Made by a program: the position numbers and the translations under genes
From: Blastocystis sp. Blastoise
Taxonomy: Eukaryota; Protista; Bigyra: Opalinata
DNA length: 64,000 nucleotides
Direction: 5' to 3'
NCBI GenBank assembly: GCA_039096225.1
Contig: JBBPEB010000005.1
Coordinates: forward strand, 930,001-994,000
Part shown: positions 1 to 64,000 of the stretch, in pieces
How the letters are laid out: every line of letters begins with the position of its first letter
Numbering within the stretch: the stretch's first letter is position 1
Notes under the pieces: generated by a model
Seen by the model: only the letters and a program-made list of their open reading frames with translations
Database searches by the model: none
What the model was told of the DNA's origin: nothing

Positions 1-993
1 ACTTATTGGAATATCTCTCCATCAATTCCCGCGGGACTCAGTTTCGATTCTCTCACTGGTATTCTTCATGGTACACCTTCTAATGCATCTCATTTAACAG
101 AGTATACAATTACCGCGGGAAATCCTAACAAAAGTACGAATATTACTATATATATAACAGTAATCACATTATATTGTGATAAAGATGAGAAATGGTTGGC
201 AACTCCTATCAATCAAATTGCTTTCCTTCCTTGTCTCAATGATATATATAATATTCAATTTCGTGAATGTATTCATGTGATTGAAGGAGAAAATGATACG
301 AAAGTAAATATATTTAAACCCCCATTATATAATGAGCATTTCTCTACATCTTCTCATTCCTTTGAAAGAGATGATAATATAGAAATCAAAGAGTATGGAC
401 AATGGAAACAGGAAAATACAAATATGTGTCGATCTTTAGATGAAATAGGATATCCACCAGAGAACTATGTATATTTATATGTTCCTATAGAATTAATGAA
501 TTATCCTGATTATGCATTTGGTTCTATGTATATCTATGAATTTATGCTTATTATGGGAAGAGCAGTAGATTTGAATCATCCTCAATCTATTCCTATACAT
601 ATCACAAAAATAGAACATACACTCAGTACTTATGTACCTTGTTTGAAAGTTACTGTTCAATTTGTATTGACAAATAATAACTATACTATTGTTAGTAATA
701 ATATAATTACTTATATTCAACAGAATTTAAGAGCAGAATTATATATTATTAATTCAACTGCATTTAATAATGTTATTGTTCATATTCCAAATGATAATAT
801 TGTTATGTTATTATCTCATACATTTCCATATCTTACAGTCATATTAACAATTGTTGGTATTTTATTCTTTATCTTCTTATTTATGTATATCTCCAGAGTC
901 CTTCGAGTCTATATGAAGGAATCCAAGAAGATCAAGAAAGTTCAACATACAGCAATAATTCGAAGTGAAAAGAAATATTATTCCCTTCAATAA
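1..993 (+). CDS. Host type I membrane/surface protein, 3' part: putative Ig (He_PIG-like) domain, Cys-containing domain, C-terminal TM helix; 5'-truncated by the window
   Basis: Frame is open from base 1: TYWNISPSIPAGLSFDSLTGILHGTPS...YTITAGN matches the putative-Ig motif, followed by C..D..W..T...PC...R.C, a hydrophobic segment LTVILTIVGILFFIFLFMYI and a basic tail. Confidence 0.75.
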   Translation, partial: TYWNISPSIPAGLSFDSLTGILHGTPSNASHLTEYTITAGNPNKSTNITIYITVITLYCDKDEKWLATPINQIAFLPCLNDIYNIQFRECIHVIEGENDTKVNIFKPPLYNEHFSTSSHSFERDDNIEIKEYGQWKQENTNMCRSLDEIGYPPENYVYLYVPIELMNYPDYAFGSMYIYEFMLIMGRAVDLNHPQSIPIHITKIEHTLSTYVPCLKVTVQFVLTNNNYTIVSNNIITYIQQNLRAELYIINSTAFNNVIVHIPNDNIVMLLSHTFPYLTVILTIVGILFFIFLFMYISRVLRVYMKESKKIKKVQHTAIIRSEKKYYSLQ

Positions 994-1113
994 CTCATAT
1001 ACTTTTAAATCAAATAAAGTCATATGTTTCTTCAGTTTATGTTAATGTAAGAATAGACAAGATAAATAGGTACATATATTCTTTTCTTTTTTTTGCAAGT
1101 TTTTCATTTTAAA

Positions 1114-1172
1114 TGTTTATTTGTTTATTTGTTTATTTGTTTATTTGTTTATTTGTTTATTTGTTATTTGTT
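1114..1172 (+). repeat. (TTGTTTAT)n short tandem repeat downstream of the host gene
   Basis: About 7 tandem 8-mers visible directly. Confidence 0.8.
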
Positions 1173-2131
1173 TTTATTCTCTTTTTTAAAGTTAATTAAT
1201 TATTACATTTTTTTATGTATATTCATCATAATTCATGTATTTGCTTTCTCGTTCTTTCATTCACAAAGATAATTAGATATGTATATAAAATAGAGATCTA
1301 TTATATAGTTGTTCTTTTTTTTTCTTTTTCATGTTATATCGCATTTTTTTTGTAATGTTGTTTTTTATTCCTTTTGTTTTCAAAGACTTGTTTATTTTGT
1401 TTTTCTTATTGATTATATATATTATTTAGATAGTTTTTAAACATTCATTATTTATTATCATTTATATACAGTAAGAATATATGTATCATAATACTATTAT
1501 ATATCTTGTAATATCATTTTATATCTATTCTATACATTTACATATTCTTTTGTTTCTATTCTTTTTTTCTTCTACATTCTTATATATATATATATATTAT
1601 TGTTTCCTTTACCTATATTTCATTATTTATTAATAATAATACGATTCTCTCTTCTTTATTTTTTTTAATTCAATCCATTAATAAAGTGTTCCCTTTATTT
1701 GTGACATATATTTTATGTTCTTTTATTACAAGAAAAATATTTATTTTTATTTTATCATCTTTTTATGTAAATAATGTATTTTATTTTGTGCTTTAGTCAC
1801 ATCAATATTTATATTTATAGGCAGTTATAGTATTCATTCTTGAAACAAATTTATATAATAGATAATTTTATTTTTTGATTTCATGACGATAGATAACTGA
1901 TAAAATGTATACATTATTATTATATTATATTATTTATTGTTTAGTTATATCAATTATTTAAAGGAAAAACAGGACAAATTTAATGAAAAATGTTATGAAG
2001 AAAAGAAATAAATGGAATAATTTAAAAATAAATAGAGAAATACTAGAAAAATTGGAATAACAATATATGTTTAAACACAACCACTTCTTGAATCCACATT
2101 CGAATATACATCATGAAACAAATCGTCTAGA

Positions 2132-2203
2132 GGCCTGCTGGTCTAGTGGTATGATTCTCGCTTAGGGTGCGAGAGGTCCCGGGTTCGATTCCCGGGTAGG
2201 CCC
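2132..2203 (+). tRNA. trnP-AGG: tRNA-Pro(AGG), eukaryotic type
   Basis: 72-nt cloverleaf: acceptor GGCCTGC/GTAGGCC, anticodon arm CTCGC-TTAGGGT-GCGAG (AGG at 2164-2166), T arm with GGTTCGATTCC, and a T-run terminator just downstream. Confidence 0.97.
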
Positions 2204-4491
2204 AATTTTTAATTTTTTCACTTCTCAAAAAAACTAAATTCTTTTATACAGCTATTCTAAAAATTTAAGTATATTTTTGAAAAATTCGGTTCACAAAAGA
2301 AAAAATTAAATGTTTTTTTTGAAAAATTCGGTGTTTTTTATAAAAAAATCAAGATTCAGATAATACTAAATTTGAATAAATATGACCCAAAATATGAGAC
2401 TTTTGTGTATTTATTTGAAACATGCTATTTTCGTAATAGTACATAGTTTTTTTATAAAACCCGAACTGGGTACCTTTCTACCTTATGCTGACTTGGGTAA
2501 ACGACTTTGTTTTTTAAATAGTGCAATTACGAAATTTGTAAGGTCGGAGTTTTGTAGTTTTAGTGTGTTGTACCTATTTGACTCTTAGTTTGGTCAACAT
2601 ATCAAAGATAGAAAGTCAGTTTTTAACTTTGAGTTTTATATATCAGTCATTTTAGCTCATTTGCCTTTAAAATAGTATTATTTAATAACATGTCAATTAG
2701 AATAAATAATTAAATACAAATTTAATGTAATTATAATAAAATAAAATTAAAAAAAATTAAAAAAAGAAAAGAAATTTTTTGAGTCTGAAAAAAACTGAAA
2801 TTAAATTTTCAGAAAGAATATAGTTTTAATAATTCAATATTTTCATTATCACTGGTGGGCAGCTTTTTAAAATCGTGAAAATTCTGGTATGCACCCTAGC
2901 TGTTTTTTGGTATAAAAAAAGTGTTTTTCTGGTATATACAGGACTTTTCCTGGTATAAACTTATGGTGGGTTTTGTATTCCTATAGTTACGGGGGATGTA
3001 TCTTTTTATGACTACGACTTATTTTTAATGTTTTTTTTTTGGTATTCCATAATGACAGTGGTTGTATTTACTGTTGATATATATAAGATAAAAATGTCCA
3101 TAACAACATCTATTTTACAGTTTAGACTTTCATTAGTGCTATTTTAGACTGTTTTAAACACATTATTTCTTTGTCTTCTTTTAATACATATTTTAGTTGT
3201 TTAAGCATAAAAAACAATAAATATAACAAAATACAAAAAAATTAAAGAATAAACAATTAAATAAAGTAAAATATAAAAAGATAATTTTTTATTTTGACCG
3301 AGGGACTTTGTTTTTTACTCATATAAGGAACCTATAAAAATATAATTATAGAAATGTAATAAATAAAAGGATAAATAAATACATACAGTTTAAGAGCTCA
3401 TGGAGAATCGCATTTCCTTGAAGCAGAACAACAAGAGAGGTTACCTTTGAAATCAAGTTATTTCTGATCAGCTGATCGTTATAGAAGAAGCTATATCTAT
3501 AGAGGATAGTTTAAAGAGAAAAATGAAACATACTTAGAATCGCCAAGAGAATCTGTGCTTATTTTTGAATAATTTGAGTTATATATACAAGCTATAGAAT
3601 AATAGATATAAAAGGAATGAAAAAAATACCATTTTAAAGAAAACAACCAACTTTATAAATATTAATAAATATAAAGATATTTGTAAGAATTTTCTTGAAA
3701 AAAGAATAAGCATGGCCCTGAATATGAATTTGTATGAAATTTTTTTATATATAAGAAAAGTACTAAAATCCAGGGGTTATTTCGACTCTGTAATATTTTT
3801 AGTAAAACTTCACTTTGAAGTTAAGAAAAATGTATATATTGATGATTATGTAATATGGTTGTTTAAGAATATATAAATTGTACTCTGACAATGGTTTTAA
3901 GGTTACTGATGTAAAAAACTTCCATTCTTGAAGGCAATTACTTTCATATTTGTTTTACTTATGAGCTCTATTGACGTTATAGTGTTGATTGATTGTCAGT
4001 GAGTCGTTTTGAGTCAAAATATATACAAATAATGAACTTTTATCAAACTGATTAACAAATACTGAGATAAAATATTTTATTATATTTATGTTTTCTTTTA
4101 ATAGCAATACACTTGTAGAGATGAATAAGTGCAAAATTAGCTTTTAAAAAGCTTAATTGAATGGTTTTAAGGTTATTTTCAATTAATAAAATTATTTTCT
4201 AAAAATATTATAAATATATATATATAAGCTTTATTTTTAATTATTTTCATTTAAAAAAGATAATAAAAATTAAAAGATTATGAACTACTATAGATTATAC
4301 AAAGAGAATTAAGTAAAATAATTTATTAATATTATAATAATAAAAAAAAATATATATATAATAATAAAAAGTAAATATATATATAAGAATGAGATAATAA
4401 ATGATTATGGATTATTTTTTGTTCAGAATAGATATATTTAGCTATAGAAACATATATAAATATAAATACAAATATAAATATATACACAGGT

Positions 4492-5387
4492 ATTCTTCCG
4501 TTCTTCGAACTGCAGAAGGGGGTATGCAAACCCCGCATAGAGTCTGCGCGACGCGCGCAGCCATAAGCGGGGAAGACATCCCCCCTTTTTGTTCTCGACG
4601 GAAGAATTATTAACATTTCTGAAGTAAAATAACCATGGGAGTGTAGGGTAGTGTGTGTGTGTATTTATTTTTTCCCATGTTTATTTATTTTTAATTTATT
4701 TGTGTTCCGATTCCAACGTGAAACGTAAAGTGATCAAGGAGAAACTCATAGTAATCATAAAAGAAATAAAATACACACTCACACCCTCCCCTTTACAGGG
4801 AATATTCATGGGAAATGGCTCCATCGTTGGTAAAGTGAGTAAAATAATCACGGGAATACAGAAAGAAATACGAAAAGAAGCACAGAATGTGCTAAATAAA
4901 CACACACCCCGACCCTCCCTTTATATAGAGAAAAGATGAAATGGATGGTTCTATCTAAAAAGAAATAATAGAAATAATCACGGGAATATATAAAAATAAA
5001 AATGTATGTATAGTGATCAATAAATAATATAAAAAGTCATGATAATCATAAAAAAAATTATATAAAAAGAGTAAAGTGATCAAGGTATGTATTTATAGTG
5101 GGTGAAAGAAAAGCTGGTGGTGGTGTGGTCTTGTAAAAAGATGTACCCACCACCACGATTATAACGAGAGACTTTTGGAAACAAGGGTGACCGTTATGGA
5201 AATAGGATGCGTCATCGTGAATTGTCCAATCAAATTGCTTAAAAATGTAAAAATGAGGGATTTTGGAACACAAAAACATAATTATATTGGGGAAACTGGG
5301 GAAACTAATTGTGTTCCAGTGGTTTTAGGTGGCGGGGTGTATATCAATTTTCTAGAATATTCTAGAACATTCTCGAAACTTCTAGAA
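4492..5387 (+). repeat. Left terminal inverted repeat of PLV copy 1 (896 bp)
   Basis: Near-perfect reverse complement of 35145-36041. Confidence 0.96.
5350..5387. promoter_or_regulatory. Heat-shock-element-like array at the inner end of the TIR
   Basis: TTCtaGAAtaTTCtaGAAcaTTCtcGAAacTTCtaGAA: 8 alternating nGAAn units. Confidence 0.75.
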
Positions 5388-5435
5388 TAATAAATTGTAT
5401 TATGCATTTTTTTTTCTATTTTTATACTATTTATT

Positions 5436-5603
5436 ATGGATTCTCCAAAGCAATTTGCTCCATATTATAAAGAAGGTACTTGGAAACCTTATGGAAATTT
5501 TGAAGTTGATGAATTAAGTGATAGTGATTCTGAAGTGGATACTATTCAAACTGAAAGTGAAGATGATTATGAAGATTATATAAAAAATTTTATTGATTTT
5601 TAA
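5436..5603 (+). CDS. Small acidic viral protein, 55 aa (below the ORF-track cutoff)
   Basis: MDSPKQFAPYYKEGTWKPYGNFEVDELSDSDSEVDTIQTESEDDYEDYIKNFIDF*. Lies after the HSE array and before a TTGTTTAGTT 3' motif; codon style matches the other viral genes. Confidence 0.7.
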   Translation: MDSPKQFAPYYKEGTWKPYGNFEVDELSDSDSEVDTIQTESEDDYEDYIKNFIDF

Positions 5604-5677
5604 ATTAATTTTTATAAATAACAAAACAAATTGTTTAGTTTTTAAAAATAATAATAAATAAAACAAAATAAAATTAA

Positions 5678-7168
5678 CTAATGTTTTCTACGTTTATTTC
5701 TTAATTTTTTATTTTTTGAAATACGTCTTTTTCTACGTAATCCATTACCTTCTTCGAGATCATAAAATACCTCACCATCATCTTCATCAAATGATTGAAA
5801 TTCATCATCTTCTTTTTTATTTCTTTTATTATTATTTTCAAGAGTGACATTTTCTACTGGATTAGGAATCGGGGCTACAGGTGTAATATTTGGAGTGAAT
5901 TTATTCGTTATTGCTTGAGACATTGGAACAATATCAGGTAAAGGAACAGTAGGATCATTCATAAGAGGAATTAAATTTGGAGGATTTGAATCTTCAATAG
6001 TAATATTATGAATATTTTCTTGTGTTAGATTATCAGGAGTAGATGAAGAAGTTGGTATAACATTATTATTTGTTTCTATTGAATTTTCTGTTTGTGGTAT
6101 TTCGTCCTCTGGGTTTTTACCATAGTAATATCCAGAAAAGGTATTAAATAAATTCTTTACACCACTAACAACAGAGTTTGCAACTTTTTTAACACCATTA
6201 ACAATTGGTGTTCCTACATTTGTTGCAGTATTAACAACTTTATTAACAAATGTAGGGTTTTCTGCATAGGGAATATAATTTTTATGAAATGTTTTTGCTT
6301 GATCTTCTAAAGATTTAGTTTTGTTAAGTCTTTGTTCTTTAGTATCATTACCTGACATATGAGCAAATCTAAAATAGTTATCAGCTAATAATTTATTCTT
6401 TTTCTTAGCTTCATTATCATCAGTTAATTTCCAATTATCATATAAATTATTTCTATCACTTACAAGTTTTCCTTTAATATCATTGAATCCTTCTTTTGGA
6501 TCAACATTAATATCTCTCCACCAATTCTTGAGATCTTTAAATTTATTTGCACCATAATCAACAGCATTACTTATTCCATGAGTGATATTATTAATACCTC
6601 CAGTTAATTTATCAGACACATTGTATACATCACTTACAGTGTGATAAATATTAGAAAATAAATTACCACCTCTAGAATATAAATAACCATCACGATCTCT
6701 TTTAGTAAAATCAATTGCACTATCAATTGTACGAGGATTTAATAATCTTGAATATTTAGCATAATCAGACATATGATTTTGTTTCATATAAGGTAAGACA
6801 TAATCATGAGCATAAATGAGTTTTCTTGTAAAGTTCTTAGGAATTCTACCATCAGGTAATAACCCAGATCCTTCATCTATTGGTTCACTTTCTTCTGATT
6901 CTTCTAAGGAACTTTGTATAATATCTTGTCTGGTTTCTGATAAATAGGAGAAAAATGGATTGGATGTTGCTCTATTGACCATATTACTTTCAATTTTCTT
7001 AACAGCATATAATGAATTTGGAGCAATAGAATAATTAATTGGATAACGTTCTTCTCCATCAGGAATAGATCCTGGAACAATATAATTTCGATATTCATGA
7101 CCAGTAGCACGATGATTTACGCCTACTAATCCTTTATTTGAAACATTTAAACGAGCACTTTGTATCAT
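5678..7168 (-). CDS. Viral protein, 496 aa, probable virion core precursor with basic C-terminal tail
   Basis: Long ORF with RGG/TGG and GxG-hydrophobic motifs and a terminal RRKRRISKNKKLRNKRRKH tail. Function is inferred. Confidence 0.6.
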   Translation of the reverse strand: MIQSARLNVSNKGLVGVNHRATGHEYRNYIVPGSIPDGEERYPINYSIAPNSLYAVKKIESNMVNRATSNPFFSYLSETRQDIIQSSLEESEESEPIDEGSGLLPDGRIPKNFTRKLIYAHDYVLPYMKQNHMSDYAKYSRLLNPRTIDSAIDFTKRDRDGYLYSRGGNLFSNIYHTVSDVYNVSDKLTGGINNITHGISNAVDYGANKFKDLKNWWRDINVDPKEGFNDIKGKLVSDRNNLYDNWKLTDDNEAKKKNKLLADNYFRFAHMSGNDTKEQRLNKTKSLEDQAKTFHKNYIPYAENPTFVNKVVNTATNVGTPIVNGVKKVANSVVSGVKNLFNTFSGYYYGKNPEDEIPQTENSIETNNNVIPTSSSTPDNLTQENIHNITIEDSNPPNLIPLMNDPTVPLPDIVPMSQAITNKFTPNITPVAPIPNPVENVTLENNNKRNKKEDDEFQSFDEDDGEVFYDLEEGNGLRRKRRISKNKKLRNKRRKH

Positions 7169-7258
7169 TTTAAATTAATAAAATAATTATGAATTTTAAA
7201 ACAAAACAAAAAAAAAAGAAATTATTTATATTATATAGTTAGTATATTAATAGTATCA

Positions 7259-8056
7259 TTAATTATTATGAGTATTTTTTAAATAATCGTCAATATTCAT
7301 TGATTTATCATTAGCTTCAACAAATAATGTTTTATTTTTGTAGAATATATTATTATTTCCAAAAACATCACTATTGGTGCATTCAATAGGTCCATCAGTA
7401 TACCATTTGAATTTATACTTTCCATAAGTGGCGTTATAATATGTTTTTTCGTCGGTATCTTGTTGTAAATTCATATCGAATTCAAATTTCTTTGGAGTAT
7501 TATCATCTTCTTTATCTGGTTTCTTTTCAGTTTCAGGTTTAGTTTCAGGTTCTTTAGCTGGTTTCTTTTCGTGTTCAGGTTTCTTTTCAGGTTCTGGTTT
7601 GGGTTGTTCTTCAGTGAAATTAGAATTCATGGATTCTGGTTGTGGTTTCACTGTATAGTCTTCATTAGGATTTCTTACAGTATGAATAAGTTTTTCATAT
7701 TGATAGTTATTAGGATTACTAGCATCATACCATATCTTACTTGTAGTAGGAATACCATAATTCGTTTGCCATTGAGATAACATTGATGTATATCTATTTG
7801 TATCACCATTAGCTTTAGCTGAATTCATAGTAGCTATAAACATATCTTCAGGTGATTGACCATGATTTCTTAATGCTTGAACTGCCATTGAACTATACAT
7901 AGATCCTTGTGCATTAGGATCATGTGCTAATGGTTGTACAGGTTGTTCATCTTGACAAATATATGAATTGGGTAACCATGGATCCCAAGATTGTTTTTTC
8001 TGATTTCTTGATAAAATATCATAGAGAGTTACACTATCTCCTAAATTACTTTGCAT
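7259..8056 (-). CDS. Hypothetical viral protein, 265 aa, with a P/E/K-rich linker
   Basis: ORF in the viral gene run with its own 3' motif; no recognisable domain. Confidence 0.75.
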   Translation of the reverse strand: MQSNLGDSVTLYDILSRNQKKQSWDPWLPNSYICQDEQPVQPLAHDPNAQGSMYSSMAVQALRNHGQSPEDMFIATMNSAKANGDTNRYTSMLSQWQTNYGIPTTSKIWYDASNPNNYQYEKLIHTVRNPNEDYTVKPQPESMNSNFTEEQPKPEPEKKPEHEKKPAKEPETKPETEKKPDKEDDNTPKKFEFDMNLQQDTDEKTYYNATYGKYKFKWYTDGPIECTNSDVFGNNNIFYKNKTLFVEANDKSMNIDDYLKNTHNN

Positions 8057-8132
8057 TATTTATTGTATTAATTTAAAAATAATTATATAACAAAACAAAT
8101 AATTAATTATGAAATAATAAAAGTTAAAATAA

Positions 8133-9170
8133 TTAATTTAAATGGAATTTTTTTAAGAAGAATTGAACAAGATTAATAATTAAATTAGTAGTAGTATCAA
8201 AGGATGTAGAGTTGACAAGAGCACCACCACAACGTTCAGCATTCTCTTTTGTAACACCACTTCCACTAGGATTTTTAAAATAGTTATCAGCAGTTTCTTT
8301 ACGTTTCTTATCATCATCAGTAGTAATCATATTATAAGCGAAATCAATAGGGATACCAAGAGAAGGATAATAGTATTTTAATGCATTCACTACAATAGGA
8401 ACAATAGTTTTAATAGTTTTAATAGCAGTATTCGCAATAATAGAATGCTTTTGTTTTGGATCCATAGGATATTCTTTATCGATAACGACATTAACAATAT
8501 CACGTACAGACACATGCTCATCATTTTTAGGTAATCGTTCTTTAATATCTTGTAATTTCTTTCTATTAGACTTTACATTACTAGAACGAATAGCCTTCTT
8601 AGCAATAATTCTTATTTGAGGAGTTACAAATTTACTTGTTTTCTTTTCTTTTTCTCGGTGACTCCCATGTTCTTTACGATGTTTCTGATGCCTTCTATGT
8701 ATACCTTGACCAAATATATCATCATAATTTTCATCTTCAAGATTTGCATTATTATAATCTTTATCATCATCAGCCATCATTTTTCTTGTTATTCTCTTTG
8801 GTTGATAAGTATCATCATCGTTATATAATTCATCATCTCTATTAGCATCTTCAATATGTTCTTCAAATTGTCTTTTCTTTTCTTCTTTTGCTTTTTCTTG
8901 ACGTTTTTGTTCTTTACGTTTCTGATAATAATTATATCCAGCAAATGCTCCTAATGTACCTAAAATAGGTAATGCAGTATAGACACCATTTTTAAAATCA
9001 GCCCAATCAGCATCTCTAGTTTGTTGTCTAACAATTTCTTCAAAGCCTGTTCCTCCATATCTTACATAACGTTTATGATAAAGATCACGTCTATTTGATT
9101 TTGGTGGTGATCCTCCAAATAATCGTGGATCACAATTTTGTTTTAAATATCTTTTTGTAATTGAACTCAT
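8133..9170 (-). CDS. Viral protein, 345 aa, probable virion precursor with a hydrophobic segment
   Basis: LFGG, RYGG, RCGG, GQGI and GSGV motifs; hydrophobic segment VYTALPILGTLGAFAGYNYY. Confidence 0.6.
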   Translation of the reverse strand: MSSITKRYLKQNCDPRLFGGSPPKSNRRDLYHKRYVRYGGTGFEEIVRQQTRDADWADFKNGVYTALPILGTLGAFAGYNYYQKRKEQKRQEKAKEEKKRQFEEHIEDANRDDELYNDDDTYQPKRITRKMMADDDKDYNNANLEDENYDDIFGQGIHRRHQKHRKEHGSHREKEKKTSKFVTPQIRIIAKKAIRSSNVKSNRKKLQDIKERLPKNDEHVSVRDIVNVVIDKEYPMDPKQKHSIIANTAIKTIKTIVPIVVNALKYYYPSLGIPIDFAYNMITTDDDKKRKETADNYFKNPSGSGVTKENAERCGGALVNSTSFDTTTNLIINLVQFFLKKFHLN

Positions 9171-9223
9171 AACAAAACAATAAAATAATTATGGTTTATA
9201 TGACAAATTAAAATATAAAAAAA

Positions 9224-10261
9224 TTAATGAAAAGATGGATAACCAGAATAATGTTTTTTATTTAAATAAGGATTGAAAATGCGTCGTTGACTATCTTGTA
9301 TGATTTGATCTTGTATGATTTGTAAGATGGATTCTTTAGGTTTATCTTTTTCATCTCGTTCAATACCTTTCAATGAGACTTCTTCTTCAACAGGTAAAAA
9401 CTTCTTCATTTTCTTTTCATATGTAGATACATGTTCATTAGGACGTTTAATACCACTACCTGATACTTCACCTTGTTCTTCTCGTTTCTCTTTTTCACTA
9501 TCTTCTTCTGTCCATTTCCTTTTCTTTACCATCTTATAGACATTCTGTTTACTACCACAATCAGGATTTGTCCATATCGTTAAATCATCACTACCTTGTT
9601 TTAACATAAAGAATTGATGTGGATCATTCATTAATTCTTCATCTGTAAGAATTTCATTTAGATTTGATGGCATAATCTTTAATTTATCTGGTAAGAATCC
9701 AGGATCACGTTTTAAGATTTGACTATTAATAAAGAAATGAGATACTTGACTTAATATAGATTGATTGGTAACATCTGTATGACTTTGAAGACATATAATA
9801 GCATTCTGTTTATAATGACGACCTTTAGATAATATAGATACAATCAATTGTTTGGTTTGTCTAGATAATGGATAGATATCATCCAATACAATAAAATTAT
9901 GTTCTGGTAATTTATATGTATTGACTAATTCATCAACAGTTTTAATCTTTTTAAATTTATCATCTACAGAATCATACCATTTATAATCAATTCCAGCATG
10001 CTCACAAATATCTTGAAAGGATGTATAACATTCATTCTTATTGGATGCATCAGGACAAATTACTGTGACTTGTTTATATTTATTTTTAAGATCCATAGAA
10101 CATAAGAGGTTCACAGTTAAGAAAGATTTACCTGAGAATGTTCTTGCAATAATCAATATGAATTTTGATTCATATGTTTTATGATGGGATTTTCCATATT
10201 TAAATTCTAAGACTCCACATCCTTTACGTGTTTCTTTTAATGGATTTATTTTATTCACCAT
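9224..10261 (-). CDS. A32-like (FtsK-HerA superfamily) genome packaging ATPase
   Basis: Walker A variant ARTFSGKS, Walker B FIVLDD, family signature KGRHYKQNAIICLQ. Confidence 0.92.
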   Translation of the reverse strand: MVNKINPLKETRKGCGVLEFKYGKSHHKTYESKFILIIARTFSGKSFLTVNLLCSMDLKNKYKQVTVICPDASNKNECYTSFQDICEHAGIDYKWYDSVDDKFKKIKTVDELVNTYKLPEHNFIVLDDIYPLSRQTKQLIVSILSKGRHYKQNAIICLQSHTDVTNQSILSQVSHFFINSQILKRDPGFLPDKLKIMPSNLNEILTDEELMNDPHQFFMLKQGSDDLTIWTNPDCGSKQNVYKMVKKRKWTEEDSEKEKREEQGEVSGSGIKRPNEHVSTYEKKMKKFLPVEEEVSLKGIERDEKDKPKESILQIIQDQIIQDSQRRIFNPYLNKKHYSGYPSFH

Positions 10262-10329
10262 TTTTATATGATTTTAATCAACAAAACAAAAATAATTAAT
10301 GATAAGTTAAAGATAAATAAATGATTTTA

Positions 10330-11001
10330 TTAAGATGCAGTAAAGTATATATAAAGATTTGTATTTGATAAATCAATTGGATTATTTAATTGATCATATA
10401 TTTCCCATTGGATATCTGTATATTTACCATCAATACATGGAATAGATAAATCACTTAAAGCAAATGTATTATCAAATCCTTGTTTAGCATATAAAGGAAT
10501 AGAAATTAAATCATTATCTTTATTAATAATATCACAATACACACGTAACATATAGATCTTATACCATGAAATATTATTGGATATATATTCATCAGTAAAT
10601 ACGATTGTATCACCCGGACTAAAGTATGGTGATTTAATGCCTAAGTATTTAAATAGTCCAGAACTAAGACCACATTCAAACCAATGATTTGATTTAAAAG
10701 TTTTAGTTTCTTTATTATAGCTGAAACCATAAGGTTCTCCTTCAACATAGGATTTCATTTTTTTTCCAATTTCATATAATTGATCTAAAAAATCTTCTAA
10801 AGTATAATTTCCAGCTGGAAATGTATATCTACCAGCATTATCATAAAACTGAATATTGAATTCAGGAATATTAATGATATCACTTGTATTCACTAATGTA
10901 TTGATATGAGTTATATTTTTACCTACTAAATCCAAAGTATAATTGAATTGTTCATGACAGATTTGACTTGTAATTTTACTTAGATGAGATATTGATGTCA
11001 T
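10330..11001 (-). CDS. Minor capsid protein (penton, single jelly-roll)
   Basis: Polinton-type penton motifs FPAGNYTLEDF, LRVYCDII and IQWEIYDQLNNPIDL; lies between the ATPase and MCP genes. Confidence 0.8.
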   Translation of the reverse strand: MTSISHLSKITSQICHEQFNYTLDLVGKNITHINTLVNTSDIINIPEFNIQFYDNAGRYTFPAGNYTLEDFLDQLYEIGKKMKSYVEGEPYGFSYNKETKTFKSNHWFECGLSSGLFKYLGIKSPYFSPGDTIVFTDEYISNNISWYKIYMLRVYCDIINKDNDLISIPLYAKQGFDNTFALSDLSIPCIDGKYTDIQWEIYDQLNNPIDLSNTNLYIYFTAS

Positions 11002-11098
11002 TTTTTATTAAATAAATTAATTATGTATTGATAAACAAAACAATATTTTTAAGATTAATATAAAGTTGATACAAATAAGAAAATATTATATAATTAAA

Positions 11099-12322
11099 TT
11101 AATTGGTTGCACCATCTCTAACAAATTTAACAAATATAAAATGAGCATATAAAGTATAAGTACCACTAGTAATATTTGCACCATTATATTCAGTTAATAA
11201 GGAGATATTAACTTCACAACCACTACGAGTATTGACATCAACAACACTTGAAATAGGGAATATATAAATAGGTTGTTCATACCACTTTTCACCATTCAAA
11301 GGAGATTGAGGATGACTATTACATCTCCAAGTATTATAAAGCATAGCATTAGGAATAATTTGTGATGGATTCGTTGTTTTATATGTAGTAGGGAAATCCG
11401 TCTTAGGTAAGATATTTTGACCACCAATTTGGAATTGACACATCTTCAATAATTCAGTCTTAATAGGAATCATACTCTTCTCTTGAGTTGTAAAATATAG
11501 CATACAGTAATCAGGTACGAAAACAACACTTCTATTGGATAAGAATTGTTGTGGAGTTGGTTTACCTGCTGTTGTGAATGTTTCTGAATAAACAGGTGTA
11601 GTAAATGCAGATATTTGACAATTATTAGGAATACATTTAATTAAAGCACGTGGATCATTACCAAAATTAATATCATAAATTTGTTGAAGATGAATATAAA
11701 CACGATCAAAAGTTAATGCAGTGATTTTAGTCGTACCTGTAAATAGATTCTTTAAATAATTTGTAACGAATTGCATCTTCAAAGATTTTACTTTAATAGC
11801 ACAATCAAATGTACCAAGACCAGTAATAAGAGATAAAGGAATAATAACTTGAGCTTTAGTAGAACTTTGCATTCCAGAAATACTACTTAATGTTGTATTA
11901 TATAAGCATTCTGTCATACTATACATAGATTTATCAATTTCATCTTTACTTAATTCTTTAATAGTAACAAATTTTCTTGCTTTACTGGATTCAATAGAAG
12001 ATTCAGAATAATTAATAAGAATATCTTGACCCGTAGGAGATACAAACGTAAGATCTGTAGTAATTTTATCAATAATACTATAGATATTAGAATGTTGTAC
12101 AACAGAACTAGTTGTAGCTGCATTTGTTGTAATATTGAAATTCAGTTCTAAGAATGAATTACTGAAATCAATAAAAGGACTATCCACTGAATTATATAAG
12201 AATTCAAATGGATAAGGTTGATTTAATAAATCTTGACTTGTAGAAACTAGAATAGGAATTTGTACAGGTTTAATAGTTTGATTTGCCTTTGAAGGTAAGA
12301 ATTGTCTTGGGAATCCTTCCAT
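11099..12322 (-). CDS. Major capsid protein 1 (double jelly-roll), 407 aa
   Basis: N-terminal pattern FIDFSNSFLELNFNI...NIYSIIDKI resembles Polinton/PLV MCPs; size, beta-rich composition and gene context agree. Confidence 0.75.
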   Translation of the reverse strand: MEGFPRQFLPSKANQTIKPVQIPILVSTSQDLLNQPYPFEFLYNSVDSPFIDFSNSFLELNFNITTNAATTSSVVQHSNIYSIIDKITTDLTFVSPTGQDILINYSESSIESSKARKFVTIKELSKDEIDKSMYSMTECLYNTTLSSISGMQSSTKAQVIIPLSLITGLGTFDCAIKVKSLKMQFVTNYLKNLFTGTTKITALTFDRVYIHLQQIYDINFGNDPRALIKCIPNNCQISAFTTPVYSETFTTAGKPTPQQFLSNRSVVFVPDYCMLYFTTQEKSMIPIKTELLKMCQFQIGGQNILPKTDFPTTYKTTNPSQIIPNAMLYNTWRCNSHPQSPLNGEKWYEQPIYIFPISSVVDVNTRSGCEVNISLLTEYNGANITSGTYTLYAHFIFVKFVRDGATN

Positions 12323-12492
12323 TTTAATAATTATTGTTTATGTATTTTTTAAATAAAAAATAAAATAATAATGATATTTTATAATTATAAAATTATTTGA
12401 AATTCATAACAAAACAAATGATTGGAATATAGAATAGAATAGAATTAATTAAACAAGTTAACGTTAAGAATAGTAAGTAAGAAATATTAAAT

Positions 12493-13965
12493 TTAAATAT
12501 CACGTACACTACGTACAGCAATCATATGTAATGTATAAGGATGCTTCTCATTTAGTTCAGTATTAATATGTTTATAAATACCAGCATGAGAAGCAACGGC
12601 ATAAGAAGCACCAGTGTCAGGTGTCCATATTTTAGTAGTTTCATTATATGTACATGTATATCCATCAGGAACAGTGGATGAATCAGCATGACCATATTCA
12701 ATATCATGGACATCTAGATTACAATCAAAATTCATTTCTATACCACTATCTGATTGGATATTCATTAATGCTTTAGTTGGAATAATATAAATAGGATGTT
12801 TAATCCATTCATCATATTTAAGAATAGTTTCAGGATTTGAATTATCAGCCCATAAACAATATAGATTTTTATTAGGACAAGATAAACTAGCAGTTTCTTC
12901 ATTATTGAAGACATGACCTTTAGTAGTAAGATTATGATAATACATTTGAGTAGGGAATTCAGTTTGAGGGAACATTTGAACATCACCAATCAAACAACTT
13001 TGATATTTAGGCCATACAGATGGACTAGCTACATTACTAATAGTTGTTGAACTATACCCATTTGTAAACCAGTATAATATATATTCAGGTATAAATGGTA
13101 AAGCTCTATTGATATTGAAATGATCACTAGTTATTCTTGTATTTTGATAATCGACTTGAATACATGTAGGTATAGTTTTATATAATTCATTCGTTTGGAA
13201 TTGAATATCTTTATAAGTCATTAAATTCATAGTAGCTGATTCCAATTCAAATGTCTTAAACCATTTTTCATCAGTTAGATGTAACCATTGTGTTGATAAT
13301 TTAGCACCACCATTCTTGAAATAAATACTCATATTATTATCAATTAAGGATTCAATTGTACTCGTTCTAAATAACATATTGAAATGTTTAGTTAATATTA
13401 ATGAATCTCCATCAACACCTAAACCACTAATGAGATATAAAGGAATAGCAATATGAATAGATTCATTTGGATGTGCACGTATATAACGAATAGAATTCAA
13501 TTCATAAGTATCTGCAGATAAATCTTCACCATACATAGATTTTTCTAAATCATTCTTACTGATATCTTTTAATAAAATCATTTTACGACCACGTGAAGCA
13601 TGTGTACAGTTTTCTTCATATTTCAAAGCACGATCAGATCCATCAGGTAAAGTATAAACCATTTCAACATCAGTGGAATCAATAATAGAATAAATATTAG
13701 CTTTTTGAACTAATTGATCCAAGAAATATTGACATAATTGATCATAGGTGAAACTAACAGAAGTACCTGTTTCATCTAAATAAACAGAAACTGGTCCAGC
13801 TTTATCTGTGACAGTTGCCTTGACAGTAAGATCCAAATAGGATTGATTGAAATTGATATAAGTGTTATCCACATTAGTCCAATGATATTGAAAGATATAA
13901 GGACTTGATAGAATATCAGTATCACTTTGAATAGGAATATTATCTTTAATTCTTAAGATTCTCAT
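12493..13965 (-). CDS. Major capsid protein 2 (paralogue of MCP1), 490 aa
   Basis: Collinear blocks shared with MCP1: NIYSIID, RK...K.ISK...EKSMY, IPL.LI.GLG, F.P.Y, P.T.FPT, W...PIYI.P. Confidence 0.72.
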   Translation of the reverse strand: MRILRIKDNIPIQSDTDILSSPYIFQYHWTNVDNTYINFNQSYLDLTVKATVTDKAGPVSVYLDETGTSVSFTYDQLCQYFLDQLVQKANIYSIIDSTDVEMVYTLPDGSDRALKYEENCTHASRGRKMILLKDISKNDLEKSMYGEDLSADTYELNSIRYIRAHPNESIHIAIPLYLISGLGVDGDSLILTKHFNMLFRTSTIESLIDNNMSIYFKNGGAKLSTQWLHLTDEKWFKTFELESATMNLMTYKDIQFQTNELYKTIPTCIQVDYQNTRITSDHFNINRALPFIPEYILYWFTNGYSSTTISNVASPSVWPKYQSCLIGDVQMFPQTEFPTQMYYHNLTTKGHVFNNEETASLSCPNKNLYCLWADNSNPETILKYDEWIKHPIYIIPTKALMNIQSDSGIEMNFDCNLDVHDIEYGHADSSTVPDGYTCTYNETTKIWTPDTGASYAVASHAGIYKHINTELNEKHPYTLHMIAVRSVRDI

Positions 13966-16212
13966 TTTTTTTAAATAAAAAAATATTAATAAATAAAATA
14001 AAATTAATATAAATTATTATTTAATAAATTAGAAAAATATGGAACTTGATGATGATAATTATGAAGAACAGACTTCATTAGAAGAGAAGGATACTCGTAT
14101 TAAAACACATGTAGTCCCTATTGATGTTCGTTGTATTGATAATCAATTCAATATACATTTATCGAATTCTATTGATATCACTAAAAATATCATTTCTTAT
14201 ATTGATCTTAATTTAATTGGTAGTGAAAGTGTGCCTCTATTTGATACTTTCACAAAAACACAAATATTCAAATATATAAATACTCGTGTCAATGGTAATG
14301 AACAAATTCAAACAATTACTTTAGATCAGAAAAATTATTCTATTCCTCAATTATTAGAACTATGTCATTTTGATATATGTGATAGACCAGTAATAAAAGA
14401 TTCTCCTGATATTGATCCCACTGTCAAAATTAATGAATCCCCTACAATAACCATTGATAGAGATGATTGGTATTGTGAAATTACAATTTATAATAAAAGA
14501 CGTGGTTTTTACTTTCCAAAAGGTACTTATACGGATATAGAGTTTTGGTGGATAGCTGTATGTTGTGTATCAGCTAAATGGGGTGATAAATTTAATCGTT
14601 TAATGATGAAATATGATGATGATACTATAACCATATATCGACCTCAATTAGCTTCTTATAATGTTCCTGTTACATCAACAGGAATCTATGAATTGAATGA
14701 ATTCTTTACTGATGGTGTGAGTGATCATTCAAGTTATATTGTTCCAACACAAGGTTCTAATGGAATTATGAAATGTGTATTAGCTGATGAACATAAATTT
14801 TATTTCCAATGGTCAAGTAATAATATACTCAGTTTAGAAAAACAATTATTCACTGGCTTATTTGAAGATTCAGAAACATTGACATATACTTCACTTCAAG
14901 AGGAAATTACATTAAATAGAATTAAAAGAACAGTCTTTGTGGAAGATGGATATAATACAATGATTGTTCGACAATTGAGTGGTTATGATGGTGTTCATGA
15001 AACTACATTCACTGTTCCTCCTGGAAATTACACAGAAAACAAATTCTATGAATTATTAGAAAGTTCAATCAATAATACAATTTATACGGATTATTTAAGT
15101 ATATCCAAAGATGCTCAGACTATGGACAATAAGGATGGATATATAATATATTTATCTTGTAAAGGTACTGATTCTACGTCATTCACATTTACAGCTACAG
15201 ATATAGAACATTCATTATTTAAGTATCGTGGTGCTCTACATAATATACGTCCTGATCTGGTTTATGATGAACAAGGATGTTTTGCTTGGTATACTTCTTA
15301 TGGTAAACAATTATTACCAGATACACCTGTTGATTTGAATACATTAGATTTAGATGGTAATTATAAGTGTTATACTGATAGTTATCATATAGATTTCTCT
15401 CAAGCTCAAGAATTAGGTGAAATCTTAGGTTATAATAAATTAGGTCATGATGAAATTATTAATTATGGTGTTCATAATATTGATAGTAGTCGTCCAAAAG
15501 GAATGTTAATAGCTCAATCGAATATAGTAGATAATAGTCAGAATTCTTTATATTCATTTAATGTGAATAATTATAAAGGCAATAATGAATTTCATGATAT
15601 TATGAATATTAATGTGTCTCCTTATTTGAATACAATACAAGATATTACAATACGATATACTGATAAAAATAAACAATATGTGAATTTCAATAATAATTGT
15701 ATTTTAAGAGGATTTTTAGAATTCTCAGATACAGTCGATACGATTCAACCTAGTGAAACCATTAAGAAATTATGTTTGAATTGTTTAACAGCAGACACAC
15801 AATTCTATGCTGAATATCCTACATTGAATATCCAGAATAAGATCTTAAAAGATATTATTATTCAGAATGATACTGATACGATCCAAACAAATGCATCTAA
15901 ATTATGTACTGGATATATAAATGGATCATATTATCCTACATTTAGTTTTCCTTTATCTGATAAATATGTTACTTATAGTAATATAAATTCTCCAATCACA
16001 ATTGATCATCATATAGATTTAAGATTTGATGAATTATTCAAAGGAAATATCATTTGTAATATATGTGAACCGAATGGTAGTGATATACGTTTCAAAGCTT
16101 ATGATGAAGTATATTGTGATTTTAGTACAAGTAAGAATTTAATTTATGAATTGAAGAAAACCAATGTCTATGGATATCAATATTTAACGAATATACAAAT
16201 TACTAGGGTCAC

Positions 16213-16249
16213 GCCGCAGGTCCGGGGCCTAACGGCACCGGACCGCGGC
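16213..16249 (-). terminator. Helitron 3' subterminal GC-rich hairpin (rolling-circle termination signal)
   Basis: Minus strand GCCGCGGTCCGGTGCC-GTTA-GGCCCCGGACCTGCGGC, then GTGACC-CTAG; identical in copy B. Confidence 0.85.
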
Positions 16250-16410
16250 TGCAATGAATAATAAGTGTTTTGTTTTTATTCACTTTCTTTCCTTATTATC
16301 TACTATATATTATATAATATATATTATTTATTAAATATTATCTATAATATGTTACTTATTATCTATAATATGTTACTTATTATATATTATATATATTATT
16401 TTATTAACAC

Positions 16411-16480
16411 TTCTTATACTCTATATGGAGAGTTACAATCATATATTGATTGTAATCAGGTTCAATTCCTGATATAAGAA
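16411..16480 (+). ncRNA. tRNA-like cloverleaf 1 in Helitron A
   Basis: Stems TTCTTATA/TATAAGAA, CTCT-ATATGG-AGAG, TACAATC/GATTGTA and TCAGG-TTCAATT-CCTGA (B-box-like). Confidence 0.6.
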
Positions 16481-17879
16481 TTAAAATTTACTTTTGAATA
16501 GTATCTGAAAAACTAAAAACAATACTATAAAAAAAATAAGAAATCGTTTTTGAATCATTATATTTGTTATTTATTATTTTAAAAATATATTTTGTATTTA
16601 TAAATAGTTGAGTTACTGCTTTAATTATTATGGAGTTTCTAAAGCTAATAAATTTAGAAATGGGTCACAATGTTAAGTATTGAAAGTCATTATTATGTAA
16701 AATCATTTTAAATAGATTATAATAAGGTAGTTTACACTTTCTTTAACCATTTCATAAAACTAAAACGAATCTAACACAACAAAGTCAACATTCATTTTCA
16801 CTTTAACGACTTAAACACATAGTTTTAGAATTAATATTAATAAAGTCACTCTAAAAAGCATTTCTATACATAAAAGTGTCAACAATATCGCTTGTAAAGA
16901 GACTTCACCATTTTGATATCCAGTGTATCAAAATAGTTTTAGACATAACTTTCACATAGTATAGATCTCATTATTTCATATATTACTTATAGTTGAATGT
17001 CTTGAATCTCTGACCTAAAGACCCTTTTTTATACATTTTGAAAAGTTAACACACTTATAGTTAATTTAAAAAGCTTATATTTTAACACTATGCTCAACAT
17101 AACTCTATCAATACATTAGCTACCATTTTGACACTCTTTATAAACATTTTTCATTTGGTCATACACTTTGTCAAGAGTATTTTTGTCCCTCCTTTTAATA
17201 TAATTCAGACTATAAATAATAGTTTGATAAATAAAATGTTTTATATTGAATCTCGTCCTTTGGATAATTCATTTCTACATTTTAAAAAAATAATCCCTTT
17301 AAACTTGTTTTTAAAAGTCAAAATTTTCATAGTATAACAAAAACACAATTTTAAAAGAATAGACTTACTCTTTAAAATTTCTGAACAACTCAAACGCATT
17401 CTTAATTCACTTGTCAAAAATGAAATTCTCTTATTTTTTAATATGTTGTAGAGTACATGTTGTTCTATATTAAACAATTTCTATAATTTTAAATCTCTTA
17501 ATTTAATAACCTATTTTTTCACATTTCTTATTGCTTAAAATTTTACACATAATTAAATATATAAATGAAAGTGGAGAATACAAAACTTAATAATAACTCA
17601 ATCATTGATGTAATTATATCGCTAGTCTATATCAGATTAGGTGATAAATGAATGTTATTATAAATTAAAACAATATTAAGGACCACATACTAATAACATT
17701 AACTAATTTCAAAATTATCTTAATAGTAAGCACAATAAAAATTATAAAAAACGAACAAAACAAAAATAAATAAATAATACTAAGAAAACAGATAATAGAA
17801 AGATATTATCTGTGAAAAAAAAAAATAATAATAATAAACAAAGCAAAACAAAACAAAACAAAAATAAAATAATATGTTA

Positions 17880-19079
17880 AGTATGCCAACCAAATTAGAA
17901 GAACCTATAGAAATAAAAGATAAATATATATATATATACCTTCAGCATTAAAGAACTATTTACACCATCACTATATAGATAAAATATATAGATATATATA
18001 TTAAAAGAAATATAAATATTTGTTATATATATATATATATATATATACCTTTAGATATATTTTTATTATTAAAATAAAAGCCAACATTAGGGTGATAAGA
18101 TCCCCTATTAGAAAAGACACCTATATATAATAAATAATAAAAAATATATAAACAATAAAAATATATATACCTTCTAAAGAAGGAACAGAAAAATAAGTAT
18201 CATATCATAACTGACTTGAAGAACCTATATATAATGATAAGATAATTAATAAATTAAAAAAAAAAAGAAAGGAAGAAATAAGTATATACCTTTCATTACC
18301 TATAATAGAAGACTCGATCAGAATAGAAGGACCTATATATAAATAATAAATAAAAATAAACTAAAATAAATTAAAAAAATAGACATACCTTAATTATTAA
18401 CACCTTCAGCAACCACACACACAACAATAAAAGAACCTATAAAGAAACAGTAATAGACAAATAATAAATAAAAAAATAATAATAATAAATGAATGACAAT
18501 ATATATATATACCTTTAATACCATAGGAACAGTCTATCTGATCACCAACAACATCAACAGCAGTATTGAAAGCATCAGAAGAACCTAAATATATATAAAA
18601 GTAAAAAAAGAAAAATAAATGAATGACAACATACCTTCAACACCACACAGACATCTATCATCAACACCACTGTCAACATGCACAGCAACTGAAGAACCTA
18701 TATATATATATAGAAATAATAAAAAAATAATAATAAAATATAAAAATAAATTAAATGATTGGCAACATACCTTCAATACAATAAGAAGAACCTACAATCA
18801 CATCATTAGAACCATTAGCATCATTTAAAACAACAGAAGAACCTATAAATAAATAAAATTAAAAAAATAAAAACAAATCATTGACAACATACCTTCACAG
18901 TTAGCATAGCAGGCAACACCACAGCCTCCGTATGATACAAATAACATAGAAGAACCTAAAATAATATAATAAATAATTTAAAAAAAAAAGAAATGGAAAA
19001 TATATACCTTTAAGACCATCAGAGCAAGTAATACCAAGACCAAGAACATACACAACTGGATCCTATTGAGTAGAAGAAC
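17880..19079 (-). pseudogene. Multi-exon cargo gene (fragment) in Helitron A with repeated symmetric exons encoding GSS...(E/K)G units
   Basis: GT-AG introns at 18956-19007, 18843-18892, 18698-18770 and 18585-18634 separate exons of 72/63/72/63/72 nt. One in-frame TAG; further short exons downstream; 3' limit approximate. Confidence 0.6.
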
Positions 19080-19509
19080 CTGAAAGTTTTTGAGAAATGT
19101 ATATTTTTCCATCTACACACTTCGATCTTGACAGCATCATGCCTTCTGAGGCATCTTAGATAATATTTTAATTATAAAAAATAAGTGTTTTCTCTTAATA
19201 TAAAAATTGTGTTTATATTTCCACTTTTAAAGAATAGGGTCTATTTTAAAAATATGCTTCTTAAAAATTAATAGAAATTAAAAAACCCTTGAATTTTCAT
19301 TGATTTATTTACAAAAGTAATAATTGGGTCATTTTCTATTAAAAATATTTAGGGTACCCAAAAAACATAGTTTTTTACATTTTTTAAATATTTTATTATA
19401 TTGATTGACTGAGTATGTTTTATTTATTTATTTGATATTGTTTAGTTATTATTATTATATTTATTTGTATATATTGATTTATTCATTTAAAATATTTCAT
19501 TTTCTATAG

Positions 19510-19944
19510 GATTGTTTTGTATTTGTCTTCGTTATAGTGGTGAAGTGTTCTTGAAGTGGTCTTGGCTGTGTAAAATGGTTTATTTATGATCAGGTATATA
19601 AATATATTATTTATTTCTTAAGATCTGTTTTTCTTTTTGTTAATTCGTTTTTATTATTTATTATTTTTATTATCAATATTATTTATTTAGTCTTTACATA
19701 TAATTTATTCTATATATTATTAATAATTTTTATTCTATAGGAAAGAAACTTCAATGGATGTGTTGTGGTCTTCGTTGCTAAATATTTTCCTTCTTTAATC
19801 TGTCGTTCAAGGTTATTTTAAAGGTATATATTTATATTTTATTTATTATTTTTATTATTTATTGTTTACATTTTTTTTTATTATTTATTTATTTATTTAT
19901 TATTTATTTATTCATTTTTTTTATATGTTTATTTATTTATTAAT

Positions 19945-19975
<31 letters not shown>

Positions 19976-20050
19976 TTATTGTTTATTATTTATTTATTTA
20001 TTTATTTATTTATTATGTTTATTTATTATATATAGGTTTAATATTCTTCT
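19510..20050 (+). other. Divergent spliced unit in Helitron A (exons 19510-19593, 19741-19823, next acceptor at 20035), no clear ORF
   Basis: TATAG|G acceptors and AG|GTATAT donors are kept in both Helitron copies while the intron bodies diverge. Confidence 0.45.
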
Positions 20051-20491
20051 TAGTTTTTTTTTTCTTCTTTCTATCTTCGTTCTTCTTCCTTCTTACTTCT
20101 TCCTTCTTCCTCATCCTTCCTACTTACTTCATTCTTCCTTCCTTCTTCTTCCTTCTTCCTTCTTCATTCTTCCTTCTTCTTTCTGCCTTCTTTCTTTTCA
20201 TTCTTTACTTCTTCCTCCTTCTTCCTTCTTCTTCCTTCTTCCTTCATTCTTCGTACTTACTTCTTACTTCTCCCTTCTTCTTCACCTTGGTTCTTCATTC
20301 TTCTTCCTCCTTCCTTCTTCCTTCTTTCTTCTTTCTTCTTCCCCATCCTTGATTCTTCCTACTTCCTTCTTCCTCATCCTTCTTTCTTCCTTCTTCTTCA
20401 TCCTTCCTTCTTACTTCTTCATCCTTCCTTCTTAAACTTCCTCCTTCCTTCTTCCTTCTTCCTTCCTACTTCCTACTTCCTACTTCCTCCT

Positions 20492-20565
<74 letters not shown>
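20045..20565 (+). repeat. Polypyrimidine (CTT/CCTT-rich) tract followed by a (TA)n microsatellite
   Basis: Directly visible; the counterpart at 42233-42863 is longer. Confidence 0.9.
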
Positions 20566-20587
20566 ATTATTATTATTTATAAACTCC

Positions 20588-20654
20588 CTTTATGCTCTAG
20601 AAGGAGAGAAACAATCATTATAGATTGTTTTCAGGTTCAATTCCTGACATGAAG
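20588..20654 (+). ncRNA. tRNA-like cloverleaf 2 in Helitron A
   Basis: Stems CTTTATG/CATGAAG, CTCT-AGAAGG-AGAG, AAACAATC/GATTGTTT and TCAGG-TTCAATT-CCTGA; T-run downstream. Confidence 0.65.
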
Positions 20655-22932
20655 TCTTATTTTTCTTTTTCTTTAATATTTTTTACATATTATATATATA
20701 TATATATTTTCTCTTTTTTTAAACTTATTTTTATCTCTTTTAGATTATACCTTTTAAATTTTGACATTATATACATATATCTAACTGTTTATAGTTTTTT
20801 TAGACTTCCTCTTCTCAACAACAGTCACAATGAGAACAAATCCATTTTAACTCAAACAACTAAGTCATCTCAAAACTGTTTGAATCAATTAATATAGACG
20901 TCTATGACATAATTTATCAATTTAAACTGATTTTCAACTCTCAAAAGTAAGCAAACCAAACACACATGTTGACTTTAAAACGTTAAACTCAGTATTAAAA
21001 GATAGTTTTTATAGAGTGGACATAAAACATTGATTTAAACAAAAAGGAATGGAAACAATTCACTCTTGATACAACTTTACCATTTGACAAAACACTCATC
21101 CACAATATTTTCCAAAGTTCTTTTAGTAAAGTGTTTATATAGACATATTATGTATAAAATGAAAGTCAACTTCTTGAATCTCTTTGTTTAAGACAGTGTT
21201 TAAAACATTTTGACAAATTGACAACCTTTAACTTGCTATTTAAAGTTAATATTTAAAGAATAGACTTGATTCAGACATATAAACACAACTGTCATCACCA
21301 TAACACTTTTAAAGACACTTTACCATTTGCTCATACACTTTGATCAAAATATTTTCGTCCCTTCTTTTGACATAATATAGGTCATACACTCTAGTTTAAT
21401 GAATAAACACTCTTATTTTGAATCTCGTCCTCTAAGTCACTCATTTTTACATTTATTTAAATTTAAGACCCTTAGAGTTGACGTTTTAAATCAATTTTTC
21501 TACAGTGCACGAAATTCACGATTTTGATCAAACTGAAGTAAAAATAAATTTTAAATAATAGTCACAACCCTTCACACATCCACTCTTTAAAAATTATTTT
21601 AACTGTACTTTTGATATGTTGTAGGGCTACTATAGCTGTACACTAATTAATATCTCTAGATTTTTTATTCATAGTCTAAGACTATGTTTTACACATTCTT
21701 TTGAATTTGACAACCTTAAACTATTTATTTAAAGCTCTTATTCATAGAATAAACTTGACTTAACATTCTATACACATATGCAAACCCTTTTTCTTTTTAA
21801 GACACATTTTGTCATTTGGTCATACACTTTGACCTTCATAATTTTGACTCTTCTTTTAACATAGTATAGAGTATTATCTCTAGTTTATTAAATAAAAGTC
21901 ATTATATTGAATCTCTCACTCTAAGACCACTTAATTCACATTTTTCAAAATTGTCATACTTAAACTCATTATTTTAAGACTCTGTTTCTACTATAGTAGT
22001 TTGATGACCTATTGATTACTATGATACAATATTAGTCGATTATAAGAAGATCGAAGAAAATATCGATCACTCAAAAATCGTCTTCAGGAGCTCAAAATCG
22101 CTACACCTAGGTTTTCTGACCTCCTGAATCAGAATATGATGTCAAATTAAGAATCTAAATTTGACCGTTAAGGCCTCACGTGTTCAATATGAAAAAGTAT
22201 TAAAAAATAGATAAATATAAAGAATAAACACGGATAACGTATATTGTGGGATTGAGAAAAAATCAAGTTTACCCCATGTTTATTTTCCAATTATCTGGTC
22301 AACAATTTTTATCGGGGTCATCCCAAAGAGCCAATCAAAAACGACTCAAAAATCATGTTTTCTGCTCTTTTATTAATAACTTTTTAGTTATAAATAATAT
22401 CGCTTAACTAAATATACGGTGCACAACTACACGTTATATCGTATTGAACTGTGTTTCACTCAAAAGTTAACTCCCCGTAAGTTTAGAGGAGTTGCGGCGA
22501 CAAACTATAGTATATAGTAGCCAATCAAATGCATTCTCCAAAAACTGACCAATGGGAATTTTTTTGCCTATTCTCATATATATAGTAATGATATCAGTGT
22601 ATGGTCAATCCACTGATTACTTATATCCTATTTCATTAAGATGTTTTACTAATGAATATGAGAATAATATTCATGTTATTGATACTACAAATCTACCTTA
22701 TTACTATTCGAATGGTATTAAATATGAAGGTATATCAAATAAGATCAATAAGAATGTCTATTATTGTAATCGTAAATTATTAAAGTTATTACCTCATGAT
22801 AATATGTTCTTTATTACTTGTGATTATCCTTGTGTTGTTTTATTAACTATCTCTTATATATAAATATTTTAATTCATTTCATTTAAATTAAAAAATGTTT
22901 TGTTATATTATTCATTTAAAAATTATTAAAAA

Positions 22933-23355
22933 ATGGAGCCTAAATCTGTATCTGAATCCTTACATTCTTTATCAAGTACAAGTTCAACAAGTTCAGATAG
23001 TTCAACAACAACCACATTATCCGAAGAAGAAATAGAAAAGAAAAATACTTTATTAGAATTTATTATAAAAGCTATAAAATGTTTATTTGAGAAATCAACT
23101 GAATTCTTTCAATTAATTGTTAAAAATATAGATATTCATTGTAATTGTTGTAATCCACAAACAAAGAAAGTCTATTATAAGACAATGAAAATACAACAAA
23201 CTATTATTGAAGAAGAAGTCAAACATATATCAGAAGTCTTGAATGAATTAGAAGAAATTGATTCTAATCAAAATGAATCAATACAAGAATTAGCTGTTCA
23301 ATTAATGAAATTAAATATAAGTGTTGATTCTATTGTTCAATCTCTTCATTTATAA
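22933..23355 (+). CDS. Hypothetical viral protein, 140 aa (Ser/Thr-rich N-terminus, CxCC, coiled coil)
   Basis: Protein is identical in copy 2, with silent nucleotide changes. Confidence 0.8.
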   Translation: MEPKSVSESLHSLSSTSSTSSDSSTTTTLSEEEIEKKNTLLEFIIKAIKCLFEKSTEFFQLIVKNIDIHCNCCNPQTKKVYYKTMKIQQTIIEEEVKHISEVLNELEEIDSNQNESIQELAVQLMKLNISVDSIVQSLHL

Positions 23356-23422
23356 TTCTATGAAATGTTATAAAATATTAATAATAAATTTGTTTTGTTT
23401 ATAAATAATTTAATTTTTAATA

Positions 23423-25219
23423 ATGCAATCAACAGGTTATTCAGATAAAGATTGTGAAGAATTCTTTACAAATTGTATAGATCAATTATTACATTGGAAG
23501 AAAATACAATTATCAACAAGTATAAATTGGAAGAAATGGATAAAGACAATATGTAAGAAATTTCGTAATGAAGAACGAATTCAAATAGATGATATGGAAG
23601 AACCATTCTTTTGTGTAGAAGTCTTAACAGATCCATTTCAATTTCAAAATGTTATGCAACATACACAAACAGAAGCTCCTGGACAACAAGGTGGATTATC
23701 CAATACTACTGTAGCTAATTATATGCAAATGATTACTTATATAATGAAGAATATATCTATTTGTACAGATGATGAAGATATCATTAATTATAAAGCATTT
23801 ACTCCACAAAATATAAAGAAATGGGAACATTTATGGGGTTCTTTACAAATAGATGCTACTTATTCAAGACATTATGAAATTACTCAGAAAATTATTAATT
23901 GTGAAGCTGATTGGGGAGAAATCATTAATATCACCAAAAAGAATTATTTAGAAAATCCTAATGATTTATATTATGTGAATAGTTATTTATTAGTTTTAAC
24001 TTATGATACATTATGTGCTCGTAATGATTATAATGATTGTGTAATCTATACTCGTGGTCAACAAATTCCTTTATCGTTAAGAAGAACAACCAATTATATT
24101 GATTTAAATACTTTGACTATTCATGTGAATGATACAAAGAATCGATTTGAAATTGGTAAGAATGAATATCCTACTTATCAGTATTTATCAGAAGAATATC
24201 TAAATGTCTTAGCTAGATCCTTACGTTTATTTCCAAGACATTATTTATTTGTTACTGAGAATGGTGGGAAAGTACGTGATTTGAAATTTGGTGATGAATA
24301 TATAAAACCTCATTTAGGATGGATTTATAAAACACAACAGAATAATTCTTTAATTAATGGTTGTGATATTATAAGACATTTATTTGCTCAATATTATTAT
24401 AGATTATCAAGAGAAGCACAATTCCAACATAATGATTCAGAACATGAATCTAAAGGTGTAGAACTCTTTGAAAACTCTATTATGAAGATGTTACATAGTC
24501 AATCAACACATATGGAAAATTATATATCTCCTTATTTATCTTCTCATTCAACTAAATTACAAGATTTAGATAATAAAACAAGAACATTTCATATTGATAT
24601 GAATAATATTACTTATACAAGAGAAATTAATCAATTAAATAAATTATTATTTTTATGTAAACGATTTAATGATCGTATAGAACAATATGATGAAGATTAT
24701 GAAGATGTATTTGGTAAAGAGAATTTCAATATGAAATCAGAATCGATATTATCTACATTAGAACAATATTCATCAGATAATGATACTATAATGATTACAG
24801 TAAGATATTATAAAGATCTATTAAAGCATAAGTATCCTGATAAAAACGATTTAGAAAATGAATTACCTGTAGGATGTTCATTAGAATCTGAAGAAGTTCC
24901 AGAGAATTCTAGAGATCGTTATAATCGTTTTATACGTAATAAACAATTATTACCTGATCATTTACATAATAATACAACAGATTCAGAATTAACGAATACT
25001 CAAGCATCTCTTATGCAACAGAATACCCAAGATGAAAACTCTACACCTATAGTTATGAATAATTCAGATACTTATGCATTACGTAGTCTTTCTACTATGC
25101 CTCCTTTAGAACCTATTCATCGTGGTCATGGTTTATTGAAAAAACATAAAAGTAATGCATTCTTTAAAGTCAAAGTCCCTAAAAAACATTTTCATGGAAT
25201 TCAATTTAAATTTTATTAA
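23423..25219 (+). CDS. Tyrosine recombinase, long form (598 aa)
   Basis: Catalytic pattern CARNDY (R), VNDTKN (K), DIIRH (R), HSQSTHMENY (H, Y at +9); aligns motif by motif with the 315-aa recombinase. Confidence 0.75.
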   Translation: MQSTGYSDKDCEEFFTNCIDQLLHWKKIQLSTSINWKKWIKTICKKFRNEERIQIDDMEEPFFCVEVLTDPFQFQNVMQHTQTEAPGQQGGLSNTTVANYMQMITYIMKNISICTDDEDIINYKAFTPQNIKKWEHLWGSLQIDATYSRHYEITQKIINCEADWGEIINITKKNYLENPNDLYYVNSYLLVLTYDTLCARNDYNDCVIYTRGQQIPLSLRRTTNYIDLNTLTIHVNDTKNRFEIGKNEYPTYQYLSEEYLNVLARSLRLFPRHYLFVTENGGKVRDLKFGDEYIKPHLGWIYKTQQNNSLINGCDIIRHLFAQYYYRLSREAQFQHNDSEHESKGVELFENSIMKMLHSQSTHMENYISPYLSSHSTKLQDLDNKTRTFHIDMNNITYTREINQLNKLLFLCKRFNDRIEQYDEDYEDVFGKENFNMKSESILSTLEQYSSDNDTIMITVRYYKDLLKHKYPDKNDLENELPVGCSLESEEVPENSRDRYNRFIRNKQLLPDHLHNNTTDSELTNTQASLMQQNTQDENSTPIVMNNSDTYALRSLSTMPPLEPIHRGHGLLKKHKSNAFFKVKVPKKHFHGIQFKFY

Positions 25220-25263
25220 TTTTAAAACAAAACAACTTTTTATAATAAAAAATAAATATATAT

Positions 25264-28200
25264 TTAATTTGGTATAGCATATAAAGTATTATCTATTAAA
25301 ATTCGTTTTGTTGATGACGTATTATGATATTGATCTTCACTATAAACAATTTCTTCTTTCTTAGATAAACAATTGGATAAACAGAATAAATCTGTATCCA
25401 CACATTCATTATAAGTATTATCAATCATTAAACCACAAATACCAATAGCATTCCCCCCCTTATAGAAATTTGAAGTATGTTTTCTATGAATATTCACAAT
25501 ATCTATAGAATTAAATGTATCTTTACTACTTAAACAACCAAATAAAGCATTTGTAAATTTATCTAAATCTTTCTTAATCGTAAATTGATTATTATTATTC
25601 ACTTTCTTATAACTATTAAAAATATCTTCAATAGTAACTACATTCAAATAATAAGGATCTATAGTAATATGGTTATCAACAAAAGATTTCAAATCATATC
25701 CTTCTGTACTACGATCAAAGAATCGTTTCTTACATTCACTTATATGATATTCATTATCTAATTCATGCATATCTAATTGCATACTAGAATAGAAATAATT
25801 ACTTACTAGATAACTAAAGATAATAGAACGATTCTGATAGAATTTATCGGATAGAGTATAATCCATTTCATAATGATTAGGTTTCAATCTCTTTTCTACT
25901 GTCTGTTTACGTTTAGGTAAATTATGATCTACATAATCTTCATATAAATTAGCATTACCAGGAGGGAAATAACGACAACATGATGGTAAGAAACAAACTC
26001 TTCTTTCAATAGGACCAGCATTCACAGCAGTAGGTTGGATATTACTTGTCATAAATAAAGTACCCGTGAAATGAACTTTTGTAAATATATTACTGAATAA
26101 TTTACGAGCACTAGCACCTTCTTTCTTTTCTGCTATTTCTTTAAAGACTTTAGAAGAGAATGGATTGAATGTTTTCTTTCTACCAGTAACATCTTCTTCT
26201 ATTAATTCATTCATATAATACATTGTTTTATTAGACATATCTACAATCTTAGGAGCTATAGATGTTTCTTCTAAATTATCTGGATTTACTATAATACATT
26301 GATTACTACCTACAATACGAGAAATTAAATCAGTTGTTATTGTTTTACCATTACTACCTGTACTACCATATAATATATAAGAAACTGTTTTCTGAGTATT
26401 GACATAGAAAGCAGTGGTTAAGATACGTAACATAATACTTTCATATTTTTTATCGAATTCACAATATCTTGCAATATGTTGTTCAAATAATTGGATAATA
26501 TCTTTCTGTTCATTATTTATATTCCAACTTACATTAAATTCAGTATCAATTAATAAATCTTCAAACACCATATCTTCTTTATGATATGGTTGGATATAAT
26601 ATTGTCTAGGATCTTCTTCTGTAGATTCTTTTGGATATAAATAACCAAGTTGTGTATAGATAACACGTTCTTTATGAACCATATACGTATCTAAATATTC
26701 TTTATAAGATTTACCATAAGTCTTCAAATAACGATTCAACCATTCTTTATAATGATATTCATTAGTAACAGAAGCAGACATTATTTTATCAACTATTTTT
26801 TGATGTTGTTCATTCTCTTTGGAATATAATCTTGATAATTTGAATTTCTCTACAATCGATTTCATAAATGTAGTTATTTTGGTTTCAAAGAAATTAATAT
26901 CATAATTATTCTTACAACGTCTTAAGATATTATATTCATCAAATGTATATAAGATAAAATTATCTTTATCTAATATAATAGATACAATTTCATTAAATTC
27001 TAATAATTGAAATAACATAACTAATGTTTGTGAATCTACAAGATTAAAGGATTGAATACATTCTAAAATAGACATAAATATGAAATCATTATCATCATCT
27101 TTATTAAATAATTTATTATCCATTAATATCTTCAAAATATAATTATTCGATAAATGAGTAGGATCAACTTGTATATGATTCCATGTAGATTCAATTACAT
27201 CATCACTTCGATCATGACCATAACGCAATGAATAATTTTTAAATAATTCTAATCCTCTTGTTGTATTACAAATCTGTTTTGCTGCACAACATAATTTATA
27301 CCAAGTATTATGGGATTCAAAATAATTCATATCTTCAATAGAACCAATCAATAATAAATATCGTTCTAATAAAGCTTCTTTAGATGCTGTAGTATCCAAT
27401 ATAGTATCTGTATAAATCAACATAGGAATATCTTTAATATCTTGTATAGAACATAATATAGTACGTGAACAATTATTTAATCTTGTATAATAACGTTTAT
27501 AACGTGAATATTGTTTTAATTTATAAAAAATAATAGGATTAATAATATCACTTATAATATCATCTTCATTCTTATAATTCAATAATGTTTTGAAATAATA
27601 ATGTTCATCGATTTCATCATCTATTTTCTTCCATGTTTTATTGGTATATTCTTCATATAATTTATAAGTAGATGGAGAATTATCTTTACTACAACCAAGA
27701 AACATACAACCATTATTCTTTCTGGGTTTACCAATAACATTATAATCAATGAATTCTTTTATATCTAAATTATTCATTTTACATAAATCAACCAATTTGG
27801 TATTCAGAATCATACTATTATATAAGAAAAATAAATAATCACCATTTACAAACCAATTTGTATATATATGAATTCCCCATGAATAATGTATTTCATTATG
27901 AACTGTCTTCTTATTCACTTCTTTCTTTGTATACACAAGCGAAATAAATTCTTGATTATAATAATGAATACAATGATTACACATTTCTTCTATAAATTCA
28001 TGAATAAAAGAATCTGTTAGAAAAGAAAAATCATTTGATATTTGGTGATAATCTAAATCAAACCATAATCTTCTATAATTAGTTGATGTATTACAAGGAG
28101 TACAATCAATATAATGTAATAATTCTTTTGGATTTTGGTAATTAGTAAATAGACTTTTATAAAATGGGAATGGATTTGGTATAATAATTTCACTATGATT

Positions 28201-28266
28201 ATCTTTTGAATTATCATGATTAAAGGAACCAAAAGTATAAACAAAATGAATTTGTGAATTTTCCAT
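25264..28266 (-). CDS. AEP primase(-polymerase) fused to PriCT-2 and SF3 (D5-like) helicase
   Basis: AEP motifs WFDLDY, GIHIY and FID; PriCT-2-like TWYKLCCAAK..GLELF; Walker A GSTGSNGKT, Walker B YMNE, motif C FMTSN, Arg finger ERR. First ATG at 28266. Confidence 0.9.
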   Translation of the reverse strand: MENSQIHFVYTFGSFNHDNSKDNHSEIIIPNPFPFYKSLFTNYQNPKELLHYIDCTPCNTSTNYRRLWFDLDYHQISNDFSFLTDSFIHEFIEEMCNHCIHYYNQEFISLVYTKKEVNKKTVHNEIHYSWGIHIYTNWFVNGDYLFFLYNSMILNTKLVDLCKMNNLDIKEFIDYNVIGKPRKNNGCMFLGCSKDNSPSTYKLYEEYTNKTWKKIDDEIDEHYYFKTLLNYKNEDDIISDIINPIIFYKLKQYSRYKRYYTRLNNCSRTILCSIQDIKDIPMLIYTDTILDTTASKEALLERYLLLIGSIEDMNYFESHNTWYKLCCAAKQICNTTRGLELFKNYSLRYGHDRSDDVIESTWNHIQVDPTHLSNNYILKILMDNKLFNKDDDNDFIFMSILECIQSFNLVDSQTLVMLFQLLEFNEIVSIILDKDNFILYTFDEYNILRRCKNNYDINFFETKITTFMKSIVEKFKLSRLYSKENEQHQKIVDKIMSASVTNEYHYKEWLNRYLKTYGKSYKEYLDTYMVHKERVIYTQLGYLYPKESTEEDPRQYYIQPYHKEDMVFEDLLIDTEFNVSWNINNEQKDIIQLFEQHIARYCEFDKKYESIMLRILTTAFYVNTQKTVSYILYGSTGSNGKTITTDLISRIVGSNQCIIVNPDNLEETSIAPKIVDMSNKTMYYMNELIEEDVTGRKKTFNPFSSKVFKEIAEKKEGASARKLFSNIFTKVHFTGTLFMTSNIQPTAVNAGPIERRVCFLPSCCRYFPPGNANLYEDYVDHNLPKRKQTVEKRLKPNHYEMDYTLSDKFYQNRSIIFSYLVSNYFYSSMQLDMHELDNEYHISECKKRFFDRSTEGYDLKSFVDNHITIDPYYLNVVTIEDIFNSYKKVNNNNQFTIKKDLDKFTNALFGCLSSKDTFNSIDIVNIHRKHTSNFYKGGNAIGICGLMIDNTYNECVDTDLFCLSNCLSKKEEIVYSEDQYHNTSSTKRILIDNTLYAIPN

Positions 28267-28334
28267 GATTATTTGACTTATAAATAATGAAAATAAATAT
28301 GGTATAAAATTCAAAACAAATAATATATTAAAGA

Positions 28335-28472
28335 TTCTAGAAGTCAGTTTTGGAAGCTTCTAGAACATTCAAGAACATTCTAGAACATTCTAGAACATTC
28401 TATAATAGTAAATATTACTTTATATTTTTAAATGTTCTAGAACCTTCTAGAACCTTCTAGAACCTTCTAGAA
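28335..28472. promoter_or_regulatory. Two HSE-like arrays upstream of the primase-helicase gene
   Basis: TTCnnGAAnn repeats with 10-bp period at 28358-28400 and 28435-28472, plus a single unit at 28335. Confidence 0.75.
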
Positions 28473-28582
28473 CATCCTTTTTATACTTTAGTGTTTTAAA
28501 TGTATATACAATAAACAAAACAATTTTCAATGATTTTTTACAAGTTTATAAGTAAAAATAGAAAAATAAACAAGAAAAATAA

Positions 28583-29206
28583 TTAAATTTCAATTGGTTC
28601 TTGACTATTAATATATGTACATGAATGAGGCCATCCATTTTTATCATATAAAATACCATCCCAGAAATACATTTGTTTTGAAGGATCTCTTTTAATCTTG
28701 TTAATACTCTTAGCATGAACAACTTCATAAGTATAAACTTTACCTTTTTCATCATAAAGAAATCCATCTTCCATATGGAATTTCATAATATCAAAATCAT
28801 CATCTTTAGAATTCGAATGTTCTTTAGAATCTTCAGAACATAAAATAGTAGTTCTATCACTTTCTAAAAGATCTTCAGTATTGATAATATCTTGAATATC
28901 TTGTTCTTCATTAAGTTGTTGAGTATAAATATCAGCAGCGAATTCTTCATAATCTTCAAGACCTTTAATAACCGCGTTTATACGTTTTAAAGCTGATCTA
29001 TAGTTTTCGACTTCGAAAGAAGCAAGACGTTCTTTAGATTTTGCAATACCCAATAGATTCTTTTCTCTATTCAATTGAGACTGATGTAAATCAATATCAC
29101 GAAGAACATTCTTATGAACTTCAACAGCCTTCTTAGAATTCTTAAGAAGTTCCATACGAACAGTTTGAAGACATTTACGGGAATCAGCAGAAAGATTAAA
29201 TTGCAT
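28583..29206 (-). CDS. Hypothetical viral protein with N-terminal coiled coil (207 aa from the first ATG)
   Basis: Conserved in copy 2; short HSE at 29318-29335 upstream. Confidence 0.75.
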   Translation of the reverse strand: MQFNLSADSRKCLQTVRMELLKNSKKAVEVHKNVLRDIDLHQSQLNREKNLLGIAKSKERLASFEVENYRSALKRINAVIKGLEDYEEFAADIYTQQLNEEQDIQDIINTEDLLESDRTTILCSEDSKEHSNSKDDDFDIMKFHMEDGFLYDEKGKVYTYEVVHAKSINKIKRDPSKQMYFWDGILYDKNGWPHSCTYINSQEPIEI

Positions 29207-29604
29207 TATAATCGCGAATATCGTTACAGAGAGAAAATTTATATTTATCAAAATGAAATAAATAATACATTTAAATGGAATATTAAATATTCTAGGAGAC
29301 AGTGTAGAATCTCTATGGAATGTTCTAGAAGGTTCATTTGATTGGCTAATTTTGTCGACTTAGCATTTTTTATTTGTGTTTCAATGACGAGTATAGTTGG
29401 CATCTGTAATCTGATTGGATAAAAAAATTAGTAAAACACAATTAGACGATGACGACGATGTGTCATACGAAATAAGTTATTTTATTGGCTTATTTTCCAG
29501 CTGGAAGCAATAGGCTTTTGTTAGCAACTGAAATGAAGAACTGTACACTAAAAATAGTATATTTAATATATTGTATAAAAATACTTTTGAAGGTTTAAAT
29601 AATC

Positions 29605-30132
29605 ATGGAAATTCCTGATAGTCTTTCTGCCAGTTTATCCCCTTTCGGTCAAGCCATGATATCCCCCTTGTTGAATCCATTTGAAAATAGTGTTTCTGCA
29701 AATCCTATGGCTTTACCCAATGATAATGATTTCTGTTTTAATTCGCGTGACGAAATCATGTTTGAAGATCCACCTCAAGAAATTCATCCAATCAATGATG
29801 TTTACGTATCTAAAAATCCAGATAGATATCATTCGGTTAACAATCAACCAATACAATTTCAAGATCAAGTAAATACAAATCCTGATAAGCAAGCATTATT
29901 ATTTACAAATGAGGAGTTAACAAATATATCCAGTCAATTCGAATCTTTATTTCAAACTATTGAAACAGCTGATAATATATTAAATGGTATTTATTGTACT
30001 GTTGATCATTTAAAAACAAAGATTGAAAGTCAGAAACAAGATTTGAAACAGATTCATGATGATTCTAAAGAAATTGTTTCATTATTATCCGAATATTCTA
30101 TTCCTTCTATGTCTGAAATATTTGATCATTAA
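29605..30132 (+). CDS. Hypothetical viral protein, 175 aa, acidic N-terminus and C-terminal coiled coil
   Basis: Conserved in copy 2; upstream divergent promoter region 29340-29520 contains three ATTGG (CCAAT) boxes. Confidence 0.75.
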   Translation: MEIPDSLSASLSPFGQAMISPLLNPFENSVSANPMALPNDNDFCFNSRDEIMFEDPPQEIHPINDVYVSKNPDRYHSVNNQPIQFQDQVNTNPDKQALLFTNEELTNISSQFESLFQTIETADNILNGIYCTVDHLKTKIESQKQDLKQIHDDSKEIVSLLSEYSIPSMSEIFDH

Positions 30133-30223
30133 TTATTTTTATTTAATTAATTATTTTGTTTTGTTTATTTTTTTTTTAAATTAATTACACAAAGTTTAAA
30201 TGGAGAATAGAATAGTTTCAAAT

Positions 30224-30331
30224 AGAATTCTTGAATGGTCTAATGGATCTATTAAAGAAATATGTAACCACAGTATCATGGTTCGATTCCGTTAAAATGT
30301 TTCCATTAGATTATTCAAGTGTTCTTTTTTT
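30224..30331 (+). ncRNA. Viral RNA polymerase III small RNA, VA-RNA-like architecture (~105 nt)
   Basis: A-box TGGTCTAATGG (30236-30246), B-box GGTTCGATTCC (30280-30290), T7 terminator (30325-30331), 18-bp terminal stem 30230-30247/30302-30319. Confidence 0.78.
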
Positions 30332-30377
30332 CTAGAACCTTCTCGAACCTTCTAGAACCTTCTAGAACCTTCTCGAA
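30330..30377. promoter_or_regulatory. HSE-like array upstream of the SSB-like gene
   Basis: Five TTCnnGAA units at 10-bp period. Confidence 0.75.
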
Positions 30378-30454
30378 AATTGATTCATTTGAAAAGAATA
30401 TCGTAAAATATTAGTATTAAAATACTTATATTTTTACTAAATACTTAACTAAAA

Positions 30455-31048
30455 ATGTCTACAACTGAATTTAAAAAACCTACTATTCTTGATACTTCTA
30501 ACTTTAATTTACAATGGGATGACACCAAAGAAAATGCTGTTCTTTTAAATAATAATCATCGTGTATGTATTTCTACTGATGCTACACCATGTTTATTTGG
30601 TTATATTGTTACACGTGATAAATGGACTTTATTAACAATTGAAGATGATAATCAAGTATTCTTAACTGCTTATAAAGAACTTTATCGTAAATTATGTGAA
30701 TTATGTCCTGATGGTGATATTGTTAATTTTGTACGTATGGATAATGGTAAATATAAGATTACAATTAAAGTACCTATTAATGCATCGAAGAATATTACTA
30801 TTGATATCACTGATAAAAGAGATAAGAAGATTAATATCGGTAAAGATCCTAAGTTAACTTACGAAGAAATACGTGAAAAGTATATTCCACCAAATACGTT
30901 ATGTAAAGTATTATTTACAATACATGGTATTCATCGTTATAATAACAAGTATTATATTGGTTTATATGCTCGTTCTATTAAAGTCATCGATAAATCTACG
31001 AAGAATACTAATAGTAATGATACTATTATTGATTTAACCAATTTATAA
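30455..31048 (+). CDS. Probable single-stranded DNA-binding protein (OB-fold, T7 gp2.5/NCLDV-like)
   Basis: Pattern ST..TPCLFG...helix...KITIKVP...IPPNTLCKVLFTIHGIHRYNNKYYIGLYARSIKV resembles NCLDV SSBs. Recognised by eye only. Confidence 0.55.
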   Translation: MSTTEFKKPTILDTSNFNLQWDDTKENAVLLNNNHRVCISTDATPCLFGYIVTRDKWTLLTIEDDNQVFLTAYKELYRKLCELCPDGDIVNFVRMDNGKYKITIKVPINASKNITIDITDKRDKKINIGKDPKLTYEEIREKYIPPNTLCKVLFTIHGIHRYNNKYYIGLYARSIKVIDKSTKNTNSNDTIIDLTNL

Positions 31049-31123
31049 ATTTTTAATGTTAAATTTATTTTTTATTAATATATTTGTTTTGTTTATAAAT
31101 AATTTTATAATTGAAATAAAAAA

Positions 31124-32752
31124 ATGCAAAGTTGTATATTAGGAATGCCAAGTCCTGGTACTTTTGGTATGAATTTAATTTCAACTGGAAAAGAATATAG
31201 GCGATATAATACACAACCATTACATAAAATGGATCAATATAATCCAATATTTCATGAAATAGGTCCAAATTCATCTATGCCTGTGTCTACTTTAGAAAGT
31301 AAAGAAATACATGATGGTAAAGAAGATGATTATGTAGATCGTTCTAAAACATTTGGTAAAGATGCTGTTCCACAAGGAAATGGTGCTTTAATTCGTGCTA
31401 GAGCAGCAGGTAAAGGTGTAATGAAAGCAGCTGGTCCAGAAGAAGATAAAATAGATGGTGAAGATCGTCAATATAAAGTATTAAATCCATGTAAACCAAG
31501 ACGTAAATCTGGTAGAGGTATTATTCCAAATAAATCAGAAATCAATAAATTAGAGAATAATCAAGGTTCTGGTATTGGTGATGCAATTAAAAATAAAGTA
31601 AAAGATATGTATCAACGAAATGTATTAGATATAAGAGATGCTATTGTAGATAAAAAAGCTAATAGAAAAGCTCGTGATGCATTAGCTATTTTAGCTCAAT
31701 ATGTTGGTGACGGTCATCATGATCTTGATGATGAATTCAAAAGATTCTATGAACATAAAATTAAACGTGGTGGAAAGATTCCTATATCTGTTGCTTCAGC
31801 AATTATGAATGCAATTAAAAATAAGAAAATGATTAATAATCCAAAATTAAGAAGAATGTTAAGACCCTCTATTATACCAAAATATATAGATTTAGATTCA
31901 GCTCAAAGTGGTGATGGTATATTAAGAGTTAAAAGAGGTGGTGGATTCTGGAGTGGAGTTATGAACTATGCACCAGCTCTTTTAGGTGTAGTTGATAAGG
32001 GTATGGATTCTTTTGCTAAAGGTAGAAAAGCTTATTATGATACACATTTGGCACAACAATCAAGTGAATTAAATGATATGGAATTTGAAATGGAAAAATT
32101 AAAACGTCAACAAGCATTAAATGAAATGAAAAAACAAATAGGTTCAGGAAATACAATAAATAAAATGTTTGAAGGATATTATGATGTAGCTGATGAAATG
32201 CAAGATGCTCTTGATGAAGATGATAGACTACATCCACAACCCGTTGTTCAACCTCCACCACCTCCACAACAACAAGTTGATCGACCTCCTCAATCTCAAC
32301 CTCCTCAACCTTATAAACCCATGTCTCGTGATGAACAAAGTTATTATTATAAGATTTATGGTTTCCCTCAAAATGATAAAGAGAAAGTCGATAGAAAATG
32401 GAAAGAAGATGAAAGGGATAAACGAATAGCTGCAAGAAGAGCTAAACGTAGAGGTTATGGTGGTCGAGTTAAATTAAGTAAAGCAGAATTCTTAGAACGA
32501 ATGAGAAGAGGAAAAGAAGCTAAAAAGAAAAGAGGTGGTGATTTGAATCCATTAGTATCATTTTATACAGATTTTATAATACCTGCAGGAGTGGCACGAA
32601 AAAAACGTAAAATACAAGAGGCTGATTTAAAACAATTACAAATTATAAAACAGAAAATAGATAATAATGAAACATTAAATACAGGTGACGAATTGTTCTG
32701 GAAAAAAAAGAAGTATATGTTATCAAAAAACTCAGGGGAGGGGATCTGGTAA
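31124..32752 (+). CDS. Basic virion core polyprotein precursor, 542 aa
   Basis: K/R-rich, with four GG motifs (KRGG x3, GYGG) and about seven GxG motifs; amphipathic segment after KRGG; directly upstream of the protease. Confidence 0.65.
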   Translation: MQSCILGMPSPGTFGMNLISTGKEYRRYNTQPLHKMDQYNPIFHEIGPNSSMPVSTLESKEIHDGKEDDYVDRSKTFGKDAVPQGNGALIRARAAGKGVMKAAGPEEDKIDGEDRQYKVLNPCKPRRKSGRGIIPNKSEINKLENNQGSGIGDAIKNKVKDMYQRNVLDIRDAIVDKKANRKARDALAILAQYVGDGHHDLDDEFKRFYEHKIKRGGKIPISVASAIMNAIKNKKMINNPKLRRMLRPSIIPKYIDLDSAQSGDGILRVKRGGGFWSGVMNYAPALLGVVDKGMDSFAKGRKAYYDTHLAQQSSELNDMEFEMEKLKRQQALNEMKKQIGSGNTINKMFEGYYDVADEMQDALDEDDRLHPQPVVQPPPPPQQQVDRPPQSQPPQPYKPMSRDEQSYYYKIYGFPQNDKEKVDRKWKEDERDKRIAARRAKRRGYGGRVKLSKAEFLERMRRGKEAKKKRGGDLNPLVSFYTDFIIPAGVARKKRKIQEADLKQLQIIKQKIDNNETLNTGDELFWKKKKYMLSKNSGEGIW

Positions 32753-32844
32753 AGAGTAAAGATGAAAAACTTATTCAAAATTCAATGAATTGCGATAATC
32801 CTATTATATCTGATAAAACTCGTCATGTTACTCCTAGATCCCCT
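32725..32844 (+). other. Putative -1 programmed ribosomal frameshift signal (A_AAA_AAC plus downstream stem-loop)
   Basis: Heptamer 32725-32731 is in the correct phase; stem AGGGGATCTGG (32739-32749)/CTAGATCCCCT (32834-32844); the -1 frame is open into the protease. Confidence 0.75.
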
Positions 32845-33318
32845 GATAATTTCAAACAAACTCTATCTCAATATTGTAATATACCAAATTCTTTAATATC
32901 TCAATTATATAATTATGCTTATTTAAATAAACCTACCTCTTCTGTTGCTTGTGATCGTGCTGAAAATGTTATGAAACAATTAAATAAAACGAATTCTCAA
33001 TCTTATAATTATTATAATAGTTATGATGATTTTGAACAAAATATAGATCAAGATCAAACTAAATTTAATATGATCTTTCATGAAAGTCCTAGTGATCCTT
33101 ATAATGGTCATTTTGAAGCTGTTATTTATAATGGTAATAAAAACATAGAACACTATTCATCATTAGGAAATGAACCTACTTTTTCAAAATCATTTATTCA
33201 AAATCATAATATTCAATATAATCCTATTCAACACCAAAAAACTACAAGTAATGCAAATGGTTGCTTTTATTATTCTTTACTTTATTTACTTTCTAATGGA
33301 AATCTTATGCCTTGTTAA
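32785..33318 (+). CDS. Adenain-like (clan CE) maturation cysteine protease; probably translated from 32731 via frameshift
   Basis: GHFEAV (His), YSSLG (aligns with FEPFG/FDSFG), YNPIQHQ (oxyanion Gln), GCFYYSLLYL (Cys). Confidence 0.8.
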   Translation: MNCDNPIISDKTRHVTPRSPDNFKQTLSQYCNIPNSLISQLYNYAYLNKPTSSVACDRAENVMKQLNKTNSQSYNYYNSYDDFEQNIDQDQTKFNMIFHESPSDPYNGHFEAVIYNGNKNIEHYSSLGNEPTFSKSFIQNHNIQYNPIQHQKTTSNANGCFYYSLLYLLSNGNLMPC

Positions 33319-33322
33319 AACC

Positions 33323-33567
33323 TTCTAGAATATTCTAGAATCTTTAATTTATTATATTAATATTTTGTATAATTAATTTGTTTTGTTTAATATTTAATAC
33401 TATTATGACAAAGAAACGATTTGGCAATTACTACTTAGATCGTAGTGCAGAAACTTTAGAGAATGTAAATGAAATACTGTCAGTTATTGAAATTGTTCTT
33501 ATTATTATATATATTTTACTTTACTTTTATATGTCCAAGAAACGTTCTAGAACATTCTAGAACATTC
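33323..33567. promoter_or_regulatory. Two short HSE-like arrays (33323-33340 and 33545-33567), each upstream of a small gene
   Basis: TTCtaGAAtaTTCtaGAA and TTCtaGAAcaTTCtaGAAcaTTC. Confidence 0.6.
33405..33560 (+). CDS. Small putative membrane protein, 51 aa
   Basis: ATG at 33405; hydrophobic stretch ILSVIEIVLIIIYILLYFYM followed by KKR; retained in copy 2; has its own 3' motif. Confidence 0.55.
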   Translation: MTKKRFGNYYLDRSAETLENVNEILSVIEIVLIIIYILLYFYMSKKRSRTF

Positions 33568-33662
33568 ATTTTGAACTGGCTCTATTTGTAGAATCTTTAA
33601 TTTATTATATTAGTGTTTTATATAATTAATTTGTTTTGTTTAATCATTGGTTAATTTTAATA

Positions 33663-34037
33663 ATGAACAAGAAATATCTTAGTTATTCTTATTTTTGTCG
33701 TGTGATGAAGAATCTAAAAGAAGAAGGAATTAAATCCAAAAAGAATGAAATAGCGAATCTATTAGAACAATTTTTAAATAATAATAACAACAAAAATCTT
33801 AGTGATTTGCAATTGAGTTATTGTAGAAATATGTTACTTTATATAGATGATCCTGTGATTCATCAACGTCTTGAAATGTTATTGGATAAACAATATATGA
33901 AGAATGAGAATCAATATCAAGATGATAAGAATCTTATTCAACCCAATAATATGTTTATGCCAACTATGAAAAGTAATCAACAACAAAATCAATATCAAAA
34001 TAATAATAATAATCTATCTTTCTTACCTTTTAATTAA
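33663..34037 (+). CDS. Hypothetical viral protein, 124 aa from the first ATG, Q/N-rich C-terminus
   Basis: Protein is identical in copy 2 despite several silent changes. Confidence 0.75.
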   Translation: MNKKYLSYSYFCRVMKNLKEEGIKSKKNEIANLLEQFLNNNNNKNLSDLQLSYCRNMLLYIDDPVIHQRLEMLLDKQYMKNENQYQDDKNLIQPNNMFMPTMKSNQQQNQYQNNNNNLSFLPFN

Positions 34038-34110
34038 TTTTTATATCCTTTTATTACTAGTTGTTTAGTTATATTCAAAATTAAAGCAAAACAAACATGA
34101 AAACATAAAA

Positions 34111-35046
34111 TTATTCAATTAATTTTTTAAATAAATTATTATTTTCTAAAGATACATAAGAATTAATATGTGTATAATCATTATGACATAAAGCAGAAGC
34201 AGAATTTTCTATATCTTGGAATGTATTGGTTGTAGTTGTAGCATATAATTTTCTTAATGCATTAATGGTTAATTTTGGATGGATTTGTTTTAAATGCTTA
34301 TTCACAAACCAATCAAATGCTTTAGTAGTAAATCCAGTTCTTACAGAAGATTCAAATATAAATTTACGATTTGGATTTCTTTTTAAGAGTAATTCTAGAT
34401 CTTCAATCAATTCTTTTGGTGCATCTAATTGAATTGTAGAGTATTTACCAGCAGTTTTATAATCATTTAATAGAATAGAACCAGTATGTTTCTCTTTATC
34501 ATAAACAATATAATTCTTATGAATAGCTGGATCAATAGTATCTTCTGGTGATAGAATGAATAATTGAGCATAATCAGCACGAGCAGGAGGAAGATAGGAG
34601 TAAAAATCTAATATTAATCGTAATGGATTATAATTTTCTAATTTATCGTGATATTCATGTAAATATGGAGTCGTAATACCATCTTTAATAAGATCTTGAA
34701 TTAAAGTACGTTTCTTATTATCCAGATATTTTTCATACATTGAATTGATAATCACATAAAATTCACACCATTTATTTAAAATACCTTCTTTATTTAATGA
34801 AGAAACATTACGTATAATAAATAAAATCAATTCACATAACGATTTCATTGGACTAATTTTGATTTTACGTTCATTTACCATATAATCCATGAATGAATAA
34901 GGATTCTTTAAGAATTCTGAGAACTTTTTAAATGGTAATGGGAAAATATATAAATTGAAATAATTGGTTAAACGTTTTTTCCAAATATCAGAATAATTTG
35001 AATTCTGTATAACCAAAAGATACTTGTCATAATTTGTATTTTTCAT
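34111..35046 (-). CDS. Tyrosine recombinase/integrase, short form (311 aa from the first ATG)
   Basis: PPARADY (R), LNDYKTAGKY (K), NALR (R), HNDYTHINSY (H, Y); virophage/PLV-type integrase pattern; adjacent to the TIR. Confidence 0.88.
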   Translation of the reverse strand: MKNTNYDKYLLVIQNSNYSDIWKKRLTNYFNLYIFPLPFKKFSEFLKNPYSFMDYMVNERKIKISPMKSLCELILFIIRNVSSLNKEGILNKWCEFYVIINSMYEKYLDNKKRTLIQDLIKDGITTPYLHEYHDKLENYNPLRLILDFYSYLPPARADYAQLFILSPEDTIDPAIHKNYIVYDKEKHTGSILLNDYKTAGKYSTIQLDAPKELIEDLELLLKRNPNRKFIFESSVRTGFTTKAFDWFVNKHLKQIHPKLTINALRKLYATTTTNTFQDIENSASALCHNDYTHINSYVSLENNNLFKKLIE

Positions 35047-35134
35047 TGATTTTCTCAAGTAGAATCTCTAAAACTTCTATTTTCAAAAGAATAATACATA
35101 AGAAAATCAAAATAAAATATCTAAGATTCTCATG

Positions 35135-35182
35135 TTCTCGAATGTTCTAGAAGTTTCGAGAATGTTCTAGAATATTCTAGAA
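35135..35182. promoter_or_regulatory. HSE-like array upstream of the short recombinase gene
   Basis: Five TTCnnGAA units at 10-bp period. Confidence 0.75.
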
Positions 35183-36041
35183 AATTGATATACATGCCGC
35201 CACCTAAAACCACTGGAACACAATTAGTTTTCCCAGTTTCCCCAATATAATTATGTTTTTGTGTTCCAAAATCCCTCATTTTTACATTTTTAAGCAATCT
35301 GATTGGACAATTCACGATGACGCATCCTATTTCCATAACGGTCACCCTTGTTTCCAAAAGTCTCTCGTTATAATCGTGGTGGTGGGTACATCTTTTTACA
35401 AGACCACACCACCACCAGCTTTTCTTTCACCCACTATAAATACATACCTTGATCACTTTACTCTTTTTATATAATTTTTTTTATGATTATCATGACTTTT
35501 TATATTATTTATTGATCACTATACATACATTTTTATTTTTATATATTCCCGTGATTATTTCTATTATTTCTTTTTAGATAGAACCATCCATTTCATCTTT
35601 TCTCTATATAAAGGGAGGGTCGGGGTGTGTGTTTATTTAGCACATTCTGTGCTTCTTTTCGTATTTCTTTCTGTATTCCCGTGATTATTTTACTCACTTT
35701 ACCAACGATGGAGCCATTTCCCATGAATATTCCCTGTAAAGGGGAGGGTGTGAGTGTGTATTTTATTTCTTTTATGATTACTATGAGTTTCTCCTTGATC
35801 ACTTTACGTTTCACGTTGGAATCGGAACACAAATAAATTAAAAATAAATAAACATGGGAAAAAATAAATACACACACACACTACCCTACACTCCCATGGT
35901 TATTTTACTTCAGAAATGTTAATAATTCTTCCGTCGAGAACAAAAAGGGGGGATGTCTTCCCCGCTTATGGCTGCGCGCGTCGCGCAGACTCTATGCGGG
36001 GTTTGCATACCCCCCTTCTGCAGTTCGAAGAACGGAAGAAT
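35145..36041 (-). repeat. Right terminal inverted repeat of PLV copy 1 (897 bp)
   Basis: Reverse complement of 4492-5387. Confidence 0.96.
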
Positions 36042-36109
36042 TAATAAAATTTAAATATATATAAATAAATGAACATAAACAATTTTATATATACATAAAT
36101 AAGTATATA

Positions 36110-38400
36110 TATATATACTGAAACATTAATATATTTCTCTATATCACTAAAACTTCTTTCTTTTTCTCCTTCTTCATTTCTATTTCTTCTTTATTTTATC
36201 TATATATATATATATATCAGTTAGTTTAAAATAAAATAAATTAGTAATTAATAATTTCCAAGACCTTTATATACCTAATTATATACATTAATTCTTAATA
36301 TAAAAATATAAAGAAAATTCACGGGAATAAGATCTATATATAAATAGATATATTATTTTAAATATTTTGTTAAAAAAAAACATATATATATATATATATA
36401 TAAATTTCTCTACTAATAAAAAATTATGATATAATAAGAATAACATTATATACTATAGAACAAATAGTAGTACCAGAAAGTATACAATATAAGTTATCTT
36501 GAGTATTTAAAAAGGAATAATAGATTCTAACACTATATATACTTATATAAAAATAAATATAGACAAATATATATACATATATATAGAATAGTAGCTAAAT
36601 AATAATAATAATAATTATATATATATACATATCTTTACTTGTTTTATAGACATAATATACACTTATTGTAAACTTCATTTTTCTTTTAAAAAAGAATAAA
36701 TAAATTTAACTATATATATATTATAATAAAAATCAATAAAGATATATTAATTATGATATATATACTTATATGTATAATTTTGAGTTTTTATTTTTTTCAT
36801 ATCATAACTTATTTAATACTCAATAAATGTATATAATATTTCTTTGATACATTCATAAAATATAGCTATAGATAGAGAGAGATATAATAATAATTTTATT
36901 GTATATAGTAATATAAAATGTTATATATAAAGAATAATAATAGTAATATTTCTTTTAATAATATACATAATAGTATCTTAAATCATATAAAAATAATTAA
37001 CTAGAAGAAGAAGATGTTTTTGTTTGCTCATTATAACTTATTTATCATCTTCTTTTAATGATATTCAGCTAATTATAATAGCTATATATAATAATATAAA
37101 TATTTAAAAATATTATAAATAAAAATATACGTTTATAATAATGTAATTACTCTATATAATTCCCAAATAAATTCATATCTTTATAAACAATAAAAATATA
37201 TAAATAAACACAATCTTATTATAATTGATACACGTCTATCTATATCTATATTTCTATCTATCTATATAATACAAATAGTAATAATAAAAATAAATAAATA
37301 GAATAAAAGTATTACTAGTAATAAATACATATATACTTTTCTATTAGTATCTATGCCTTACTATTCTATATAAAAACTTCAATCTATAATGCAGTACATA
37401 TCCATATAGTGTATCTAAAGGAATAAGAAAAGATGATATCAATCTATGTCAAATAAAGAAGAAAGATATTCACCAAAATCCATCATTATATCATCATAAC
37501 AATAACATCTTTTTCATCATTTTTAAAAGATAAAGATAATAGGATACCTATATATGATATTCCTAGTAACTGATAATAAACTATTTTTTTATATAAATAC
37601 AGAGAATCTAACACTTAAACAACTCGATTCTTATTATATTCATCAGGAAGAGAAACAATAAGAAAAAATACAGGTTTGACCAAGAGAGAGACTTAAGAAC
37701 CAATTGAAGATCTATATAAACTATCTATTAATAGAAATATATTAATCATACCTTATAAACCAAGAAATTGAAAACCTTATATACTCTCTCAACTTCTATT
37801 ACATACTATTTAAAACTATATATATATAATAGTTTATTATACAATAATATGATTTAAATGTATATAAGTATTATATATATATACAAAAAAAGATTAATTC
37901 ATATAAAGATATTTACTAATAAATTTATTCTCCAAATCGTTATTATTATTAGGAATAAAAACATTTATATCTTTACTGATGAGAATAACATAAAATTATC
38001 TACTTCTTATTATCCTGAAGAACTATATATAGATAATATAGATTAATATATAATAATATATAGAATAATAATAAACAATATAATAATAATATATATGTAT
38101 AAAATATATATATATAATAATATATTTAATAATAGATATACACATAATTATATATATATATATCACGAAGATTCTAATAATCAACATAATAATAGACTTC
38201 TTCATTAATTATCATTTATTATATCCTTCTATAGATATAGATATATAATAAATATATTATAGTATACTATATTATTTCTATTAAATTATATATATATATA
38301 TATATACCATATTATAACGGAAACAAGTAGTAATAACCTCTATTCTATATTCATAAGGATTAAGTCTCAATATTCTAATAGAATTCAATGCCTATATATA
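36110..38400 (-). pseudogene. Probable decayed intron-rich host gene
   Basis: Regular minus-strand GTATAT...ATAG intron-like segments; the exon-like blocks I translated contain stops. Confidence 0.3.
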
Positions 38401-38662
38401 TAATTTGATTTTTTTTACATATTTTTAAAATAAATATATAAAATATATATATATATTAAAAAAGAATAAAAATAATAATAAAATATATATATACTAGGGT
38501 CACGCCGCAGGTCCGGGGCCTAACGGCACCGGACCGCGGCTGCAAAGAATAATAACAGTTTGGCTTTTATTTTCTTTTTTTTCATTATTATCTATTATAT
38601 ATAATATATAATATATATTATATACTATATATTATATATTATATATATTATTTTATTAACAC

Positions 38663-38732
38663 TTCTTATACTCTATATGGAGAGTAATAATCATTTGTTG
38701 ATTATAATCAGGTTCAATTCCTGATATAATTA
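38663..38732 (+). ncRNA. tRNA-like cloverleaf 1 in Helitron B
   Basis: Homologue of 16411-16480 with a compensatory change ACAATC/GATTGT to ATAATC/GATTAT; the closing stem is shorter. Confidence 0.55.
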
Positions 38733-40022
38733 TTAAATTGATCATTTGAATAGTATCTGAAAAACTAAAAACAATACTTAAAAAAATGAGAAACCCTTTT
38801 TGAATCATTATATTTGTTATTTATTATTTTAAAAATATATATTGTATTTATAAATAGTTAAGTTACTATTTTAATTATTATGGAGTTTCTAAAGCTAATA
38901 AATTTAGAAATGGCTCACAATGTTAAGTATTGAAAGTCATTATTATGTAAAATCATTTTAAATAGATTATAATAAGGTAGTTTACACTTTCTTTAATCAT
39001 TTCATAAAACCAAAACCCATTTAACACAACAAAGTCAACATTCATTTTCACTTTAACGACTTAAACACATAGTTTTAGAATTAATATTAATAAAGTCACT
39101 TTAAATAGCATTTCTATACATAAAGGTGTCAACAATATCGGTTTTAGAGAGACTTCACCATTTTGATATCCAGTGTATCAAAATAGTTTTAAACATAACT
39201 TTCACACAATATAGATCTCATTGTGTTATATATTAATTAAAATTTGATGTCTTGAATCTCTGATATAGAGACCCTTTTTTATACATTTTGAAAAGTTGAC
39301 ACACTTAAAGTTAATTTAAAAAGCTAACATTTACACACTATACTCAGCATAACTCTATAAACACGTTAATAACGATTTTAACACTCTTTATAAGCCTTTT
39401 ACATTTGGTCATACACTTTGTCAAGTGTATTTCTGTCCCTCGTTTTGATATAGTTTAAAACATAAATTATAGTTTGATAAATAAAATGTTTCGTATTGAA
39501 TCGCATCCTCCTAAAACTTATTATTATATTTTTTTTAAATAAAACCCTTTAAACTTGTTTTTAAAAGTCAGTACTTTCATATTATAACAAAAACACAGTT
39601 TTAAACAAACAGACAAACTCTTTTAAATTTTTAGACAACTCAAACACATTTTTAATTCACTTGTGAAAAATAAAATTATTTTAATTTTTTACATGTTGTA
39701 GAGTGCATGCTATTTTATATTAAACAATTTTTAGAATTTTTAATCTCTTAGTTGAAGAGCCTATTTTTTAACATTTATTAATTTTTACAATTTTACATAT
39801 AATAAACTATATAAAAAAAGTATGTGGAGGATTCAAAACTTAATAATAAGTCAATTATTGATATGATTACATTGGTGAGTCTATATAGAATTAGATGAGA
39901 TCAATAAATGTTTTAATTAAATTAAATACAAAGATTAAAATGATCCATACTATTAATATTAACTAATTTAACAATTGTTTTAATAGTCAACAATTAAAAT
40001 TAAAAAACAAAGCAAAAAAACA

Positions 40023-40053
<31 letters not shown>

Positions 40054-40881
40054 CAAAGTATTATATTAAATAAGTAAATATAGATTAGCTAAAGCTAAAC
40101 AAAGTAAATAAATAGATATATAAAGAAAGAAAATATAAATAAAAAATAATAAGCAAAAGAAAAAGAAAATTAAAAAAATAAAAACATTCTAAGTATACCC
40201 ATCATATTAGAAAAGCCTAAAAAATAAAAGACATATATATATATATATATATAAGAGATATAATAATAAATATATGATATATATATATACCTTTAAGTAT
40301 TAGAGACCTATCCACACTATCACCTATATAGATAAAGATATATATATAAAAGATACATTATAATAAATATATGTAATATATATATATACCTTTAGATATA
40401 TTTCTATTTATAAGAATAAACATTATCATCATGATGATAGTATTCCAAATTAGATGGTACACCTATATATAATAAATGATTGAGATAATAATAATAATAT
40501 ACATGAATAAACAATAAATATATATATATATATACCTTCTAAAGAAGGAACAGAAGAATAACCATGATATCATAACTGAGTTGAACAACCTATATATGAA
40601 CAAATTAGTATTAATAAAATAAAAAGAAATTAAAAAATAAAGAAATATGAATATACCTGTATCATTACCTATAATAGAAGACTCGATCAGAATAGAAGGA
40701 CCTATATATAAATAATAAATAAAAATAAACTAAATTAAATTTAAAAAATAGACATACCTTAATTATTAACACCTTCAGCAACCACACACACAACAATAAA
40801 AGAACCTATAAAGAAACAGTAATAGACAAATAATAAATAAAAAAATAATAATAATAAATGAATGACAATATATATATATAC

Positions 40882-41222
40882 CTTTAATACCATAGGAACA
40901 GTCTACCTGATCACCAACAACATCAGCAGCAGTATTGAAAACATCAGAAGAACCTTCAACACTACACAGATATCTTCATCTACACCACTGTTTACATGCA
41001 CAACAACTGAAGAACCTTCAATACCATAAGAGGAACCTATATCTACGTAAACAGAACCATTAGCATCATTTAAAGCAACAGAAGAACCTTCACAGTTAGC
41101 ATAACAGGCAACACCACAGCCTCCGTATGATACAAATAACATAGAAGAACCTTTAAGACCATCAGAGCAAGTAATACCAAGACCAAGAACATACACAACT
41201 GGATCCTATTGAGTAGAAGAAC
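40882..41222 (-). pseudogene. Fused (intron-less) version of five cargo exons in Helitron B
   Basis: 341 nt = 72+63+72+63+72 minus a 1-nt deletion; junctions are exact splice products. Confidence 0.85.
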
Positions 41223-42232
41223 CTGAAAGTTTTTGAGAAATGTATATTTTTCCATCTACACACTTCGATCTTGACAGCATCATGCCTTCTGAGGCATCTT
41301 AGATAATATTTTAATTATAAAAAATAAGTGTTTTCTCTTAATATAAAAATTGTGTTTATATTTCTACTTTTAAAGAAAAGGGTCTTTTATAAAAATATGC
41401 TTCTTAAAATCTAATAGAAATCAAAAATACCCTTGAGTTTTCATTGATTTATTTACAAAAGTAATAATTGGGTCATTTTCTATTAAAAACATTTATGGTA
41501 CCCAAAAAACATAGTTTTTTACATTTTTTAAATATTTGATTATATTATTTGATTCTGTATATTTTATTTATTTATTTGATATTGTTTTATATTGCATTAT
41601 ATCTATCTATCTATATAGTTATTTATTTATTCAAAATAATACACTTTTTTATAGGATTCTCTTGTATTTGTCTTGGTTGTTGTAGTAAAGAGTTCTTGAA
41701 GTGGTCACGGCTATGTGAATTGGATTACTTTGTGTCAGGTATATAATATATATTTATTTTTATAGTATTTGTTTTTTAATTCTCTCATTACTTTGTTTTA
41801 TTTTATATTTTTGTTATCTATATTATTTATTTTGTCTTTTTATATCATTTATTAAATAGTTTTTAATTATTTTTATTCTATAGGAAAGAAAATGTTGTTG
41901 ATGTGTTGTCGTCTTCGTTTTTTCATGTCATTCTTCTTTAGTCTGTGGTTTCAGATTAATCTATTAGGTATATATTTATATTTTATTTATTATTTTCATT
42001 TTTATTATTTATTATTTATGTTTTTTATTTATTTATTTATGTTTTTTATTTATTTATTTATTATATTTATTTATTTATTTATTATATTTATTTATTATAT
42101 TTATTATATTTATTTATTATATTTATTTATTTATTATATTTATTTATTTATTTATTTATTATATTTATTTATTTATTATTTATTTATTATTTATTTATTT
42201 TTATATGTTTTCTATTATATATAGGTTTTATA

Positions 42233-42825
42233 GTCTTCTTGTTCTTTTTTCTTCTTTCTTCCTTCTTTCTTCTTCATTTTACTTCTTCCTTCTTCCTTAT
42301 CCTTCCTACTTCTTTCTTCCTTCTTTCTTCCTTCTTTCTTCTTCCGTCTTTCTTATCCTTCCTACTTCTTTCTTCCTTCCTTCCTCATCCGTCATTCTTC
42401 CTTCCTTATTCTTCCTTCTTCCTCATCCTACTTACTTCTTCCTTCTTTCTCATCCTTCTTTCTCATCCTTCTTCCGTCTTCCTTATTCTTCCTACTTCCT
42501 TCTTCCTCATCTGGCATTCTTCCTACTTCTTCCTACTTCTTCCTACTTCTTCCTGCTTCATCATTCATCATTTCCTTCTTCCTGCTTCCTTCTTTCTTCT
42601 TTCCCATCCTTGATTCTTCCTTCTTCCTTCTTCCTCATCCTTCATCCTTGTTTTTTCCTTCTTCTTCCTCATTCTTCCTTCTTCCTCATCATTCCTACTT
42701 TTACATCCTTCCTCATTCTTCCTTCTTCCTCATCCTTCCTCATCCTTCCTACTTCATTCTTCCTCATTCTTCATTCTTTCTTCTTTCTTCCTACTTCCTA
42801 CTTCTTTCTTCCTACTTCCTTCATT

Positions 42826-42863
<38 letters not shown>
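42233..42863 (+). repeat. Polypyrimidine tract and (TA)n in Helitron B
   Basis: Directly visible low-complexity sequence. Confidence 0.9.
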
Positions 42864-42867
<4 letters not shown>

Positions 42868-42892
42868 ATTATTATTATTATTTATAAACTCC

Positions 42893-42959
42893 CTTTATGC
42901 TCTAGAAGGAGAGAAGCAATCATTATAGATTGTTTTCAGGTTCAATTCCTGACATGAAG
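42893..42959 (+). ncRNA. tRNA-like cloverleaf 2 in Helitron B
   Basis: One change relative to copy A, turning an A-U pair into G-U. Confidence 0.65.
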
Positions 42960-45628
42960 TGTTATTTTTCTCCTGTTTTTTAATATTTTTTTTTACATAT
43001 TATTATTATATATATATATTCTCTTTTTTAAATTCATTTTAATCCATTTTACTTTATACTTTTCAATTTTGACATTGCATACATATATCTAACTTTTTAT
43101 AGTTTTTTTTAGACTTCCTCTTCTCAACAACAGTCAGAATGAGAACAAAATCCATTTTAACTCGAGCAACTAAGTCATCTCAAAACTGTTTGAATCAATC
43201 AATATAGACGTGTATGTCATAATTTATCATTTTAAACTGATTTTCAACTCTCAAAAGTAAACAAACCAAACACACATGTTGACTTTTAAACGTTAAACTC
43301 AGTATTAAAAGGTTATTTTTATAGAGTAGACATAAAACATTGATTTAAACAAAAATGAATGGAAACAATCAACTCTTGATACAACTTTGCCATTTGACAA
43401 AACACTCATCCACAATATTTTCCAAAGTTCTTTTAGTAAAGTGTTTATATATACATGTTATGTATAAAATGAAAGTCAACTTCTTGAATCTCTTTGTTTA
43501 AGACACGCTTTAAAACATTTTGACAAATTGACAACCTTTAACTGGTTATTTAAAGTTGATATTTTAAGAGTAAACTTGATTTAGACCCTTAAACACAACT
43601 GGCATCACCATAACACTTTTAAAGACACTTTACCATTTGGTCATACACTTTGATCAAAACATTTTCGTCCCTTCTTTTAATATAATATAGATCATACACT
43701 CTAGTTTAATGAATAAACACTCAAATATTGAATCTCGTCCTCTAAGTTACTCATTTTTACATTTTTTTAAATTAAGACCCTTAGAGTTGATTTTTTGACT
43801 CAATTTTTCTACAGTGCACGAAATTCACGATTTTGCTCAAACTGAAGTAAAAATAAATTTTAAATAATAGTCACAACCCTTCACACATCCACTCTCTAAA
43901 AATTATTTTCTTTGTACTTTTGATATGTTGTAGAGCTACTACAGCTGTACACTAATTAATATCTCTAAATTTTTTATTCATAGTTTAAGACTATGTTTTA
44001 CACATTCTTTTGAATTTGACAACCTTAAACTATTTATTTAAAGCTCTTATTCATAGAATTGACTTGACTTAACATTTGAAACACATATAGACACCCTTTT
44101 ACTTTTTAAGACACATTTTGTCATTTGGTGATACACTTTGACCATCATAATTTTGACTTTCCTTTTAACATAGTATAGAGTATTATCTCTAGTTTACTAA
44201 ACAAAAGTCATTATATTGAATCTTATCCTCTAAGACCACTTAATTCACATTTTTCAGAATTGTGACACTCAAACTCATTATTTTAAGACTCTGTTTTAAC
44301 TATAGTAGTTTGAGGACCTATTGATTACAATACTGTAATATTAGTCGATTATAAGAAGATCAAAGAAAATATCGATCACTCAAAAATCGTCCTCAGGAGC
44401 TCAAAATTGGTACACCTAGGTTTTTTGACCTCCTGAATCAGAATATGATGTCAAATTAAGAATCTAAATTTGACCGTTAAGGCCTCACGTGTTCAATATG
44501 AAAAAGTATTAAAAAATAGATAAATATAAAGAATAAACACGGATAACGTATATTGTGGGATTGAGAAAAAATCAAGTTTACCCCATGTTTATTTTCCAAT
44601 TGTCTGGTCAACAATTTTTATCGGGACGATCCCAAAGAGCCAATCAAAAACGACTCAAAAATCATGTTTTCTGTTCTTTTATTAATAACTTTTTAATTAT
44701 AAACAATATCGCTTAACCAAATATATGGTGCACAACTACATGTTATATCCTATTGAACTGTGTTTCAACCAAAAGTTAACTCCCCGTAAGTTTAGAGGAG
44801 TTGTGGGTACAAACTATAGTATACCTTAACCAATCAAATGCATTTTCCAAAAACTGACCAATGGGAATTTTTTTGCCTATTCTCATATATATAGTAATGA
44901 TATACAATAAATTTTTATAATAAACTTTGAGATATTTGTTTAACGAATCAACTAATACTATATAAACAATAAATAGAATGAATATATAAAATATAAAAAA
45001 AACTATAAGAATAAATATATATTTCTACTAATAAATACTATAAGACCTATATATACAAAACTATAGATAAAAGTAAATAATTAAATTAAAAATAAATAAT
45101 TATATAAAACAATACTATTTAATATATATCTGAATTAAATATATCAAATAAATTAAATAAAATAACATAAAAATAATAATAATAAAAATATTTATATATA
45201 CCTAAAAAATGAAAAGGAAGAATTTTCTTTTTTAATTAAACCACTTTTTCAAGATTCGGTAACTACCCTAGAGTAATATAGATAGTGAATAAAGTAAAAT
45301 AAATAAAAGAATAAATAAAAATAAATATATACAGAAATGAATGTCTCCCATTCTCTCACTTTTGTTTTGATTTGAATTTATTTTGATTTAAAATCGTCAA
45401 CCATTAGTACATAAGTGATTTGAAGAATCTCATTCAATTACAACCTAAATAAATAAAATAGAAATTAGACAAAATTATTATATTTTATATTTATATACTT
45501 TTGAAGAGACCTGTGTGACTAAAGTGAAGGCTTGAAACTGTTAGTGACACCTATAAGTTCTAAAAATAAATAAACGATAACATAATTACTGATTAAGTAT
45601 TTGTATATAAAATAATTATAAAATAATA

Positions 45629-46386
45629 ATTCTTCCGTTCTTCGAACTGCAGAAGGGGGTATGCAAACCCCGCATAGAGTCTGCGCGACGCGCGCAGCCA
45701 TAAGCGGGGAAGTCATCCCCCCTTTTTGTTCTCGACGGAAGAATTAATAACATTTCTGAAGTAAAATAACCATGGGAGTGTAGGGTAGTGTGTGTGTGTA
45801 TTTATTTTTTCCCATGTTTATTTATTTTTAATTTATTTGTGTTCCGATTCCAACGTGAAACGTAAAGTGATCAAGGAGAAACTCATAGTAATCATAAAAG
45901 AAATAAAATACACAGTCCAACCCTCCCCTTTACAGGGAATATTCATGGAAAATGACTCCATCGTTGGTAAAGTGAGTAAAATAATCACGGGAATACAGAA
46001 AGAAATACGAAAAGAAGCACAGAATGTGCTAAATAAACACACACCCCGACCCTCCCTTTATATAGAGAAAAGATGAAATGGATGGTTCTATCTAAAAAGA
46101 AATAATAAAAATAATCACGGGAATATATAAAAATAAAAATGTATGTATAGTGATCAATAAATAATATAAAAAGTCATGATAATCATAAAAAAATTATATA
46201 AAAAGAGTAAAGTGATCAAGGTATGTATTTATAGTGGGTGAAAGAAAAGCTGGTGGTGGTGTGGTCTTGTAAAAAGATGTACCCACCACCACGATTATAA
46301 CGAGAGACTTTTGGAAACAAGGGTGACCGATATGGAAAAATATAAATTTTCTAGAATATTCTAGAACATTCTCGAAACTTCTAGAA
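45629..46386 (+). repeat. TIR of PLV copy 2 (758 bp, internal ~137-bp deletion)
   Basis: Matches 4492-5387 but lacks the segment 5203-5340. Confidence 0.93.
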
Positions 46387-46484
46387 CATTCGAGAACATG
46401 AGAATCTTAGATATTTTATTTTGATTTTCTTATGTATTATTCTTTTGAAAATAGAAGTTTTAGAGATTCTACTTGAGAAAATCA

Positions 46485-47420
46485 ATGAAAAATACAAATT
46501 ATGACAAGTATCTTTTGGTTATACAGAATTCAAATTATTCTGATATTTGGAAAAAACGTTTAACCAATTATTTCAATTTATATATTTTCCCATTACCATT
46601 TAAAAAGTTCTCAGAATTCTTAAAGAATCCTTATTCATTCATGGATTATATGGTAAATGAACGTAAAATCAAAATTAGTCCAATGAAATCGTTATGTGAA
46701 TTGATTTTATTTATTATACGTAATGTTTCTTCATTAAATAAAGAAGGTATTTTAAATAAATGGTGTGAATTTTATGTGATTATCAATTCTATGTATGAAA
46801 AATATCTGGATAATAAGAAACGTACTTTAATTCAAGATCTTATTAAAGATGGTATTACGACTCCATATTTACATGAATATCACGATAAATTAGAAAATTA
46901 TAATCCATTACGATTAATATTAGATTTTTACTCCTATCTTCCTCCTGCTCGTGCTGATTATGCTCAATTATTCATTCTATCACCAGAAGATACTATTGAT
47001 CCAGCTATTCATAAGAATTATATTGTTTATGATAAAGAGAAACATACTGGTTCTATTCTATTAAATGATTATAAAACTGCTGGTAAATACTCTACAATTC
47101 AATTAGATGCACCAAAAGAATTGATTGAAGATCTAGAATTACTCTTAAAAAGAAATCCAAATCGTAAATTTATATTTGAATCTTCTGTAAGAACTGGATT
47201 TACTACTAAAGCATTTGATTGGTTTGTGAATAAGCATTTAAAACAAATCCATCCAAAATTGACCATTAATGCATTAAGAAAATTATATGCTACAACTACA
47301 ACCAATACATTCCAAGATATAGAAAATTCTGCTTCTGCTTTATGTCATAATGATTATACGCATATTAATTCTTATGTATCTTTAGAAAATAATAATTTAT
47401 TTAAAAAATTAATTGAATAA
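46485..47420 (+). CDS. Tyrosine recombinase, short form (copy 2)
   Basis: Protein identical to copy 1; HSE array at 46349-46396 upstream. Confidence 0.88.
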   Translation: MKNTNYDKYLLVIQNSNYSDIWKKRLTNYFNLYIFPLPFKKFSEFLKNPYSFMDYMVNERKIKISPMKSLCELILFIIRNVSSLNKEGILNKWCEFYVIINSMYEKYLDNKKRTLIQDLIKDGITTPYLHEYHDKLENYNPLRLILDFYSYLPPARADYAQLFILSPEDTIDPAIHKNYIVYDKEKHTGSILLNDYKTAGKYSTIQLDAPKELIEDLELLLKRNPNRKFIFESSVRTGFTTKAFDWFVNKHLKQIHPKLTINALRKLYATTTTNTFQDIENSASALCHNDYTHINSYVSLENNNLFKKLIE

Positions 47421-47493
47421 TTTTATGTTTTCATGTTTGTTTTGCTTTAATTTTGAATATAACTAAACAACTAGTAATAAAAGGATATAAAAA

Positions 47494-47868
47494 TTAATTA
47501 AAAGGTAAGAAAGATAGATTATTATTATTATTTTGATATTGATTTTGTTGTTGATTACTTTTCATAGTTGGCATAAACATATTATTGGGTTGAATAAGAT
47601 TCTTATCATCTTGATATTGATTCTCATTCTTCATATATTGTTTATCCAATAGCATTTCAAGACGTTGATGAATCACAGGATCATCTATATAAAGTAACAT
47701 GTTTCTACAGTAACTCAATTGCAAATCACTAAGATTCTTGTTGTTATTATTATTTAAAAATTGTTCTAATAGATTTGCTATTTCATTCTTTTTGGATTTA
47801 ATTCCTTCTTCTTTTAGATTCTTCATCACACGACAAAAATAAGAATAACTAAGATATTTCTTGTTCAT
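47494..47868 (-). CDS. Hypothetical Q/N-rich protein (copy 2)
   Basis: Identical protein to 33663-34037. Confidence 0.75.
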   Translation of the reverse strand: MNKKYLSYSYFCRVMKNLKEEGIKSKKNEIANLLEQFLNNNNNKNLSDLQLSYCRNMLLYIDDPVIHQRLEMLLDKQYMKNENQYQDDKNLIQPNNMFMPTMKSNQQQNQYQNNNNNLSFLPFN

Positions 47869-47970
47869 TATTAAAATTAACCAATGATTAAACAAAACAA
47901 ATTAATTATATAAAATACTAATATAATAAATTAAAGATTCTACAAATAGAGCCAGTTCAAAATGAATGTT

Positions 47971-48126
47971 CTAGAATGTTCTAGAACGTTTCTTGGACAT
48001 ATAAAAGAAAAGTAATATATATATAATAATCAGAACAATTTCAATAACTGACAGTATTTCATTTACATTCTCTAAAGTTGCTGCACTACGATCTAAGTAG
48101 TAATTGCCAAATCGTTTCTTTGTCAT
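47971..48126 (-). CDS. Small putative membrane protein (copy 2)
   Basis: Homologue of 33405-33560. Confidence 0.55.
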   Translation of the reverse strand: MTKKRFGNYYLDRSAATLENVNEILSVIEIVLIIIYILLFFYMSKKRSRTF

Positions 48127-48212
48127 TATAGTATTAAATAATAAACAAAACAAATTAATTATACAAAATATTAATATAATAAATTAAAGATTCTAGAATG
48201 TTCTAGAAGGTT

Positions 48213-48746
48213 TTAACAAGGCATAAGATTTCCATTAGAAATTAAATAAAGTAAAGAATAATAAAAGCAACCATTTGCATTACTTGTAGTTTTTTGGTGT
48301 TGAATAGGATTATATTGAATATTATGATTTTGAATAAATGATTTTGAAAAAGTAGGTTTATTTCCTAATGATGAATAGTGTTCTATGTTTTTATTACCAT
48401 TATAAATAACAGCTTCAAAATGACCATTATAAGGATCACTAGGACTTTCATGAAAGATCATATTAAATTTAGTTTGATCTTGATCTATATTTTGTTCAAA
48501 ATCATCATAACTATTATAATAATTATAAGATTGAGAATTCGTTTTATTTAATTGTTTCATAACATTTTCAGCACGATCACAAGCAACAGAAGAGGTAGGT
48601 TTATTTAAATAAGCATAATTATATAATTGAGATATTAAAGAATTTGGTATATTACAATATTGAGATAGAGTTTGTTTGAAATTATCAGGGGATCTAGGAG
48701 TAACATGACGAGTTTTATCAGATATAATAGGATTATCACAATTCAT
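48213..48746 (-). CDS. Adenain-like protease (copy 2)
   Basis: Homologue of 32785-33318; slippery site at 48800-48806. Confidence 0.8.
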   Translation of the reverse strand: MNCDNPIISDKTRHVTPRSPDNFKQTLSQYCNIPNSLISQLYNYAYLNKPTSSVACDRAENVMKQLNKTNSQSYNYYNSYDDFEQNIDQDQTKFNMIFHESPSDPYNGHFEAVIYNGNKNIEHYSSLGNKPTFSKSFIQNHNIQYNPIQHQKTTSNANGCFYYSLLYLISNGNLMPC

Positions 48747-48778
48747 TGAATTTTGAATTAATTTCTCATCTTTACTCT

Positions 48779-50425
48779 TTACCAGATCCCCTCCCCTGAG
48801 TTTTTTGATAACATATATTTCTTTTTTTTCCAAAACAATTCGTCACCTGCATTTAATGTTTCATTATTATCTCTTTTCTGTTTTATAATTTGTAATTGTT
48901 TTAAATCAGCCTCTTGGATTTTACGTTTTTTTCGTGCCACTCCTGCAGGTATTATAAAATCTGTATAAAATGATACTAATGGATTCAAATCACCACCTCT
49001 TTTCTTTTTAGCTTCTTTTCCTCTTCTCATTCGTTCTAAGAATTCTGCTTTACTTAATTTAACTCGACCACCATAACCTCTACGTTTAGCTCTTCTTGCA
49101 GCTATTCGTTTATCCCTTTCATCTTCTTTCCATTTTCTATCGACTTTCTCTTTATCATTTTGAGGGAAACCATAAATCTTATAAGGATAACTTTGTTTAT
49201 CACGAGGCATAGGTTTATAAGGTTGAGGAGGTTGCGAATGTTGAGGAGGTCGAGGTTGAGTAGGTCGATCAACTTGTTGTTGTGGAGGTGGTGGAGGTTG
49301 AACAACGGGTTGTGGATGTAGTCTATCATCTTCATCAAGAGCATCTTGCATTTCATCAGCTACATCATAATATCCTTCAAACATTTTATTTATAGTATTT
49401 CCAGAACCTATTTGCTTTTTCATTTCATTTAATGCTTGTTGACGTTTTAATTTTTCCATTTCAAATTCCATATCATTTAATTCACTTGATTGTTGTGCCA
49501 AATGTGTATCATAATAAGCTTTTCTACCTTTAGCAAAAGAATCCATACCTTTATCAACTACACCTAATAGAGCTGGTGCATAATCCATTAATCCGCTCCA
49601 GAATCCACCACCTCTTTTTACTCTTAATATACCATCACCACTTTGAGCTGAATCTAAATCTATATATTTTGGTATAATTGAAGGTCTTAACATTCTTCTT
49701 AATTTTGGATTCTTAATCATTTTCTTATTTTTAATTGCATTCATAATTGCTGAAGCAACAGATATAGGAATCTTTCCACCACGTTTTATTTTATGTTCAT
49801 AGAATCTTTTGAATTCATCATCAAGATCATGATGACCATCACCAACATATTGAGCTAAAATAGCTAATGCATCACGAGCTTTTCTATTAGCTTTTTTATC
49901 TACAATAGCATCTCTTATATCTAATACATTTCGTTGATACATATCTTTTACTTTATTTTTAATTGCATCACCAATACCAGAACCTTGATTATTCTCTAAT
50001 TTATTGATTTCTGATTTATTTGGAATAATTCCTCTACCAGATTTACGTCTTGGTTTACATGGATTTAATACTTTATATTGACGATCTTCACCATCTATTT
50101 TATCTTCTTCTGGACCAGCTGCTTTCATTACACCTTTACCTGCTGCTCTAGCACGAATTAAAGCACCATTTCCTTGTGGAACAGCATCTTTACCAAATGT
50201 TTTAGAACGATCTACATAATCATCTTCTTTACCATCATGTATTTCTTTACTTTCTAAAGTAGACACAGGCATAGATGAATTTGGACCTATTTCATGAAAT
50301 ATTGGATTATATTGATCCATTTTATGTAATGGTTGTGTATTATATCGCCTATATTCTTTTCCAGTTGAAATTAAATTCATACCAAAAGTACCAGGACTTG
50401 GCATTCCTAATATACAACTTTGCAT
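48779..50425 (-). CDS. Core polyprotein precursor (copy 2), 548 aa
   Basis: Homologue of 31124-32752 with a 6-aa longer Pro/Gln tract. Confidence 0.65.
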   Translation of the reverse strand: MQSCILGMPSPGTFGMNLISTGKEYRRYNTQPLHKMDQYNPIFHEIGPNSSMPVSTLESKEIHDGKEDDYVDRSKTFGKDAVPQGNGALIRARAAGKGVMKAAGPEEDKIDGEDRQYKVLNPCKPRRKSGRGIIPNKSEINKLENNQGSGIGDAIKNKVKDMYQRNVLDIRDAIVDKKANRKARDALAILAQYVGDGHHDLDDEFKRFYEHKIKRGGKIPISVASAIMNAIKNKKMIKNPKLRRMLRPSIIPKYIDLDSAQSGDGILRVKRGGGFWSGLMDYAPALLGVVDKGMDSFAKGRKAYYDTHLAQQSSELNDMEFEMEKLKRQQALNEMKKQIGSGNTINKMFEGYYDVADEMQDALDEDDRLHPQPVVQPPPPPQQQVDRPTQPRPPQHSQPPQPYKPMPRDKQSYPYKIYGFPQNDKEKVDRKWKEDERDKRIAARRAKRRGYGGRVKLSKAEFLERMRRGKEAKKKRGGDLNPLVSFYTDFIIPAGVARKKRKIQEADLKQLQIIKQKRDNNETLNAGDELFWKKKKYMLSKNSGEGIW

Positions 50426-50500
50426 TTTTTTATTTCAATTATAAAATTATTTATAAACAAAACAAATATATTAATAAAAAATAAATTTAACATTAAAAAT

Positions 50501-51094
50501 TTATAAATTAGTTAAATCAATAATAGTATCATTACTATTAGTATTCTTCGTAGATTTATCGATGACTTTAATAGAACGAGCATATAAACCAATATAATAC
50601 TTGTTATTATAACGATGAATACCATGTATTGTAAATAATACTTTACATAACGTATTTGGTGGAATATACTTTTCACGTATTTCTTCGTAAGTTAACTTAG
50701 GATCTTTACCGATATTAATCTTCTTATCTCTTTTATCAGTAATATCAATAGTAACATTCTTCGATGCATTAATAGGTACTTTAATTGTAATCTTATACTT
50801 ACCATTATCCATACGTACAAAATTAACAATATCACCATCAGGACATAATTCACATAATTTACGATAAAGTTCTTTATAAGCAGTTAAGAATACTTGATTA
50901 TCATCTTCAATTGTTAATAAAGTCCATTTATCACGTGTAACAATATAACCAAATAAACATGGTGTAGCATCAGTAGAAATACATACACGATGATTATTAT
51001 TTAAAAGAACAGCATTTTCTTTGGTGTCATCCCATTGTAAATTAAAGTTAGAAGTATCAAGAATAGTAGGTTTTTTAAATTCAGTTGTAGACAT
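50501..51094 (-). CDS. Probable SSB (copy 2)
   Basis: One amino-acid difference from copy 1. Confidence 0.55.
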   Translation of the reverse strand: MSTTEFKKPTILDTSNFNLQWDDTKENAVLLNNNHRVCISTDATPCLFGYIVTRDKWTLLTIEDDNQVFLTAYKELYRKLCELCPDGDIVNFVRMDNGKYKITIKVPINASKNVTIDITDKRDKKINIGKDPKLTYEEIREKYIPPNTLCKVLFTIHGIHRYNNKYYIGLYARSIKVIDKSTKNTNSNDTIIDLTNL

Positions 51095-51217
51095 TTTTAG
51101 TTAAGTATTTAGTAAAAATATAAGTATTTTAATACTAATATATTACGATATTCTTTTCAAATGAATCAATTTTCCAGAAGGTTCTAGAAGGTTCTAGAAG
51201 GTTCGAGAAGGTTCTAG

Positions 51218-51325
51218 AAAAAAAGAACACTTGAATAATCTAATGGAAACATTTTAACGGAATCGAACCATGATACTGTGGTTACATATTTCTTTAATAG
51301 ATCCATTAGACCATTCAAGAATTCT
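51218..51325 (-). ncRNA. VA-RNA-like Pol III RNA (copy 2)
   Basis: Reverse complement of 30224-30331. Confidence 0.78.
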
Positions 51326-51416
51326 ATTTGAAACTATTCTATTCTCCATTTAAACTTTGTGTAATTAATTTAAAAAAAAAATAAACAAAACAAAATAATT
51401 AATTAAATAAAAATAA

Positions 51417-51944
51417 TTAATGATCAAATATTTCAGACATAGAAGGAATAGAATATTCGGATAATAATGAAACAATTTCTTTAGAATCATCATGAATCTG
51501 TTTCAAATCTTGTTTCTGACTTTCAATCTTTGTTTTTAAATGATCAACAGTACAATAAATACCATTTAATATATTATCAGCTGTTTCAATAGTTTGAAAT
51601 AAAGATTCGAATTGACTGGATATATTTGTTAACTCCTCATTTGTAAATAATAATGCTTGCTTATCAGGATTTGTATTTACTTGATCTTGAAATTGTATTG
51701 GTTGATTGTTAACCGAATGATATCTATCTGGATTTTTAGATACGTAAACATCATTGATTGGATGAATTTCTTGAGGTGGATCTTCAAACATGATTTCGTC
51801 ACGCGAATTAAAACAGAAATCATTATCATTGGGTAAAGCCATAGGATTTGCAGAAACACTATTTTCAAATGGATTCAACAAGGGGGATATCATGGCTTGA
51901 CCGAAAGGGGATAAACTGGCAGAAAGACTATCAGGAATTTCCAT
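51417..51944 (-). CDS. Hypothetical 175-aa protein (copy 2)
   Basis: Identical to copy 1. Confidence 0.75.
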   Translation of the reverse strand: MEIPDSLSASLSPFGQAMISPLLNPFENSVSANPMALPNDNDFCFNSRDEIMFEDPPQEIHPINDVYVSKNPDRYHSVNNQPIQFQDQVNTNPDKQALLFTNEELTNISSQFESLFQTIETADNILNGIYCTVDHLKTKIESQKQDLKQIHDDSKEIVSLLSEYSIPSMSEIFDH

Positions 51945-52342
51945 GATTATTTAAACCTTCAAAAGTATTTTTATACAATATATTAAATATACTATTTTTA
52001 GTGTACAGTTCTTCATTTCAGTTGCTAACAAAAGCCTATTGCTTCCAGCTGGAAAATAAGCCAATAAAATAACTTATTTCGTATGACACATCGTCGTCAT
52101 CGTCTAATTGTGTTTTACTAATTTTTTTATCCAATCAGATTACAGATGCCAACTATACTCGTCATTGAAACACAAATAAAAAATGCTAAGTCGACAAAAT
52201 TAGCCAATCAAATGAACCTTCTAGAACATTCCATAGAGATTCTACACTGTCTCCTAGAATATTTAATATTCCATTTAAATGTATTATTTATTTCATTTTG
52301 ATAAATATAAATTTTCTCTCTGTAACGATATTCGCGATTATA

Positions 52343-52966
52343 ATGCAATTTAATCTTTCTGCTGATTCCCGTAAATGTCTTCAAACTGTTCGTATGGAAC
52401 TTCTTAAGAATTCTAAGAAGGCTGTTGAAGTTCATAAGAATGTTCTTCGTGATATTGATTTACATCAGTCTCAATTGAATAGAGAAAAGAATCTATTGGG
52501 TATTGCAAAATCTAAAGAACGTCTTGCTTCTTTCGAAGTCGAAAACTATAGATCAGCTTTAAAACGTATAAACGCGGTTATTAAAGGTCTTGAAGATTAT
52601 GAAGAATTCGCTGCTGATATTTATACTCAACAACTTAATGAAGAACAAGATATTCAAGATATTATCAATACTGAAGATCTTTTAGAAAGTGATAGAACTA
52701 CTATTTTATGTTCTGAAGATTCTAAAGAACATTCGAATTCTAAAGATGATGATTTTGATATTATGAAATTCCATATGGAAGATGGATTTCTTTATGATGA
52801 AAAAGGTAAAGTTTATACTTATGAAGTTGTTCATGCTAAGAGTATTAACAAGATTAAAAGAGATCCTTCAAAACAAATGTATTTCTGGGATGGTATTTTA
52901 TATGATAAAAATGGATGGCCTCATTCATGTACATATATTAATAGTCAAGAACCAATTGAAATTTAA
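52343..52966 (+). CDS. Hypothetical coiled-coil protein (copy 2)
   Basis: Identical to copy 1. Confidence 0.75.
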   Translation: MQFNLSADSRKCLQTVRMELLKNSKKAVEVHKNVLRDIDLHQSQLNREKNLLGIAKSKERLASFEVENYRSALKRINAVIKGLEDYEEFAADIYTQQLNEEQDIQDIINTEDLLESDRTTILCSEDSKEHSNSKDDDFDIMKFHMEDGFLYDEKGKVYTYEVVHAKSINKIKRDPSKQMYFWDGILYDKNGWPHSCTYINSQEPIEI

Positions 52967-53282
52967 TTATTTTTCTTGTTTATTTTTCTATTTTTACTTA
53001 TAAACTTGTAAAAAATCATTGAAAATTGTTTTGTTTATTGTATATACATTTAAAACACTAAAGTATAAAAAGGATGTTCTAGAAGGTTCTAGAAGGTTCT
53101 AGAAGGTTCTAGAACATTTAAAAATATAAAGTAATATTTACTATTATAGAATGTTCTAGAATGTTCTAGAATGTTCTTGAATGTTCTAGAAGCTTCCAAA
53201 ACTGACTTCTAGAATCTTTAATATATTATTTGTTTTGAATTTTATACCATATTTATTTTCATTATTTATAAGTCAAATAATC

Positions 53283-56200
53283 ATGGAAAATTCACAAATT
53301 CATTTTGTTTATACTTTTGGTTCCTTTAATCATGATAATTCAAAAGATAATCATAGTGAAATTATTATACCAAATCCATTCCCATTTTATAAAAGTCTAT
53401 TTACTAATTACCAAAATCCAAAAGAATTATTACATTATATTGATTGTACTCCTTGTAATACATCAACTAATTATAGAAGATTATGGTTTGATTTAGATTA
53501 TCACCAAATATCAAATGATTTTTCTTTTCTAACAGATTCTTTTATTCATGAATTTATAGAAGAAATGTGTAATCATTGTATTCATTATTATAATCAAGAA
53601 TTTATTTCGCTTGTGTATACAAAGAAAGAAGTGAATAAGAAGACAGTTCATAATGAAATACATTATTCATGGGGAATTCATATATATACAAATTGGTTTG
53701 TAAATGGTGATTATTTATTTTTCTTATATAATAGTATGATTCTGAATACCAAATTGGTTGATTTATGTAAAATGAATAATTTAGATATAAAAGAATTCAT
53801 TGATTATAATGTTATTGGTAAACCCAGAAAGAATAATGGTTGTATGTTTCTTGGTTGTAGTAAAGATAATTCTCCATCTACTTATAAATTATATGAAGAA
53901 TATACCAATAAAACATGGAAGAAAATAGATGATGAAATCGATGAACATTATTATTTCAAAACATTATTGAATTATAAGAATGAAGATGATATTATAAGTG
54001 ATATTATTAATCCTATTATTTTTTATAAATTAAAACAATATTCACGTTATAAACGTTATTATGCAAGATTAAATAATTGTTCACGTACTATATTATGTTC
54101 TATACAAGATATTAAAGATATTCCTATGTTGATTTCTACAGATACTATATTGGATACTACAGCATCTAAAGAAGCTTTATTAGAACGATATTTATTATTG
54201 ATTGGTTCTATTGAAGATATGAATTATTTTGAATCTCATAATACTTGGTATAAATTATGTTGTGCAGCAAAACAGATTTGTAATACAACAAGAGGATTAG
54301 AATTATTTAAAAATTATTCATTACGTTATGGTCATGATCGAAGTGATGATGTAATTGAATCTACATGGAATCATATACAAGTTGATCCTACTCATTTATC
54401 GAATAATTATATTTTAAAGATATTAATGGATAATAAATTATTTAATAAAGATGATGATAATGATTTCATATTTATGTCTATTTTAGAATGTATTCAATCC
54501 TTTAATCTTGTAGATTCACAAACATTAGTTATGTTATTTCAATTATTAGAATTTAATGAAATTGTTTCCATTATATTAGATAAAGATAATTTTATCTTAT
54601 ATACATTTGATGAATATAATATCTTAAGACGTTGTAAGAATAATTATGATATTAATTTCTTTGAAACCAAAATAACTACATTTATGAAATCGATTGTAGA
54701 GAAATTCAAACTATCAAGATTATATTCCAAAGAGAATGAACAACATCAAAAAATAGTTGATAAAATAATGTCTGCTTCTGTTACTAATGAATATCATTAT
54801 AAAGAATGGTTGAATCGTTATTTGAAGACTTATGGTAAATCTTATAAAGAATATTTAGATACGTATATGGTTCATAAAGAACGTGTTATCTATACACAAC
54901 TTGGTTATTTATATCCAAAAGAATCTACAGAAGAAGATCCTAGACAATATTATATCCAACCATATCATAAAGAAGATATGGTGTTTGAAGATTTATTAAT
55001 TGATACTGAATTTAATGTAAGTTGGAATATAAATAATGAACAGAAAGATATTATCCAATTATTTGAACAACATATTGCAAGATATTGTGAATTCGATAAG
55101 AAATATGAAAGTATTATGTTACGTATCCTAACCACTGCTTTCTATGTCAATACTCAGAAAACAGTTTCTTATATATTATATGGTAGTACAGGTAGTAATG
55201 GTAAAACAATAACAACTGATTTAATTTCTCGTATTGTAGGTAGTAATCAATGTATTATAGTAAATCCAGATAATTTAGAAGAAACATCTATAGCTCCTAA
55301 GATTGTAGATATGTCTAATAAAACAATGTATTATATGAATGAATTAATAGAAGAAGATGTTACTGGTAGAAAGAAAACATTTAATCCATTCTCTTCTAAA
55401 GTCTTTAAAGAAATAGCAGAAAAGAAAGAAGGTGCTAGTGCTCGTAAATTATTCAGTAATATATTTACAAAAGTTCATTTCACGGGTACTTTATTTATGA
55501 CAAGTAATATCCAACCTACTGCTGTGAATGCTGGTCCTATTGAAAGAAGAGTTTGTTTCTTACCATCATGTTGTCGTTATTTCCCTCCTGGTAATGCTAA
55601 TTTATATGAAGATTATGTAGATCATAATTTACCTAAACGTAAACAGACAGTAGAAAAGAGATTGAAACCTAATCATTATGAAATGGATTATACTCTATCC
55701 GATAAATTCTATCAGAATCGTTCAATTATCTTTAGTTATCTAGTAAGTAATTATTTCTATTCTAGTATGCAATTAGATATGCATGAATTAGATAATGAAT
55801 ATCATATAAGTGAATGTAAGAAACGATTCTTTGATCGTAGTACAGAAGGATATGATTTGAAATCTTTTGTTGATAACCATATTACTATAGATCCTTATTA
55901 TTTGAATGTAGTTACTATTGAAGATATTTTTAATAGTTATAAGAAAGTGAATAATAATAATCAATTTACGATTAAGAAAGATTTAGATAAATTTACAAAT
56001 GCTTTATTTGGTTGTTTAAGTAGTAAAGATACATTTAATTCTATAGATATTGTGAATATTCATAGAAAACATACTTCAAATTTCTATAAGGGAGGGAATG
56101 CTATTGGTATTTGTGGTTTAATGATTGATAATACTTATAATGAATGTGTGGATACAGATTTATTCTGTTTATCCAATTGTTTATCTAAGAAAGAAGAAAT

Positions 56201-56285
56201 TGTTTATAGTGAAGATCAATATCATAATACGTCATCAACAAAACGAATTTTAATAGATAATACTTTATATGCTATACCAAATTAA
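53283..56285 (+). CDS. AEP primase-SF3 helicase (copy 2)
   Basis: Two amino-acid differences seen relative to copy 1; HSE arrays at 53077-53214 upstream. Confidence 0.9.
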   Translation: MENSQIHFVYTFGSFNHDNSKDNHSEIIIPNPFPFYKSLFTNYQNPKELLHYIDCTPCNTSTNYRRLWFDLDYHQISNDFSFLTDSFIHEFIEEMCNHCIHYYNQEFISLVYTKKEVNKKTVHNEIHYSWGIHIYTNWFVNGDYLFFLYNSMILNTKLVDLCKMNNLDIKEFIDYNVIGKPRKNNGCMFLGCSKDNSPSTYKLYEEYTNKTWKKIDDEIDEHYYFKTLLNYKNEDDIISDIINPIIFYKLKQYSRYKRYYARLNNCSRTILCSIQDIKDIPMLISTDTILDTTASKEALLERYLLLIGSIEDMNYFESHNTWYKLCCAAKQICNTTRGLELFKNYSLRYGHDRSDDVIESTWNHIQVDPTHLSNNYILKILMDNKLFNKDDDNDFIFMSILECIQSFNLVDSQTLVMLFQLLEFNEIVSIILDKDNFILYTFDEYNILRRCKNNYDINFFETKITTFMKSIVEKFKLSRLYSKENEQHQKIVDKIMSASVTNEYHYKEWLNRYLKTYGKSYKEYLDTYMVHKERVIYTQLGYLYPKESTEEDPRQYYIQPYHKEDMVFEDLLIDTEFNVSWNINNEQKDIIQLFEQHIARYCEFDKKYESIMLRILTTAFYVNTQKTVSYILYGSTGSNGKTITTDLISRIVGSNQCIIVNPDNLEETSIAPKIVDMSNKTMYYMNELIEEDVTGRKKTFNPFSSKVFKEIAEKKEGASARKLFSNIFTKVHFTGTLFMTSNIQPTAVNAGPIERRVCFLPSCCRYFPPGNANLYEDYVDHNLPKRKQTVEKRLKPNHYEMDYTLSDKFYQNRSIIFSYLVSNYFYSSMQLDMHELDNEYHISECKKRFFDRSTEGYDLKSFVDNHITIDPYYLNVVTIEDIFNSYKKVNNNNQFTIKKDLDKFTNALFGCLSSKDTFNSIDIVNIHRKHTSNFYKGGNAIGICGLMIDNTYNECVDTDLFCLSNCLSKKEEIVYSEDQYHNTSSTKRILIDNTLYAIPN

Positions 56286-56329
56286 ATATATATTTATTTT
56301 TTATTATAAAAAGTTGTTTTGTTTTAAAA

Positions 56330-58126
56330 TTAATAAAATTTAAATTGAATTCCATGAAAATGCTTTTTAGGGACTTTGACTTTAAAGAATGCATTACCTT
56401 TATGTTTTTTCAATAAACCATGACCCCGATGAATAGGCTCTAAAGGAGGCATAGTAGAAAGACTACGTAATGCATAAGTATCTGAATTATTCATAACTAT
56501 AGGTGTAGAGTTTTCATCTTGGGTATTCTGTTGCATAAGAGATGCTTGAGTATTCGTTAATTCTGAATCTGTTGTATTATTATGTAAATGATCAGGTAAT
56601 AATTGTTTATTACGTATAAAACGATTATAACGATCTCTAGAATTCTCTGGAACTTCTTCAGATTCTAATGTACATCCTACAGGTAATTCATTTTCTAAAT
56701 CTGTTTTATCTGGATAATGATGCTTTAATAGATCTTTATAATATCTTAATGTAATCATTATAGTATCATTATCTGATGAATATTGTTCTAATGTAGATAA
56801 TATCGATTCTGATTTCATATTGAAATTCTCTTTACCAAATACATCTTCATAGTCTTCTTCATATTGTTCTATACGATCATTAAATCGTTTACATAAAAAT
56901 AATAATTTATTTAATTGATTAATTTCTCTTGTATAAGTAATATTATTCATATCAATATGAAATGTTCTTGTTTTATTATCTAAATCTTGCAATTTAGTTG
57001 AATGAGAAGATAAATAAGGAGATATATAATTTTCCATATGTGTTGATTGACTATGTAACATCTTCATAATCGAATTTTCAAAGAGTTCTACACCTTTAGA
57101 TTCGTGTTCTGAATCATTATGTTGGAATTGTGCTTCTCTTGATAATCTATAATAATATTGAGCAAATAAATGTCTTATAATATCACAACCATTAATTAAA
57201 GAATTATTCTGTTGTGTTTTATAAATCCAGCCTAAATGAGGTTTTATATATTCATCACCAAATTTCAAATCACGTACTTTACCACCATTCTCAGTAACAA
57301 ATAAATAATGTCTTGGAAATAAACGTAAGGATCTAGCTAAGACATTTAGATATTCTTCTGATAAATATTGATAAGTAGGATATTCATTCTTACCAATTTC
57401 AAATCGATTCTTTGTATCATTCACATGAATAGTCAAAGTATTTAAATCAATATAATTGGTTGTTCTTCTTAAGGATAAAGGAATTTGTTGACCACGAGTA
57501 TAGATTACACAATCATTATAATCATTACGAGCACATAATGTATCATAAGTTAAAACTAATAAATAACTATTCACATAATATAAATCATTAGGATTCTCTA
57601 AATAATTCTTTTTGGTGATATTAATGATTTCTCCCCAATCAGCTTCACAATTAATAATTTTCTGAGTGATTTCATAATGTCTTGAATAAGTAGCATCAAT
57701 TTGTAAAGAACCCCATAAATGTTCCCATTTCTTTATATTTTGTGGAGTAAATGCTTTATAATTAATGATATCTTCATCATCTGTACAAATAGATATATTC
57801 TTCATTATATAAGTAATCATTTGCATATAATTAGCTACAGTAGTATTGGATAATCCACCTTGTTGTCCAGGAGCTTCTGTTTGTGTATGTTGCATAACAT
57901 TTTGAAATTGAAATGGATCTGTTAAGACTTCTACACAAAAGAATGGTTCTTCCATATCATCTATTTGAATTCGTTCTTCATTACGAAATTTCTTACATAT
58001 TGTCTTTATCCATTTCTTCCAATTTATACTTGTTGATAATTGTATTTTCTTCCAATGTAATAATTGATCTATACAATTTGTAAAGAATTCTTCACAATCT
58101 TTATCTGAATAACCTGTTGATTGCAT
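56330..58126 (-). CDS. Tyrosine recombinase, long form (copy 2)
   Basis: Homologue of 23423-25219; changes are confined to the C-terminal extension. Confidence 0.75.
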   Translation of the reverse strand: MQSTGYSDKDCEEFFTNCIDQLLHWKKIQLSTSINWKKWIKTICKKFRNEERIQIDDMEEPFFCVEVLTDPFQFQNVMQHTQTEAPGQQGGLSNTTVANYMQMITYIMKNISICTDDEDIINYKAFTPQNIKKWEHLWGSLQIDATYSRHYEITQKIINCEADWGEIINITKKNYLENPNDLYYVNSYLLVLTYDTLCARNDYNDCVIYTRGQQIPLSLRRTTNYIDLNTLTIHVNDTKNRFEIGKNEYPTYQYLSEEYLNVLARSLRLFPRHYLFVTENGGKVRDLKFGDEYIKPHLGWIYKTQQNNSLINGCDIIRHLFAQYYYRLSREAQFQHNDSEHESKGVELFENSIMKMLHSQSTHMENYISPYLSSHSTKLQDLDNKTRTFHIDMNNITYTREINQLNKLLFLCKRFNDRIEQYEEDYEDVFGKENFNMKSESILSTLEQYSSDNDTIMITLRYYKDLLKHHYPDKTDLENELPVGCTLESEEVPENSRDRYNRFIRNKQLLPDHLHNNTTDSELTNTQASLMQQNTQDENSTPIVMNNSDTYALRSLSTMPPLEPIHRGHGLLKKHKGNAFFKVKVPKKHFHGIQFKFY

Positions 58127-58193
58127 TATTAAAAATTAAATTATTTATAAACAAAACAAATTTATTATTTAGATTTTATAACATTTCATAGAA

Positions 58194-58616
58194 TTATAAA
58201 TGAAGAGATTGCACAATAGAATCAACACTTATATTTAATTTCATTAATTGAACAGCTAATTCTTGTATTGATTCATTTTGATTCGAATCAATTTCTTCTA
58301 ATTCATTCAAGACTTCTGATATATGTTTGACTTCTTCTTCTATAATAGTTTGTTGTATTTTCATTGTCTTATAATAGACTTTCTTTGTTTGTGGATTACA
58401 ACAATTACAATGAATATCTATATTTTTAACAATTAATTGAAAGAATTCAGTTGATTTCTCAAATAAACATTTTATAGCTTTTATAATAAATTCTAATAAA
58501 GTATTTTTCTTTTCTATTTCTTCTTCGGATAATGTGGTTGTTGTTGAACTATCTGAACTTGTTGAACTTGTACTTGATAAAGAATGTAAGGATTCAGATA
58601 CAGATTTAGGCTCCAT
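58194..58616 (-). CDS. Hypothetical 140-aa protein (copy 2)
   Basis: Identical to copy 1. Confidence 0.8.
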   Translation of the reverse strand: MEPKSVSESLHSLSSTSSTSSDSSTTTTLSEEEIEKKNTLLEFIIKAIKCLFEKSTEFFQLIVKNIDIHCNCCNPQTKKVYYKTMKIQQTIIEEEVKHISEVLNELEEIDSNQNESIQELAVQLMKLNISVDSIVQSLHL

Positions 58617-58686
58617 TTTTTAATAATTTTTAAATGAATAATATAACAAAACATTTTTTTTAAATTTAAATATATCATTAAAATAT

Positions 58687-61122
58687 TTATATATAAGAGA
58701 TAGTTAATAAAACAACACAAGGATAATCACATGTTATAAAGAACATATTATCATGAGGTAATAACTTTAATAATTTACGATTACAATAATAAACATTCTT
58801 ATTAATCTTATTTGATATACCTTCATATTTAATACCATTCGAATAGTAATAAGGTAGATTTGTAGTATCTATAACATGAATATTATTCTCATATTCATTA
58901 GTAAAACATCTTAATGAAATAGGATATAAGTAATCAGTGGATTGACCATACACTGATATAATTTGTATATTCGTTAAGTATTGATATCCATAGACATTGG
59001 TTTTCTTCAATTCATAAATTAAATTCTTACTAGTACTAAAATCACAATACACTTCATCATAAGCTTTGAAACGTATATCACTACCATTCGGTTCACATAT
59101 ATTACAAATGATATTTCCTTTGAATAATTCATCAAATCTTAAATCTATATTATGATCAATTGTGATTGGAGAATTTATATTACTATAAGTAACATATTTA
59201 TCAGATAAAGGAAAACTAAATGTAGGATAATAAGATCCATTTATATATCCAGTACATAATTTAGATGCATTTGTTTGGATCGTATCAGTATCATTCTGAA
59301 TAATAATATCTTTTAAAATCTTATTCTGGATATTCAATGTAGGATATTCAGCATAGAATTGTGTGTCTGCTGTTAAACAATTCAAACATAATTTCTTAAT
59401 GGTTTCACTAGGTTGAATCGTATCGACTGTATCAGAGAATTCTAAGAATCCTCTTAAGATACAATTATTATTGAAATTCACATATTGTTTATTCTTATCA
59501 GTATATCGTATTGTAATATCTTGAATAGTATTTAAATAAGGAGACACATTAATATTCATAATATCATGAAATTCATTATTTCCTTTATAATTATTCACAT
59601 TGAATGAATATAAAGAATTCTGACTATTATCTACTATATTCGATTGAGCTATTAACATTCCCTTTGGACGACTACTATCAATATTATGAACACCATAATT
59701 AATAATTTCATCATGACCTAATTTATTATAACCTAAGATTTCACCTAATTCTTGAGCTTGAGAGAAATCTATATGATAACTATCAGTATAACACTTATAA
59801 TTACCATCTAAATCAAGTGTTTTCAAATCAACTATTTTGTCTGGTATTAATTGTTTACCATAAGATACATACCAAGCAAAACATCCTTGTTCATCATAAA
59901 CTAAATCAGGACGTATATTATGTAGAGCACCACGATACTTAAATAAGGAGTGCTCTATATCTGTAGCTGTAAATGTGAATGACGTAGAATCAGTACCTTT
60001 ACAAGATAAATATATTATATATCCATCCTTATTGTCCATAGTCTGAGCATCTTTGGATATACTTAAATAATCCGTATAAATTGTATTATTGATTGAACTT
60101 TCTAATAATTCATAGAATTCGTTTTCTGTGTAATTTCCAGGAGGAACAGTGAATGTAGTTTCATGAACACCATCATAACCACTCAATTGTCGAACAATCA
60201 TTGTATTATATCCATCTTCCACTGTAACTGTTCTTTTAATTCTATTTAATGTAATTTCATCTTGAAGTGAAGTATATGTCAATGTTTCTGAATCTTCAAA
60301 TAAGCCAGTGAATAATTGATTTTCTAAACTGAGTATATTATTACTTGACCATTGGAAATAAAATTTATGTTCATTAGCTAATACACATTTCATAATTCCA
60401 TTAGAACCTTGTGTTGGAACAATATAACTTGAATGATCACTCACACCATCAGTAAAGAATTCATTCAATTCATAGATTCCTGTTGATGTAACAGGAACAT
60501 TATAAGAAGTTAATTGAGGTCGATATATGGTTATAGTATCATCATCATATCTCATCATTAAACGATTAAATTTATCACCCCATTTAGCTGATACACAACA
60601 TACAGCTATCCACCAAAACTCTATATCCGTATAAGTACCTTTTGGAAAGCAAAAACCACGTCTTTTATTATAAATTGTAATTTCACAATACCAATCATCT
60701 CTATCAATGGTTATTGTTGGGGCTTCATTAATTTTGACAGTGGGATCAATATCAGGAGAATCTTTTATTACTGGTCTATCACATACATCAAAATGACATA
60801 GTTCTAATAATTGTGGAATTGAATAATTTTTCTGATCTAAAGTGATTGTGTATACGTTATTATTTCCATTAACACGAGTATTTATATATTTGAAAATTTG
60901 TGTTTTTGTGAATGTATCAAATAGAGGCACACTTTCACTACCAATTAAATTAAGATCAATATAAGAAATGATATTTTTAGTGATATCAATAGAATTCGAT
61001 AAATGTATATTGAATTGATTATCAATACAACGAACATCAATAGGGACTACATGTGTTTTAATACGAGTATCCTTCTCTTCTAATGAAGTCTGTTCTTCTT
61101 GATTATCTTCATCAAGTTCCAT
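58687..61122 (-). CDS. Large penton-like/spike protein, intact, 811 aa
   Basis: Repeated penton-type motifs (QKNYS, PKGTYT, PPGNYT) and a penton-like block IAQSNIVD...IQDITIRYTDKNKQYVNFN, followed by ~250 extra residues. Confidence 0.6.
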   Translation of the reverse strand: MELDEDNQEEQTSLEEKDTRIKTHVVPIDVRCIDNQFNIHLSNSIDITKNIISYIDLNLIGSESVPLFDTFTKTQIFKYINTRVNGNNNVYTITLDQKNYSIPQLLELCHFDVCDRPVIKDSPDIDPTVKINEAPTITIDRDDWYCEITIYNKRRGFCFPKGTYTDIEFWWIAVCCVSAKWGDKFNRLMMRYDDDTITIYRPQLTSYNVPVTSTGIYELNEFFTDGVSDHSSYIVPTQGSNGIMKCVLANEHKFYFQWSSNNILSLENQLFTGLFEDSETLTYTSLQDEITLNRIKRTVTVEDGYNTMIVRQLSGYDGVHETTFTVPPGNYTENEFYELLESSINNTIYTDYLSISKDAQTMDNKDGYIIYLSCKGTDSTSFTFTATDIEHSLFKYRGALHNIRPDLVYDEQGCFAWYVSYGKQLIPDKIVDLKTLDLDGNYKCYTDSYHIDFSQAQELGEILGYNKLGHDEIINYGVHNIDSSRPKGMLIAQSNIVDNSQNSLYSFNVNNYKGNNEFHDIMNINVSPYLNTIQDITIRYTDKNKQYVNFNNNCILRGFLEFSDTVDTIQPSETIKKLCLNCLTADTQFYAEYPTLNIQNKILKDIIIQNDTDTIQTNASKLCTGYINGSYYPTFSFPLSDKYVTYSNINSPITIDHNIDLRFDELFKGNIICNICEPNGSDIRFKAYDEVYCDFSTSKNLIYELKKTNVYGYQYLTNIQIISVYGQSTDYLYPISLRCFTNEYENNIHVIDTTNLPYYYSNGIKYEGISNKINKNVYYCNRKLLKLLPHDNMFFITCDYPCVVLLTISYI

Positions 61123-61211
61123 ATTTTTTTATTAAATTATAATTTATATTTATTTATAAAAATTATTTAATTTTATTTATTTATTAATATTTTCTTAAAA
61201 TAAAAATAAAT

Positions 61212-62705
61212 ATGAGAATCTTAAGAATTAAAGATAATATTCCTATTCAAAGCAATACTGATATTCTATCTAGTCCTTATATCTTTCAATATCATTGGAC
61301 TAATGTGGATAATACTTATATCAATTTCAATCAATCCTATTTGGATCTTACTGTCAAGGCAACTGTCACAGATAAAGCTGGACCAGTTTCTGTTTATTTA
61401 GATGAAACAGGTACTTCTGCTAGTTTCACCTATGATCAATTATGTCAATATTTCTTGGATCAATTAGTTCAGAAAGCTAATATTTATTCTATTATTGATA
61501 CTACTGATGTTGAAATGGTTTATACATTACCTGATGGATCTGATCGTGCTTTAAAATATGAAGAAAATTGTACACATGCTTCACGTGGTCGTAAGATGAT
61601 TTTATTAAAAGATATCAGTAAGAATGATTTAGAAAAATCTATGTATGGTGAAGATTTATCTGCAGATACTTATGAATTGAATTCTATTCGTTATATACGT
61701 GCACATCCAAATGAATCTATTCATATTGCTATTCCTTTATATCTCATTAGTGGTTTAGGTGTTGATGGAGATTCTTTAATATTAACTAAACATTTCAATA
61801 TGTTATTTAGAACTAGTACTATTGAATCATTAATTGATAATAAAATGAGTATTTATTTCAAGAATGGTACTGCTACCAAAACTACCGAATGGTTACATTT
61901 AGATGATGAAAAATGGTTTAGTACATTTAAGATTGAATCAGCTACTATGAATTTAATGACTTATAAAGATATTCAGTTCCAATCGAATGAATTATATAAA
62001 ACTATACCTACATGTATTCAAGTTGATTATCAAAATACAAGATTAACTACTAATCATTTCAATATCAATAGAGCTTTACCATTTATACCTGAATATATAT
62101 TATTTTGGTTTACAAATGGTTATAGTTCAACAACTATTAGTAATATAGCTAGTCCAAATGTATGGCCAACATATCAAAGTTGTTTGATTGGTGATGTTCA
62201 AATGTTCCCTCAAACTGAATTCCCTACTCAAATGTATTATCATAATCTTACTACAAAAGGTCATGTCTTCAATAATGCAGAAACTACTAGTTTATCTTGT
62301 CCTAATAAGAATTTATATTGTTTATGGGCTGATAATTCAAATCCTGAAACTATTCTTAAATATGATGAATGGATTAAACATCCTATTTATATTATTCCAA
62401 CAAAATCATTAATGAATATCCAATCAGATAGTGGTATTGAATTGAATTTCGATTGTAATGTTGATGTTCATGATGTTAAATATGAACATATTGATTCATC
62501 CACTGTTCCTGATGGACAAACGTGTCAATGGAAAAGTTACGTTGATCCAACAGATAAAAAGACAAAATATCATTGGGAAGCTGATACTGCCTCTTATAAG
62601 GTAGCTTCTCATGCTGGTATTTATAAACATACTACTACTGATCTAAGTGATAGTTCTCCTTATACCTTACATATGATTGCTGTACGTAGTGTACGTGATA
62701 TTTAA
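61212..62705 (+). CDS. Major capsid protein 2 (copy 2), 497 aa
   Basis: Homologue of 12493-13965. Confidence 0.72.
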   Translation: MRILRIKDNIPIQSNTDILSSPYIFQYHWTNVDNTYINFNQSYLDLTVKATVTDKAGPVSVYLDETGTSASFTYDQLCQYFLDQLVQKANIYSIIDTTDVEMVYTLPDGSDRALKYEENCTHASRGRKMILLKDISKNDLEKSMYGEDLSADTYELNSIRYIRAHPNESIHIAIPLYLISGLGVDGDSLILTKHFNMLFRTSTIESLIDNKMSIYFKNGTATKTTEWLHLDDEKWFSTFKIESATMNLMTYKDIQFQSNELYKTIPTCIQVDYQNTRLTTNHFNINRALPFIPEYILFWFTNGYSSTTISNIASPNVWPTYQSCLIGDVQMFPQTEFPTQMYYHNLTTKGHVFNNAETTSLSCPNKNLYCLWADNSNPETILKYDEWIKHPIYIIPTKSLMNIQSDSGIELNFDCNVDVHDVKYEHIDSSTVPDGQTCQWKSYVDPTDKKTKYHWEADTASYKVASHAGIYKHTTTDLSDSSPYTLHMIAVRSVRDI

Positions 62706-62884
62706 ATTTAATATTTCTTACTTACTATTCTTAACGTTAACTTGTTTAATTAATTCTATTCTATTCTATAATACAATCATTTGTTTTGTTATAAAAATTA
62801 AAATTAATTAATAATTATAAAATATTATTATTTTTTTTATTTTTTATTTTGTTAAAAAGAAATATATAAACAATAATTATTAAC

Positions 62885-64000
62885 ATGGAAGGATTCCCAA
62901 GACAATTCTTACCTTCAAAGGCAAATCAAACTATTAAACCTGTACAAATTCCTATTCTAGTTTCTACAAGTCAGGATTTATTAAATCAACCTTATCCATT
63001 TGAATTCTTATATAATTCAGTGGATAGCCCTTATATTGATTTCAGTAATTCATTCTTAGAACTGAATTTCAATATTACTGGTACTAGAGACAAAAATTCA
63101 ACATCTTCAGTTGTACAACATTCTAATATCTATAGTATTATTGATAAGATTACTACAGATCTTACATTTGTATCTCCGACGGGTCAAGATATTCTTATTA
63201 ATTATTCTGAATCTTCTATTGAATCCAGTAAAGCAAGAAAATTTGTTACTATTAAAGAATTAAGTAAAGATGAAATTGATAAATCTATGTATAGTATGAC
63301 AGAATGCTTATATAATAACACGTTGAGTAGTATTGCTGGAATGGAAATGAAAGAAAAAGCTCAAGTTATTATTCCTTTATCTCTTATTACTGGTCTTGGT
63401 ACATTTGATTGTGCTATTAAAGTAAAATCTTTGAAGATGCAATTCGTTACAAATTATTTAAAGAATCTATTTACCGGTACCACTGTAATCACTGCATTGA
63501 AATTTGATCGTGTTTATATTCATCTTCAACAAATCTATGATATTAATTTTGGTAATGATCCACGTGCTTTGATTAAATGTATTCCTAATAATTGTCAGAT
63601 ATCTGCATTCACTACACCTGTTTATTCACAAGCATCAGTATCAGGTACACCAACTCCACAACAATTCTTATCCAATAGAAGTGTTGTTTTCGTTCCTGAT
63701 TATTGTATGTTATACTTCACAAATCAAGAGAAGAGCATGATTCCTATTAAAACTGAATTATTAAAATCATGTCAATTCCAAATTGGTGGTCAAAATATCT
63801 TACCAAAGACGGATTTCCCTACTACGTATAAAACAACGAATCCATCACAAATTATTCCTAATGCTATGCTTTATAATACTTGGAGATGTAATAGTCATCC
63901 TCAATCTCCTTTAAACGGTGAAAAGTGGTATGAACAACCTATTTATATATTCCCTATTTCAAGTGTTGTTGATGTCAATACGCGTAGTGGTTGTGAAGTT
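62885..64000 (+). CDS. Major capsid protein 1 (copy 2), 3'-truncated by the window
   Basis: ATG at 62885 (MEGFPRQFLPSK...), open to the window end; homologue of 11099-12322. Confidence 0.75.
   Translation, partial: MEGFPRQFLPSKANQTIKPVQIPILVSTSQDLLNQPYPFEFLYNSVDSPYIDFSNSFLELNFNITGTRDKNSTSSVVQHSNIYSIIDKITTDLTFVSPTGQDILINYSESSIESSKARKFVTIKELSKDEIDKSMYSMTECLYNNTLSSIAGMEMKEKAQVIIPLSLITGLGTFDCAIKVKSLKMQFVTNYLKNLFTGTTVITALKFDRVYIHLQQIYDINFGNDPRALIKCIPNNCQISAFTTPVYSQASVSGTPTPQQFLSNRSVVFVPDYCMLYFTNQEKSMIPIKTELLKSCQFQIGGQNILPKTDFPTTYKTTNPSQIIPNAMLYNTWRCNSHPQSPLNGEKWYEQPIYIFPISSVVDVNTRSGCEV

Follow-up and report, generated by a model that had tools for sequence, protein, structure and literature searches.

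The 64,000-nt stretch of Blastocystis sp. Blastoise DNA analysed here (the window) carries an integrated, multi-copy Polinton-like DNA virus (PLV) in the broad sense (Polisuviricotina). The reading that we favour, with a somewhat better than even chance of being right, is that of a nuclear, stress-inducible provirus of tortoise-clade Blastocystis that is transcribed by its host and induced by the host's heat-shock factor (HSF). The features most telling for this mechanism, namely predicted hairpin ends, arrays of heat shock elements (HSEs) and a 3' motif, are absent from an earlier note on this DNA.

Structure, ends and copies of the provirus

The elements in the window are as follows.

4492..36041, no strand assigned: provirus copy 1, 25,161 nt without the Helitron
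4492..5387, plus strand: left terminal inverted repeat (TIR), 896 nt
35145..36041, minus strand: right TIR, 897 nt, 99.4% identical to the left TIR
4492..4607, plus strand: terminal imperfect palindrome, 116 nt, predicted hairpin (z -6.05)
35925-36041: terminal palindrome at the opposite end of copy 1, predicted hairpin (z -8.13)
16203..22591, minus strand: non-autonomous Helitron in copy 1, 6,389 nt, with TC start, GC hairpin and CTAG end
38494..44900, minus strand: copy 2 of the Helitron family, in the host DNA that separates the proviruses
45629..64000, minus strand: provirus copy 2, inverted, running past the window end
45629-45744: terminal palindrome of copy 2, predicted hairpin (z -6.36)

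Copy 1 has a GC content of 26.9%, compared with 20.3% in 7.7 kb of host DNA, and a coding fraction of 82%. PLVs are recognised by a TIR-bounded genome of 15-40 kb integrated in a protist; here, 25,161 nt are bounded by TIRs of 897 nt, in agreement with the length of about 0.9 kb given previously, and the host flanks carry a tRNA and a He_PIG gene. No target-site duplication was found at the copy 1 junctions when both flanks were compared. At the three visible element ends, the palindromes score z -6 to -8 as hairpins, whereas two adjoining TIR windows score only -0.83 and 0.10.

The inverted second copy, which the earlier note had placed 9.6 kb away, begins 9,587 nt past copy 1. It is 98.9% identical to copy 1 across 12.6 kb and 93.7% across 5.05 kb, and about 137 nt of its TIR are deleted. 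A genome-wide count, proposed in that note as a check, gave an estimate of about 20 copies.

Copy 1 had been described as complete, which is wrong: the Helitron at 16203-22591 cuts the 811-aa penton-like gene and shortens it to 740 aa. The gene is whole in copy 2 (58687-61122, minus strand). Since 6.4 kb of copy 1 are Helitron, the virus proper measures 25.2 kb. Helitrons begin with 5'-TC, end with 3'-CTRR after a hairpin and insert between A and T without duplication. These terminal hallmarks hold at the ends of both Helitron copies; the 3' hairpin scores z -5.27, and the insertion lies at an A^T target without duplication. Neither copy has a long ORF beyond low-complexity frames that could be a Rep-helicase gene, and the element is therefore read as non-autonomous.

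That free virus from another member of a xenic culture was misjoined to host contigs, as an assembly artefact or contaminant, is hardly credible. The tortoise Blastocystis cultures were xenic (PMC10690189), but the same host Helitron family occurs both within the virus and in the host DNA beside it, the provirus copies are mutually different and spread over many contigs of 0.5-2.2 Mb, and the virus genes bear eukaryotic cis signals. The host is most likely a tortoise-gut, or tortoise-clade, Blastocystis.

Capsid and morphogenesis genes

The following genes were assigned to this group or lie among its members.

5678..7168, minus strand: 496-aa putative core protein, akin to the 542-aa protein in its N-terminal ~60 aa
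7259..8056, minus strand: 265-aa protein
8133..9170, minus strand: 345-aa basic/acidic protein, possible core protein
9224..10261, minus strand: packaging ATPase
10330..11001, minus strand: 223-aa protein, penton-like by an assumed motif only
11099..12322, minus strand: major capsid protein MCP1, 407 aa, predicted double jelly roll
12493..13965, minus strand: MCP2, 490 aa, paralogue of MCP1 by sequence comparison
14039..22863, plus strand: 811-aa penton-like gene, split by the Helitron in copy 1
22933..23355, plus strand: 140-aa protein
31124..32752, plus strand: 542-aa putative core protein with repeated Gly motifs
32785..33318, plus strand: 177-aa cysteine-protease candidate with His, Gln and Cys ordered as in adenain

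Judged by its AF2 model (pLDDT 82.4, pTM 0.82), MCP1 is a double-jelly-roll major capsid protein; the lack of this fold had been named beforehand as grounds for giving up the viral call. The model matches the MCPs of Sputnik (Foldseek E 4e-12) and faustovirus (VIA Z 19.4, rmsd 4.6, 326 aligned; PBCV-1 tied within 1 Z), a fold match that cannot tell virophage capsids from NCLDV capsids. Its best structural match in BFVD is A0A8S5L5M3 (E 8.5e-19, TM 0.70, 14% identity), which is labelled 'MELD virus sp.' and may or may not be the Blastocystis MELD virus considered below. MCP1 and MCP2 are 28% identical (E 3e-39), which confirms the two MCP genes noted earlier.

The packaging ATPase matches PHROG 2666 (packaging category, E 1.1e-10) and has Walker A, Walker B and GRH motifs, from which we take it to be A32-type; a packaging ATPase of the A32/FtsK type is a further trait by which PLVs are recognised. 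PLVs are also marked by a single-jelly-roll penton, for which the two penton-like genes are candidates. What we take to be a penton motif occurs once in the 223-aa protein and three times in the 811-aa protein, and the latter scores 0.89 in Atlas against clusters for penton, DUF5901 and V18-19, which is no more than a lead. The 223-aa protein, on the other hand, has no database match, and the 811-aa protein has no confident predicted fold (pLDDT 28.7); its comparison with MCP1 gave no similarity (z 0.0). The 177-aa protein, presumably adenain-like by its motif, has no PDB sequence match.

Replication and recombination genes

The remaining genes are listed below.

5436..5603, plus strand: 55-aa acidic ORF, no Pfam hit
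23423..25219, plus strand: 598-aa tyrosine-recombinase-like protein (R200, K239, R318, H358, Y367), no HSE upstream
25264..28266, minus strand: AEP primase-SF3 helicase, 1000 aa, by domain matches and motifs
28583..29206, minus strand: 207-aa protein
29605..30132, plus strand: 175-aa protein, divergent from the 207-aa gene
30455..31048, plus strand: 197-aa protein, SSB candidate of the earlier note
33405-33560: 51-aa ORF
33663-34037: 124-aa ORF
34111..35046, minus strand: 311-aa probable tyrosine recombinase (R156, K197, R265, H288, Y297)

The AEP primase-SF3 helicase was identified correctly from the start: its helicase part matches PHROG 1156 (E 2.5e-9), TIGR01613 is matched at E 1e-8, under that family's curated cut-off, and the primase motifs DxD and GxHx[YF] as well as the SF3 Walker A/B and motif C are kept in 7/7 aligned relatives. 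PriCT_2 matches weakly in one relative. The absence of protein-primed DNA polymerase B (pPolB) and rve integrase is likewise borne out: no unassigned ORF is of sufficient size, and a scan with five motif patterns gave one stray match, inside the 265-aa ORF, and no rve motif. The probable SSB found no database support.

Two tyrosine recombinases had been proposed; such enzymes carry the catalytic residues R-K-(H)xxR-H/W-Y in this sequence. Catalytic R, K, R, H and Y are in register in the 311-aa and 598-aa proteins, with the usual His of HxxR replaced in both; the former matches Pfam PF00589 at E 0.084, and the latter reaches Atlas 0.96-0.97, the cluster at 0.96 having PF00589 on 15% of its members. 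The likeness between the two is modest (hhalign probability 0.3%, E 0.2; z 4.5 vs 3.4 for an unrelated control). The second assignment comes from the motif register and the Atlas score, with weak pairwise statistics against it.

Heat shock element arrays

Arrays of HSE units were found at six places in copy 1.

5350..5387: 8 units, left TIR inner end, 49-86 nt before the 55-aa ORF
28353..28472: two arrays of 10 and 8 units, 87-206 nt upstream of the primase-helicase
29318-29335: 4 units, common to the divergent 207-aa and 175-aa genes
30330..30377: 10 units, 78-125 nt upstream of the 197-aa gene
33323..33567: two arrays of 4 and 5 units, before the 51-aa and 124-aa ORFs
35135..35182: 10 units, right TIR inner end, 89-136 nt upstream of the 311-aa recombinase

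An HSE is an unbroken run of at least three nGAAn units in alternating orientation ahead of a gene, and HSFs are broadly eukaryotic. Each virus copy has eight arrays of this form with 4-10 perfect units, compared with 0.015 in shuffles. The pattern TTCnnGAAnnTTCnnGAA matches 35 times in the window, against 0.01 expected, always within the two virus copies, and the host and Helitron DNA of the window has no array of at least 4 units. A strict 6-unit pattern was found in only one stretch among the 2.9 million contigs of IMG/VR, at a gene junction.

All arrays lie 49-287 nt ahead of start codons, and 8/20 genes have one within 300 nt upstream. They precede three of the four DNA-handling genes (the SSB candidate counted) and none of the eight virion or morphogenesis genes, a grouping made after the arrays were known; only three of the eight HSE-preceded genes have an assigned or candidate role, the rest being the 55-, 207-, 175-, 51- and 124-aa ORFs. 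Because the arrays stand at the primase-helicase gene and one likely recombinase gene and not at the capsid genes, host stress would likely switch the provirus on via HSF.

The same arrays could be iterons or operators for a virus-encoded protein, serving early-gene regulation or marking origins. Two of them lie at the TIR inner ends, where origins could be, several small HSE-linked ORFs could encode regulators, and the units are mostly TTCTAGAA, more regular than HSF requires. We consider this quite unlikely: GAA and TTC alternate strictly every 5 bp through as many as 10 units, which is HSE geometry, every array precedes a start codon at the distances given, and the differences between copies within arrays, two events only, both fall on spacer positions.

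3' motif and transcription

TGTTT(T)GTT occurs 14-77 nt past the stop codon in 16/20 genes (shuffle mean 0.14), does not occur in the 18.5 kb of coding sequence read on the sense strand, and is absent from the divergent MCP2/811 spacer. Owing to this distribution it is read as a 3' signal, in which case viral transcripts would end just before the TGTTTTGTT motif. It was likened to the downstream gene element of Blastocystis (PMC10690189). No downstream element is enriched in tortoise isolates (PMC10690189), and the host may therefore not read the motif. The provirus has no RNA polymerase ORF, and its cis signals suggest that its transcription likely falls to the nuclear machinery of the host.

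The same virus might instead depend on a helper, with a giant virus mobilising it, as with mavirus or Gezel-14T, the HSEs sensing infection stress and the helper providing the polymerase. Infection can trigger stress responses, the AEP is the only DNA polymerase of the element itself, and many PLVs are reported as hyperparasites in the portions of the literature available. Helper dependence is nevertheless unlikely, as cis signals of host type, the HSEs and the 3' motif, speak for transcription by Pol II in the nucleus, and genes are reported, in an egovirus preprint, not to pass between Blastocystis and those gut giant viruses.

Variation and relatives

A comparison of copies 1 and 2 at 11 gene pairs, which left out the 207-aa genes and the cut-off MCP1, gave 135 synonymous and 117 non-synonymous changes. 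The differences, previously called mostly silent, are so by count, though barely; per site, pN/pS is 0.21 overall, with 0.04 in the primase-helicase, 0.21 in the 811-aa gene and 0.40 in MCP2. The provirus genes are under purifying selection. Replication proteins are about 99% identical between copies and structural proteins 89-97%. Together with the TIR identity and the copy number, these values support the earlier view of a recently spread endogenous virus.

The named relatives with ≥90% identity are proteins of Blastocystis sp. Blastoise (the ~20 copies). Two MCPs are present in every relative sampled, and metagenomic relatives retain both at 44-63% identity; MCPs and primase-helicase of relatives appear to share metagenome contigs of 24-27 kb. 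The MCP profile search gave only 11 matches among 1.84 billion representatives.

It is very unlikely that the element now moves only by transposition or recombination within the genome, its capsid genes being a recent relic without virions. The broken 811-aa gene of copy 1 and the greater variation of structural genes would fit such a history, but purifying selection acts on MCP2 and on the 811-aa gene, both MCPs persist in the metagenomic relatives, and the MCP1 differences cluster in four short stretches, mostly in loops of the model.

Proposed cycle

In the favoured reading of a stress-inducible provirus, stress-activated host HSF would bind the nGAAn arrays and switch on an early set comprising the primase-helicase, the SSB candidate, the 311-aa recombinase and small genes. 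This recombinase, which has its promoter within the TIR, would then cut the provirus out at the terminal palindromes. The released ends may fold into hairpins of ~116 nt, by which the linear genome would be primed or closed with no need of a terminal protein or pPolB. The AEP-SF3 protein would unwind and prime, with extension most likely by a host nuclear polymerase. Virion genes, which have no HSE, would come late and build a capsid from two MCPs. Finally, the 598-aa recombinase, sited among late genes, may resolve replicated ends or integrate progeny, leaving no target-site duplication. The split of excision and integration between the two recombinases is a guess. Copy 1 lacks a whole 811-aa protein and would therefore need a sister copy for virions.

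Comparison with known systems

Named PLV MCP groups (TSV, PgVV, GKS, Trimcap and others) are assigned by published HMMs, as are the MCP, ATPase and protease that define virophages (Maveriviricetes/Lavidaviridae; PMC9952930). Membership in Maverick/Polinton elements (Polintoviricetes) was rejected, there being no pPolB-size ORF, rve motif or target-site duplication. On the same grounds (no candidate pPolB ORF, no rve, no duplication), the provirus is not of the type of the Blastocystis MELD virus (PMC8502044; 'Blastocystis MELD virus 3996', 10.1101/2022.05.25.493380), which shares the host genus and whose virion proteins, like those of the provirus, are diverged beyond recognition (PMC8502044).

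A divergent PLV lineage in an AT-rich protist, as proposed earlier, is supported, but the lack of pPolB is not what makes it unusual: the available parts of two sources report AEP-SF3 replicases with tyrosine recombinases as common (10.64898/2026.10.13.758929; PMC11296320). Each of these traits has already been published singly: a missing pPolB, AEP-SF3 together with a recombinase, more than one MCP, and palindromic ends. No description of this lineage or of its heat-shock programme was found in the literature.

As far as the available text describes them, the entomopoxvirus-associated AHEV_PLV2 and CBEV_PLV1 (PMC11296320) also have a primase-helicase and a tyrosine recombinase (YR) in place of pPolB and rve, and PLVs of this type share inverted repeats, a protease and a morphogenesis module (PMC11296320; 10.64898/2026.10.13.758929). 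What sets the Blastocystis provirus apart from them is its pair of YR-like genes, its two MCPs, its HSE arrays and its 897-nt TIRs with predicted hairpin tips; no sequence link between it and those viruses was found. Trimcap PLVs, according to the accessible part of the preprint, have three highly divergent MCPs, some with two penton genes (10.64898/2026.06.19.733378), whereas the two found here are still 28% identical.

Palindromic TIR tips in elements without pPolB are described, in the part of the preprint available, for endogenous virophages and PLVs of Halocafeteria seosinensis, likewise a stramenopile, together with a hairpin-priming model and transposons inside proviruses (10.64898/2026.07.28.741278). 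Those palindromes accompany RVE integrases and target-site duplications (52 nt in the drawn subtype), while those of the provirus are imperfect, 116 nt long and found with YR-like genes only and no duplication. For the related reptile-gut opalinate Proteromonas lacertae, 285 MCP genes are listed (PMC10120064); the same table, in the portion available, gives no MCP count for 10 Blastocystis assemblies. A mobile element with an HSE in its terminal repeat is known in ONSEN/Atcopia78, which the accessible text describes as activated by host HSF (PMC5056178); that element has a single promoter and is an LTR retrotransposon, whereas the provirus is a DNA virus with eight arrays over one functional gene class.

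Structure, copies and host of the element

The window carries a real, young, multi-copy Polinton-like virus (PLV) of a divergent lineage. The following features are referred to below.

4492–36041: provirus, copy 1
45629–64000 (window end): second provirus, copy 2, inverted relative to copy 1
16203–22591, minus strand: Helitron insert in copy 1
38494–44900: recurrence of the insert in host DNA
5678–7168: gene of a 496-aa protein
25264–28266: gene of a 1000-aa primase-helicase (AEP-SF3)
31124–32752: gene of a 542-aa protein

In a self-comparison of the window, a single element is bounded by terminal inverted repeats (TIRs) of 897 nt that are 99.4% identical, as expected from the ~0.9 kb of the earlier note. 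Comparison of both flanks revealed no target-site duplication at the copy 1 junctions. The inverted second copy claimed earlier was recovered as well, with 98.9% identity to copy 1 across 12.6 kb and 93.7% across 5.05 kb. The 11 gene pairs compared, a set without those of the 207-aa gene and the truncated MCP1, contain no internal stops and differ at 135 synonymous and 117 non-synonymous positions (pN/pS 0.21). By count, the claim of mostly silent differences holds narrowly for these pairs. The 811-aa gene is split by the insert in copy 1 and whole in copy 2. Copy 1 is therefore not intact, and its description as complete had to be dropped.

The insert is missing from copy 2. Its first bases are TC, it finishes in a hairpin rich in GC (z -5.27) and CTAG, and it is placed between A and T without duplication, all of which are hallmarks of Helitrons. 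ORF inspection found no Rep-helicase ORF in it. Both Helitron copies hold an intron-rich, Cys/Gly-rich gene fragment (18250–19120 and 40620–41270); four introns of about 50–73 nt in the first are exactly missing from the second, while adjacent introns are common to both, which indicates recent exact intron loss or gain within a DNA transposon. With the Helitron removed, the virus proper comprises 25,161 nt, is 82% coding and has a GC content of 26.9% vs 20.3% in 7.7 kb of host DNA. The latter fits the 21–23% GC of tortoise isolates (PMC10690189). The host flank contains a gene with a He_PIG (putative Ig) domain (1–300, E 4.9e-8) and a tRNA-Pro(AGG) gene (2132–2203), the tRNA being the sole match of an Rfam scan.

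Within the 90% clusters of window proteins, the entries that carry a name are hypothetical proteins from Blastocystis sp. Blastoise. The distinct cluster members (19 primase-helicases, 21 598-aa proteins, 15 MCP2s, 11 ATPases and 10 311-aa recombinases) point to about 20 copies, an estimate from protein clusters; three element ends are visible in the window. Nine MCP1s are located on NCBI contigs of 0.75–2.2 Mb. An artefact is a very unlikely rival reading of the element.

Capsid and morphogenesis genes

The structure prediction proposed earlier as a check of the capsid fold yielded a double jelly roll for the 407-aa MCP1 (pLDDT 82.4, 35-sequence alignment). In a structure search, the model matches the double-jelly-roll capsids of Sputnik, PRD1, iridovirus and PBCV-1, with a VIA Z of 19.4 to the faustovirus MCP; the best BFVD match is a protein of 'MELD virus sp.' (TM 0.70, 14% identity). 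The presence of two MCPs is borne out by the 490-aa MCP2, a paralogue of MCP1 (28% identity, E 3e-39). In a tree of 22 sequences, 15 MCP1 and 6 MCP2 rows separate at 98/98 support, with a very long outgroup branch, and the duplication is thus older than the sampled relatives.

The ATPase matches PHROG 2666 (E 1.1e-10). The 811-aa protein has Atlas matches to penton clusters at 0.89; its assignment is based on motif and Atlas, its 4-sequence alignment having given no usable fold. The 811-aa and 223-aa penton-like proteins, the 177-aa protease and the 197-aa SSB are candidates by motif or position. PDB sequence searches returned no meaningful match for the 177-aa and 197-aa proteins, nor for the ATPase, the 311-aa recombinase and the primase-helicase profile; matches to histone H2B and S-layer proteins were dismissed as chance. 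Similarity between the 223-aa and 811-aa proteins is not significant (z 0.8). The 496-aa and 542-aa proteins have an N-terminal region of ~60 aa in common (z 5.6) and are probably paralogous core proteins.

Average identity among the host copies is about 99% for replication proteins, 96% for MCP1, 96% for MCP2 and 93% for the 811-aa protein. Variation in the structural genes (11099–16261 and 58687–62705) is clustered: in MCP1 at about residues 65–73, 145–157, 248–255 and 381–388, in MCP2 at residues 220–241 and 417–475, and in the 811-aa protein at 100–500, its C-terminal 300 aa being nearly fixed. The pattern suggests surface diversification or recombination. Spread of the element as a transposon only is an unlikely alternative.

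Replication genes and terminal palindromes

The AEP primase-SF3 helicase named in the earlier note was recognized again in the 1000-aa protein, with a P4/D5-type helicase half by database matches; its primase motifs are conserved in all 7 proteins of an alignment. The ORFs and a motif scan likewise agree with the claimed lack of a family-B DNA polymerase (pPolB) and an rve integrase, as no ORF is able to hold either. The 311-aa and 598-aa recombinase-like proteins align over 238 columns at 29% identity with R, K, R, H and Y in register, although the pairwise statistics are weak. A Pfam match of the 311-aa protein (E 0.084) and Atlas values of 0.96–0.97 for the 598-aa protein point in the same direction, that of tyrosine recombinases (YRs). 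A protelomerase role of the 598-aa protein is unsupported, and a linkage of polintons with protelomerases is absent from the literature searched.

At each of the three visible ends, the outermost 116–117 nt make up a GC-rich, imperfect palindrome, with folding z values of -6.05, -8.13 and -6.36, compared to -0.83 and 0.10 for two neighbouring TIR windows. Since the palindromes are identically oriented at all three ends, a poxvirus-type flip/flop is unsupported. At the two ends on the side of the 311-aa recombinase (36042–36046 and 45624–45628), the pentamer outside the palindrome is the same as the one inside it; these repeats vary together between the copies, and the other end has none. The true right end may consequently be 36046. 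That the repeat is a recombination core is no more than a hint from three ends in AT-rich DNA. Copy 2 lacks ~137 nt of its TIR at 46339–46340, just outside a heat-shock-element array, with palindrome and array retained. Terminal palindromes and a hairpin-priming model have been described for non-pPolB elements of Halocafeteria, where, unlike here, the palindromes accompany RVE integrases and duplications (10.64898/2026.07.28.741278).

Heat-shock-element arrays and proposed cycle

The four-unit pattern of the heat-shock element (HSE; alternating nGAAn units) occurs 35 times in the window vs 0.01 expected, every time within the two virus copies. Arrays of 4–10 alternating units are found in each copy region, 8 of them in copy 1 vs 0.015 in shuffles. 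Of the 20 genes, 8 have them 49–287 nt upstream. Two arrays stand before the primase-helicase gene, and the rest before those of the SSB candidate, the 311-aa recombinase and a set of five small proteins without assigned function. Within 300 nt, no array was found at the two MCPs, the two penton candidates, the ATPase, the protease and the two putative core proteins, nor at the 598-aa recombinase and three other genes of unassigned function. AGAATCTTTAAT, a possible core promoter, follows the arrays of three genes (28267–28350, 33341–33400 and 33575–33662).

A nuclear, stress-induced cycle is the most likely explanation; the sequence features are observed, and every functional step we infer. 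Host heat-shock factor (HSF) would activate the early genes, and the 311-aa recombinase, promoted from the TIR, would release the viral DNA by acting at the palindromes. In place of a terminal protein there would be hairpin ends, and AEP-SF3 together with a host polymerase would copy the genome. Late genes would then provide a capsid made of two MCPs, while resolving or integrating the progeny would fall to the 598-aa recombinase. An HSF trigger is plausible for a reptile-gut host, which presumably meets wide temperature swings. The arrays might instead be binding sites of a viral protein, a less likely rival, and dependence on a giant virus is another less favoured possibility. In IMG/VR, the strict six-unit pattern yielded one stretch, located on a giant-virus contig where genes adjoin. 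The stress-induced cycle predicts a trigger (heat or proteotoxic stress), which genes respond first and how the ends are built; its host can be cultured and has about 20 young copies.

Relation to known elements

The element resembles a PLV in its double-jelly-roll MCP, its packaging ATPase and its integrated, TIR-bounded genome, with candidates for the penton; the features of Mavericks/Polintons were not found. The lineage was not found in the literature searched. The headline features of the earlier note are mostly published: AEP-SF3 and YR are reported to be a common pairing (10.64898/2026.10.13.758929; PMC11296320), and multiple MCPs and two pentons are already known (10.64898/2026.06.19.733378). 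What the analysis adds is an early gene set marked by HSEs, two recombinase-like genes together with hairpin ends, and a host in which tests can be made. The literature search retrieved no report of HSE arrays in a PLV; the only source naming an HSE alongside a polinton was, in its available text, a plant review covering ONSEN (PMC5056178). Supplementary tables of two 2026 PLV surveys may include relatives.

A known Blastocystis MELD virus carries PolB and an integrase (PMC8502044); the host name was not found in the supplement of that paper. In the available part of a survey of endogenous viral elements in protists, 10 Blastocystis assemblies are without count vs 285 for Proteromonas (PMC10120064), and the host genome paper makes no mention of such a virus. 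Eukaryotic matches were handled as likely contamination in a human-gut capsid census (PMC9502842). The capsid lineage is invisible to Pfam, PHROGs, IMG/VR scans and a phage collection, although Blastocystis is described as the commonest eukaryotic microbe in human guts (PMC10690189).

Relatives

More divergent families occur in the named records of the host (MCP1 at 48–51% identity). Among these, P0077, P0079, P0080, P0156, P0158 and P0261 represent at least two further divergent families of this virus lineage, whose locus tags for MCP1 and MCP2 are adjacent. Among 87 MCP1 relatives, 83 are unnamed, at 55–63% identity and nearly all from ENA or Logan assemblies; six further primase-helicase clusters show 39–45%. 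Judged indirectly, from the identical size of the longest contig, relatives of MCP1, MCP2 and the primase-helicase appear to lie together on contigs of 23,710, 23,956 and 26,864 nt; for MCP1 and a single partner, the contigs measure 23,715, 23,719, 27,350, 27,391 and 27,522 nt. Amino-acid GC proxies are only slightly higher in the metagenomic relatives. IMG/VR, JGI metagenomes, GTDB and the phage collection provided no loci around relatives, the one confirmed IMG/VR match being without locus. An MCP profile search of 1.84 billion representatives found 11 proteins only, which places the lineage in isolation in sequence space. A lone 403-aa Logan protein (P0163), which the MCP profile finds with E 6e-9 and whose branch is very long, is possibly a sister capsid lineage.

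A 3'-end motif

In 16 of the 20 genes, TGTTT(T)GTT is located after the stop codon (shuffle mean 0.14). It is absent from the sense strand of 18.5 kb of coding sequence and from the spacer between the divergent MCP2 and 811-aa genes. TGTTTTGTT was ruled out as a late promoter, as it is not in that spacer and is found after terminal convergent genes. The motif resembles the Blastocystis downstream gene element, which the available text of PMC10690189 places in human-subtype strains and not in tortoise isolates. Either the virus derives from, or retains the signal of, a motif-using lineage, or a host variant escaped that survey; the presence of the motif in the virus bears on the time of origin of the downstream gene element.

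A broader reading is tentative and rather doubtful as a whole: an undescribed lineage of helper-independent temperate Blastocystis viruses, whose entire early programme would be wired to HSF, comparable to an SOS-inducible prophage, and whose two YRs would act on folded hairpin ends, one excising and the other resolving or integrating. Relatives would circulate as the 24–27 kb metagenome genomes and might infect other Blastocystis lineages, since the 3'-end motif of the virus is reported for human-associated subtypes only. If true, heat shock of an existing culture would yield an inducible Blastocystis DNA virus.

TGTTT(T)GTT is also located downstream of the intron-rich fragment in both Helitron copies (17762, 17860, 39611, 40045 and 40055, minus strand), so the host may use the motif too.

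Follow-up and report, generated by a model that had tools for sequence, protein, structure and literature searches.

The ends of an endogenous Polinton-like virus (PLV) in the genome of Blastocystis sp. Blastoise are formed by a GC-rich imperfect palindrome of 116 nt. The palindrome is a real feature of the DNA, from which we infer its function: there is, in our estimate, an even chance that it folds back as a mismatched hairpin that closes or primes the free linear genome, acting as a telomere or origin. The window, i.e. the whole stretch of DNA analysed, has 64,000 nt (assembly GCA_039096225.1, contig JBBPEB010000005.1, positions 930,001–994,000, forward strand). It carries one complete viral copy (copy 1, 4492–36041), consisting of about 25.1 kb of viral DNA and a 6.4-kb insert, and a second, inverted copy (copy 2, 45629–64000) that runs beyond the window end. 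Only three of the four ends of the two copies fall inside the window.

Copy 1 is bounded by terminal inverted repeats (TIRs) at 4492–5387 (left, forward strand) and 35145–36041 (right, reverse strand), which are 99.4 per cent identical over 897 alignment columns. The TIR of copy 2 (45629–46385, forward strand) has an internal deletion; the 138 bp absent from it, at site 46338–46340, are present in both TIRs of copy 1. The palindrome is the outermost tip of these repeats. It occupies 4492–4607 (forward strand) at the capsid-side end of copy 1, 35925–36041 (reverse strand, 117 nt) at its recombinase-side end and 45629–45744 (forward strand, 116 nt) at the recombinase-side end of copy 2. The initial annotation had described these palindromes as viral termini, and their position at the tips of 897-bp TIRs bounding a PLV of about 25 kb supports this description. 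The 6.4-kb insert is unrelated to the virus, so the size of the element is about 25 kb, within the 15–30 kb range of PLVs. The two copies are 99 per cent identical over 12.6 kb in the replication half (22580–35191) and 94 per cent identical in the capsid half (11210–16202), a difference that suggests recombination between variants. Where the conservation of the palindrome is judged, the copies are 98.6–99.4 per cent identical.

The insert in copy 1 (16203–22591, reverse strand) is Helitron-like and absent from copy 2; a second copy of it lies at 38494–44900 (reverse strand). The two insert copies are 81–85 per cent identical. Each starts with TC, ends with a GC-rich hairpin followed by CTAG and is inserted between A and T without duplication, features that we take to be Helitron hallmarks. 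One of them splits a viral gene of 811 amino acids (aa), which is intact in copy 2 (58687–61122). No open reading frame (ORF) of Rep/helicase length was seen in the insert.

Folded as DNA, the palindrome forms a single unbranched rod with an energy of −31.6 to −36.2 kcal/mol in five folds. None of 200 dinucleotide shuffles is as stable in any of these folds (z from −5.4 to −7.6), and all the stems that had been listed for the end at 4492–4607 are present at their positions. In a stability scan of the entire window (6389 segments of 116 nt, step 10), the three terminal palindromes are the top three non-overlapping folds (−35.5, −34.3 and −31.1 kcal/mol); the next one reaches −28.7. The rod has 39 pairs, comprising 67 per cent of the bases, and one-third of the bases are unpaired. 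Perfect GC-rich stems of 10, 4, 7, 3, 6 and 7 bp alternate with internal loops, the mismatches being clustered in these regular loops rather than scattered. The palindrome was also said to be GC-rich; its GC content is 55 per cent, versus 33 per cent in the remaining TIR and about 28 per cent in the element. The arms of the 10-bp stem form direct repeats across the element (4492 with 35925, and 4598 with 36032) and have no further occurrence in the window.

The same structure is found at all three ends, as initially proposed, except for one extra G within a G-run in the copy at 35925–36041 and one A>T substitution in an unpaired loop of the copy at 45629–45744. There are no other differences, and the location of the sole substitution in a loop is a weak indication (n = 1). 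The orientation of the palindrome is identical at three of three ends, again in agreement with the initial annotation. An RNA-structure or coding reading of the hairpin was rejected: a search of Rfam gave three weak matches far under the gathering scores, none of them on the hairpin, and the ORFs that cross it are short and run into differing flanks. The distinct flanks and small private differences of the three ends make an assembly artefact unlikely.

The gene content points to a PLV of the tyrosine recombinase (YR)/primase-helicase type. The element encodes a protein of 1000 aa with AEP primase, PriCT-2 and D5-like helicase regions (25264–28266, reverse strand) together with tyrosine recombinases. 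Neither pPolB nor an RVE integrase was detected by Pfam on 19 element ORFs or by a motif scan of copy 1, which agrees with the earlier remark that a protein-primed polymerase is missing. Assignment to Polinton/Maverick in the strict sense was rejected, the element being without detectable pPolB, RVE integrase or a TSD of 5–6 bp. No HUH nuclease or motif and no Holliday junction resolvase was recognized among the element proteins, which include several small ORFs without assignment. PDB sequence searches with the primase, the recombinases and the capsid alignment gave nothing relevant.

A P-loop ATPase of 345 aa (9224–10261, reverse strand) lies in the capsid cluster. It matches the PHROG head-and-packaging family phrog_2666 (E = 1e-10), its Walker A and Walker B motifs are kept in nine of nine aligned rows, and it is likely the packaging ATPase. 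The neighbouring protein of 407 aa (11099–12322, reverse strand) is likely a major capsid protein, with a possible double jelly-roll fold. The fold is a language-model lead: the protein matches viral clusters of the ESM Atlas with a feature score of 0.97, and in one of these clusters 10 per cent of the members carry PF21738 (DJR-like). It has no Pfam, PHROG or PDB match, and its single-sequence fold was unusable (pLDDT 31.6). A paralogue of 490 aa, 31 per cent identical to it in the alignment, is encoded at 12493–13965 (reverse strand). Two tandem paralogous capsid-like genes are thus present at 11099–13965, an arrangement that seems unusual for a 25-kb PLV.

The two tyrosine recombinases are homologous (hhalign probability 84, E = 8e-6). 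Recombinase 1 has 598 aa (23423–25219, forward strand); recombinase 2 has 311 aa and adjoins the right TIR (34111–35046, reverse strand). Residues R200, K239, R318, H358 and Y367 of recombinase 1 are invariant, and the same five residues are unchanged across 21 of 21 aligned sequences, recombinase 2 included. Structural comparison covers recombinase 1 only (model of residues 1–386, pLDDT 80.9). The best matches of this model are XerH (Z = 13.1, r.m.s.d. 5.0, 293 residues aligned) and Cre (Z = 12.9, r.m.s.d. 5.1, 285 aligned), followed by the Tn1549, lambda and integron integrases at Z of about 11, the integron integrase ranking seventh (Z = 10.8). The protelomerases TelA (Z = 6.1, r.m.s.d. 8.0, 266 aligned) and TelK (Z = 5.3, r.m.s.d. 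5.3, 183 aligned) are far more distant. Foldseek gave a concordant ranking, with no PDB match reaching E = 0.001, and the nearest viral models are those of giant viruses, e.g. Aureococcus anophagefferens virus and Tetraselmis virus 1. The modelled recombinase 1 thus appears to be an integrase-type (XerH/Cre-like) enzyme rather than a protelomerase. The link to protelomerases that had been hinted at is not supported for recombinase 1, and a protelomerase model was rejected on two counts: the match of the model to integrases (Z of about 13 against 5–6), and the palindrome being one-third unpaired whereas protelomerase-made hairpins are fully paired.

The alignment of the three ends starts exactly at the first nucleotide of the stem. 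The proposed coincidence of the host junction with the hairpin base therefore holds in that the shared sequence begins there, but the uncertainty of a few A/T bases initially attached to it is too sharp at two ends. At one of them, the 11 flanking bases at 36042–36052 (forward strand) extend the mirror symmetry, 9 of 11 pairing with bases inside the hairpin; the flank before 45629 extends it by 5 nt (four of five pairs, about 15 per cent chance level). There is no mirror extension before 4492. Among 13,040 AT-rich host positions, 0.6 per cent score as well as the 11-nt mirror (p of about 0.006 per site and about 0.02 over the three ends). In a closed hairpin, the strand that continues beyond the palindrome mirrors the inner TIR; the 11-nt flank could thus be a remnant of a closed end opened at variable points. 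Resemblance of the target site (microhomology) or chance is at least as likely, because two mismatches in 11 exceed the divergence of about 1 per cent between the copies. No clear TSD is present, as had been noted: no duplication of 5–6 bp was found in the flanks of copy 1, and a duplication of 1–2 bp (T or AT) at the junctions is possible.

Two further patterns were observed at the junctions. The five bases just inside the hairpin (4608–4612 and 45745–45749) read TATTA in copy 1 and the reverse complement, TAATA, in copy 2. The outer flanks of the two recombinase-side ends (36042–36046 and 45624–45628) match crosswise, with a T.T versus A.A mismatch at the same position. Both patterns may have been left by staggered cuts at the stem base, or may be fortuitous given the AT-rich sequence.

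Of the readings considered, a fold-back end accounts for these termini most economically. The 897-bp TIRs suggest a linear genome; with no pPolB detected, the element would have to complete its ends in some other way. A genome with long TIRs but no terminal-protein polymerase faces an end-replication problem. Mismatched hairpins solve it in poxviruses, and a fold-back end is favoured for this reason. The palindrome stands exactly at the shared boundary of three of three ends and is the most stable fold of the window. The 11-nt flank mirror is such as the remnants of a closed end would give, and the lone loop substitution also counts, weakly, in favour. According to the available text of a July 2026 preprint, terminal palindromes are associated with virophages and PLVs without pPolB (10.64898/2026.07.28.741278). 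In poxviruses, hairpin ends with mismatches have a function, and the mismatches play a further part in packaging (excerpts of PMC8956199). The integrated copies would then likely show the hairpin end in its unfolded, double-stranded form. In the proposed mechanism, the primase-helicase, alone or with a borrowed polymerase, would copy the genome, and folding back would take care of end replication, for which Polintons rely on a terminal protein. Nicking close to the base of the stem would restore the ends, and the opened end would be attached to AT-rich host DNA, also near the stem base, by one of the two recombinases. The regular bulges might be read by viral proteins, as the mismatches of the vaccinia hairpin are in packaging.

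Other observations speak against a fold-back end. No flip/flop is seen among the three ends; the probability of this outcome under a 50 : 50 mix is 1/4, so that n = 3 is uninformative, and some bocaparvovirus termini exist in one form only (PMC8242256, in part). No enzyme was recognized that could nick or resolve a mismatched hairpin end, as such an end requires. A hairpin primer is not required, since the encoded primase could in principle begin synthesis de novo. The near-identical copies show no covariation, being too similar to do so. PLVs that encode a YR are usually assumed to circularize, as stated in the accessible part of PMC12220804.

It is possible, with less than an even chance, that the palindrome serves chiefly as a site of recombination, where a tyrosine recombinase would bind the ends, as duplex or as folded single strand, cut at the stem base and excise or integrate a circular form. 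The two intact integrase-type recombinases, one of them adjoining the TIR, fit this explanation, as do the junction at the stem base without TSD and the direct repeats formed by the 10-bp stem arms across the element. At two of the three junctions the flank resembles inner viral sequence with mismatches, like the microhomology of an attB site. Integron attC and CTXphi attP are recombination sites that act as folded single strands, and the size and bulged layout of the palindrome may be likened to those of attC; the integron integrase ranks only seventh against the model of recombinase 1, however. A lambda-type att pair does not need long identical TIRs, and the palindrome, at 116 nt, far exceeds the roughly 30 bp of a typical core site. 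The window contains no solo palindrome or excision scar. Circles are assumed for YR-encoding PLVs (PMC12220804) and shown for phaeoviruses (PMC13236599), in the text available from both sources. The telomere role and the recombination-site role are not mutually exclusive. We regard as unlikely, but worth stating, a combined reading, with the bulged hairpin telomere serving as attachment site too: a tyrosine recombinase of giant-virus type would recognize the folded mismatched end, open the stem base and join it to AT-rich host DNA without duplication.

A linear genome with open ends is compatible with a different explanation, which we consider improbable. The palindrome would then be a signal of internal type placed at the end (a primase-helicase origin, a packaging signal or a cruciform), providing neither closure nor a primer. 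Its constant orientation at three of three ends fits copying without inversion, the element has its own primase, and an inverted-repeat end module has been proposed as a primase-helicase origin for entomopoxvirus-associated PLVs (PMC11296320, in part). Such a signal leaves unexplained how the extreme ends would be completed without a terminal protein. Least probable, and hardly credible in our estimate, is that the terminus once folded back and was duplicated by accident, and that the palindrome is a decayed remnant carried passively with the element. Accidental annealing is named as an alternative in the available text of the preprint (10.64898/2026.07.28.741278), and conservation is seen only among copies that are 98.6–99.4 per cent identical. 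Against a relic stand the grouping of the mismatches in regular loops between perfect GC-rich stems, the 55 per cent GC of the palindrome in an element of 28 per cent GC, and its retention by both TIRs and both copies.

Terminal palindromes are already known from viruses of this kind, and hairpin ends, the inference of the initial annotation, have been proposed in print for elements of Halocafeteria seosinensis. The accessible text of the preprint describes palindromes at the TIR tips of endogenous virophages (subtypes 1, 2, 5 and 6) and of PLV subtype 4. It notes that they go together with replication genes other than pPolB and with RVE integrases, and it suggests, from the parallel with parvoviruses and poxviruses, that hairpins act in priming (10.64898/2026.07.28.741278). 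The Blastocystis element shares with them a palindrome at the outer TIR tip, the absence of a detected pPolB and the same hairpin-priming model, a proposal in both cases. The Halocafeteria palindromes came from a screen that demanded nearly perfect arms (20 bp or more, up to four mismatches, gap up to 10), and that of the figured subtype has 52 nt, lies beside TSDs and is linked to RVE integrases. In contrast, the Blastocystis palindrome has 116 nt, one-third of it unpaired, with a longest ungapped arm of 15 bp under the limits of that preprint, as emulated here; the element carries a pair of tyrosine recombinases and has neither an RVE integrase nor a clear TSD. What is new here is the longer, heavily bulged palindrome, coupled to tyrosine recombinases without clear TSDs.

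The YR primase-helicase PLVs, i.e. those associated with entomopoxviruses (PMC11296320), the cryptophyte cluster C1 (PMC12220804) and Tetraselmis TsV-S2x, are also 15–30 kb long, with TIRs, a YR, a primase-helicase and a capsid and ATPase module but no TSD. An end module of inverted repeat, primase-helicase and recombinase has been proposed for some of these other PLVs (PMC11296320). No terminal hairpin is described in the available portions of these reports, unlike here, and the Blastocystis element has two recombinases and two capsid-like paralogues. Blastocystis hominis is host to the MELD virus, a Polinton-related element from the same host genus, which carries PolB and a retroviral-type integrase (PMC8502044, in part); neither is detectable in the present element.

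Poxvirus telomeres resemble the Blastocystis ends in having an imperfectly complementary inverted repeat with loops at the TIR end, together with a D5-like primase-helicase. According to the same excerpts, the hairpins of poxviruses are rich in AT and exist in flip and flop forms; the A22 resolvase produces them, and the genomes that bear them do not integrate (PMC8956199). The Blastocystis palindrome, by contrast, is GC-rich and seen in one orientation, no resolvase was recognized and closure is putative. Parvovirus terminal hairpins are of similar size and contain mismatched bubbles, and some of the termini occur in a single orientation, but in the text available they belong to a single-stranded genome with an HUH Rep nickase (PMC8242256), and no HUH motif was found here. 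The protelomerase systems (N15 TelN, TelK, TelA and the phaeovirus telRL) share the chemistry of the tyrosine recombinase superfamily and have hairpin-ended linear DNA, which is putative here. As partly described in PMC13236599, their palindrome lies inside the integrated form, which has separate att sites at its ends. In the Blastocystis element the heavily mismatched palindrome itself forms the junction with the host, and the modelled enzyme is integrase-like.

Arrays of alternating GAA/TTC pentamers are present at 5350–5387, 28353–28472, 29318–29335, 30330–30377, 33323–33340, 33545–33567 and 35135–35182, and at matching places in copy 2. They correspond to what we take to be the heat-shock-element consensus. 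There are 43 overlapping matches in the viral DNA of copy 1 (versus a mean of 0.26 and a maximum of 4 in 200 base shuffles), one in 7.7 kb of host DNA and none in the inserts. The arrays lie upstream of the primase-helicase, of a 197-aa ORF and of recombinase 2, and also at the inner ends of the TIRs. They may place early genes of the virus, or its excision, under the control of heat stress in the host, or they may bind a viral factor. A literature search found nothing on such arrays.

The nearest named homologues of the element proteins are hypothetical proteins of Blastocystis sp. Blastoise (99 per cent identity). In the 90 per cent cluster of recombinase 1 there are 21 proteins, of which 19 are named; the 15 that are listed fall on contigs of 11 different sizes, which indicates that the family is multicopy in the Blastocystis assembly, with about 20 near-identical copies of this one gene. 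Diverged subfamilies (P0008–P0012 and P0070) are also found in this assembly. Of 2398 candidates, 163 proved homologous to recombinase 1, mostly ENA and Logan proteins with 43–49 per cent identity on contigs of at most 24 kb, which suggests a wider family; the relatives range from 43 to 80 per cent protein identity. The ENA and Logan metagenome proteins (P0023–P0141, P0002 and P0004–P0007) apparently represent a widespread, undescribed virus group. Protein-based scans confirmed no related locus in viral contigs, JGI metagenomes or GTDB genomes. There is no close match to the element in the IMG/VR or JGI scans and no match in INPHARED phages. Among three sequencing data sets, all of them contigs, one contained part of the query (share 0.24); none of the three spans the hairpin of the left terminus or shows a joint there, and no RNA data set is among the matches listed.

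Two pattern searches gave matches attributed to chance. The 17-nt apex pattern occurs in 14 viral contigs, all GC-rich (54–71 per cent), with no extension past 20 nt. The 10-bp stem pattern occurs in 4 viral and 26 prokaryotic contigs; none of the 30 has tblastx similarity to the element, all of their folds are weaker (−8 to −27 kcal/mol), and one has a weak blastn match of 50 nt to it. No description of this PLV family or of its ends was found in the open-licence literature. Neither is described in the available portions of the Blastocystis genome paper, the protist-wide survey PMC10120064, the Tetraselmis PLV preprint and a gut-virus preprint.

These termini bear on two questions: how the ends are completed in PLVs without a protein-primed polymerase, and how a tyrosine recombinase integrates a genome bounded by TIRs. 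The element is a testable case, offering a sharply defined substrate of 116 nt, two candidate enzymes with intact catalytic residues, about 20 gene copies and a culturable host genus. Screens for near-perfect palindromes would miss bulged ends of this kind, and hairpin termini may be commoner among such viruses than reported. If the telomere did double as the attachment site, it would link poxvirus-like ends to integron-like recombination of folded strands, in an undescribed family of Blastocystis viruses.

Follow-up and report, generated by a model that had tools for sequence, protein, structure and literature searches.

Phased heat-shock-element-like arrays precede a subset of genes in an endogenous Polinton-like/MELD virus of Blastocystis

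The viral element and its genes

Here, we analysed a stretch of 64,000 nucleotides (the window) from the gut protist Blastocystis. It holds a ~25-kb endogenous Polinton-like/MELD virus and part of a second, inverted copy; the virus family is integrated in this host in many near-identical copies, and ~17-19 copies of the element exist. Its features are as follows, genes being called array-marked when preceded by one of the nGAAn arrays described below.

4492..36041: endogenous Polinton-like/MELD virus, copy 1 (~25.1 kb viral DNA plus a 6.4-kb insertion)
4492..5387, + strand: left terminal inverted repeat (TIR), 99.4% identical to the right TIR
5436..5603, + strand: 55-aa acidic ORF, array-marked, no family
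5678..9170, − strand: 496-, 265- and 345-aa genes, no array, core-like label from composition only
9224..10261, − strand: packaging-type ATPase, 345 aa, no array (phrog_2666, E 1.1e-10)
10330..11001, − strand: 223-aa gene, no array, penton candidate by position and size only
11099..12322, − strand: major capsid protein, double jelly roll by predicted structure, no array
12493..13965, − strand: 490-aa capsid paralogue, no array (28% identity, E 3e-39)
14039..22863, + strand: 811-aa gene, no array, split by the insertion in copy 1, intact in copy 2 (58687-61122)
16203..22591, − strand: Helitron-like non-coding insertion interrupting the 811-aa gene in copy 1, no array inside
22933..25219, + strand: 140-aa gene and 598-aa probable tyrosine recombinase (long; sequence motifs), no array
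25264..28266, − strand: primase-helicase, 1000 aa, array-marked (phrog_1156 DNA primase, E 2.5e-9)
28583..30132: divergent 207-aa (−) and 175-aa (+) genes, array-marked, no family
30455..31048, + strand: 197-aa gene, array-marked, weak likeness to viral DUF5871/DUF2738 clusters
31124..33318, + strand: 542-aa basic gene and 177-aa gene, no array, no database match
33405..34037, + strand: 51-aa and 124-aa ORFs, array-marked, no family, no homologue found
34111..35046, − strand: 311-aa probable tyrosine recombinase (short), array-marked, 99% identical to a Blastocystis protein
35145..36041, − strand: right TIR, with CCAAT/ATTGG and TGACG words adjoining the array in its inner part
45624..64000, − strand: copy 2, inverted, running past the window end

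With this size and TIRs of 897 bp, the element falls within the 15-30 kb range of TIR-bearing Polinton-like viruses (PLVs) and MELD viruses. The first 109 nt of the left TIR form a GC-rich foldback (z −3.97), and the copy 2 TIR lacks the stretch corresponding to 35192-35329. A capsid model built from 48 sequences reached pLDDT 84 (32 from the single sequence); its top folds were the Sputnik, PBCV-1 and MELD capsids, with a MELD virus protein as best structural match (TM 0.68), while profile searches gave no significant match for the 223-aa penton candidate. For this replication gene, relatives showed weak PriCT-2 and DUF5906 matches to the primase-helicase call. The short recombinase, with motifs read by eye, stayed below the cut-off for PF00589 (E 0.084) and had no PDB match; the motifs of the long one are in register with it at a non-significant profile score. 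The 197-aa protein is called SSB-like after the SSB label of DUF2738. A His/Glu/Cys pattern read by eye makes the 177-aa product a candidate maturation protease, a reading for which profile searches of the 542-aa and 177-aa genes gave no match, and the 124-aa protein had no homologue at E 1 among six candidates. The 175-aa coiled coil presumably resembles HSBP1; as an HSBP1 mimic it was rejected, with no such Pfam match at E 0.1 and only spurious PDB matches.

Neither PolB nor rve integrase was matched among the element's 20 proteins (19 scanned against Pfam, 20 against PHROG), and by its gene content the element does not appear to be a strict Maverick/Polinton with protein-primed PolB and rve integrase. 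Profile and structure-database searches found no HSF-like or other DNA-binding family in the viral proteins, and the sole Rfam match was a tRNA-Pro. Related viral DNA was not confirmed in viral contigs with short recombinase, primase-helicase and capsid as queries (one weak match, E 2e-4), nor found in metagenome contigs with the primase-helicase as query. A 3'-end motif like that of Blastocystis, TGTTT(T/A)GT or TGTTTGTT, follows the stop by 14-77 nt in 18 of the 20 viral genes, compared with 1.5-4.5% of control windows. Such a motif would be consistent with nuclear, host-type mRNA processing and points to probable transcription by host polymerase II.

Position and composition of the arrays

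Copy 1 contains eight phased nGAAn arrays of 4-10 perfect units each, and every array listed by the first-pass annotation was recovered:

5350..5387: 8 units, left TIR inner end, 49 bp before the 55-aa ORF
28335..28472: three pieces, with 2 units at 28335, 10 at 28353-28400 and 8 at 28435-28472
29318..29335: 4 units, between the divergent 207-aa and 175-aa genes
30330..30377: 10 units, 78 bp before the 197-aa gene
33323..33340: 4 units, 65 bp before the 51-aa ORF
33545..33567: 5 units, 96 bp before the 124-aa gene
35135..35182: 10 units, right TIR inner end, 89 bp before the short recombinase

The distance from array end to start codon is 49-112 bp for seven genes and 270 bp for the eighth. 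The nearest two arrays of 28335..28472 lie 69-87 bp before the primase-helicase start, and the array at 29318-29335, with three ATTGG and two TGACG words around it, is separated from the 207-aa gene by 112 bp and from the 175-aa gene by 270 bp. Against these eight arrays of at least four units, 300 dinucleotide shuffles of the 25-kb element in 1-kb blocks yielded a mean of 0.007 four-unit arrays and none longer. When all trinucleotide/reverse-complement pairs were compared across the window, GAA/TTC gave 65 overlapping matches, the ATA/TAT microsatellite 103 and AAT/ATT one, and no further pair gave such arrays. Since the inner border of the TIR falls inside the array, the left-end array repeats only 8 of the 10 units of its right-end counterpart and is not independent of it. 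The array at 33323-33340 is placed between the stop and the 3' motif of the 177-aa gene, that at 33545-33567 shares 16 bp with the end of the 51-aa ORF, and ORFs of 40-75 aa, taken as spurious, overlap three others.

Within 300 bp upstream, a perfect four-unit match (12/12 bases) precedes 8 of the 20 genes, namely the primase-helicase, the short recombinase and six small genes. The remaining 12, among them both capsid genes, the ATPase, the core-like genes and the long recombinase, for which no array had been reported, score at best 7-9 of 12 bases. The first-pass annotation had further held that the arrays mark the non-structural genes. This stands in so far as none of the ten virion-type genes has an array, and fails for the long recombinase and the 140-aa gene, which lack one as well. 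With labels that we assigned from sequence, arrays precede 0/10 virion-type and 8/10 other genes (P = 0.0007); counting tool-supported genes only, the split is 0/3 against 3/4 (Fisher P = 0.14). Three of the eight marked genes have a tool-supported function (the primase-helicase and, both weakly, the SSB-like gene and the recombinase), and five yielded no family or function.

As to composition, it had been claimed that TTC and GAA are held while the spacers vary. This applies to the GAAnnTTC spacer, with eight different dinucleotides, but not to the TTCnnGAA spacer, which is TA in 21 of 27 cases. Since that spacer is mostly TA, 49 of 59 nGAAn units begin with A, compared with 503 of 1390 in 120 metagenome loci with eight-unit arrays, 16 of which are equally or nearly as A-rich (≥75%). 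HSF prefers A at this position. Spacers also differ from array to array (CC, CA, TA, TG), which suggests that one motif was built up separately at different arrays. Copy 2 retains all seven arrays that fall in the window (46349-46396, 47964-47986, 48191-48208, 51172-51219, 52214-52231, 53077-53114 and 53149-53196); between the copies there are two differences inside arrays, both at spacers and too few for a test.

Because TATAAA and TATAAT occur at background frequency in the element, TATA boxes are unusable as promoter evidence there. GenBank annotation was rejected as an expression proxy, since virion and early genes are alike annotated. Run contigs, which cannot rank genes, were compared only over the interval bounded by the 140-aa gene and the primase-helicase promoter; runs X2 and X3 had none there, and those of run X1 (run type guessed) partly cover the 140-aa gene, the long-recombinase gene and the primase-helicase gene.

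Similar arrays in other DNA

Arrays of eight units occur in ~370 metagenome stretches, some in bacterial-looking DNA. Genes of bacterial type (MraZ, pseudouridine synthase, S8 peptidase) likewise adjoin long phased arrays, and a heat-shock protein accounts for only one of 87 adjoining ORFs. The eight-unit arrays of IMG/VR (four stretches) were discarded as viral parallels, as one lies in a phage ORF and three are the same plain tandem repeat. With a five-unit pattern, 8 of 24 IMG/VR stretches were Rep-encoding CRESS-DNA contigs from six lineages. CRESS DNA probably makes up a small share of IMG/VR. In four lineages, the distance from array end to Rep start is 62-145 nt, in one of them (L128) with a TATA box in between; the exceptions are one array at the Rep stop and one facing another gene. 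The Reps behind the arrays belong to different Pfam families and the viruses are unrelated. In L134/L140, a second Rep copy, 76% identical, has no array. The position of these arrays before Rep counts in support of reading the element's arrays as HSF promoters.

Host HSF as predicted driver of the early genes

Heat shock elements (HSEs) are inverted nGAAn repeats with three or more pentamers in phase (PMC12366260), and the arrays equal this consensus, as the first-pass annotation had recognised. The HSF that it presupposed in the host is likewise on record: a published table counts the HSF domain IPR000232 in two genes of the Blastocystis strain named by the protein matches (PMC10690189 supplement file 7, row 523) and in 2-3 genes in all eight Blastocystis columns. 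Because runs of the HSF word precede eight of 20 genes, including the primase-helicase and neither capsid gene, a host stress regulator likely switches on the early genes. We thus favour, with a probability of roughly 0.55, that the arrays are predicted host HSF sites acting as early-gene promoters, likely under stress. That host HSF binds them at all is very probable, and if bound, regulation by stress rather than constitutive binding is probable as well. Proteotoxic stress in the protist would then let HSF act at the arrays and turn on the primase-helicase, the short recombinase and the six small genes, whose products would replicate or mobilise the element; the array-less virion block would come on by a second step, although this complete course of events strikes us as doubtful. 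Inward transcription from both ends, also proposed earlier, is possible; the left array, a by-product of the TIR, faces the 55-aa ORF only.

But would such promoters need stress? Host HSF might be bound at all times, or at a stage of the life cycle such as encystment, and give the early genes a strong, ready-made activator once the cell is infected or in latency. Arrays of 8-10 units far exceed the three-unit minimum and may be occupied at basal HSF levels, the host strain has two HSF-domain genes, and CRESS viruses, which are not known to need an induction switch, show the same layout. HSF2 sits on the RTA promoter in latency, with only subtle lytic expression (PMC12366260). Against this, HSE capture led to heat induction in three transposon systems, in one of which it was lost on HSE mutation, and a primase-helicase always on from ~17-19 copies would be costly; we regard this alternative as rather unlikely. 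A viral protein (e.g. the 124-, 207- or 140-aa product or a recombinase) that recognises the TTCTAGAA palindromes, these being operators or the iterons of an origin with convergent likeness to HSEs, would suit the array at the TIR border near the folded terminus, the five marked genes without assigned function, and the Rep-binding iterons that CRESS viruses have in the same intergenic region. It is nevertheless improbable, given the lack of a detected DNA-binding family, the motif's occurrence before Reps of different families, for which a shared host factor is simpler, and the internal position of most arrays, tied to start codons and not to element ends.

HSF activation might also signal infection by a large helper virus, to which the element would respond like a virophage and not to heat or oxygen. 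Orthopoxvirus infection activates HSF1, and several endogenous PLVs and virophages are reactivated by giant viruses. The mimivirus-type early word AAAATTGA, however, occurs four times against 5.9 expected, with only one facing a gene; an egovirus preprint detects no movement of genes between Blastocystis and those gut viruses, and our literature search found no helper virus for the element, so that we give this possibility very little weight. We rate lowest a neutral origin as 10-bp minisatellites by slippage from the TTCTAGAA palindrome. The ~370 metagenome stretches and the consecutive recurrence of one spacer (CC) in several arrays speak for it; against it stand six separate clusters within one 25-kb element of 83% coding DNA, each near a start codon, and unit numbers identical in both copies, and none of the fetched metagenome loci (up to L130, though most are short) held three clusters.

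Compared with known systems, the element shares its host and the MELD-type capsid fold with the Blastocystis MELD virus ('MELD virus sp.' A0A8S5L5M3), described by Starrett et al. (PMC8502044) as a midsize linear dsDNA virus with virion proteins unrecognisable by sequence. It differs in having a primase-helicase and probable tyrosine recombinases instead of the PolB and rve integrase given there, and thereby, as in its 15-30 kb size, TIRs and capsid, resembles the endogenous PLVs of protists (Bellas et al., PMC10120064). In PgVV/Gezel-14T, one promoter motif marks recombinase and polymerase genes (10.1101/2022.07.28.501842). That motif is the helper virus's AAAATTGA, not enriched here, whereas the element's motif matches a host nuclear stress factor; judged by this word, the element does not seem to be a helper-dependent PLV of the PgVV type. 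HSE capture by mobile elements is already known: HSEs in their own promoters make ONSEN, Helitron1_CE (PMC6927752) and Macrostomum Ty3 LTR elements (PMC12801592) heat-inducible, although two of six HSE-bearing Macrostomum families showed no induction. Those elements rely on a single promoter region and lack the capsid of a DNA virus, whereas here six separate clusters would serve a gene subset of a capsid-encoding DNA virus. In herpesviruses, too, promoters are bound by host HSFs (EBV latency promoter, RTA/ORF50, CMV immediate-early), which influence transcription in latency or in the lytic phase (PMC12366260). That is one HSE at one promoter of an episomal animal virus; the integrated protist virus has long perfect arrays before eight genes.

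SOS induction of prophages removes a repressor after DNA damage. The element, by analogy, might likewise have its latency gated by a host stress regulon, though through a host activator at many promoters; the SOS-like, stress-induced excision proposed earlier is an inference of this kind. More broadly, a recently spreading virus family may have placed all of its early genes under the heat-shock regulon of the host, a trick recurring at the Rep promoters of unrelated small nuclear DNA viruses; HSF would then be a signal by which DNA proviruses of eukaryotes are induced in general. Ectotherm gut warming or oxygen on shedding would then, via HSF, make all copies replicate and recombine at once and release virus; we offer this wider picture only tentatively.

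Endogenous PLVs are common in protist genomes, and their reported trigger is a giant virus. If true, HSF control of the early genes would give a capsid-encoding DNA provirus a switch that responds to host stress and needs no helper, and the array would be a simple motif by which to spot inducible elements and early genes elsewhere. With a culturable host, a named factor, a sharply predicted early-gene set and near-identical copies, the element can be tested cheaply, the array-less virion block and long recombinase serving as a built-in control set.

Phased arrays upstream of the putative early genes

Phased TTC/GAA arrays had been placed by the first-pass annotation in the endogenous Polinton-like/MELD virus (copy 1, window 4492-36041), and we found them at those positions. 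Copy 1 carries eight perfectly phased arrays of 4-10 units, 59 units in total, while 300 local dinucleotide shuffles gave a mean of 0.007 4-unit arrays and no longer ones. Among other trinucleotide pairs, only an AT microsatellite and one AAT/ATT match formed arrays. Heat shock factor (HSF) prefers A at position 1 of nGAAn, and A occupies it in 49 of the 59 units (83%); position 5 is variable (C 22, T 18, G 13, A 6). Eight of the 20 genes have a perfect 4-unit match at most 300 bp upstream, with distances to the start codon of 49, 65, 69, 78, 89, 96, 112 and 270 bp, and the remaining 12 genes score 7-9 of 12 bases. As the TIR ends within the array sequence, the array on the left is a truncated version of the one on the right.

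That arrays mark the non-structural genes held for the overall division, as no virion-type gene (0/10) and most others (8/10) have one; it failed for the long recombinase and a 140-aa gene, both array-less. The split is significant with sequence-based labels (P=0.0007) and weaker with tool-supported labels only (0/3 vs 3/4, P=0.14). Upstream gaps of array-less genes span 32-170 bp, and these genes therefore need other, compact control.

The stretch following a 4-unit array (window 33333-33392) is duplicated at 33590-33645, before a 124-aa gene, and TTCTAGAATCTTTAAT is found again before the primase-helicase gene; promoter modules look as if copied. In the inverted copy 2 (45624-64000, running off the window), the terminal repeat (46338-46340) lacks 138 bp matching 35192-35329, including CCAAT/ATTGG and TGACG words, and retains the array. 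It is a natural promoter variant.

Arrays in metagenomic and CRESS contigs

Comparison with other sequence collections was mixed. Counted against a role of HSF, about 370 metagenome stretches contain 8-unit arrays, and the 87 ORFs adjoining arrays in the loci examined comprise only one HSP20 gene and several bacterial-type genes. In metagenomic arrays, A fills position 1 of 36% of the units, vs 83% in the element; 16 of 120 loci nonetheless reach 75%. Examples of 8-unit arrays on metagenome contigs are:

L044:178-215, before an HSP20 gene
L070:4321-4358, before a Ty3 gag gene
L036:284-321, before a DDE transposase gene

Long TTCnnGAA tandem arrays also adjoin bacterial-type genes on L011, L008, L027, L039 and L060.

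Counted in favour, though tentatively, 8 of 24 IMG/VR stretches with the 5-unit pattern are Rep-encoding CRESS contigs from 6 lineages. CRESS viruses are known to carry iterons. The intergenic arrays, of 5-6 units and mostly directly before Rep, are:

L128, 1484-1511 and 4545-4567
L134, 4978-5000
L135, 254-276
L140, 3767-3789
L150, 1929-1951
L156, 998-1025
L137, 315-342

The distance from the end of the array to the start of Rep is 62-145 nt in four lineages (L128 with two genomes; L134/L135/L140; L150; L156). TTC/GAA is constant between the two L128 genomes and the spacers differ; in L128 and L137 a TATA box lies between array and start codon. The L137 array faces another gene, the one in L132 is positioned at the Rep stop, and L134/L140 hold a second Rep copy devoid of an array. 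Among eight longer contigs checked, the match fell within an ORF in six.

HSF and alternative readings of the arrays

Which factor would read these arrays? The proposal that they represent the HSF binding consensus was borne out at the level of pattern, which equals the heat shock element (HSE) definition (PMC12366260, PMC6927752), and the host has candidates for an HSF: a Blastocystis study reports two genes with an HSF DNA-binding domain in the matching strain (PMC10690189). Gene ends carry a signal of their own. The word TGTTT(T/A)GT or TGTTTGTT lies 14-77 nt past the stop in 18 of 20 viral genes and in 1.5-4.5% of control windows, as counted with a degenerate pattern defined after inspecting the sequences. 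It tracks gene ends, convergent pairs included, and in its TGTTTTGT-type form (e.g. window 30157, 31085, 25227) resembles the Blastocystis downstream gene element. By this 3' signal the genes of the virus seem adapted to the nuclear machinery of the host. In the text covered, that element is not enriched among tortoise-isolate host genes (PMC10690189); the viral word could reflect a past change of host, or be an older signal of the host that the virus retained.

The arrays themselves are confirmed and the switch reading partly supported. Most likely, HSF trimers would load cooperatively onto the arrays and drive the early genes. Stress dependence of this expression is likely, and we further infer that replication, excision and virion release would follow. 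SOS induction and HSBP1 belong to the background of the analysis. The same binding would also serve constitutive or developmental HSF use, which we consider unlikely, though the likeliest of the alternatives. Binding by a viral protein appears improbable; no DNA-binding family was detected among the viral proteins. Still more doubtful is a helper virus sensed through HSF: a giant-virus early promoter is used by the Polinton-like virus PgVV (10.1101/2022.07.28.501842), and the PgVV-type promoter showed no enrichment in the element. Neutral slippage could generate tandem units; we regard this origin as the least probable.

HSE capture is established for ONSEN and Helitron1_CE (PMC6927752) and Macrostomum LTR elements (PMC12801592), single HSEs act in herpesvirus promoters (PMC12366260), and a Drosophila Polinton family shows weak heat induction, with no HSE mapped in the text covered (PMC10627563). 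Among the matches listed, which for the large searches were the best 20 of 314, 20 of 7,353, 15 of 19 and 15 of 202, from mostly non-subscription literature, none described HSE arrays in PLVs, virophages, Mavericks or CRESS viruses, or the Blastocystis viral family of copies 1 and 2. This would be a known strategy in a new form, within an apparently undescribed viral family, and the HSF-switch reading is directly testable.

The element, its copies and an insertion

Copy 1 consists of 897-bp TIRs around ~25.1 kb of dense coding DNA (83%) plus an insertion. The 407-aa protein is predicted to be a double jelly roll (pLDDT 84; 48 sequences, i.e. 47 picked from 87 homologues plus the window paralogue), with Sputnik capsid (PDB) and a MELD virus protein (viral models, TM 0.68) as best matches; the adjoining 490-aa protein is its paralogue. 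Packaging ATPase and primase-helicase are supported by PHROG; the two probable recombinases are assigned from motifs, a sub-threshold Pfam match and a non-significant mutual profile alignment. The 197-aa protein shows a low-recognition match to viral DUF5871/DUF2738 clusters and may be an SSB. The function of the matched domain is termed unknown in the text covered (10.1101/2022.07.28.501842). Penton, core and protease labels are candidate by-eye assignments.

In the tandem capsid paralogues (window 11099-13965) copies 1 and 2 are ~92-94% identical, vs 99% in the early block, a contrast that suggests recombination among copies. The 496-, 345- and 542-aa proteins (window 5678-9170 and 31124-32752) and the ATPase contain G-x-G-hydrophobic motifs, which are possibly, on weak grounds, maturation-protease sites. 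The terminus (window 4492-4600 and 35933-36041) forms a GC-rich nested hairpin (z -3.97, 0/200 shuffles) and may serve as an origin or for recombination. By eye, no target-site duplication was evident at the element ends; a host tRNA-Pro(AGG) lies at window 2132-2203, 2.3 kb off the left end.

With 99% identity, the short recombinase matches a Blastocystis sp. Blastoise protein, and 17 of 19 primase-helicase cluster members are named from this organism, the full-length members listed being 99% identical to copy 1. Distant families (40-50%) come from the same organism and from ENA/Logan contigs up to 24 kb. Nine equal-length genes of copies 1 and 2 differ in 42 synonymous and 11 non-synonymous codons; with near-identical copies and mostly synonymous differences, this is therefore a young family, present in many copies and subject to purifying selection.

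The 811-aa gene of copy 1 is split by one of two Helitron-like copies, about 85% alike:

window 16203-22591, minus strand, Helitron-like element, 6.4 kb, non-coding
window 38494-44900, minus strand, Helitron-like element, 6.4 kb, non-coding

In terms of the end rules of Helitrons, the element, read on the minus strand, opens with TC and closes with a GC-rich hairpin and CTAG; its flanking bases are A and T.

Follow-up and report, generated by a model that had tools for sequence, protein, structure and literature searches.

Paired tRNA-like cloverleaves with compensatory stem changes in a non-autonomous Helitron of Blastocystis

Introduction

The closest described counterparts of the structure reported here are mascRNA and menRNA, the 3' elements of the vertebrate long noncoding RNAs (lncRNAs) MALAT1 and NEAT1/MEN-beta. 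Their crystal structures lack eight tRNA linker residues and have a longer stem at the anticodon-equivalent position (PMC11693755). A 7-bp acceptor stem and a 17-nt T arm are kept next to a smaller D arm, in which a pair of G residues in the D-loop, adjacent to the 3' D strand, docks onto the T loop (PMC11693755). Both RNAs are associated with an ENE triple helix and an A-rich tract (PMC8457004). A 2025 account describes MALAT1 and NEAT1 as the sole lncRNAs that mature through the tRNA machinery (PMC12941219). Non-decoding tRNA folds within longer transcripts are also found among the PRORP-cut tRNA-like structures at plant mitochondrial mRNA ends (PMC10941002) and in the Arabidopsis tRNA-like RNA GUT15, which is likewise embedded and handled by tRNA-processing enzymes (PMC6152437); these reside in organelle or host lncRNA transcripts rather than in a mobile element, and we liken them to the present structure by description only. 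RNase P in all its forms senses the distance from elbow to acceptor, and PRORP is said to be the enzyme of stramenopiles (PMC10941002).

Helitrons with ends of the Helraiser/Helibat type begin with 5' TC, terminate in a 3' hairpin and CTAG, insert between A and T, and carry captured gene pieces. The accessible text of PMC5876387 and PMC4778049 describes no tRNA-like fold in them. Here, we analyze a non-autonomous Helitron of this kind from Blastocystis that does carry such folds, two in each of two element copies, within a 64-kb window (the whole stretch of DNA analyzed). A structurally conserved mimic of the mascRNA type in a Helitron is apparently unreported: a literature search, mostly of papers readable without subscription, found no publication on a tRNA-like, mascRNA-type or Pol III/B-box structure in a Helitron, and the words "Helitron" and "tRNA" are absent from the main text of the Blastocystis genome preprint, whose supplementary repeat tables may bear on the question.

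Results

The window is about 25% GC with introns of the GT-AG type; tortoise-clade Blastocystis has long introns and 21-23% GC (PMC10690189). Most of it is taken up by a Polinton-like element that has terminal inverted repeats of about 900 bp (Table 1) and is present as two inverted copies. Helitron copy 1 disrupts a gene of the first Polinton-like copy; the same gene is intact in the second, and the empty site lies in this inverted copy, near position 58960. Comparison with the empty site places the target at an A/T junction without target duplication. The element has a 5' TC, a 3' end conforming to CTRR and a subterminal hairpin, in agreement with the hallmarks given in PMC5876387 and PMC4778049, and the first 47 nt at the CTAG side are the same in both copies. 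Together, these ends, the hairpin, the A/T insertion and the empty site bear out the name Helitron used in the first-pass annotation of this DNA. An ORF scan of copy 1 revealed no ORF of RepHel size, making the element non-autonomous, and a scan of metagenome contigs for the Helitron end pattern gave 0 matches.

Table 1. Positions of the Helitron copies, their cloverleaves and neighboring features in the 64-kb window
Feature	Position	Strand	Remarks
tRNA-Pro	2132..2203		genuine tRNA gene
Polinton-like terminal inverted repeats	4492..5387 and 35145..36041		~900 bp
Non-autonomous Helitron, copy 1	16203..22591	-	6389 bp; TC start, CTAG end, A/T site, no duplication
3' terminator hairpin	16213..16249	-	GC-rich; ends 10 nt before the CTAG end; DNA fold -19.0 kcal/mol
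Cloverleaf A1	16412..16479	+	24/24 pairs, all Watson-Crick; TTTT 11 nt past base 16480
Old ~244-bp repeat array after A	16530..17600		self-identity peaks 243-244 and 487-488; paralogous to 20760-22000
Captured spliced gene	18049..19140	-	63/72-nt exons rich in Gly/Ser/Cys/Val; stop in seventh modeled exon
Predicted spliced transcript	19510..20587	+	predicted exons 19510-19593, 19741-19823, 20037 onward
Cloverleaf B1	20588..20654	+	24/24 pairs, one G-U; TTTTT 4 nt past base 20655
Old ~244-bp repeat array after B	20760..22000		self-identity peaks 244-245 and 488-489
Helitron 5' terminal region	22320..22591		candidate promoter: three CCAAT motifs and a TATA-like run adjoining the TC end; both copies
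Helitron, copy 2	38494..44900	-	A/T site in AT-rich host DNA
Cloverleaf A2	38664..38731	+	21/24 pairs, likely decaying; T4 absent within 40 nt
Cloverleaf B2	42893..42959	+	24/24 pairs, two G-U

Read on the plus strand from the CTAG end, both copies have the same order: a TA-rich tract, cloverleaf A, a repeat array of about 244 bp and a minus-strand spliced cargo gene, and then a plus-strand spliced unit that closes with (TA)n after a CU-rich stretch; cloverleaf B and another array lead up to the TC end. The block of TA tract, cloverleaf and array thus occurs twice per Helitron, with the A and B flanks 61.5% identical and 0-1 gap columns per 500; a coding role for these flanks was ruled out, as all frames carry stops and codon periodicity is absent. 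A and B are paralogues of an old internal duplication. From the two blocks at this level of identity, we infer that two Helitron subfamilies, both of which had a cloverleaf ahead of the right end, were joined by 3'-end bypass, with the captured gene pieces between them; the cloverleaf would then be a subterminal feature older than the cargo. Such bypass has been observed experimentally in Helitrons (PMC4778049). The predicted plus-strand transcript ends in the CU-rich tract (20062-20492) and then (TA)33 (20495-20561), before cloverleaf B. Splice signals of this unit are kept in both copies despite exons that are 72-77% alike; in copy 1 it has no ORF, and its last exon contains neither AATAAA nor ATTAAA in either copy. 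Contigs of run X1, which is of RNA origin only by our guess, align to 20751-22591 at 80-99% identity and stop short of cloverleaf B; runs X2 and X3 yielded no contigs matching the Helitron.

All four cloverleaf instances proposed by the first-pass annotation are present, and all lie on the plus strand. Each is a 68-base junction of 7-, 4-, 8- and 5-bp helices with no linker bases, a GG in the D-loop, the T loop TTCAATT and a free third loop of 6-7 nt. The D-like arm and the invariant T arm that it had described hold in full, with the D stem, the GG and the whole T arm (27 bases) unchanged across copies. It had further described closing and third stems that change in a compensatory manner. Pairing is indeed kept between A and B, but the third stem is 8 bp rather than 6, so that the junction is left without any unpaired base, and the extra pairs add two more double changes. 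Nor is compensation kept in every copy, as A2 has lost its two outer closing pairs and one pair of the third stem. Since the four sites are two paralogues in two element copies, the independent comparison is essentially that of A versus B. The CTAG end is 209 and 170 bp away from cloverleaf A in the two copies, and the tRNA face, on the plus strand, is antisense to the strand transposed by Helitrons, which runs from TC to CTAG. By inspection, a UA tract and a TTATWAAC motif lie upstream of the cloverleaves.

Pairing is maintained in 93 of 96 stem cells, compared with 40-49% in slid controls, and 6 of the 24 pairs are changed on both sides. None of 500 shuffles matched the observed pairing percentage or covariation score, while 12 reached six double-changed pairs and 299 reached the pair-type count, a test inflated by the relatedness of its rows, which are four copies of two lineages and also the sequences from which the structure was drawn. 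Because the rows are related, we tested the contrast of A1 and B1: their 11 stem differences all keep pairing (five double changes and one G-U), and all 15 variable pairs survive in only 6 of 1,000,000 random placements drawn with the mutation spectrum of the flanks. Against flanks that are 61.5% identical, 27 invariant arm and loop bases have a probability of about 2e-6 under independence. No pair is changed in the D and T stems (0/9) versus 8/15 elsewhere (Fisher p = 0.009; 0.037 for A1 versus B1). The one-sided changes that keep pairing, two in number, are both G-U on the plus strand and mismatches on the minus strand, and the double changes fall in adjacent pairs (columns 1-2 and 22-23). 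Folding z-scores of the four cloverleaves on the plus strand are -4.7, -3.2, -3.4 and -2.8. These results confirm the cloverleaves and show far more conservation of the fold than chance would give.

Within the window, the 17-nt T arm has four exact matches and one site with three mismatches (expected, 0.20), and a generic descriptor of a linker-less four-way junction with a D-loop GG and a TTCRA loop recovers these four sites in the window and nothing in 300 Markov-resampled windows. A covariance model built from the four copies identified no fifth copy in the window, the next unrelated match scoring 15.6 bits (E 0.1). The cloverleaf pattern gave 0 matches in metagenome contigs and 0 in prokaryote genomes; its single match in a viral contig is a genuine tRNA-Ser. 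The T arm alone matches 87 viral loci, many within ordinary tRNAs. We set aside 88 loci examined under the four-copy covariance model, which score at most 29.2 bits, driven by the arm used to select them.

That these are not decoding tRNAs, as had been claimed, is upheld. Neither ARAGORN nor Rfam RF00005 calls them, whereas the tRNA search picks up the genuine tRNA-Pro of the window. They lack linkers 8-9 and 26, a variable loop and the 5-bp anticodon stem with its 7-nt loop, carrying instead a free loop of 6-7 nt on an 8-bp stem. Matches to Rfam snoRNA and Plastid-ycf2 models lie far under their thresholds and were dismissed.

The architecture is that of mascRNA and menRNA: a linker-less cloverleaf with a tRNA-type 5-bp T stem and arm on a 7-bp acceptor, two D-loop G residues beside the 3' D strand, and a long third stem with a free loop. 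It differs from them in length (68 nt versus about 57), in its 4-bp D stem and other bases at the triple-forming positions, and in its setting, a protist DNA transposon rather than a vertebrate lncRNA. Inspection upstream of the cloverleaves revealed neither the U-rich ENE nor the A-rich tract of a triple helix, and local Rfam scans, with a cutoff of E 10, gave no match to the mascRNA/menRNA family model, which we take Rfam to contain. The likeness is likely one of convergence.

With tRNA-derived SINE heads, the cloverleaves share a B box and a position adjoining a TA microsatellite. SINEs have a body that is read through, a 3' tail and a target-site duplication. Here, a T run follows the head directly, within 4-11 nt, B is followed by no tail, and the unit lies within the Helitron ends, moving inside the Helitron with no target duplication of its own, while the acceptor stem is kept by compensatory change.

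Discussion

With the source of the RNA left aside, the simplest account of all the conserved features is probably that the cloverleaf is a substrate of RNase P and RNase Z. The acceptor/T stack of 7 + 5 bp, with the GG of the D-loop and TTCAA of the T loop, would form the elbow from which RNase P gauges distance; the bases that never change coincide with the tRNA elbow, and the third loop is unconstrained. More specifically, and with somewhat less than even confidence, we propose that it serves as a signal to cut RNA that enters the Helitron in antisense orientation. RNase P, and then RNase Z, would cleave RNA that reads into the element on the strand opposite the transposed one: at A, Pol II RNA entering from the right host flank; at B, RNA of the captured plus-strand unit. 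The cut may stop antisense read-through and so protect the Helitron from double-stranded RNA and its own transcription from interference, which is the weakest step of the proposal. Our literature search yielded no Blastocystis paper that treats RNase P or RNA interference.

The cut at B is consistent with the position of this cloverleaf at the close of a predicted spliced unit whose last exon has no polyadenylation-type AATAAA or ATTAAA. The first-pass annotation had suggested a mascRNA-like processing signal for the upstream spliced transcript; the architecture agrees, but the transcript fits B only, as no transcription unit precedes A inside the element. Because a triple helix and A-rich tract are missing, the upstream product would have no known end protection beyond the self-complementary UA tract. 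The loss of three pairs in A2 and the predicted misfolding of three copies count against a cut signal. When 40 nt of flank are included on each side, the closed cloverleaf is still the minimum-energy fold in A1 alone; B1, B2 and A2 are predicted to prefer other folds, and the A2 closing stem has a mean predicted pair probability of 0.01.

The absence of change in the D and T stems hints at a constraint on the DNA sequence itself, such as A and B boxes. In the main rival reading, which takes up the Pol III mimic of the first-pass annotation, each cloverleaf would be a self-contained Pol III gene, with TFIIIC bound to the box-like motifs and transcription stopping at the T run, from which RNase P and RNase Z would release a stable RNA of about 70 nt acting in trans as a decoy or cofactor; a chromatin boundary near the right end would be a by-product. 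A perfect B box (GGTTCAATTC) is present in all four copies, 42-43 bp past an A-box-like 12-mer similar to the A box in the tRNA-Pro of the window (spacing there, 44 bp), the upstream DNA is TA-rich, and TTTT occurs 4-11 nt past the three intact copies and is absent at the broken A2 (background, 22%). Yet T runs are frequent in DNA that is 77% AT, and the third A-box base is C; by the A- and B-box consensus of tRNA genes, it is mostly G. Loss of linkers is typical of mimics embedded in Pol II transcripts (PMC11693755), and a free RNA would have no evident function, leaving this reading rather unlikely. The first-pass annotation had further suggested a TFIIIC-binding barrier, and we give hardly any credence to a B box that matters alone in this role: the box is invariant and perfect, but a barrier would not require covarying closing and third stems, and their pairing-preserving changes would be left unexplained.

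Might the four-way junction instead act as DNA, a single-stranded signal for pausing, a helicase or priming on the displaced Helitron strand? The site is subterminal, and the minus strand of A1 folds well (z = -4.1, RNA parameters), but this value drops to -2.1, -2.9 and -1.3 in the other copies. The loops fit a tRNA elbow on the plus strand only, and the G-U changes, in two cases only, lend mild support to RNA of that strand over DNA, making a DNA signal very unlikely. A neutral relic is quite unlikely as well, be it a captured tRNA pseudogene or the head of a SINE, with template switching in single-stranded intermediates having restored the stems, or a structure conserved in an ancestor and now decaying. 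The decay of A2, the double changes in adjacent pairs and the TA microsatellite before each cloverleaf would all suit a relic; hairpin repair, however, cannot account for the conserved loops or the long-range closing stem, 27 bases have stayed invariant between such diverged flanks, and a SINE body would not stay joined to a head that is followed by a T run and has a cleavable acceptor stem. A long shot concerns the second strand of Helitron circles: the family would have independently evolved a mascRNA-type mimic, and RNase P cleavage at A, in antisense RNA crossing the circle junction, would leave a 3'-OH on RNA complementary to the transposed strand and so a primer. The polarity fits, and circularization would bring the CCAAT/TATA-like left end to about 200-270 nt upstream of cloverleaf A. 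The route by which circles acquire their second strand is described as open, and a pre-made primer is one model for it, but Helraiser transposes in human cells and lagging-strand synthesis fits the published data equally (PMC5876387); B, moreover, is far from the circle junction.

If cleavage by RNase P and RNase Z is what the cloverleaf serves, a protist DNA transposon and vertebrate lncRNAs have converged on one minimal RNase P substrate, and a mobile element has found a new way to exploit host tRNA processing. The cloverleaf also offers a small, testable cis element for two Helitron questions, antisense transcription and the second strand of circles.

All nine relatives of the cargo protein come from Blastocystis sp. 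Blastoise (13 annotated accessions on several contigs), and Pfam assigns no name to any of them; a recoded TAG in the gene was ruled out, since an annotated relative splices at that AG. The label Polinton-like rests on the layout, an ATPase with a weak P-loop match and viral clusters in the ESM Atlas, where a double-jelly-roll family is found on just 10% of the members of one viral cluster. Among the 87 matches of a capsid-like protein of the window, the three that carry names are all from Blastocystis sp. Blastoise, at 48-51% identity; scanning viral loci for relatives of this protein gave none.

Differences between the two Helitron copies

The captured, spliced cargo gene of the non-autonomous Helitron differs in structure between the two copies. 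In copy 2, four consecutive introns are precisely absent while the flanking introns are kept, and exon identity between the copies reaches 100%. Taken together, these features look like the result of gene conversion by a partial cDNA. The exons of the predicted plus-strand transcript upstream of the second cloverleaf share just 72-77% identity between copies, against 93-100% for the adjoining DNA, yet retain their splice signals and lengths (84 and 83/84 nt).

The Helitron also carries two paralogous, non-coding arrays of degenerate ~244-bp repeats. The two arrays share 61% identity in a nearly gapless alignment (0-1 gap columns in 500), and repeat spacing seems, from this comparison, to be under constraint.

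Surrounding element and tRNA-related sequences

The ~25-kb Polinton-like element is present as two inverted copies with 94-99% identity, and relatives with 55-61% identity are frequent among metagenome records. Several of its genes are preceded by TTCTAGAA arrays, which resemble heat-shock elements. A genuine tRNA gene, tRNA-Pro(AGG), lies 2.3 kb from the first copy.

Features of the window and of viral contig L021
Feature	Position	Strand
Cargo gene, intron-loss region, copy 2	40882-41212	-
Same region, copy 1	18513-19079	-
Plus-strand exons, copy 1	19510-19823	+
Plus-strand exons, copy 2	41655-41967	+
~244-bp repeat arrays	16530-17600; 20760-22000	
Polinton-like element (~900-bp inverted repeats; ATPase, primase-helicase-like and recombinase-like ORFs)	4492-36041; 45629-64000	
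TTCTAGAA arrays, 10-bp spacing	5350-5411; 28327-28493; 30330-30401; 35145-35206; inverted copies	
tRNA-Pro(AGG)	2132-2203	+
tRNA-like fold	L021:267-328	+

Outside the window, the viral contig L021 contains a tRNA-like fold of 62 nt that lacks linkers; its CCA is encoded, and its third acceptor pair is G-U. Apart from the T arm used to select this contig, the fold is unrelated to the Helitron. It resembles a miniature tmRNA acceptor domain; its match to permuted tmRNA is weak (E 0.16).

Follow-up and report, generated by a model that had tools for sequence, protein, structure and literature searches.

Within the 64,000-nucleotide stretch of Blastocystis sp. Blastoise DNA analysed here (the window), a unit of about 105 nt carried by an integrated Polinton-like virus (PLV) is a real feature and likely a viral RNA polymerase III (Pol III) gene for a hairpin RNA. 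Its internal A box and B box form a pair that is beyond chance, and the same is true of the base pairing between the A box and the 3' arm of a terminal stem. The unit is probably transcribed, and we tentatively favour a reading, to which we give somewhat less than an even chance, in which the RNA acts as a decoy or substrate of the host RNase III/Argonaute silencing pathway. The coordinates of the unit, of its surroundings and of the reference features are collected in Table 1.

Table 1. Features of the candidate unit, of the viral element that carries it and of the host reference gene (positions within the window).
Feature	Position	Strand	Remarks
Candidate Pol III hairpin-RNA gene, ~105 nt	30224..30331	+	Ends inferred: predicted start A30224 or A30220, end in T run
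5' arm of terminal stem	30224..30247	+	Holds A box; like viral TTCTAGAA decamer repeat
A box	30236..30246	+	Fits TRGYNNARNNG; 10/11 identical to host tRNA-Pro A box
B box	30280..30290	+	Fits GGTTCRANYCY; 11/11 identical to host tRNA-Pro B box
3' arm of terminal stem	30302..30325	+	
T7 run, predicted Pol III terminator	30325..30331	+	Last two T overlap first decamer of array
Array of five TTCnnGAA decamers	30330..30379	.	76 nt before SSB start codon
Seven TTCnnGAA decamer arrays	5350-5389, 28358-28397, 28435-28474, 30330-30379, 33323-33342, 33545-33564, 35135-35184		
Second copy of unit, identical	51218..51325	-	In second, inverted element copy beginning near 45629
Integrated Polinton-like virus	4492..36041	.	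~0.9 kb terminal inverted repeats; ~25 kb without insertion 16203-22579
Double jelly-roll major capsid protein, 407 aa	11099..12322	-	Modelled fold closest to Sputnik virophage capsid (E 4e-12)
Capsid paralogue	12493-13965		28% identical to adjoining capsid protein 11099-12322
Primase-helicase-like protein, 1000 aa	25264..28266	-	
Upstream ORF, 175 aa	29605..30132	+	No family matched
Downstream ORF, 197 aa	30455..31048	+	Likely single-stranded DNA binding protein (SSB)
Possible tyrosine recombinase	34111..35046	-	Weak Pfam match only, E 0.08
Host tRNA-Pro(AGG) gene	2132..2203	+	Outside element; reference for host Pol III boxes

The element was originally predicted to be a Polinton-like virus, and its double jelly-roll capsid protein supports this. 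In addition to the capsid, it shows a likely packaging ATPase (a call that rests on a P-loop-type match), terminal inverted repeats, integrated copies and a size in keeping with the 14-40 kb given for PLVs in the available text of PMC12220804. No pPolB was seen in the element; other viruses, PolB-bearing, are mentioned in Blastocystis datasets (PMC8502044). The proteins of the element are 99-100% identical to Blastocystis proteins, and its helicase region is 100% identical to a Blastocystis sp. Blastoise protein whose cluster has 19 members, a cluster size from which we estimate about 19 copies of the element. The AT-richness of the window fits the tortoise-associated clade of Blastocystis (PMC10690189). 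The 197-aa ORF downstream of the unit is likely an SSB, as the fold predicted for a 28% identical homologue (P0056), rather than for the window's own protein, matches ASFV CP312R, Enc34 SSB and T7 gp2.5.

Elsewhere in the element, the outer ends of the terminal repeats (4492-4600 and 35930-36041) are rich in GC and have a strong predicted fold, with z of about -6 to -7, and they are possibly terminal hairpins for replication or recombination. A 177-aa ORF (32785-33318), for which no Pfam or PHROG match was obtained, has His, Gln and Cys residues that by eye are spaced as in adenovirus-type maturation proteases. The first virus copy also contains a non-coding insertion of 6.4 kb (16203-22579) that splits an 811-aa ORF. 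Read on the minus strand, the insertion opens with TC, preceded by an A, and closes with a GC-rich hairpin and CTAG, followed by a T, with no target duplication. Such ends, and the lack of a target duplication, are shown by Helitrons. A second copy of the insertion, about 85% identical, lies in host DNA (38482-44903).

The unit is intergenic, as had been claimed, and lies within the 322-nt spacer between the 175-aa and 197-aa ORFs. Type-2 Pol III genes were recognised by the presence of both consensus boxes (TRGYNNARNNG and GGTTCRANYCY, taken from PMC12498455, as given in its available text) at a distance of 30-60 nt, followed by a run of at least four T and with no such run inside the unit, and the candidate has the boxes, the spacing and the T run and lacks an internal one. 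In agreement with the original prediction, the two boxes start 44 nt apart (30236 and 30280), and the proposed T7 terminator (30325-30331) is the first run of at least four T on the plus strand of the unit. Strict B boxes occur only three times in the 64 kb, namely in the host tRNA gene and in the two viral units, and each of the three has an A box 43-44 nt upstream. A CAAAT motif (30219-30223) precedes the A box and also precedes the host tRNA gene at a similar distance, although such a match carries little weight in AT-rich DNA.

The strict box pair did not arise in any of 1000 dinucleotide shuffles of the element. A strict B box alone arose in 1.5% of these shuffles, an A box with a minimal B box in 9.6%, and the latter combination followed by a T5 run in 2.7%. 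Since the 5' arm and the start of the B box resemble the decamer repeats of the virus, dinucleotide shuffles could overstate the improbability of the pair; the control for a repeat origin consisted of 480,000 segments of randomly decayed chains of the element's real decamers, among which the strict pair was again absent (0/480,000) and a loose pair occurred at a rate of at most 1.75e-4 per segment.

The terminal stem was recovered as described in the original prediction, with 18 bp (30230-30247 with 30302-30319) that include two G-U pairs, and so was its extension, which brings the helix to 24 positions with 20 Watson-Crick pairs, three G-U pairs and one U-U mismatch. In the predicted fold, the last pair of the helix uses the first T of the terminator, and the stem ends exactly there, while the 54-nt top is weakly structured, none of its helices being longer than 2 to 5 bp. 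Although no other stem of at least 18 bp is present on either strand of the element, an 18-bp stem arises somewhere in 20 of 100 shuffled elements, and therefore the stem alone is unremarkable and only its position is of note. With respect to that position, when the 41 nt that follow the B box were shuffled, 18 bp of pairing with the A-box region arose in only 3 of 200,000 trials, none of 1212 real windows reached 16 bp, and none of 1000 shuffles that held the boxes fixed folded as well as the unit. Matches to Rfam were all below threshold and mostly to generic miRNA hairpins, the best scoring 26.4 bits against a cut-off of 100.

It had also been argued that the G-U pairs work only on the strand that carries the boxes, and the terminal helix alone does favour that strand, with -29.0 kcal/mol on the plus strand versus -21.0 kcal/mol on the minus strand. 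This did not carry over to the whole fold, for which the strand preference is small because the minus strand folds nearly as well (-30.9 kcal/mol, z -5.05) as the plus strand (-35.0 kcal/mol, z -5.30). Three of three wobbles falling on one strand is, by arithmetic, only a 1-in-8 event.

The stem seems to be related to the seven decamer arrays of the virus, whose TTCnnGAA pattern is like that of heat-shock elements. Such palindromic arrays are confined to the virus, with none in host DNA or in the insertion and none in 200 shuffles, and the helicase, the SSB, a 124-aa ORF and the recombinase each have one of them 76-99 nt ahead of their start. As with a prophage, stress may induce the genes for replication and excision; two to three proteins with an HSF domain are listed for Blastocystis genomes (matching rows of PMC10690189 supplement 7). 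Together with the start of the A box that it holds, the 5' arm matches the decamer array in 19 of 22 aligned columns, with a score reached in none of 2000 shuffles, and the 3' arm aligns more weakly, at a level seen in about 1% of shuffles. The B box shares its first seven bases with the opposite strand of the adjoining array, and no likeness to the arrays beyond chance was found for the B-box region and the top domain. Relative to the decamer repeat, the same two bases are missing in both arms, which requires that the arms were harmonised, either by copying of one to the other or through selection for pairing. The palindromic repeats may thus have produced some of the stem and some of the A box as a by-product, and we infer that the stem derives from a repeat of the virus itself. 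The gene as a whole likely originated from a viral palindromic promoter repeat and a B box, and not from a captured tRNA.

The same resemblance might be taken to mean that there is no Pol III gene at all and that the unit is a decayed palindromic repeat, turned into an inverted repeat by template switching, which would at most form a hairpin in the DNA or at the 3' end of the upstream mRNA and hold its boxes by chance. Beyond the likeness of the arms to the decamer and the frequency of 18-bp stems among shuffled elements, this would be in keeping with the nearly equal folding of both strands as DNA (-15.1 versus -14.9) and with the start of the unit 92 nt past the stop codon of the upstream ORF. 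However, chains of decayed decamers failed to produce the strict box pair, the B-box region is no more like the arrays than chance allows, and the host tRNA gene has exactly the same B box. Moreover, a stem of this kind is found at the end of none of the element's other genes, an observation on which we also rejected a general rule of hairpins at transcript ends. We regard chance boxes on a decayed repeat as quite unlikely.

The position of the unit beside an array could also mean that the boxes work in cis, with occupancy by TFIIIC or Pol III either insulating the array promoter of the SSB gene or keeping it open and with an RNA that is incidental or otherwise used. The terminator does overlap the first decamer of that array, extra-transcriptional effects of Pol III and TFIIIC on neighbouring Pol II genes are described in the available text of PMC4228148 and PMC5358760, and a change in the terminator of VA RNAII alters the expression of the adjacent gene (PMC7589676, in its available text). 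Nevertheless, such a role has no need of a stem of 23 bp in which the A box is sealed and which stops at the terminator, and none of the element's other arrays is adjoined by Pol III boxes. Such a function in cis seems to us fairly unlikely.

A third way to account for the boxes would be that the virus captured a tRNA pseudogene, now dead, or the head of a SINE. The absence of a cloverleaf noted in the original prediction was borne out by ARAGORN, which at default settings calls only the host tRNA-Pro in the window and no tRNA at the unit; a relaxed call of tRNA-Phe at the unit was rejected as noise, as it needs thresholds that yield 49-101 calls across the element. The accompanying suggestion that the unit is tRNA-derived is doubtful because its 5' arm, together with the start of the A box, resembles the viral TTCTAGAA repeat, and no remnant of a cloverleaf stands above noise. 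A captured tRNA would explain why the box sequences and their spacing match the host tRNA-Pro, a tRNA-like T arm of 4 bp around a T-loop sequence can be forced into the top at a cost of 4 kcal/mol, and tRNA genes are common in PLVs (PMC12220804, in its available text). Against this, no D, anticodon or acceptor stem rises above noise, no likeness to the host tRNA extends outside the boxes, no free copy is present in the host DNA of the window, and the pairing of the stem with the 3' arm would be left unexplained. We consider an origin as a dead tRNA or SINE highly improbable; a stem built from a viral repeat would weaken the tRNA derivation, yet the reading as a Pol III gene still stands. An attachment site for integration into tRNA genes was rejected as well, as the unit lies 5.7 kb from the nearest end of the element and shares only the boxes with the host tRNA gene.

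The second, inverted copy of the element in the window carries an identical unit. Identity of the two units was rejected as a sign of selection, since 25 differences separate the two element copies over 1885 non-coding positions and zero changes over 108 nt are expected with a probability of 0.24 without selection. Copies in the host assembly also comprise a subfamily at 96-97% identity (P0018, P0022) and a family at 39% (P0008). More diverged relatives of the virus were found at the protein level on contigs from ENA and Logan that reach 27 kb, with identities of 42-45% for the helicase over its full length, 55-63% for the capsid and 22-31% for the SSB, and single SSB variants occur on 176 and 132 metagenome contigs. 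These relatives (P0056, P0070, P0079 and P0150-P0235) are widespread on ENA and Logan contigs and were absent from the viral, JGI and phage collections searched, and the variable loops in the capsid proteins of the metagenome relatives have, by eye, a mosaic look that recombination might have produced. At the DNA level, no locus related to the unit was detected in scans of viral, metagenome and prokaryote genome contigs or by tblastn in phage records. A DNA-pattern scan of viral contigs matched four loci, all of them rejected, of which three are tRNA genes and one lies inside a 905-aa ORF.

With regard to function, we propose that TFIIIC would bind the A and B boxes, and that Pol III would start at A30224, or at A30220 in the CAAAT motif, and stop in the T run. 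The ends of the product would pair into a stem of 23 bp, about the length of one Dicer product, with a short 3' U overhang, below a weakly folded top of 54 nt. Such a duplex of Dicer length with a short overhang would have the geometry of a pre-miRNA if transcription starts at A30224, the ends being predicted. Replication of the virus would then multiply the template, and the RNA might become abundant enough to occupy the one or two RNase III proteins of the host, whose genus, apparently lacking an RNA-dependent RNA polymerase (RdRP), would have no amplified silencing response. We prefer a decoy over a guide, as no target for either arm turned up in the 64-kb window, where no site was better than those of shuffled guides.

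The host side of this proposal draws on an InterPro table (PMC10690189 supplement 7) that counts domains in eight Blastocystis genomes, of which the matching rows were used. For the three tortoise Blastocystis genomes, these rows give 2/1/1 RNase III, 3/1/0 PAZ and 2/1/0 Piwi domains, and 0/0/0 for both RdRP and the C-terminal domain of Exportin-5 (PMC10690189 supplement 7). A search of the same table by name matched no row for Dicer, vault, GCN2 or oligoadenylate synthetase. With regard to the original proposal to look for Dicer and Argonaute in the host, RNase III, PAZ and Piwi domains are present in the genus; an RNase III domain need not be a Dicer. A pathway this small and without RdRP amplification would be easy to saturate. 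With respect to transcription, the table lists tau-A subunits of TFIIIC, whereas a B-block binding domain was undetected in the three tortoise genomes (PMC10690189 supplement 7, matching rows). Our literature search yielded no published account of RNAi in Blastocystis, and the terms Dicer, RNAi, Argonaute, Piwi and eIF2 do not occur in PMC5608401.

Alternatively, the RNA might block a host eIF2-alpha kinase or another sensor of dsRNA or tRNA, in the way that VA RNAI blocks PKR. To our knowledge, PKR is limited to vertebrates. Wobble-rich stems are common to the PKR inhibitors VA-I, EBER1 and nc886 (PMC6599070, in its available text), and the unit has 3 wobbles in 24 positions. It is, however, without a strong apical stem and without GGGU-ACCC, and the host table offers no row for GCN2 or oligoadenylate synthetase, although this was a name search and not a survey of kinases. 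The antagonism of PKR type that was part of the original prediction therefore lacks support, both from the unit, which has none of the domains through which VA RNA acts on PKR, and from the host table, and we consider the block of a kinase or related sensor very unlikely.

If the RNA is made, it would be a compact example of counter-defence by RNA in a protist whose silencing pathway is minimal, and it would show a route from a promoter repeat to a gene of this type. Here we speculate further that viruses of the Polinton class that infect single-celled eukaryotes make VA-like Pol III hairpins against silencing, which in the present case would have been built de novo from the palindromic, stress-response promoter repeat of the virus and not from a tRNA. 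We hold this generalisation to be somewhat unlikely; if it is true, VA-type RNAs would represent a recurrent invention across the lineage of Polintons, virophages and adenoviruses, would not be tied to the PKR of vertebrates and would be invisible to Rfam screens.

Viral Pol III RNAs that act on the defence of the host have been described from viruses of vertebrates. The statement in the original prediction that no such RNA was known from PLVs agrees with our literature search, which was conducted without most subscription papers and found no description of one, nor any paper that treats VA RNA together with Polintons. The closest precedent among PLVs themselves is a survey of 8300 genomes, which reports tRNAs, introns and other Rfam classes (PMC12220804, in its available text), and the unit resembles these PLV tRNA genes and Rfam-detectable RNAs in being a Pol III-type gene on a PLV. 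That survey used Rfam gathering thresholds and ARAGORN (PMC12220804, in its available text), and, unlike the RNAs it reports, the unit passes neither; the term 'polymerase III' does not occur in its text, and its methods would miss units of this kind.

EBERs, vault RNA and nc886 have paired ends. EBER1/2, the TMERs of MHV68, vault RNA and nc886 are, like the predicted product of the unit, short RNAs with internal A and B boxes (PMC12498455, PMC6599070, in the available text of both). Unlike these, the unit has no Rfam match and no tRNA cloverleaf as in TMERs, and no row of the Blastocystis table is named 'vault'.

The likeness to adenovirus VA RNA, on which the original prediction was modelled, holds in part. 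VA RNA has box A in its terminal stem and is cut by Dicer into RNAs of 21-23 nt (PMC7589676, in its available text). The unit shares with VA RNA I and II the intergenic type-2 layout in a viral genome, with internal boxes and, in the predicted fold, box A inside the terminal stem, and further the oligo-U end, the wobble pairs in the stem and possibly two nearby starts; as in adenovirus, the virus has a double jelly-roll capsid. In contrast to VA RNA, it is about 105 nt instead of about 160 nt long, lacks the long stable apical stem that holds box B and lacks the central domain with its GGGU-ACCC stem and pseudoknot, neither tetranucleotide being present in it. Furthermore, the unit has no Rfam VA match at E up to 10, belongs to a virus of a protist host, and has a 5' arm that resembles a viral repeat and not a tRNA. 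As both the apical stem and the GGGU-ACCC domain are missing, the unit is not a VA RNA.

The Pol III pre-miRNA genes of bovine leukaemia virus (BLV) offer a second comparison, as they have a compact type-2 promoter that overlaps the hairpin and a stem that is independent of Drosha, ready for Dicer and ends at a T run (PMC12498455, in its available text), properties that the unit would share if transcribed from A30224. The BLV genes differ in forming a cluster of five with degenerate boxes (PMC12498455), as opposed to a single unit with perfect consensus boxes, and the unit differs in its 54-nt top, in belonging to a DNA virus of a protist and in having no target found in the window. By analogy, the unit would work like the terminal-stem half of a VA RNA or like a Pol III pre-miRNA of BLV, rather than as a member of the VA RNAs.

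Follow-up and report, generated by a model that had tools for sequence, protein, structure and literature searches.

The stretch of DNA analysed here (the window, 64,000 nt) carries on its plus strand two consecutive genes whose arrangement is the subject of this study. The first is an ORF at 31124..32752 (+) encoding a basic, Gly-rich protein of 542 aa, which we infer to be a core polyprotein from its composition and from its four GG sites, i.e., IKRGG, VKRGG, GYGG and KKRGG, three of which follow K/R-R. Searches of Pfam, PHROG and PDB sequences returned no family match for this core ORF, and its nearest named proteins, 82–98% identical and spread over many contigs, are listed at NCBI as 'hypothetical proteins' from Blastocystis sp. 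Blastoise. The second gene has an ATG-to-stop part of 177 aa at 32785..33318 (+) and encodes a predicted clan-CE (adenain-like) cysteine protease. A second core–protease pair is found in an inverted copy at 48213..50425 (−).

Both pairs sit in an integrated polinton-like element, of which the window holds two inverted copies. Copy 1 (4493..36040, including a 6.4-kb insertion) is ~31.5 kb long and ends in ~0.9-kb inverted repeats (897 bp, 99.4% identical, at 4492–5387 and 35145–36041), so that it has the terminal inverted repeats and the size (15–40 kb) of polinton-like elements; copy 2, from 45630 on, extends beyond the window. The G+C content of the window is mostly 15–33%. Among the element's genes, a 345-aa ORF matches a packaging ATPase PHROG (1e-10), a 1000-aa ORF matches a primase-helicase (2.5e-9), and a 407-aa ORF scores 0.97 in the Atlas to viral clusters, one of which has a DJR-like domain in 10% of its members. 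By eye, the adjacent 407- and 490-aa ORFs (11099–13965, minus strand) are alike and possibly represent a duplicated major capsid gene. Tyrosine-recombinase-like motifs were likewise seen by eye in ORFs at 23423–25219 and 34111–35046, and a tyrosine recombinase has a weak Pfam match in the 311-aa ORF only (E 0.08). Neither PolB nor an rve integrase was recognised among the element ORFs scanned, which places the element outside the Polintons/Mavericks in the strict sense. We infer that the element is a polinton-like virus endogenous to a protist of Blastocystis type, the host being read in this way because the nearest named proteins come from Blastocystis.

Other repeats were observed in the same region. 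The insertion is one copy of a ~6.4-kb element found at 16203–22591 and 38494–44900 (minus strand), the ends of which are Helitron-like, with a 5′ TC after A and a GC-rich hairpin followed by CTAG before T. One copy splits an 811-aa gene, intact in copy 2 at 58687–61122, into pieces of 740 and 103 aa, and the other sits between the two viral copies. Tandem 10-mers of the TTCTAGAACA type occur in intergenic DNA at 5346–5389, 28358–28475, 30330–30377, 33321–33341 and 35132–35182, and are possibly a promoter or binding motif. Sequencing-run contigs cover parts of the region outside 32441–32754, and one of them has a 72-nt joint at 32933–33006 with TA..TA ends.

The tentative assignment of the downstream protein to clan CE is based on weak fold matches and on Atlas features. 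Pfam (including PF00770), PHROG and PDB sequence searches of the protease were all empty. Its Atlas features scored 0.94–0.96 to Peptidase_C5 clusters, in which the family share is 13–62%. Two structure models were obtained (pLDDT 56 and 65). With the first, Foldseek ranked the poxvirus core protease, NopD and SENP at the top of its PDB matches, the best of them weak (E 4e-3), and a MELD-virus protease at the top of its BFVD matches, again weakly (E 1.1e-3); clan CE proteases predominate among the top matches of this model, all at E above 0.001. The second model gave the same top BFVD match at a weaker E of 0.03, the rest being mostly unrelated. His109, Gln151 and Cys160 are kept in all seven relatives checked. 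A Ser at 33157–33159, likewise kept in 7/7 relatives checked, stands at what we take to be the Asp/Glu position of the clan-CE triad. GG sites are also carried by two other basic ORFs (496 and 345 aa; 5678–9170, minus strand), which may be additional protease substrates.

The core and protease frames overlap at a slippery heptamer, A_AAA_AAC, at 32725–32731 (+). Re-reading of the frames bore out the original prediction that this heptamer lies in phase with the core ORF, six codons 5′ of its stop: its codons are AAA at 32726 and AAC at 32729, and six sense codons of the 542-aa ORF follow before TAA at 32750–52. The last five core-frame codons before Trp are rare, with a relative use of 0.03–0.11 and, for one, 0.24. 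The −1 frame is open from 32689 (after a TGA at 32686) to 33318, and past the heptamer it comprises 195 codons that run into the predicted protease. Directly after the heptamer it reads LRGGDL, an echo of KRGGDL at core residues 469–474, and both the stop-free frame and this echo are confirmed from the sequence. Adenain cleaves at the consensus (M/L/I)xGG, and the −1-frame linker (32731..32784, +) begins with a predicted cleavage site, LRGG, followed by 14 residues that are conserved in relatives. The locus combines an X_XXY_YYZ heptamer phased with the zero frame, a 7-nt spacer (32732–32738, +; 5–9 nt being expected) to a stable 3′ structure, which is predicted, and an open −1 frame with conserved coding sequence from the shift site onward. 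This anatomy matches the eukaryotic −1 consensus set out in the consulted part of PMC3542737. Another in-phase heptamer, A_AAA_AAG at 32704–10, was considered as a shift site and rejected, since it lies 28 nt from the stem and has a last-position G outside the consensus, and is also broken in the core copies reading WKEKK.

The stretch between the core stop and the protease ATG looks like coding sequence of the protease frame, in which codon fit is best (+4.9 bits, vs. −1.9 and −16.3 in the other two frames). Copies 1 and 2 differ in this stretch at 32766, 32770 and 32772, each time silently in the protease frame, and at 32713 and 32698 upstream, silently in the core frame, which upholds an earlier claim about the three downstream and the nearest upstream differences. 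However, the silent differences between stop and ATG weigh little, because only two codons are involved. In copy 2 (heptamer at 48800–48806), the heptamer, spacer and stem arms are identical to those of copy 1.

Downstream of the spacer, RNA folding predicts a long-range stimulatory structure at 32739..32844 (+) made of three helices. The minimum free energy (MFE) fold contains an 11-bp stem (32739–49/32834–44, including one G–U), a 6-bp helix (32754–59/32828–33) and an innermost 5-bp helix (32761–65/32820–24). Thus the 7-nt spacer, the 11-bp stem and the 6-bp helix stood as originally proposed, whereas the proposed ATGA/TCAT pairing gave way to another register, that of 32761–65/32820–24. The MFE fold has an energy of −29.4 kcal/mol (z −2.36; 3 of 200 shuffles were as good), and pair probabilities are 0.92–1.0 for ten of the eleven stem pairs and 0.55–0.84 for the first pair across four fold windows in both copies. 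The stem closes about 85 nt and is long-range rather than a local hairpin, local folds of 30–60 nt reaching just −1 to −3 kcal/mol. A loop of ~85 nt is atypical for a −1 stimulator and counts against the frameshift reading.

How far could chance explain such a signal? In-phase canonical heptamers are common in the element, with 24 in the 6,800 codons of 18 element ORFs, so that the heptamer alone means little. Past the core heptamer, the −1 frame is open for 195 codons, the next best of the 24 having 13; the downstream fold energy is the lowest (−29.4 kcal/mol, next −25.4), and the longest helix beginning at 5–10 nt is 11 bp, followed by 8 bp at the next best. Of the 24 in-phase heptamers, the core one alone combines a −1 frame that stays open over a long distance with the best structure. 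The structure was also compared with 1000 sequences per codon model in which the protease-frame peptide was fixed and synonymous codons were redrawn. Recodings folding as stably numbered 1/1000 with element codon usage and 52/1000 with uniform codons, and those with a helix of at least 11 bp numbered 16/1000 and 4/1000, respectively; in sliding 129-nt windows of the element ORFs, 5 of 461 folded as stably. The predicted stem structure is thus real-looking, but by itself it is not overwhelming.

Conservation of the core protein bears on the same segment. Across the 21 near-identical core-protein copies compared, the last 14 residues, which span the heptamer, the spacer and the 5′ stem arm, are the same in 21/21, and the preceding 66 columns vary at 24 (permutation p 0.004). 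The copies fall into two haplotypes, which differ at 21 of the 66 positions and at none of the last 14, and a recombination boundary between the haplotypes could be the source of the invariant tail. These data also speak to the idea that the frame break arose when an in-frame fusion gene decayed in dead integrated copies, with heptamer and stem coincidental. A relative does have the in-frame form (see below), copy 1 carries an insertion elsewhere, and heptamers are common. However, all 21 core proteins end alike across two diverged haplotypes, differences between copies 1 and 2 are mostly silent in both the core and the protease genes, and distant relatives on many contigs are likewise called as separate protease ORFs, and we regard decay as highly improbable. 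Stutter of RNA polymerase on an A run, either A8 at 32702–09 or A6 at 32725–30, would add a base and yield the same fusion, and both runs do lie within the overlap with the open −1 frame. However, A8 cannot exist in the copies reading WKEKK, A6 is short, and stutter leaves the stem 7 nt downstream unaccounted for, which makes this explanation very unlikely.

Relatives of the pair were sought by a word-indexed search, which gave two clusters at 60%, by a longer-length search, which gave two more, and by a full HMMER search, in which 4 of 1.84 billion representatives matched. Scans of viral_contigs, metagenome_contigs and genome_contigs yielded no confirmed locus DNA for them. The most informative relatives are two metagenomic proteins, P0051 (391 aa, ENA) and P0048 (248 aa, Logan), which differ at 3 residues over the 248 that they share and which form lineage C. 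Each has core and protease in one ORF, so that the product postulated for the window, core and protease fused with a GG site in front of the latter, exists as a continuous reading frame. Their proteases are 51–52% identical to that of the window, and their upstream parts match the core protein (E 4e-11 and 3e-7), the N-terminal parts being missing or odd. By tblastn, residues 16–108 and 134–185 of P0051 align on the core frame, and residues 205–391 align on the protease frame from 32755, i.e., 30 nt 5′ of the ATG. At the junction, lineage C has GG and a 13-residue linker with 6/13 identities to the linker of the window, and identities over these 13 positions are 5–8 in all seven proteins compared. 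Taken together, the fusions and the linker in the relatives argue that the fusion is a natural form of the protein and that the DNA before the ATG is coding. The in-frame relative shows that the fusion is natural, not how the window's lineage makes it.

The other relatives are known as gene calls or gene models. Calls in lineage A (P0001 and P0002; many contigs) begin at the Met or 13 residues before it, with 5–6/13 identities to the window's pre-ATG residues. In lineage B (NCBI models P0043–P0047), the linker is found in two of the four protease-bearing models with 7–8/13 identities; at the position of the window's protease Met, P0044 and P0045 carry Leu, and P0044 has GG ahead of the linker. 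This Leu, with the linker kept, shows the protease Met to be dispensable in these protein models. Lineage D (P0049, P0052 and P0053) is joined in NCBI models without the linker region. We note that the NCBI Blastocystis proteins include at least two additional, diverged families of the element (P0043–P0047; P0049, P0052 and P0053), which are annotated as hypothetical genes of the host, with two or three viral ORFs fused in each.

The gene calls bear directly on whether the protease is instead made independently, by reinitiation at CTG 32746 (within a CUG-n-UAA overlap) or at ATG 32785, or from a short transcript of its own. The window shares its Met with P0001, P0002 and P0051, and the 190-aa calls of P0001 and P0002 begin exactly at the window's CTG position, which could be a real start; according to the consulted part of PMC3542737, non-AUG codons can serve for reinitiation close to a stop. 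However, P0044 and P0045 have Leu for Met, and the protease-frame GG before the linker, found in the window, P0044 and P0051, would stay untranslated. The TGGGA (TURBS) motif is absent from 32550–32790 and 58 ATGs lie upstream; the 60 nt before the protease ATG hold 20 G+C, vs. 0–13 for the other 17 ORFs, which sets them apart from the leaders of those ORFs. Independent expression also explains neither the heptamer–stem spacing nor the in-frame fusion, and we consider it unlikely, a 177-aa product from the ATG being possible given the kept Met. The start call of P0001 and P0002 at the Leu position may correspond to TTG; their 3′ stem arm has a change from Arg to Lys, and the two together would amount to a compensatory change from C–G to U–A.

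A small alternative intron would also join the two proteins if, in some mRNAs, its removal took out the core stop or changed the frame. In the window, 47 GT–AG pairs could join both frames, and the NCBI models P0043, P0044, P0045, P0047 and P0049 join core and protease, apparently by introns. A 23-nt candidate with donor GTATAT (32713) lacks the GT in copy 2. Judged by the general splice consensus rather than by the introns of the window's host, the other short ones suffer from either a weak donor (GTTCTG, GTTATC) or an AAG/GAG acceptor within a purine-rich context. In lineage B, the junctions vary between near-identical copies, with three different ones in the models of one family, and extend into the next gene, so that these joins look like artefacts of ab initio intron prediction. 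Short introns are numerous in Blastocystis according to the consulted part of PMC10690189, which however also warns of erroneous introns and merged genes. Splicing is thus a distinctly unlikely source of the fusion.

Programmed frameshifting would take place on a single mRNA, and the distribution of a putative 3′ signal is of interest here. In copy 1, 16 of the 19 element ORFs have a TGTTTTGTT/TGTTTGTT motif in the 120 nt that follow them (in one of the 16 via the inserted element), and because this motif is present in convergent spacers and absent from divergent ones, it appears to act as a 3′ signal. It is missing after three ORFs, two of which face a convergent neighbour. The third, the core gene, is thus alone among the 19 in lacking the motif although a gene on the same strand follows. 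The original prediction had the gene pair lacking the motif; this holds for the core gene, with no motif between core and protease, whereas the pair shares one after the protease, TGTTTTGTT at 33379..33387 (+). The motif resembles what we take to be the Blastocystis downstream element, TGTTTGTT, and the strain of the named relatives is presumably of the tortoise group. In the consulted part of PMC10690189, the downstream element has a proposed role in 3′ cleavage and is unenriched in tortoise strains. Despite this, TGTTTTGTT follows most of the viral genes, e.g., at 31085, 33379 and 33632, and the viral motif may be a one-base variant, or the virus may be adapted to another Blastocystis lineage.

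With all sequence features of a −1 signal present, the linker kept and the protease ATG not conserved, the frameshift-fusion reading is supported, and we put at roughly three in four the probability that programmed −1 ribosomal frameshifting makes the core–protease fusion. The proposed course of events is as follows. One mRNA would cover the core and protease ORFs, and a minority of ribosomes, stalled by the predicted stem, would slip back one base at A_AAA_AAC through tandem slippage. Most ribosomes would stop at 32750 and release the 542-aa protein, and some would shift after Asn536 and add 195 residues, giving a minor product of 731 aa (536 + 195). The shift would set a low protease-to-core ratio, and the fusion would be carried into the particle through its core moiety. 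Cleavage after LRGG would then free a protease of ~191 aa, and this protease would act on the GG sites of the core polyprotein as well. With less assurance, we also favour the broader reading that a dsDNA virus lineage of Blastocystis type independently evolved the Gag-Pro strategy, in which a −1 shift doses, packages and self-releases the protease, and that in-frame and frameshift forms coexist in one family.

If true, a dsDNA virus would have arrived convergently at the means by which retroviruses ration their maturation protease and package it, and the origin or loss of a recoding signal would have been caught in a eukaryotic DNA virus. It would also explain why gene callers miss or mis-splice such proteases. 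A further prediction is that polinton-like protease genes elsewhere, where they lack a good start, may conceal comparable signals. The signal is a short cassette and is directly testable.

Frameshifting of this kind is most familiar from RNA viruses. The closest known parallel is Gag-Pro of the beta- and deltaretroviruses MMTV and HTLV, in which A_AAA_AAC is the gag-pro shift site and in which a structural polyprotein is likewise followed by a −1-frame protease after a heptamer, a short spacer and a structure. In retroviruses, the Gag-Pro shift provides a fixed ratio and targeting to the particle, according to the consulted part of PMC3542737. In contrast, the window holds a dsDNA polinton-like element with a predicted cysteine rather than aspartic protease, a long-range stem and no second shift, and 'retroviral-like' is an analogy only, not homology. 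The predicted protease itself is comparable to the clan CE proteases of adenovirus, poxvirus (I7), ASFV (pS273R), virophages and MELD viruses in its weak fold matches and its His...Gln...Cys order, and also in the GG-type sites of a neighbouring basic protein. Such adenain/clan CE maturation proteases are, as far as is known, encoded by stand-alone genes. The consulted part of a 2021 review (PMC8310308) remarks that nothing hints at recoding in adenovirus and describes the eukaryotic DNA viruses that use frameshifting as 'relatively few'.

In the literature searched, mostly non-subscription papers, we found no earlier report of a core–protease frameshift or of the present element, and no paper on a Blastocystis ribosomal frameshift. 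Similar fusions have been predicted, so that the idea is not wholly without precedent: the consulted part of PMC11071296 reports predicted −1 frameshifts in adintoviruses and related viruses that give penton proteins alternative C-termini or a hexon–adenain fusion ('Hexain'), with at least 12 'Hexain' entries in its supplement. There, too, a −1 shift is predicted for eukaryotic dsDNA viruses of middle size, and one form links adenain to a virion protein; the partner, however, is a capsid protein rather than a core polyprotein, and the viruses are animal-associated. In that part of the paper, the basis for 'Hexain' is a KnotInFrame prediction given in one sentence, and an in-frame natural counterpart is undescribed. 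A midsize dsDNA virus with divergent virion proteins, the Blastocystis MELD virus (BK012044), has been reported from Blastocystis datasets (PMC8502044, as consulted in part). Its description, with PolB and an integrase gene like those of adintoviruses, sets it apart from the element in the window, which is without a recognised PolB or rve-type gene and has a primase-helicase and a weak tyrosine-recombinase match. The core–protease pair of the window thus most likely shows an established mechanism at work in a setting where it is new, and the in-frame relative serves as a natural control of an unusual kind.
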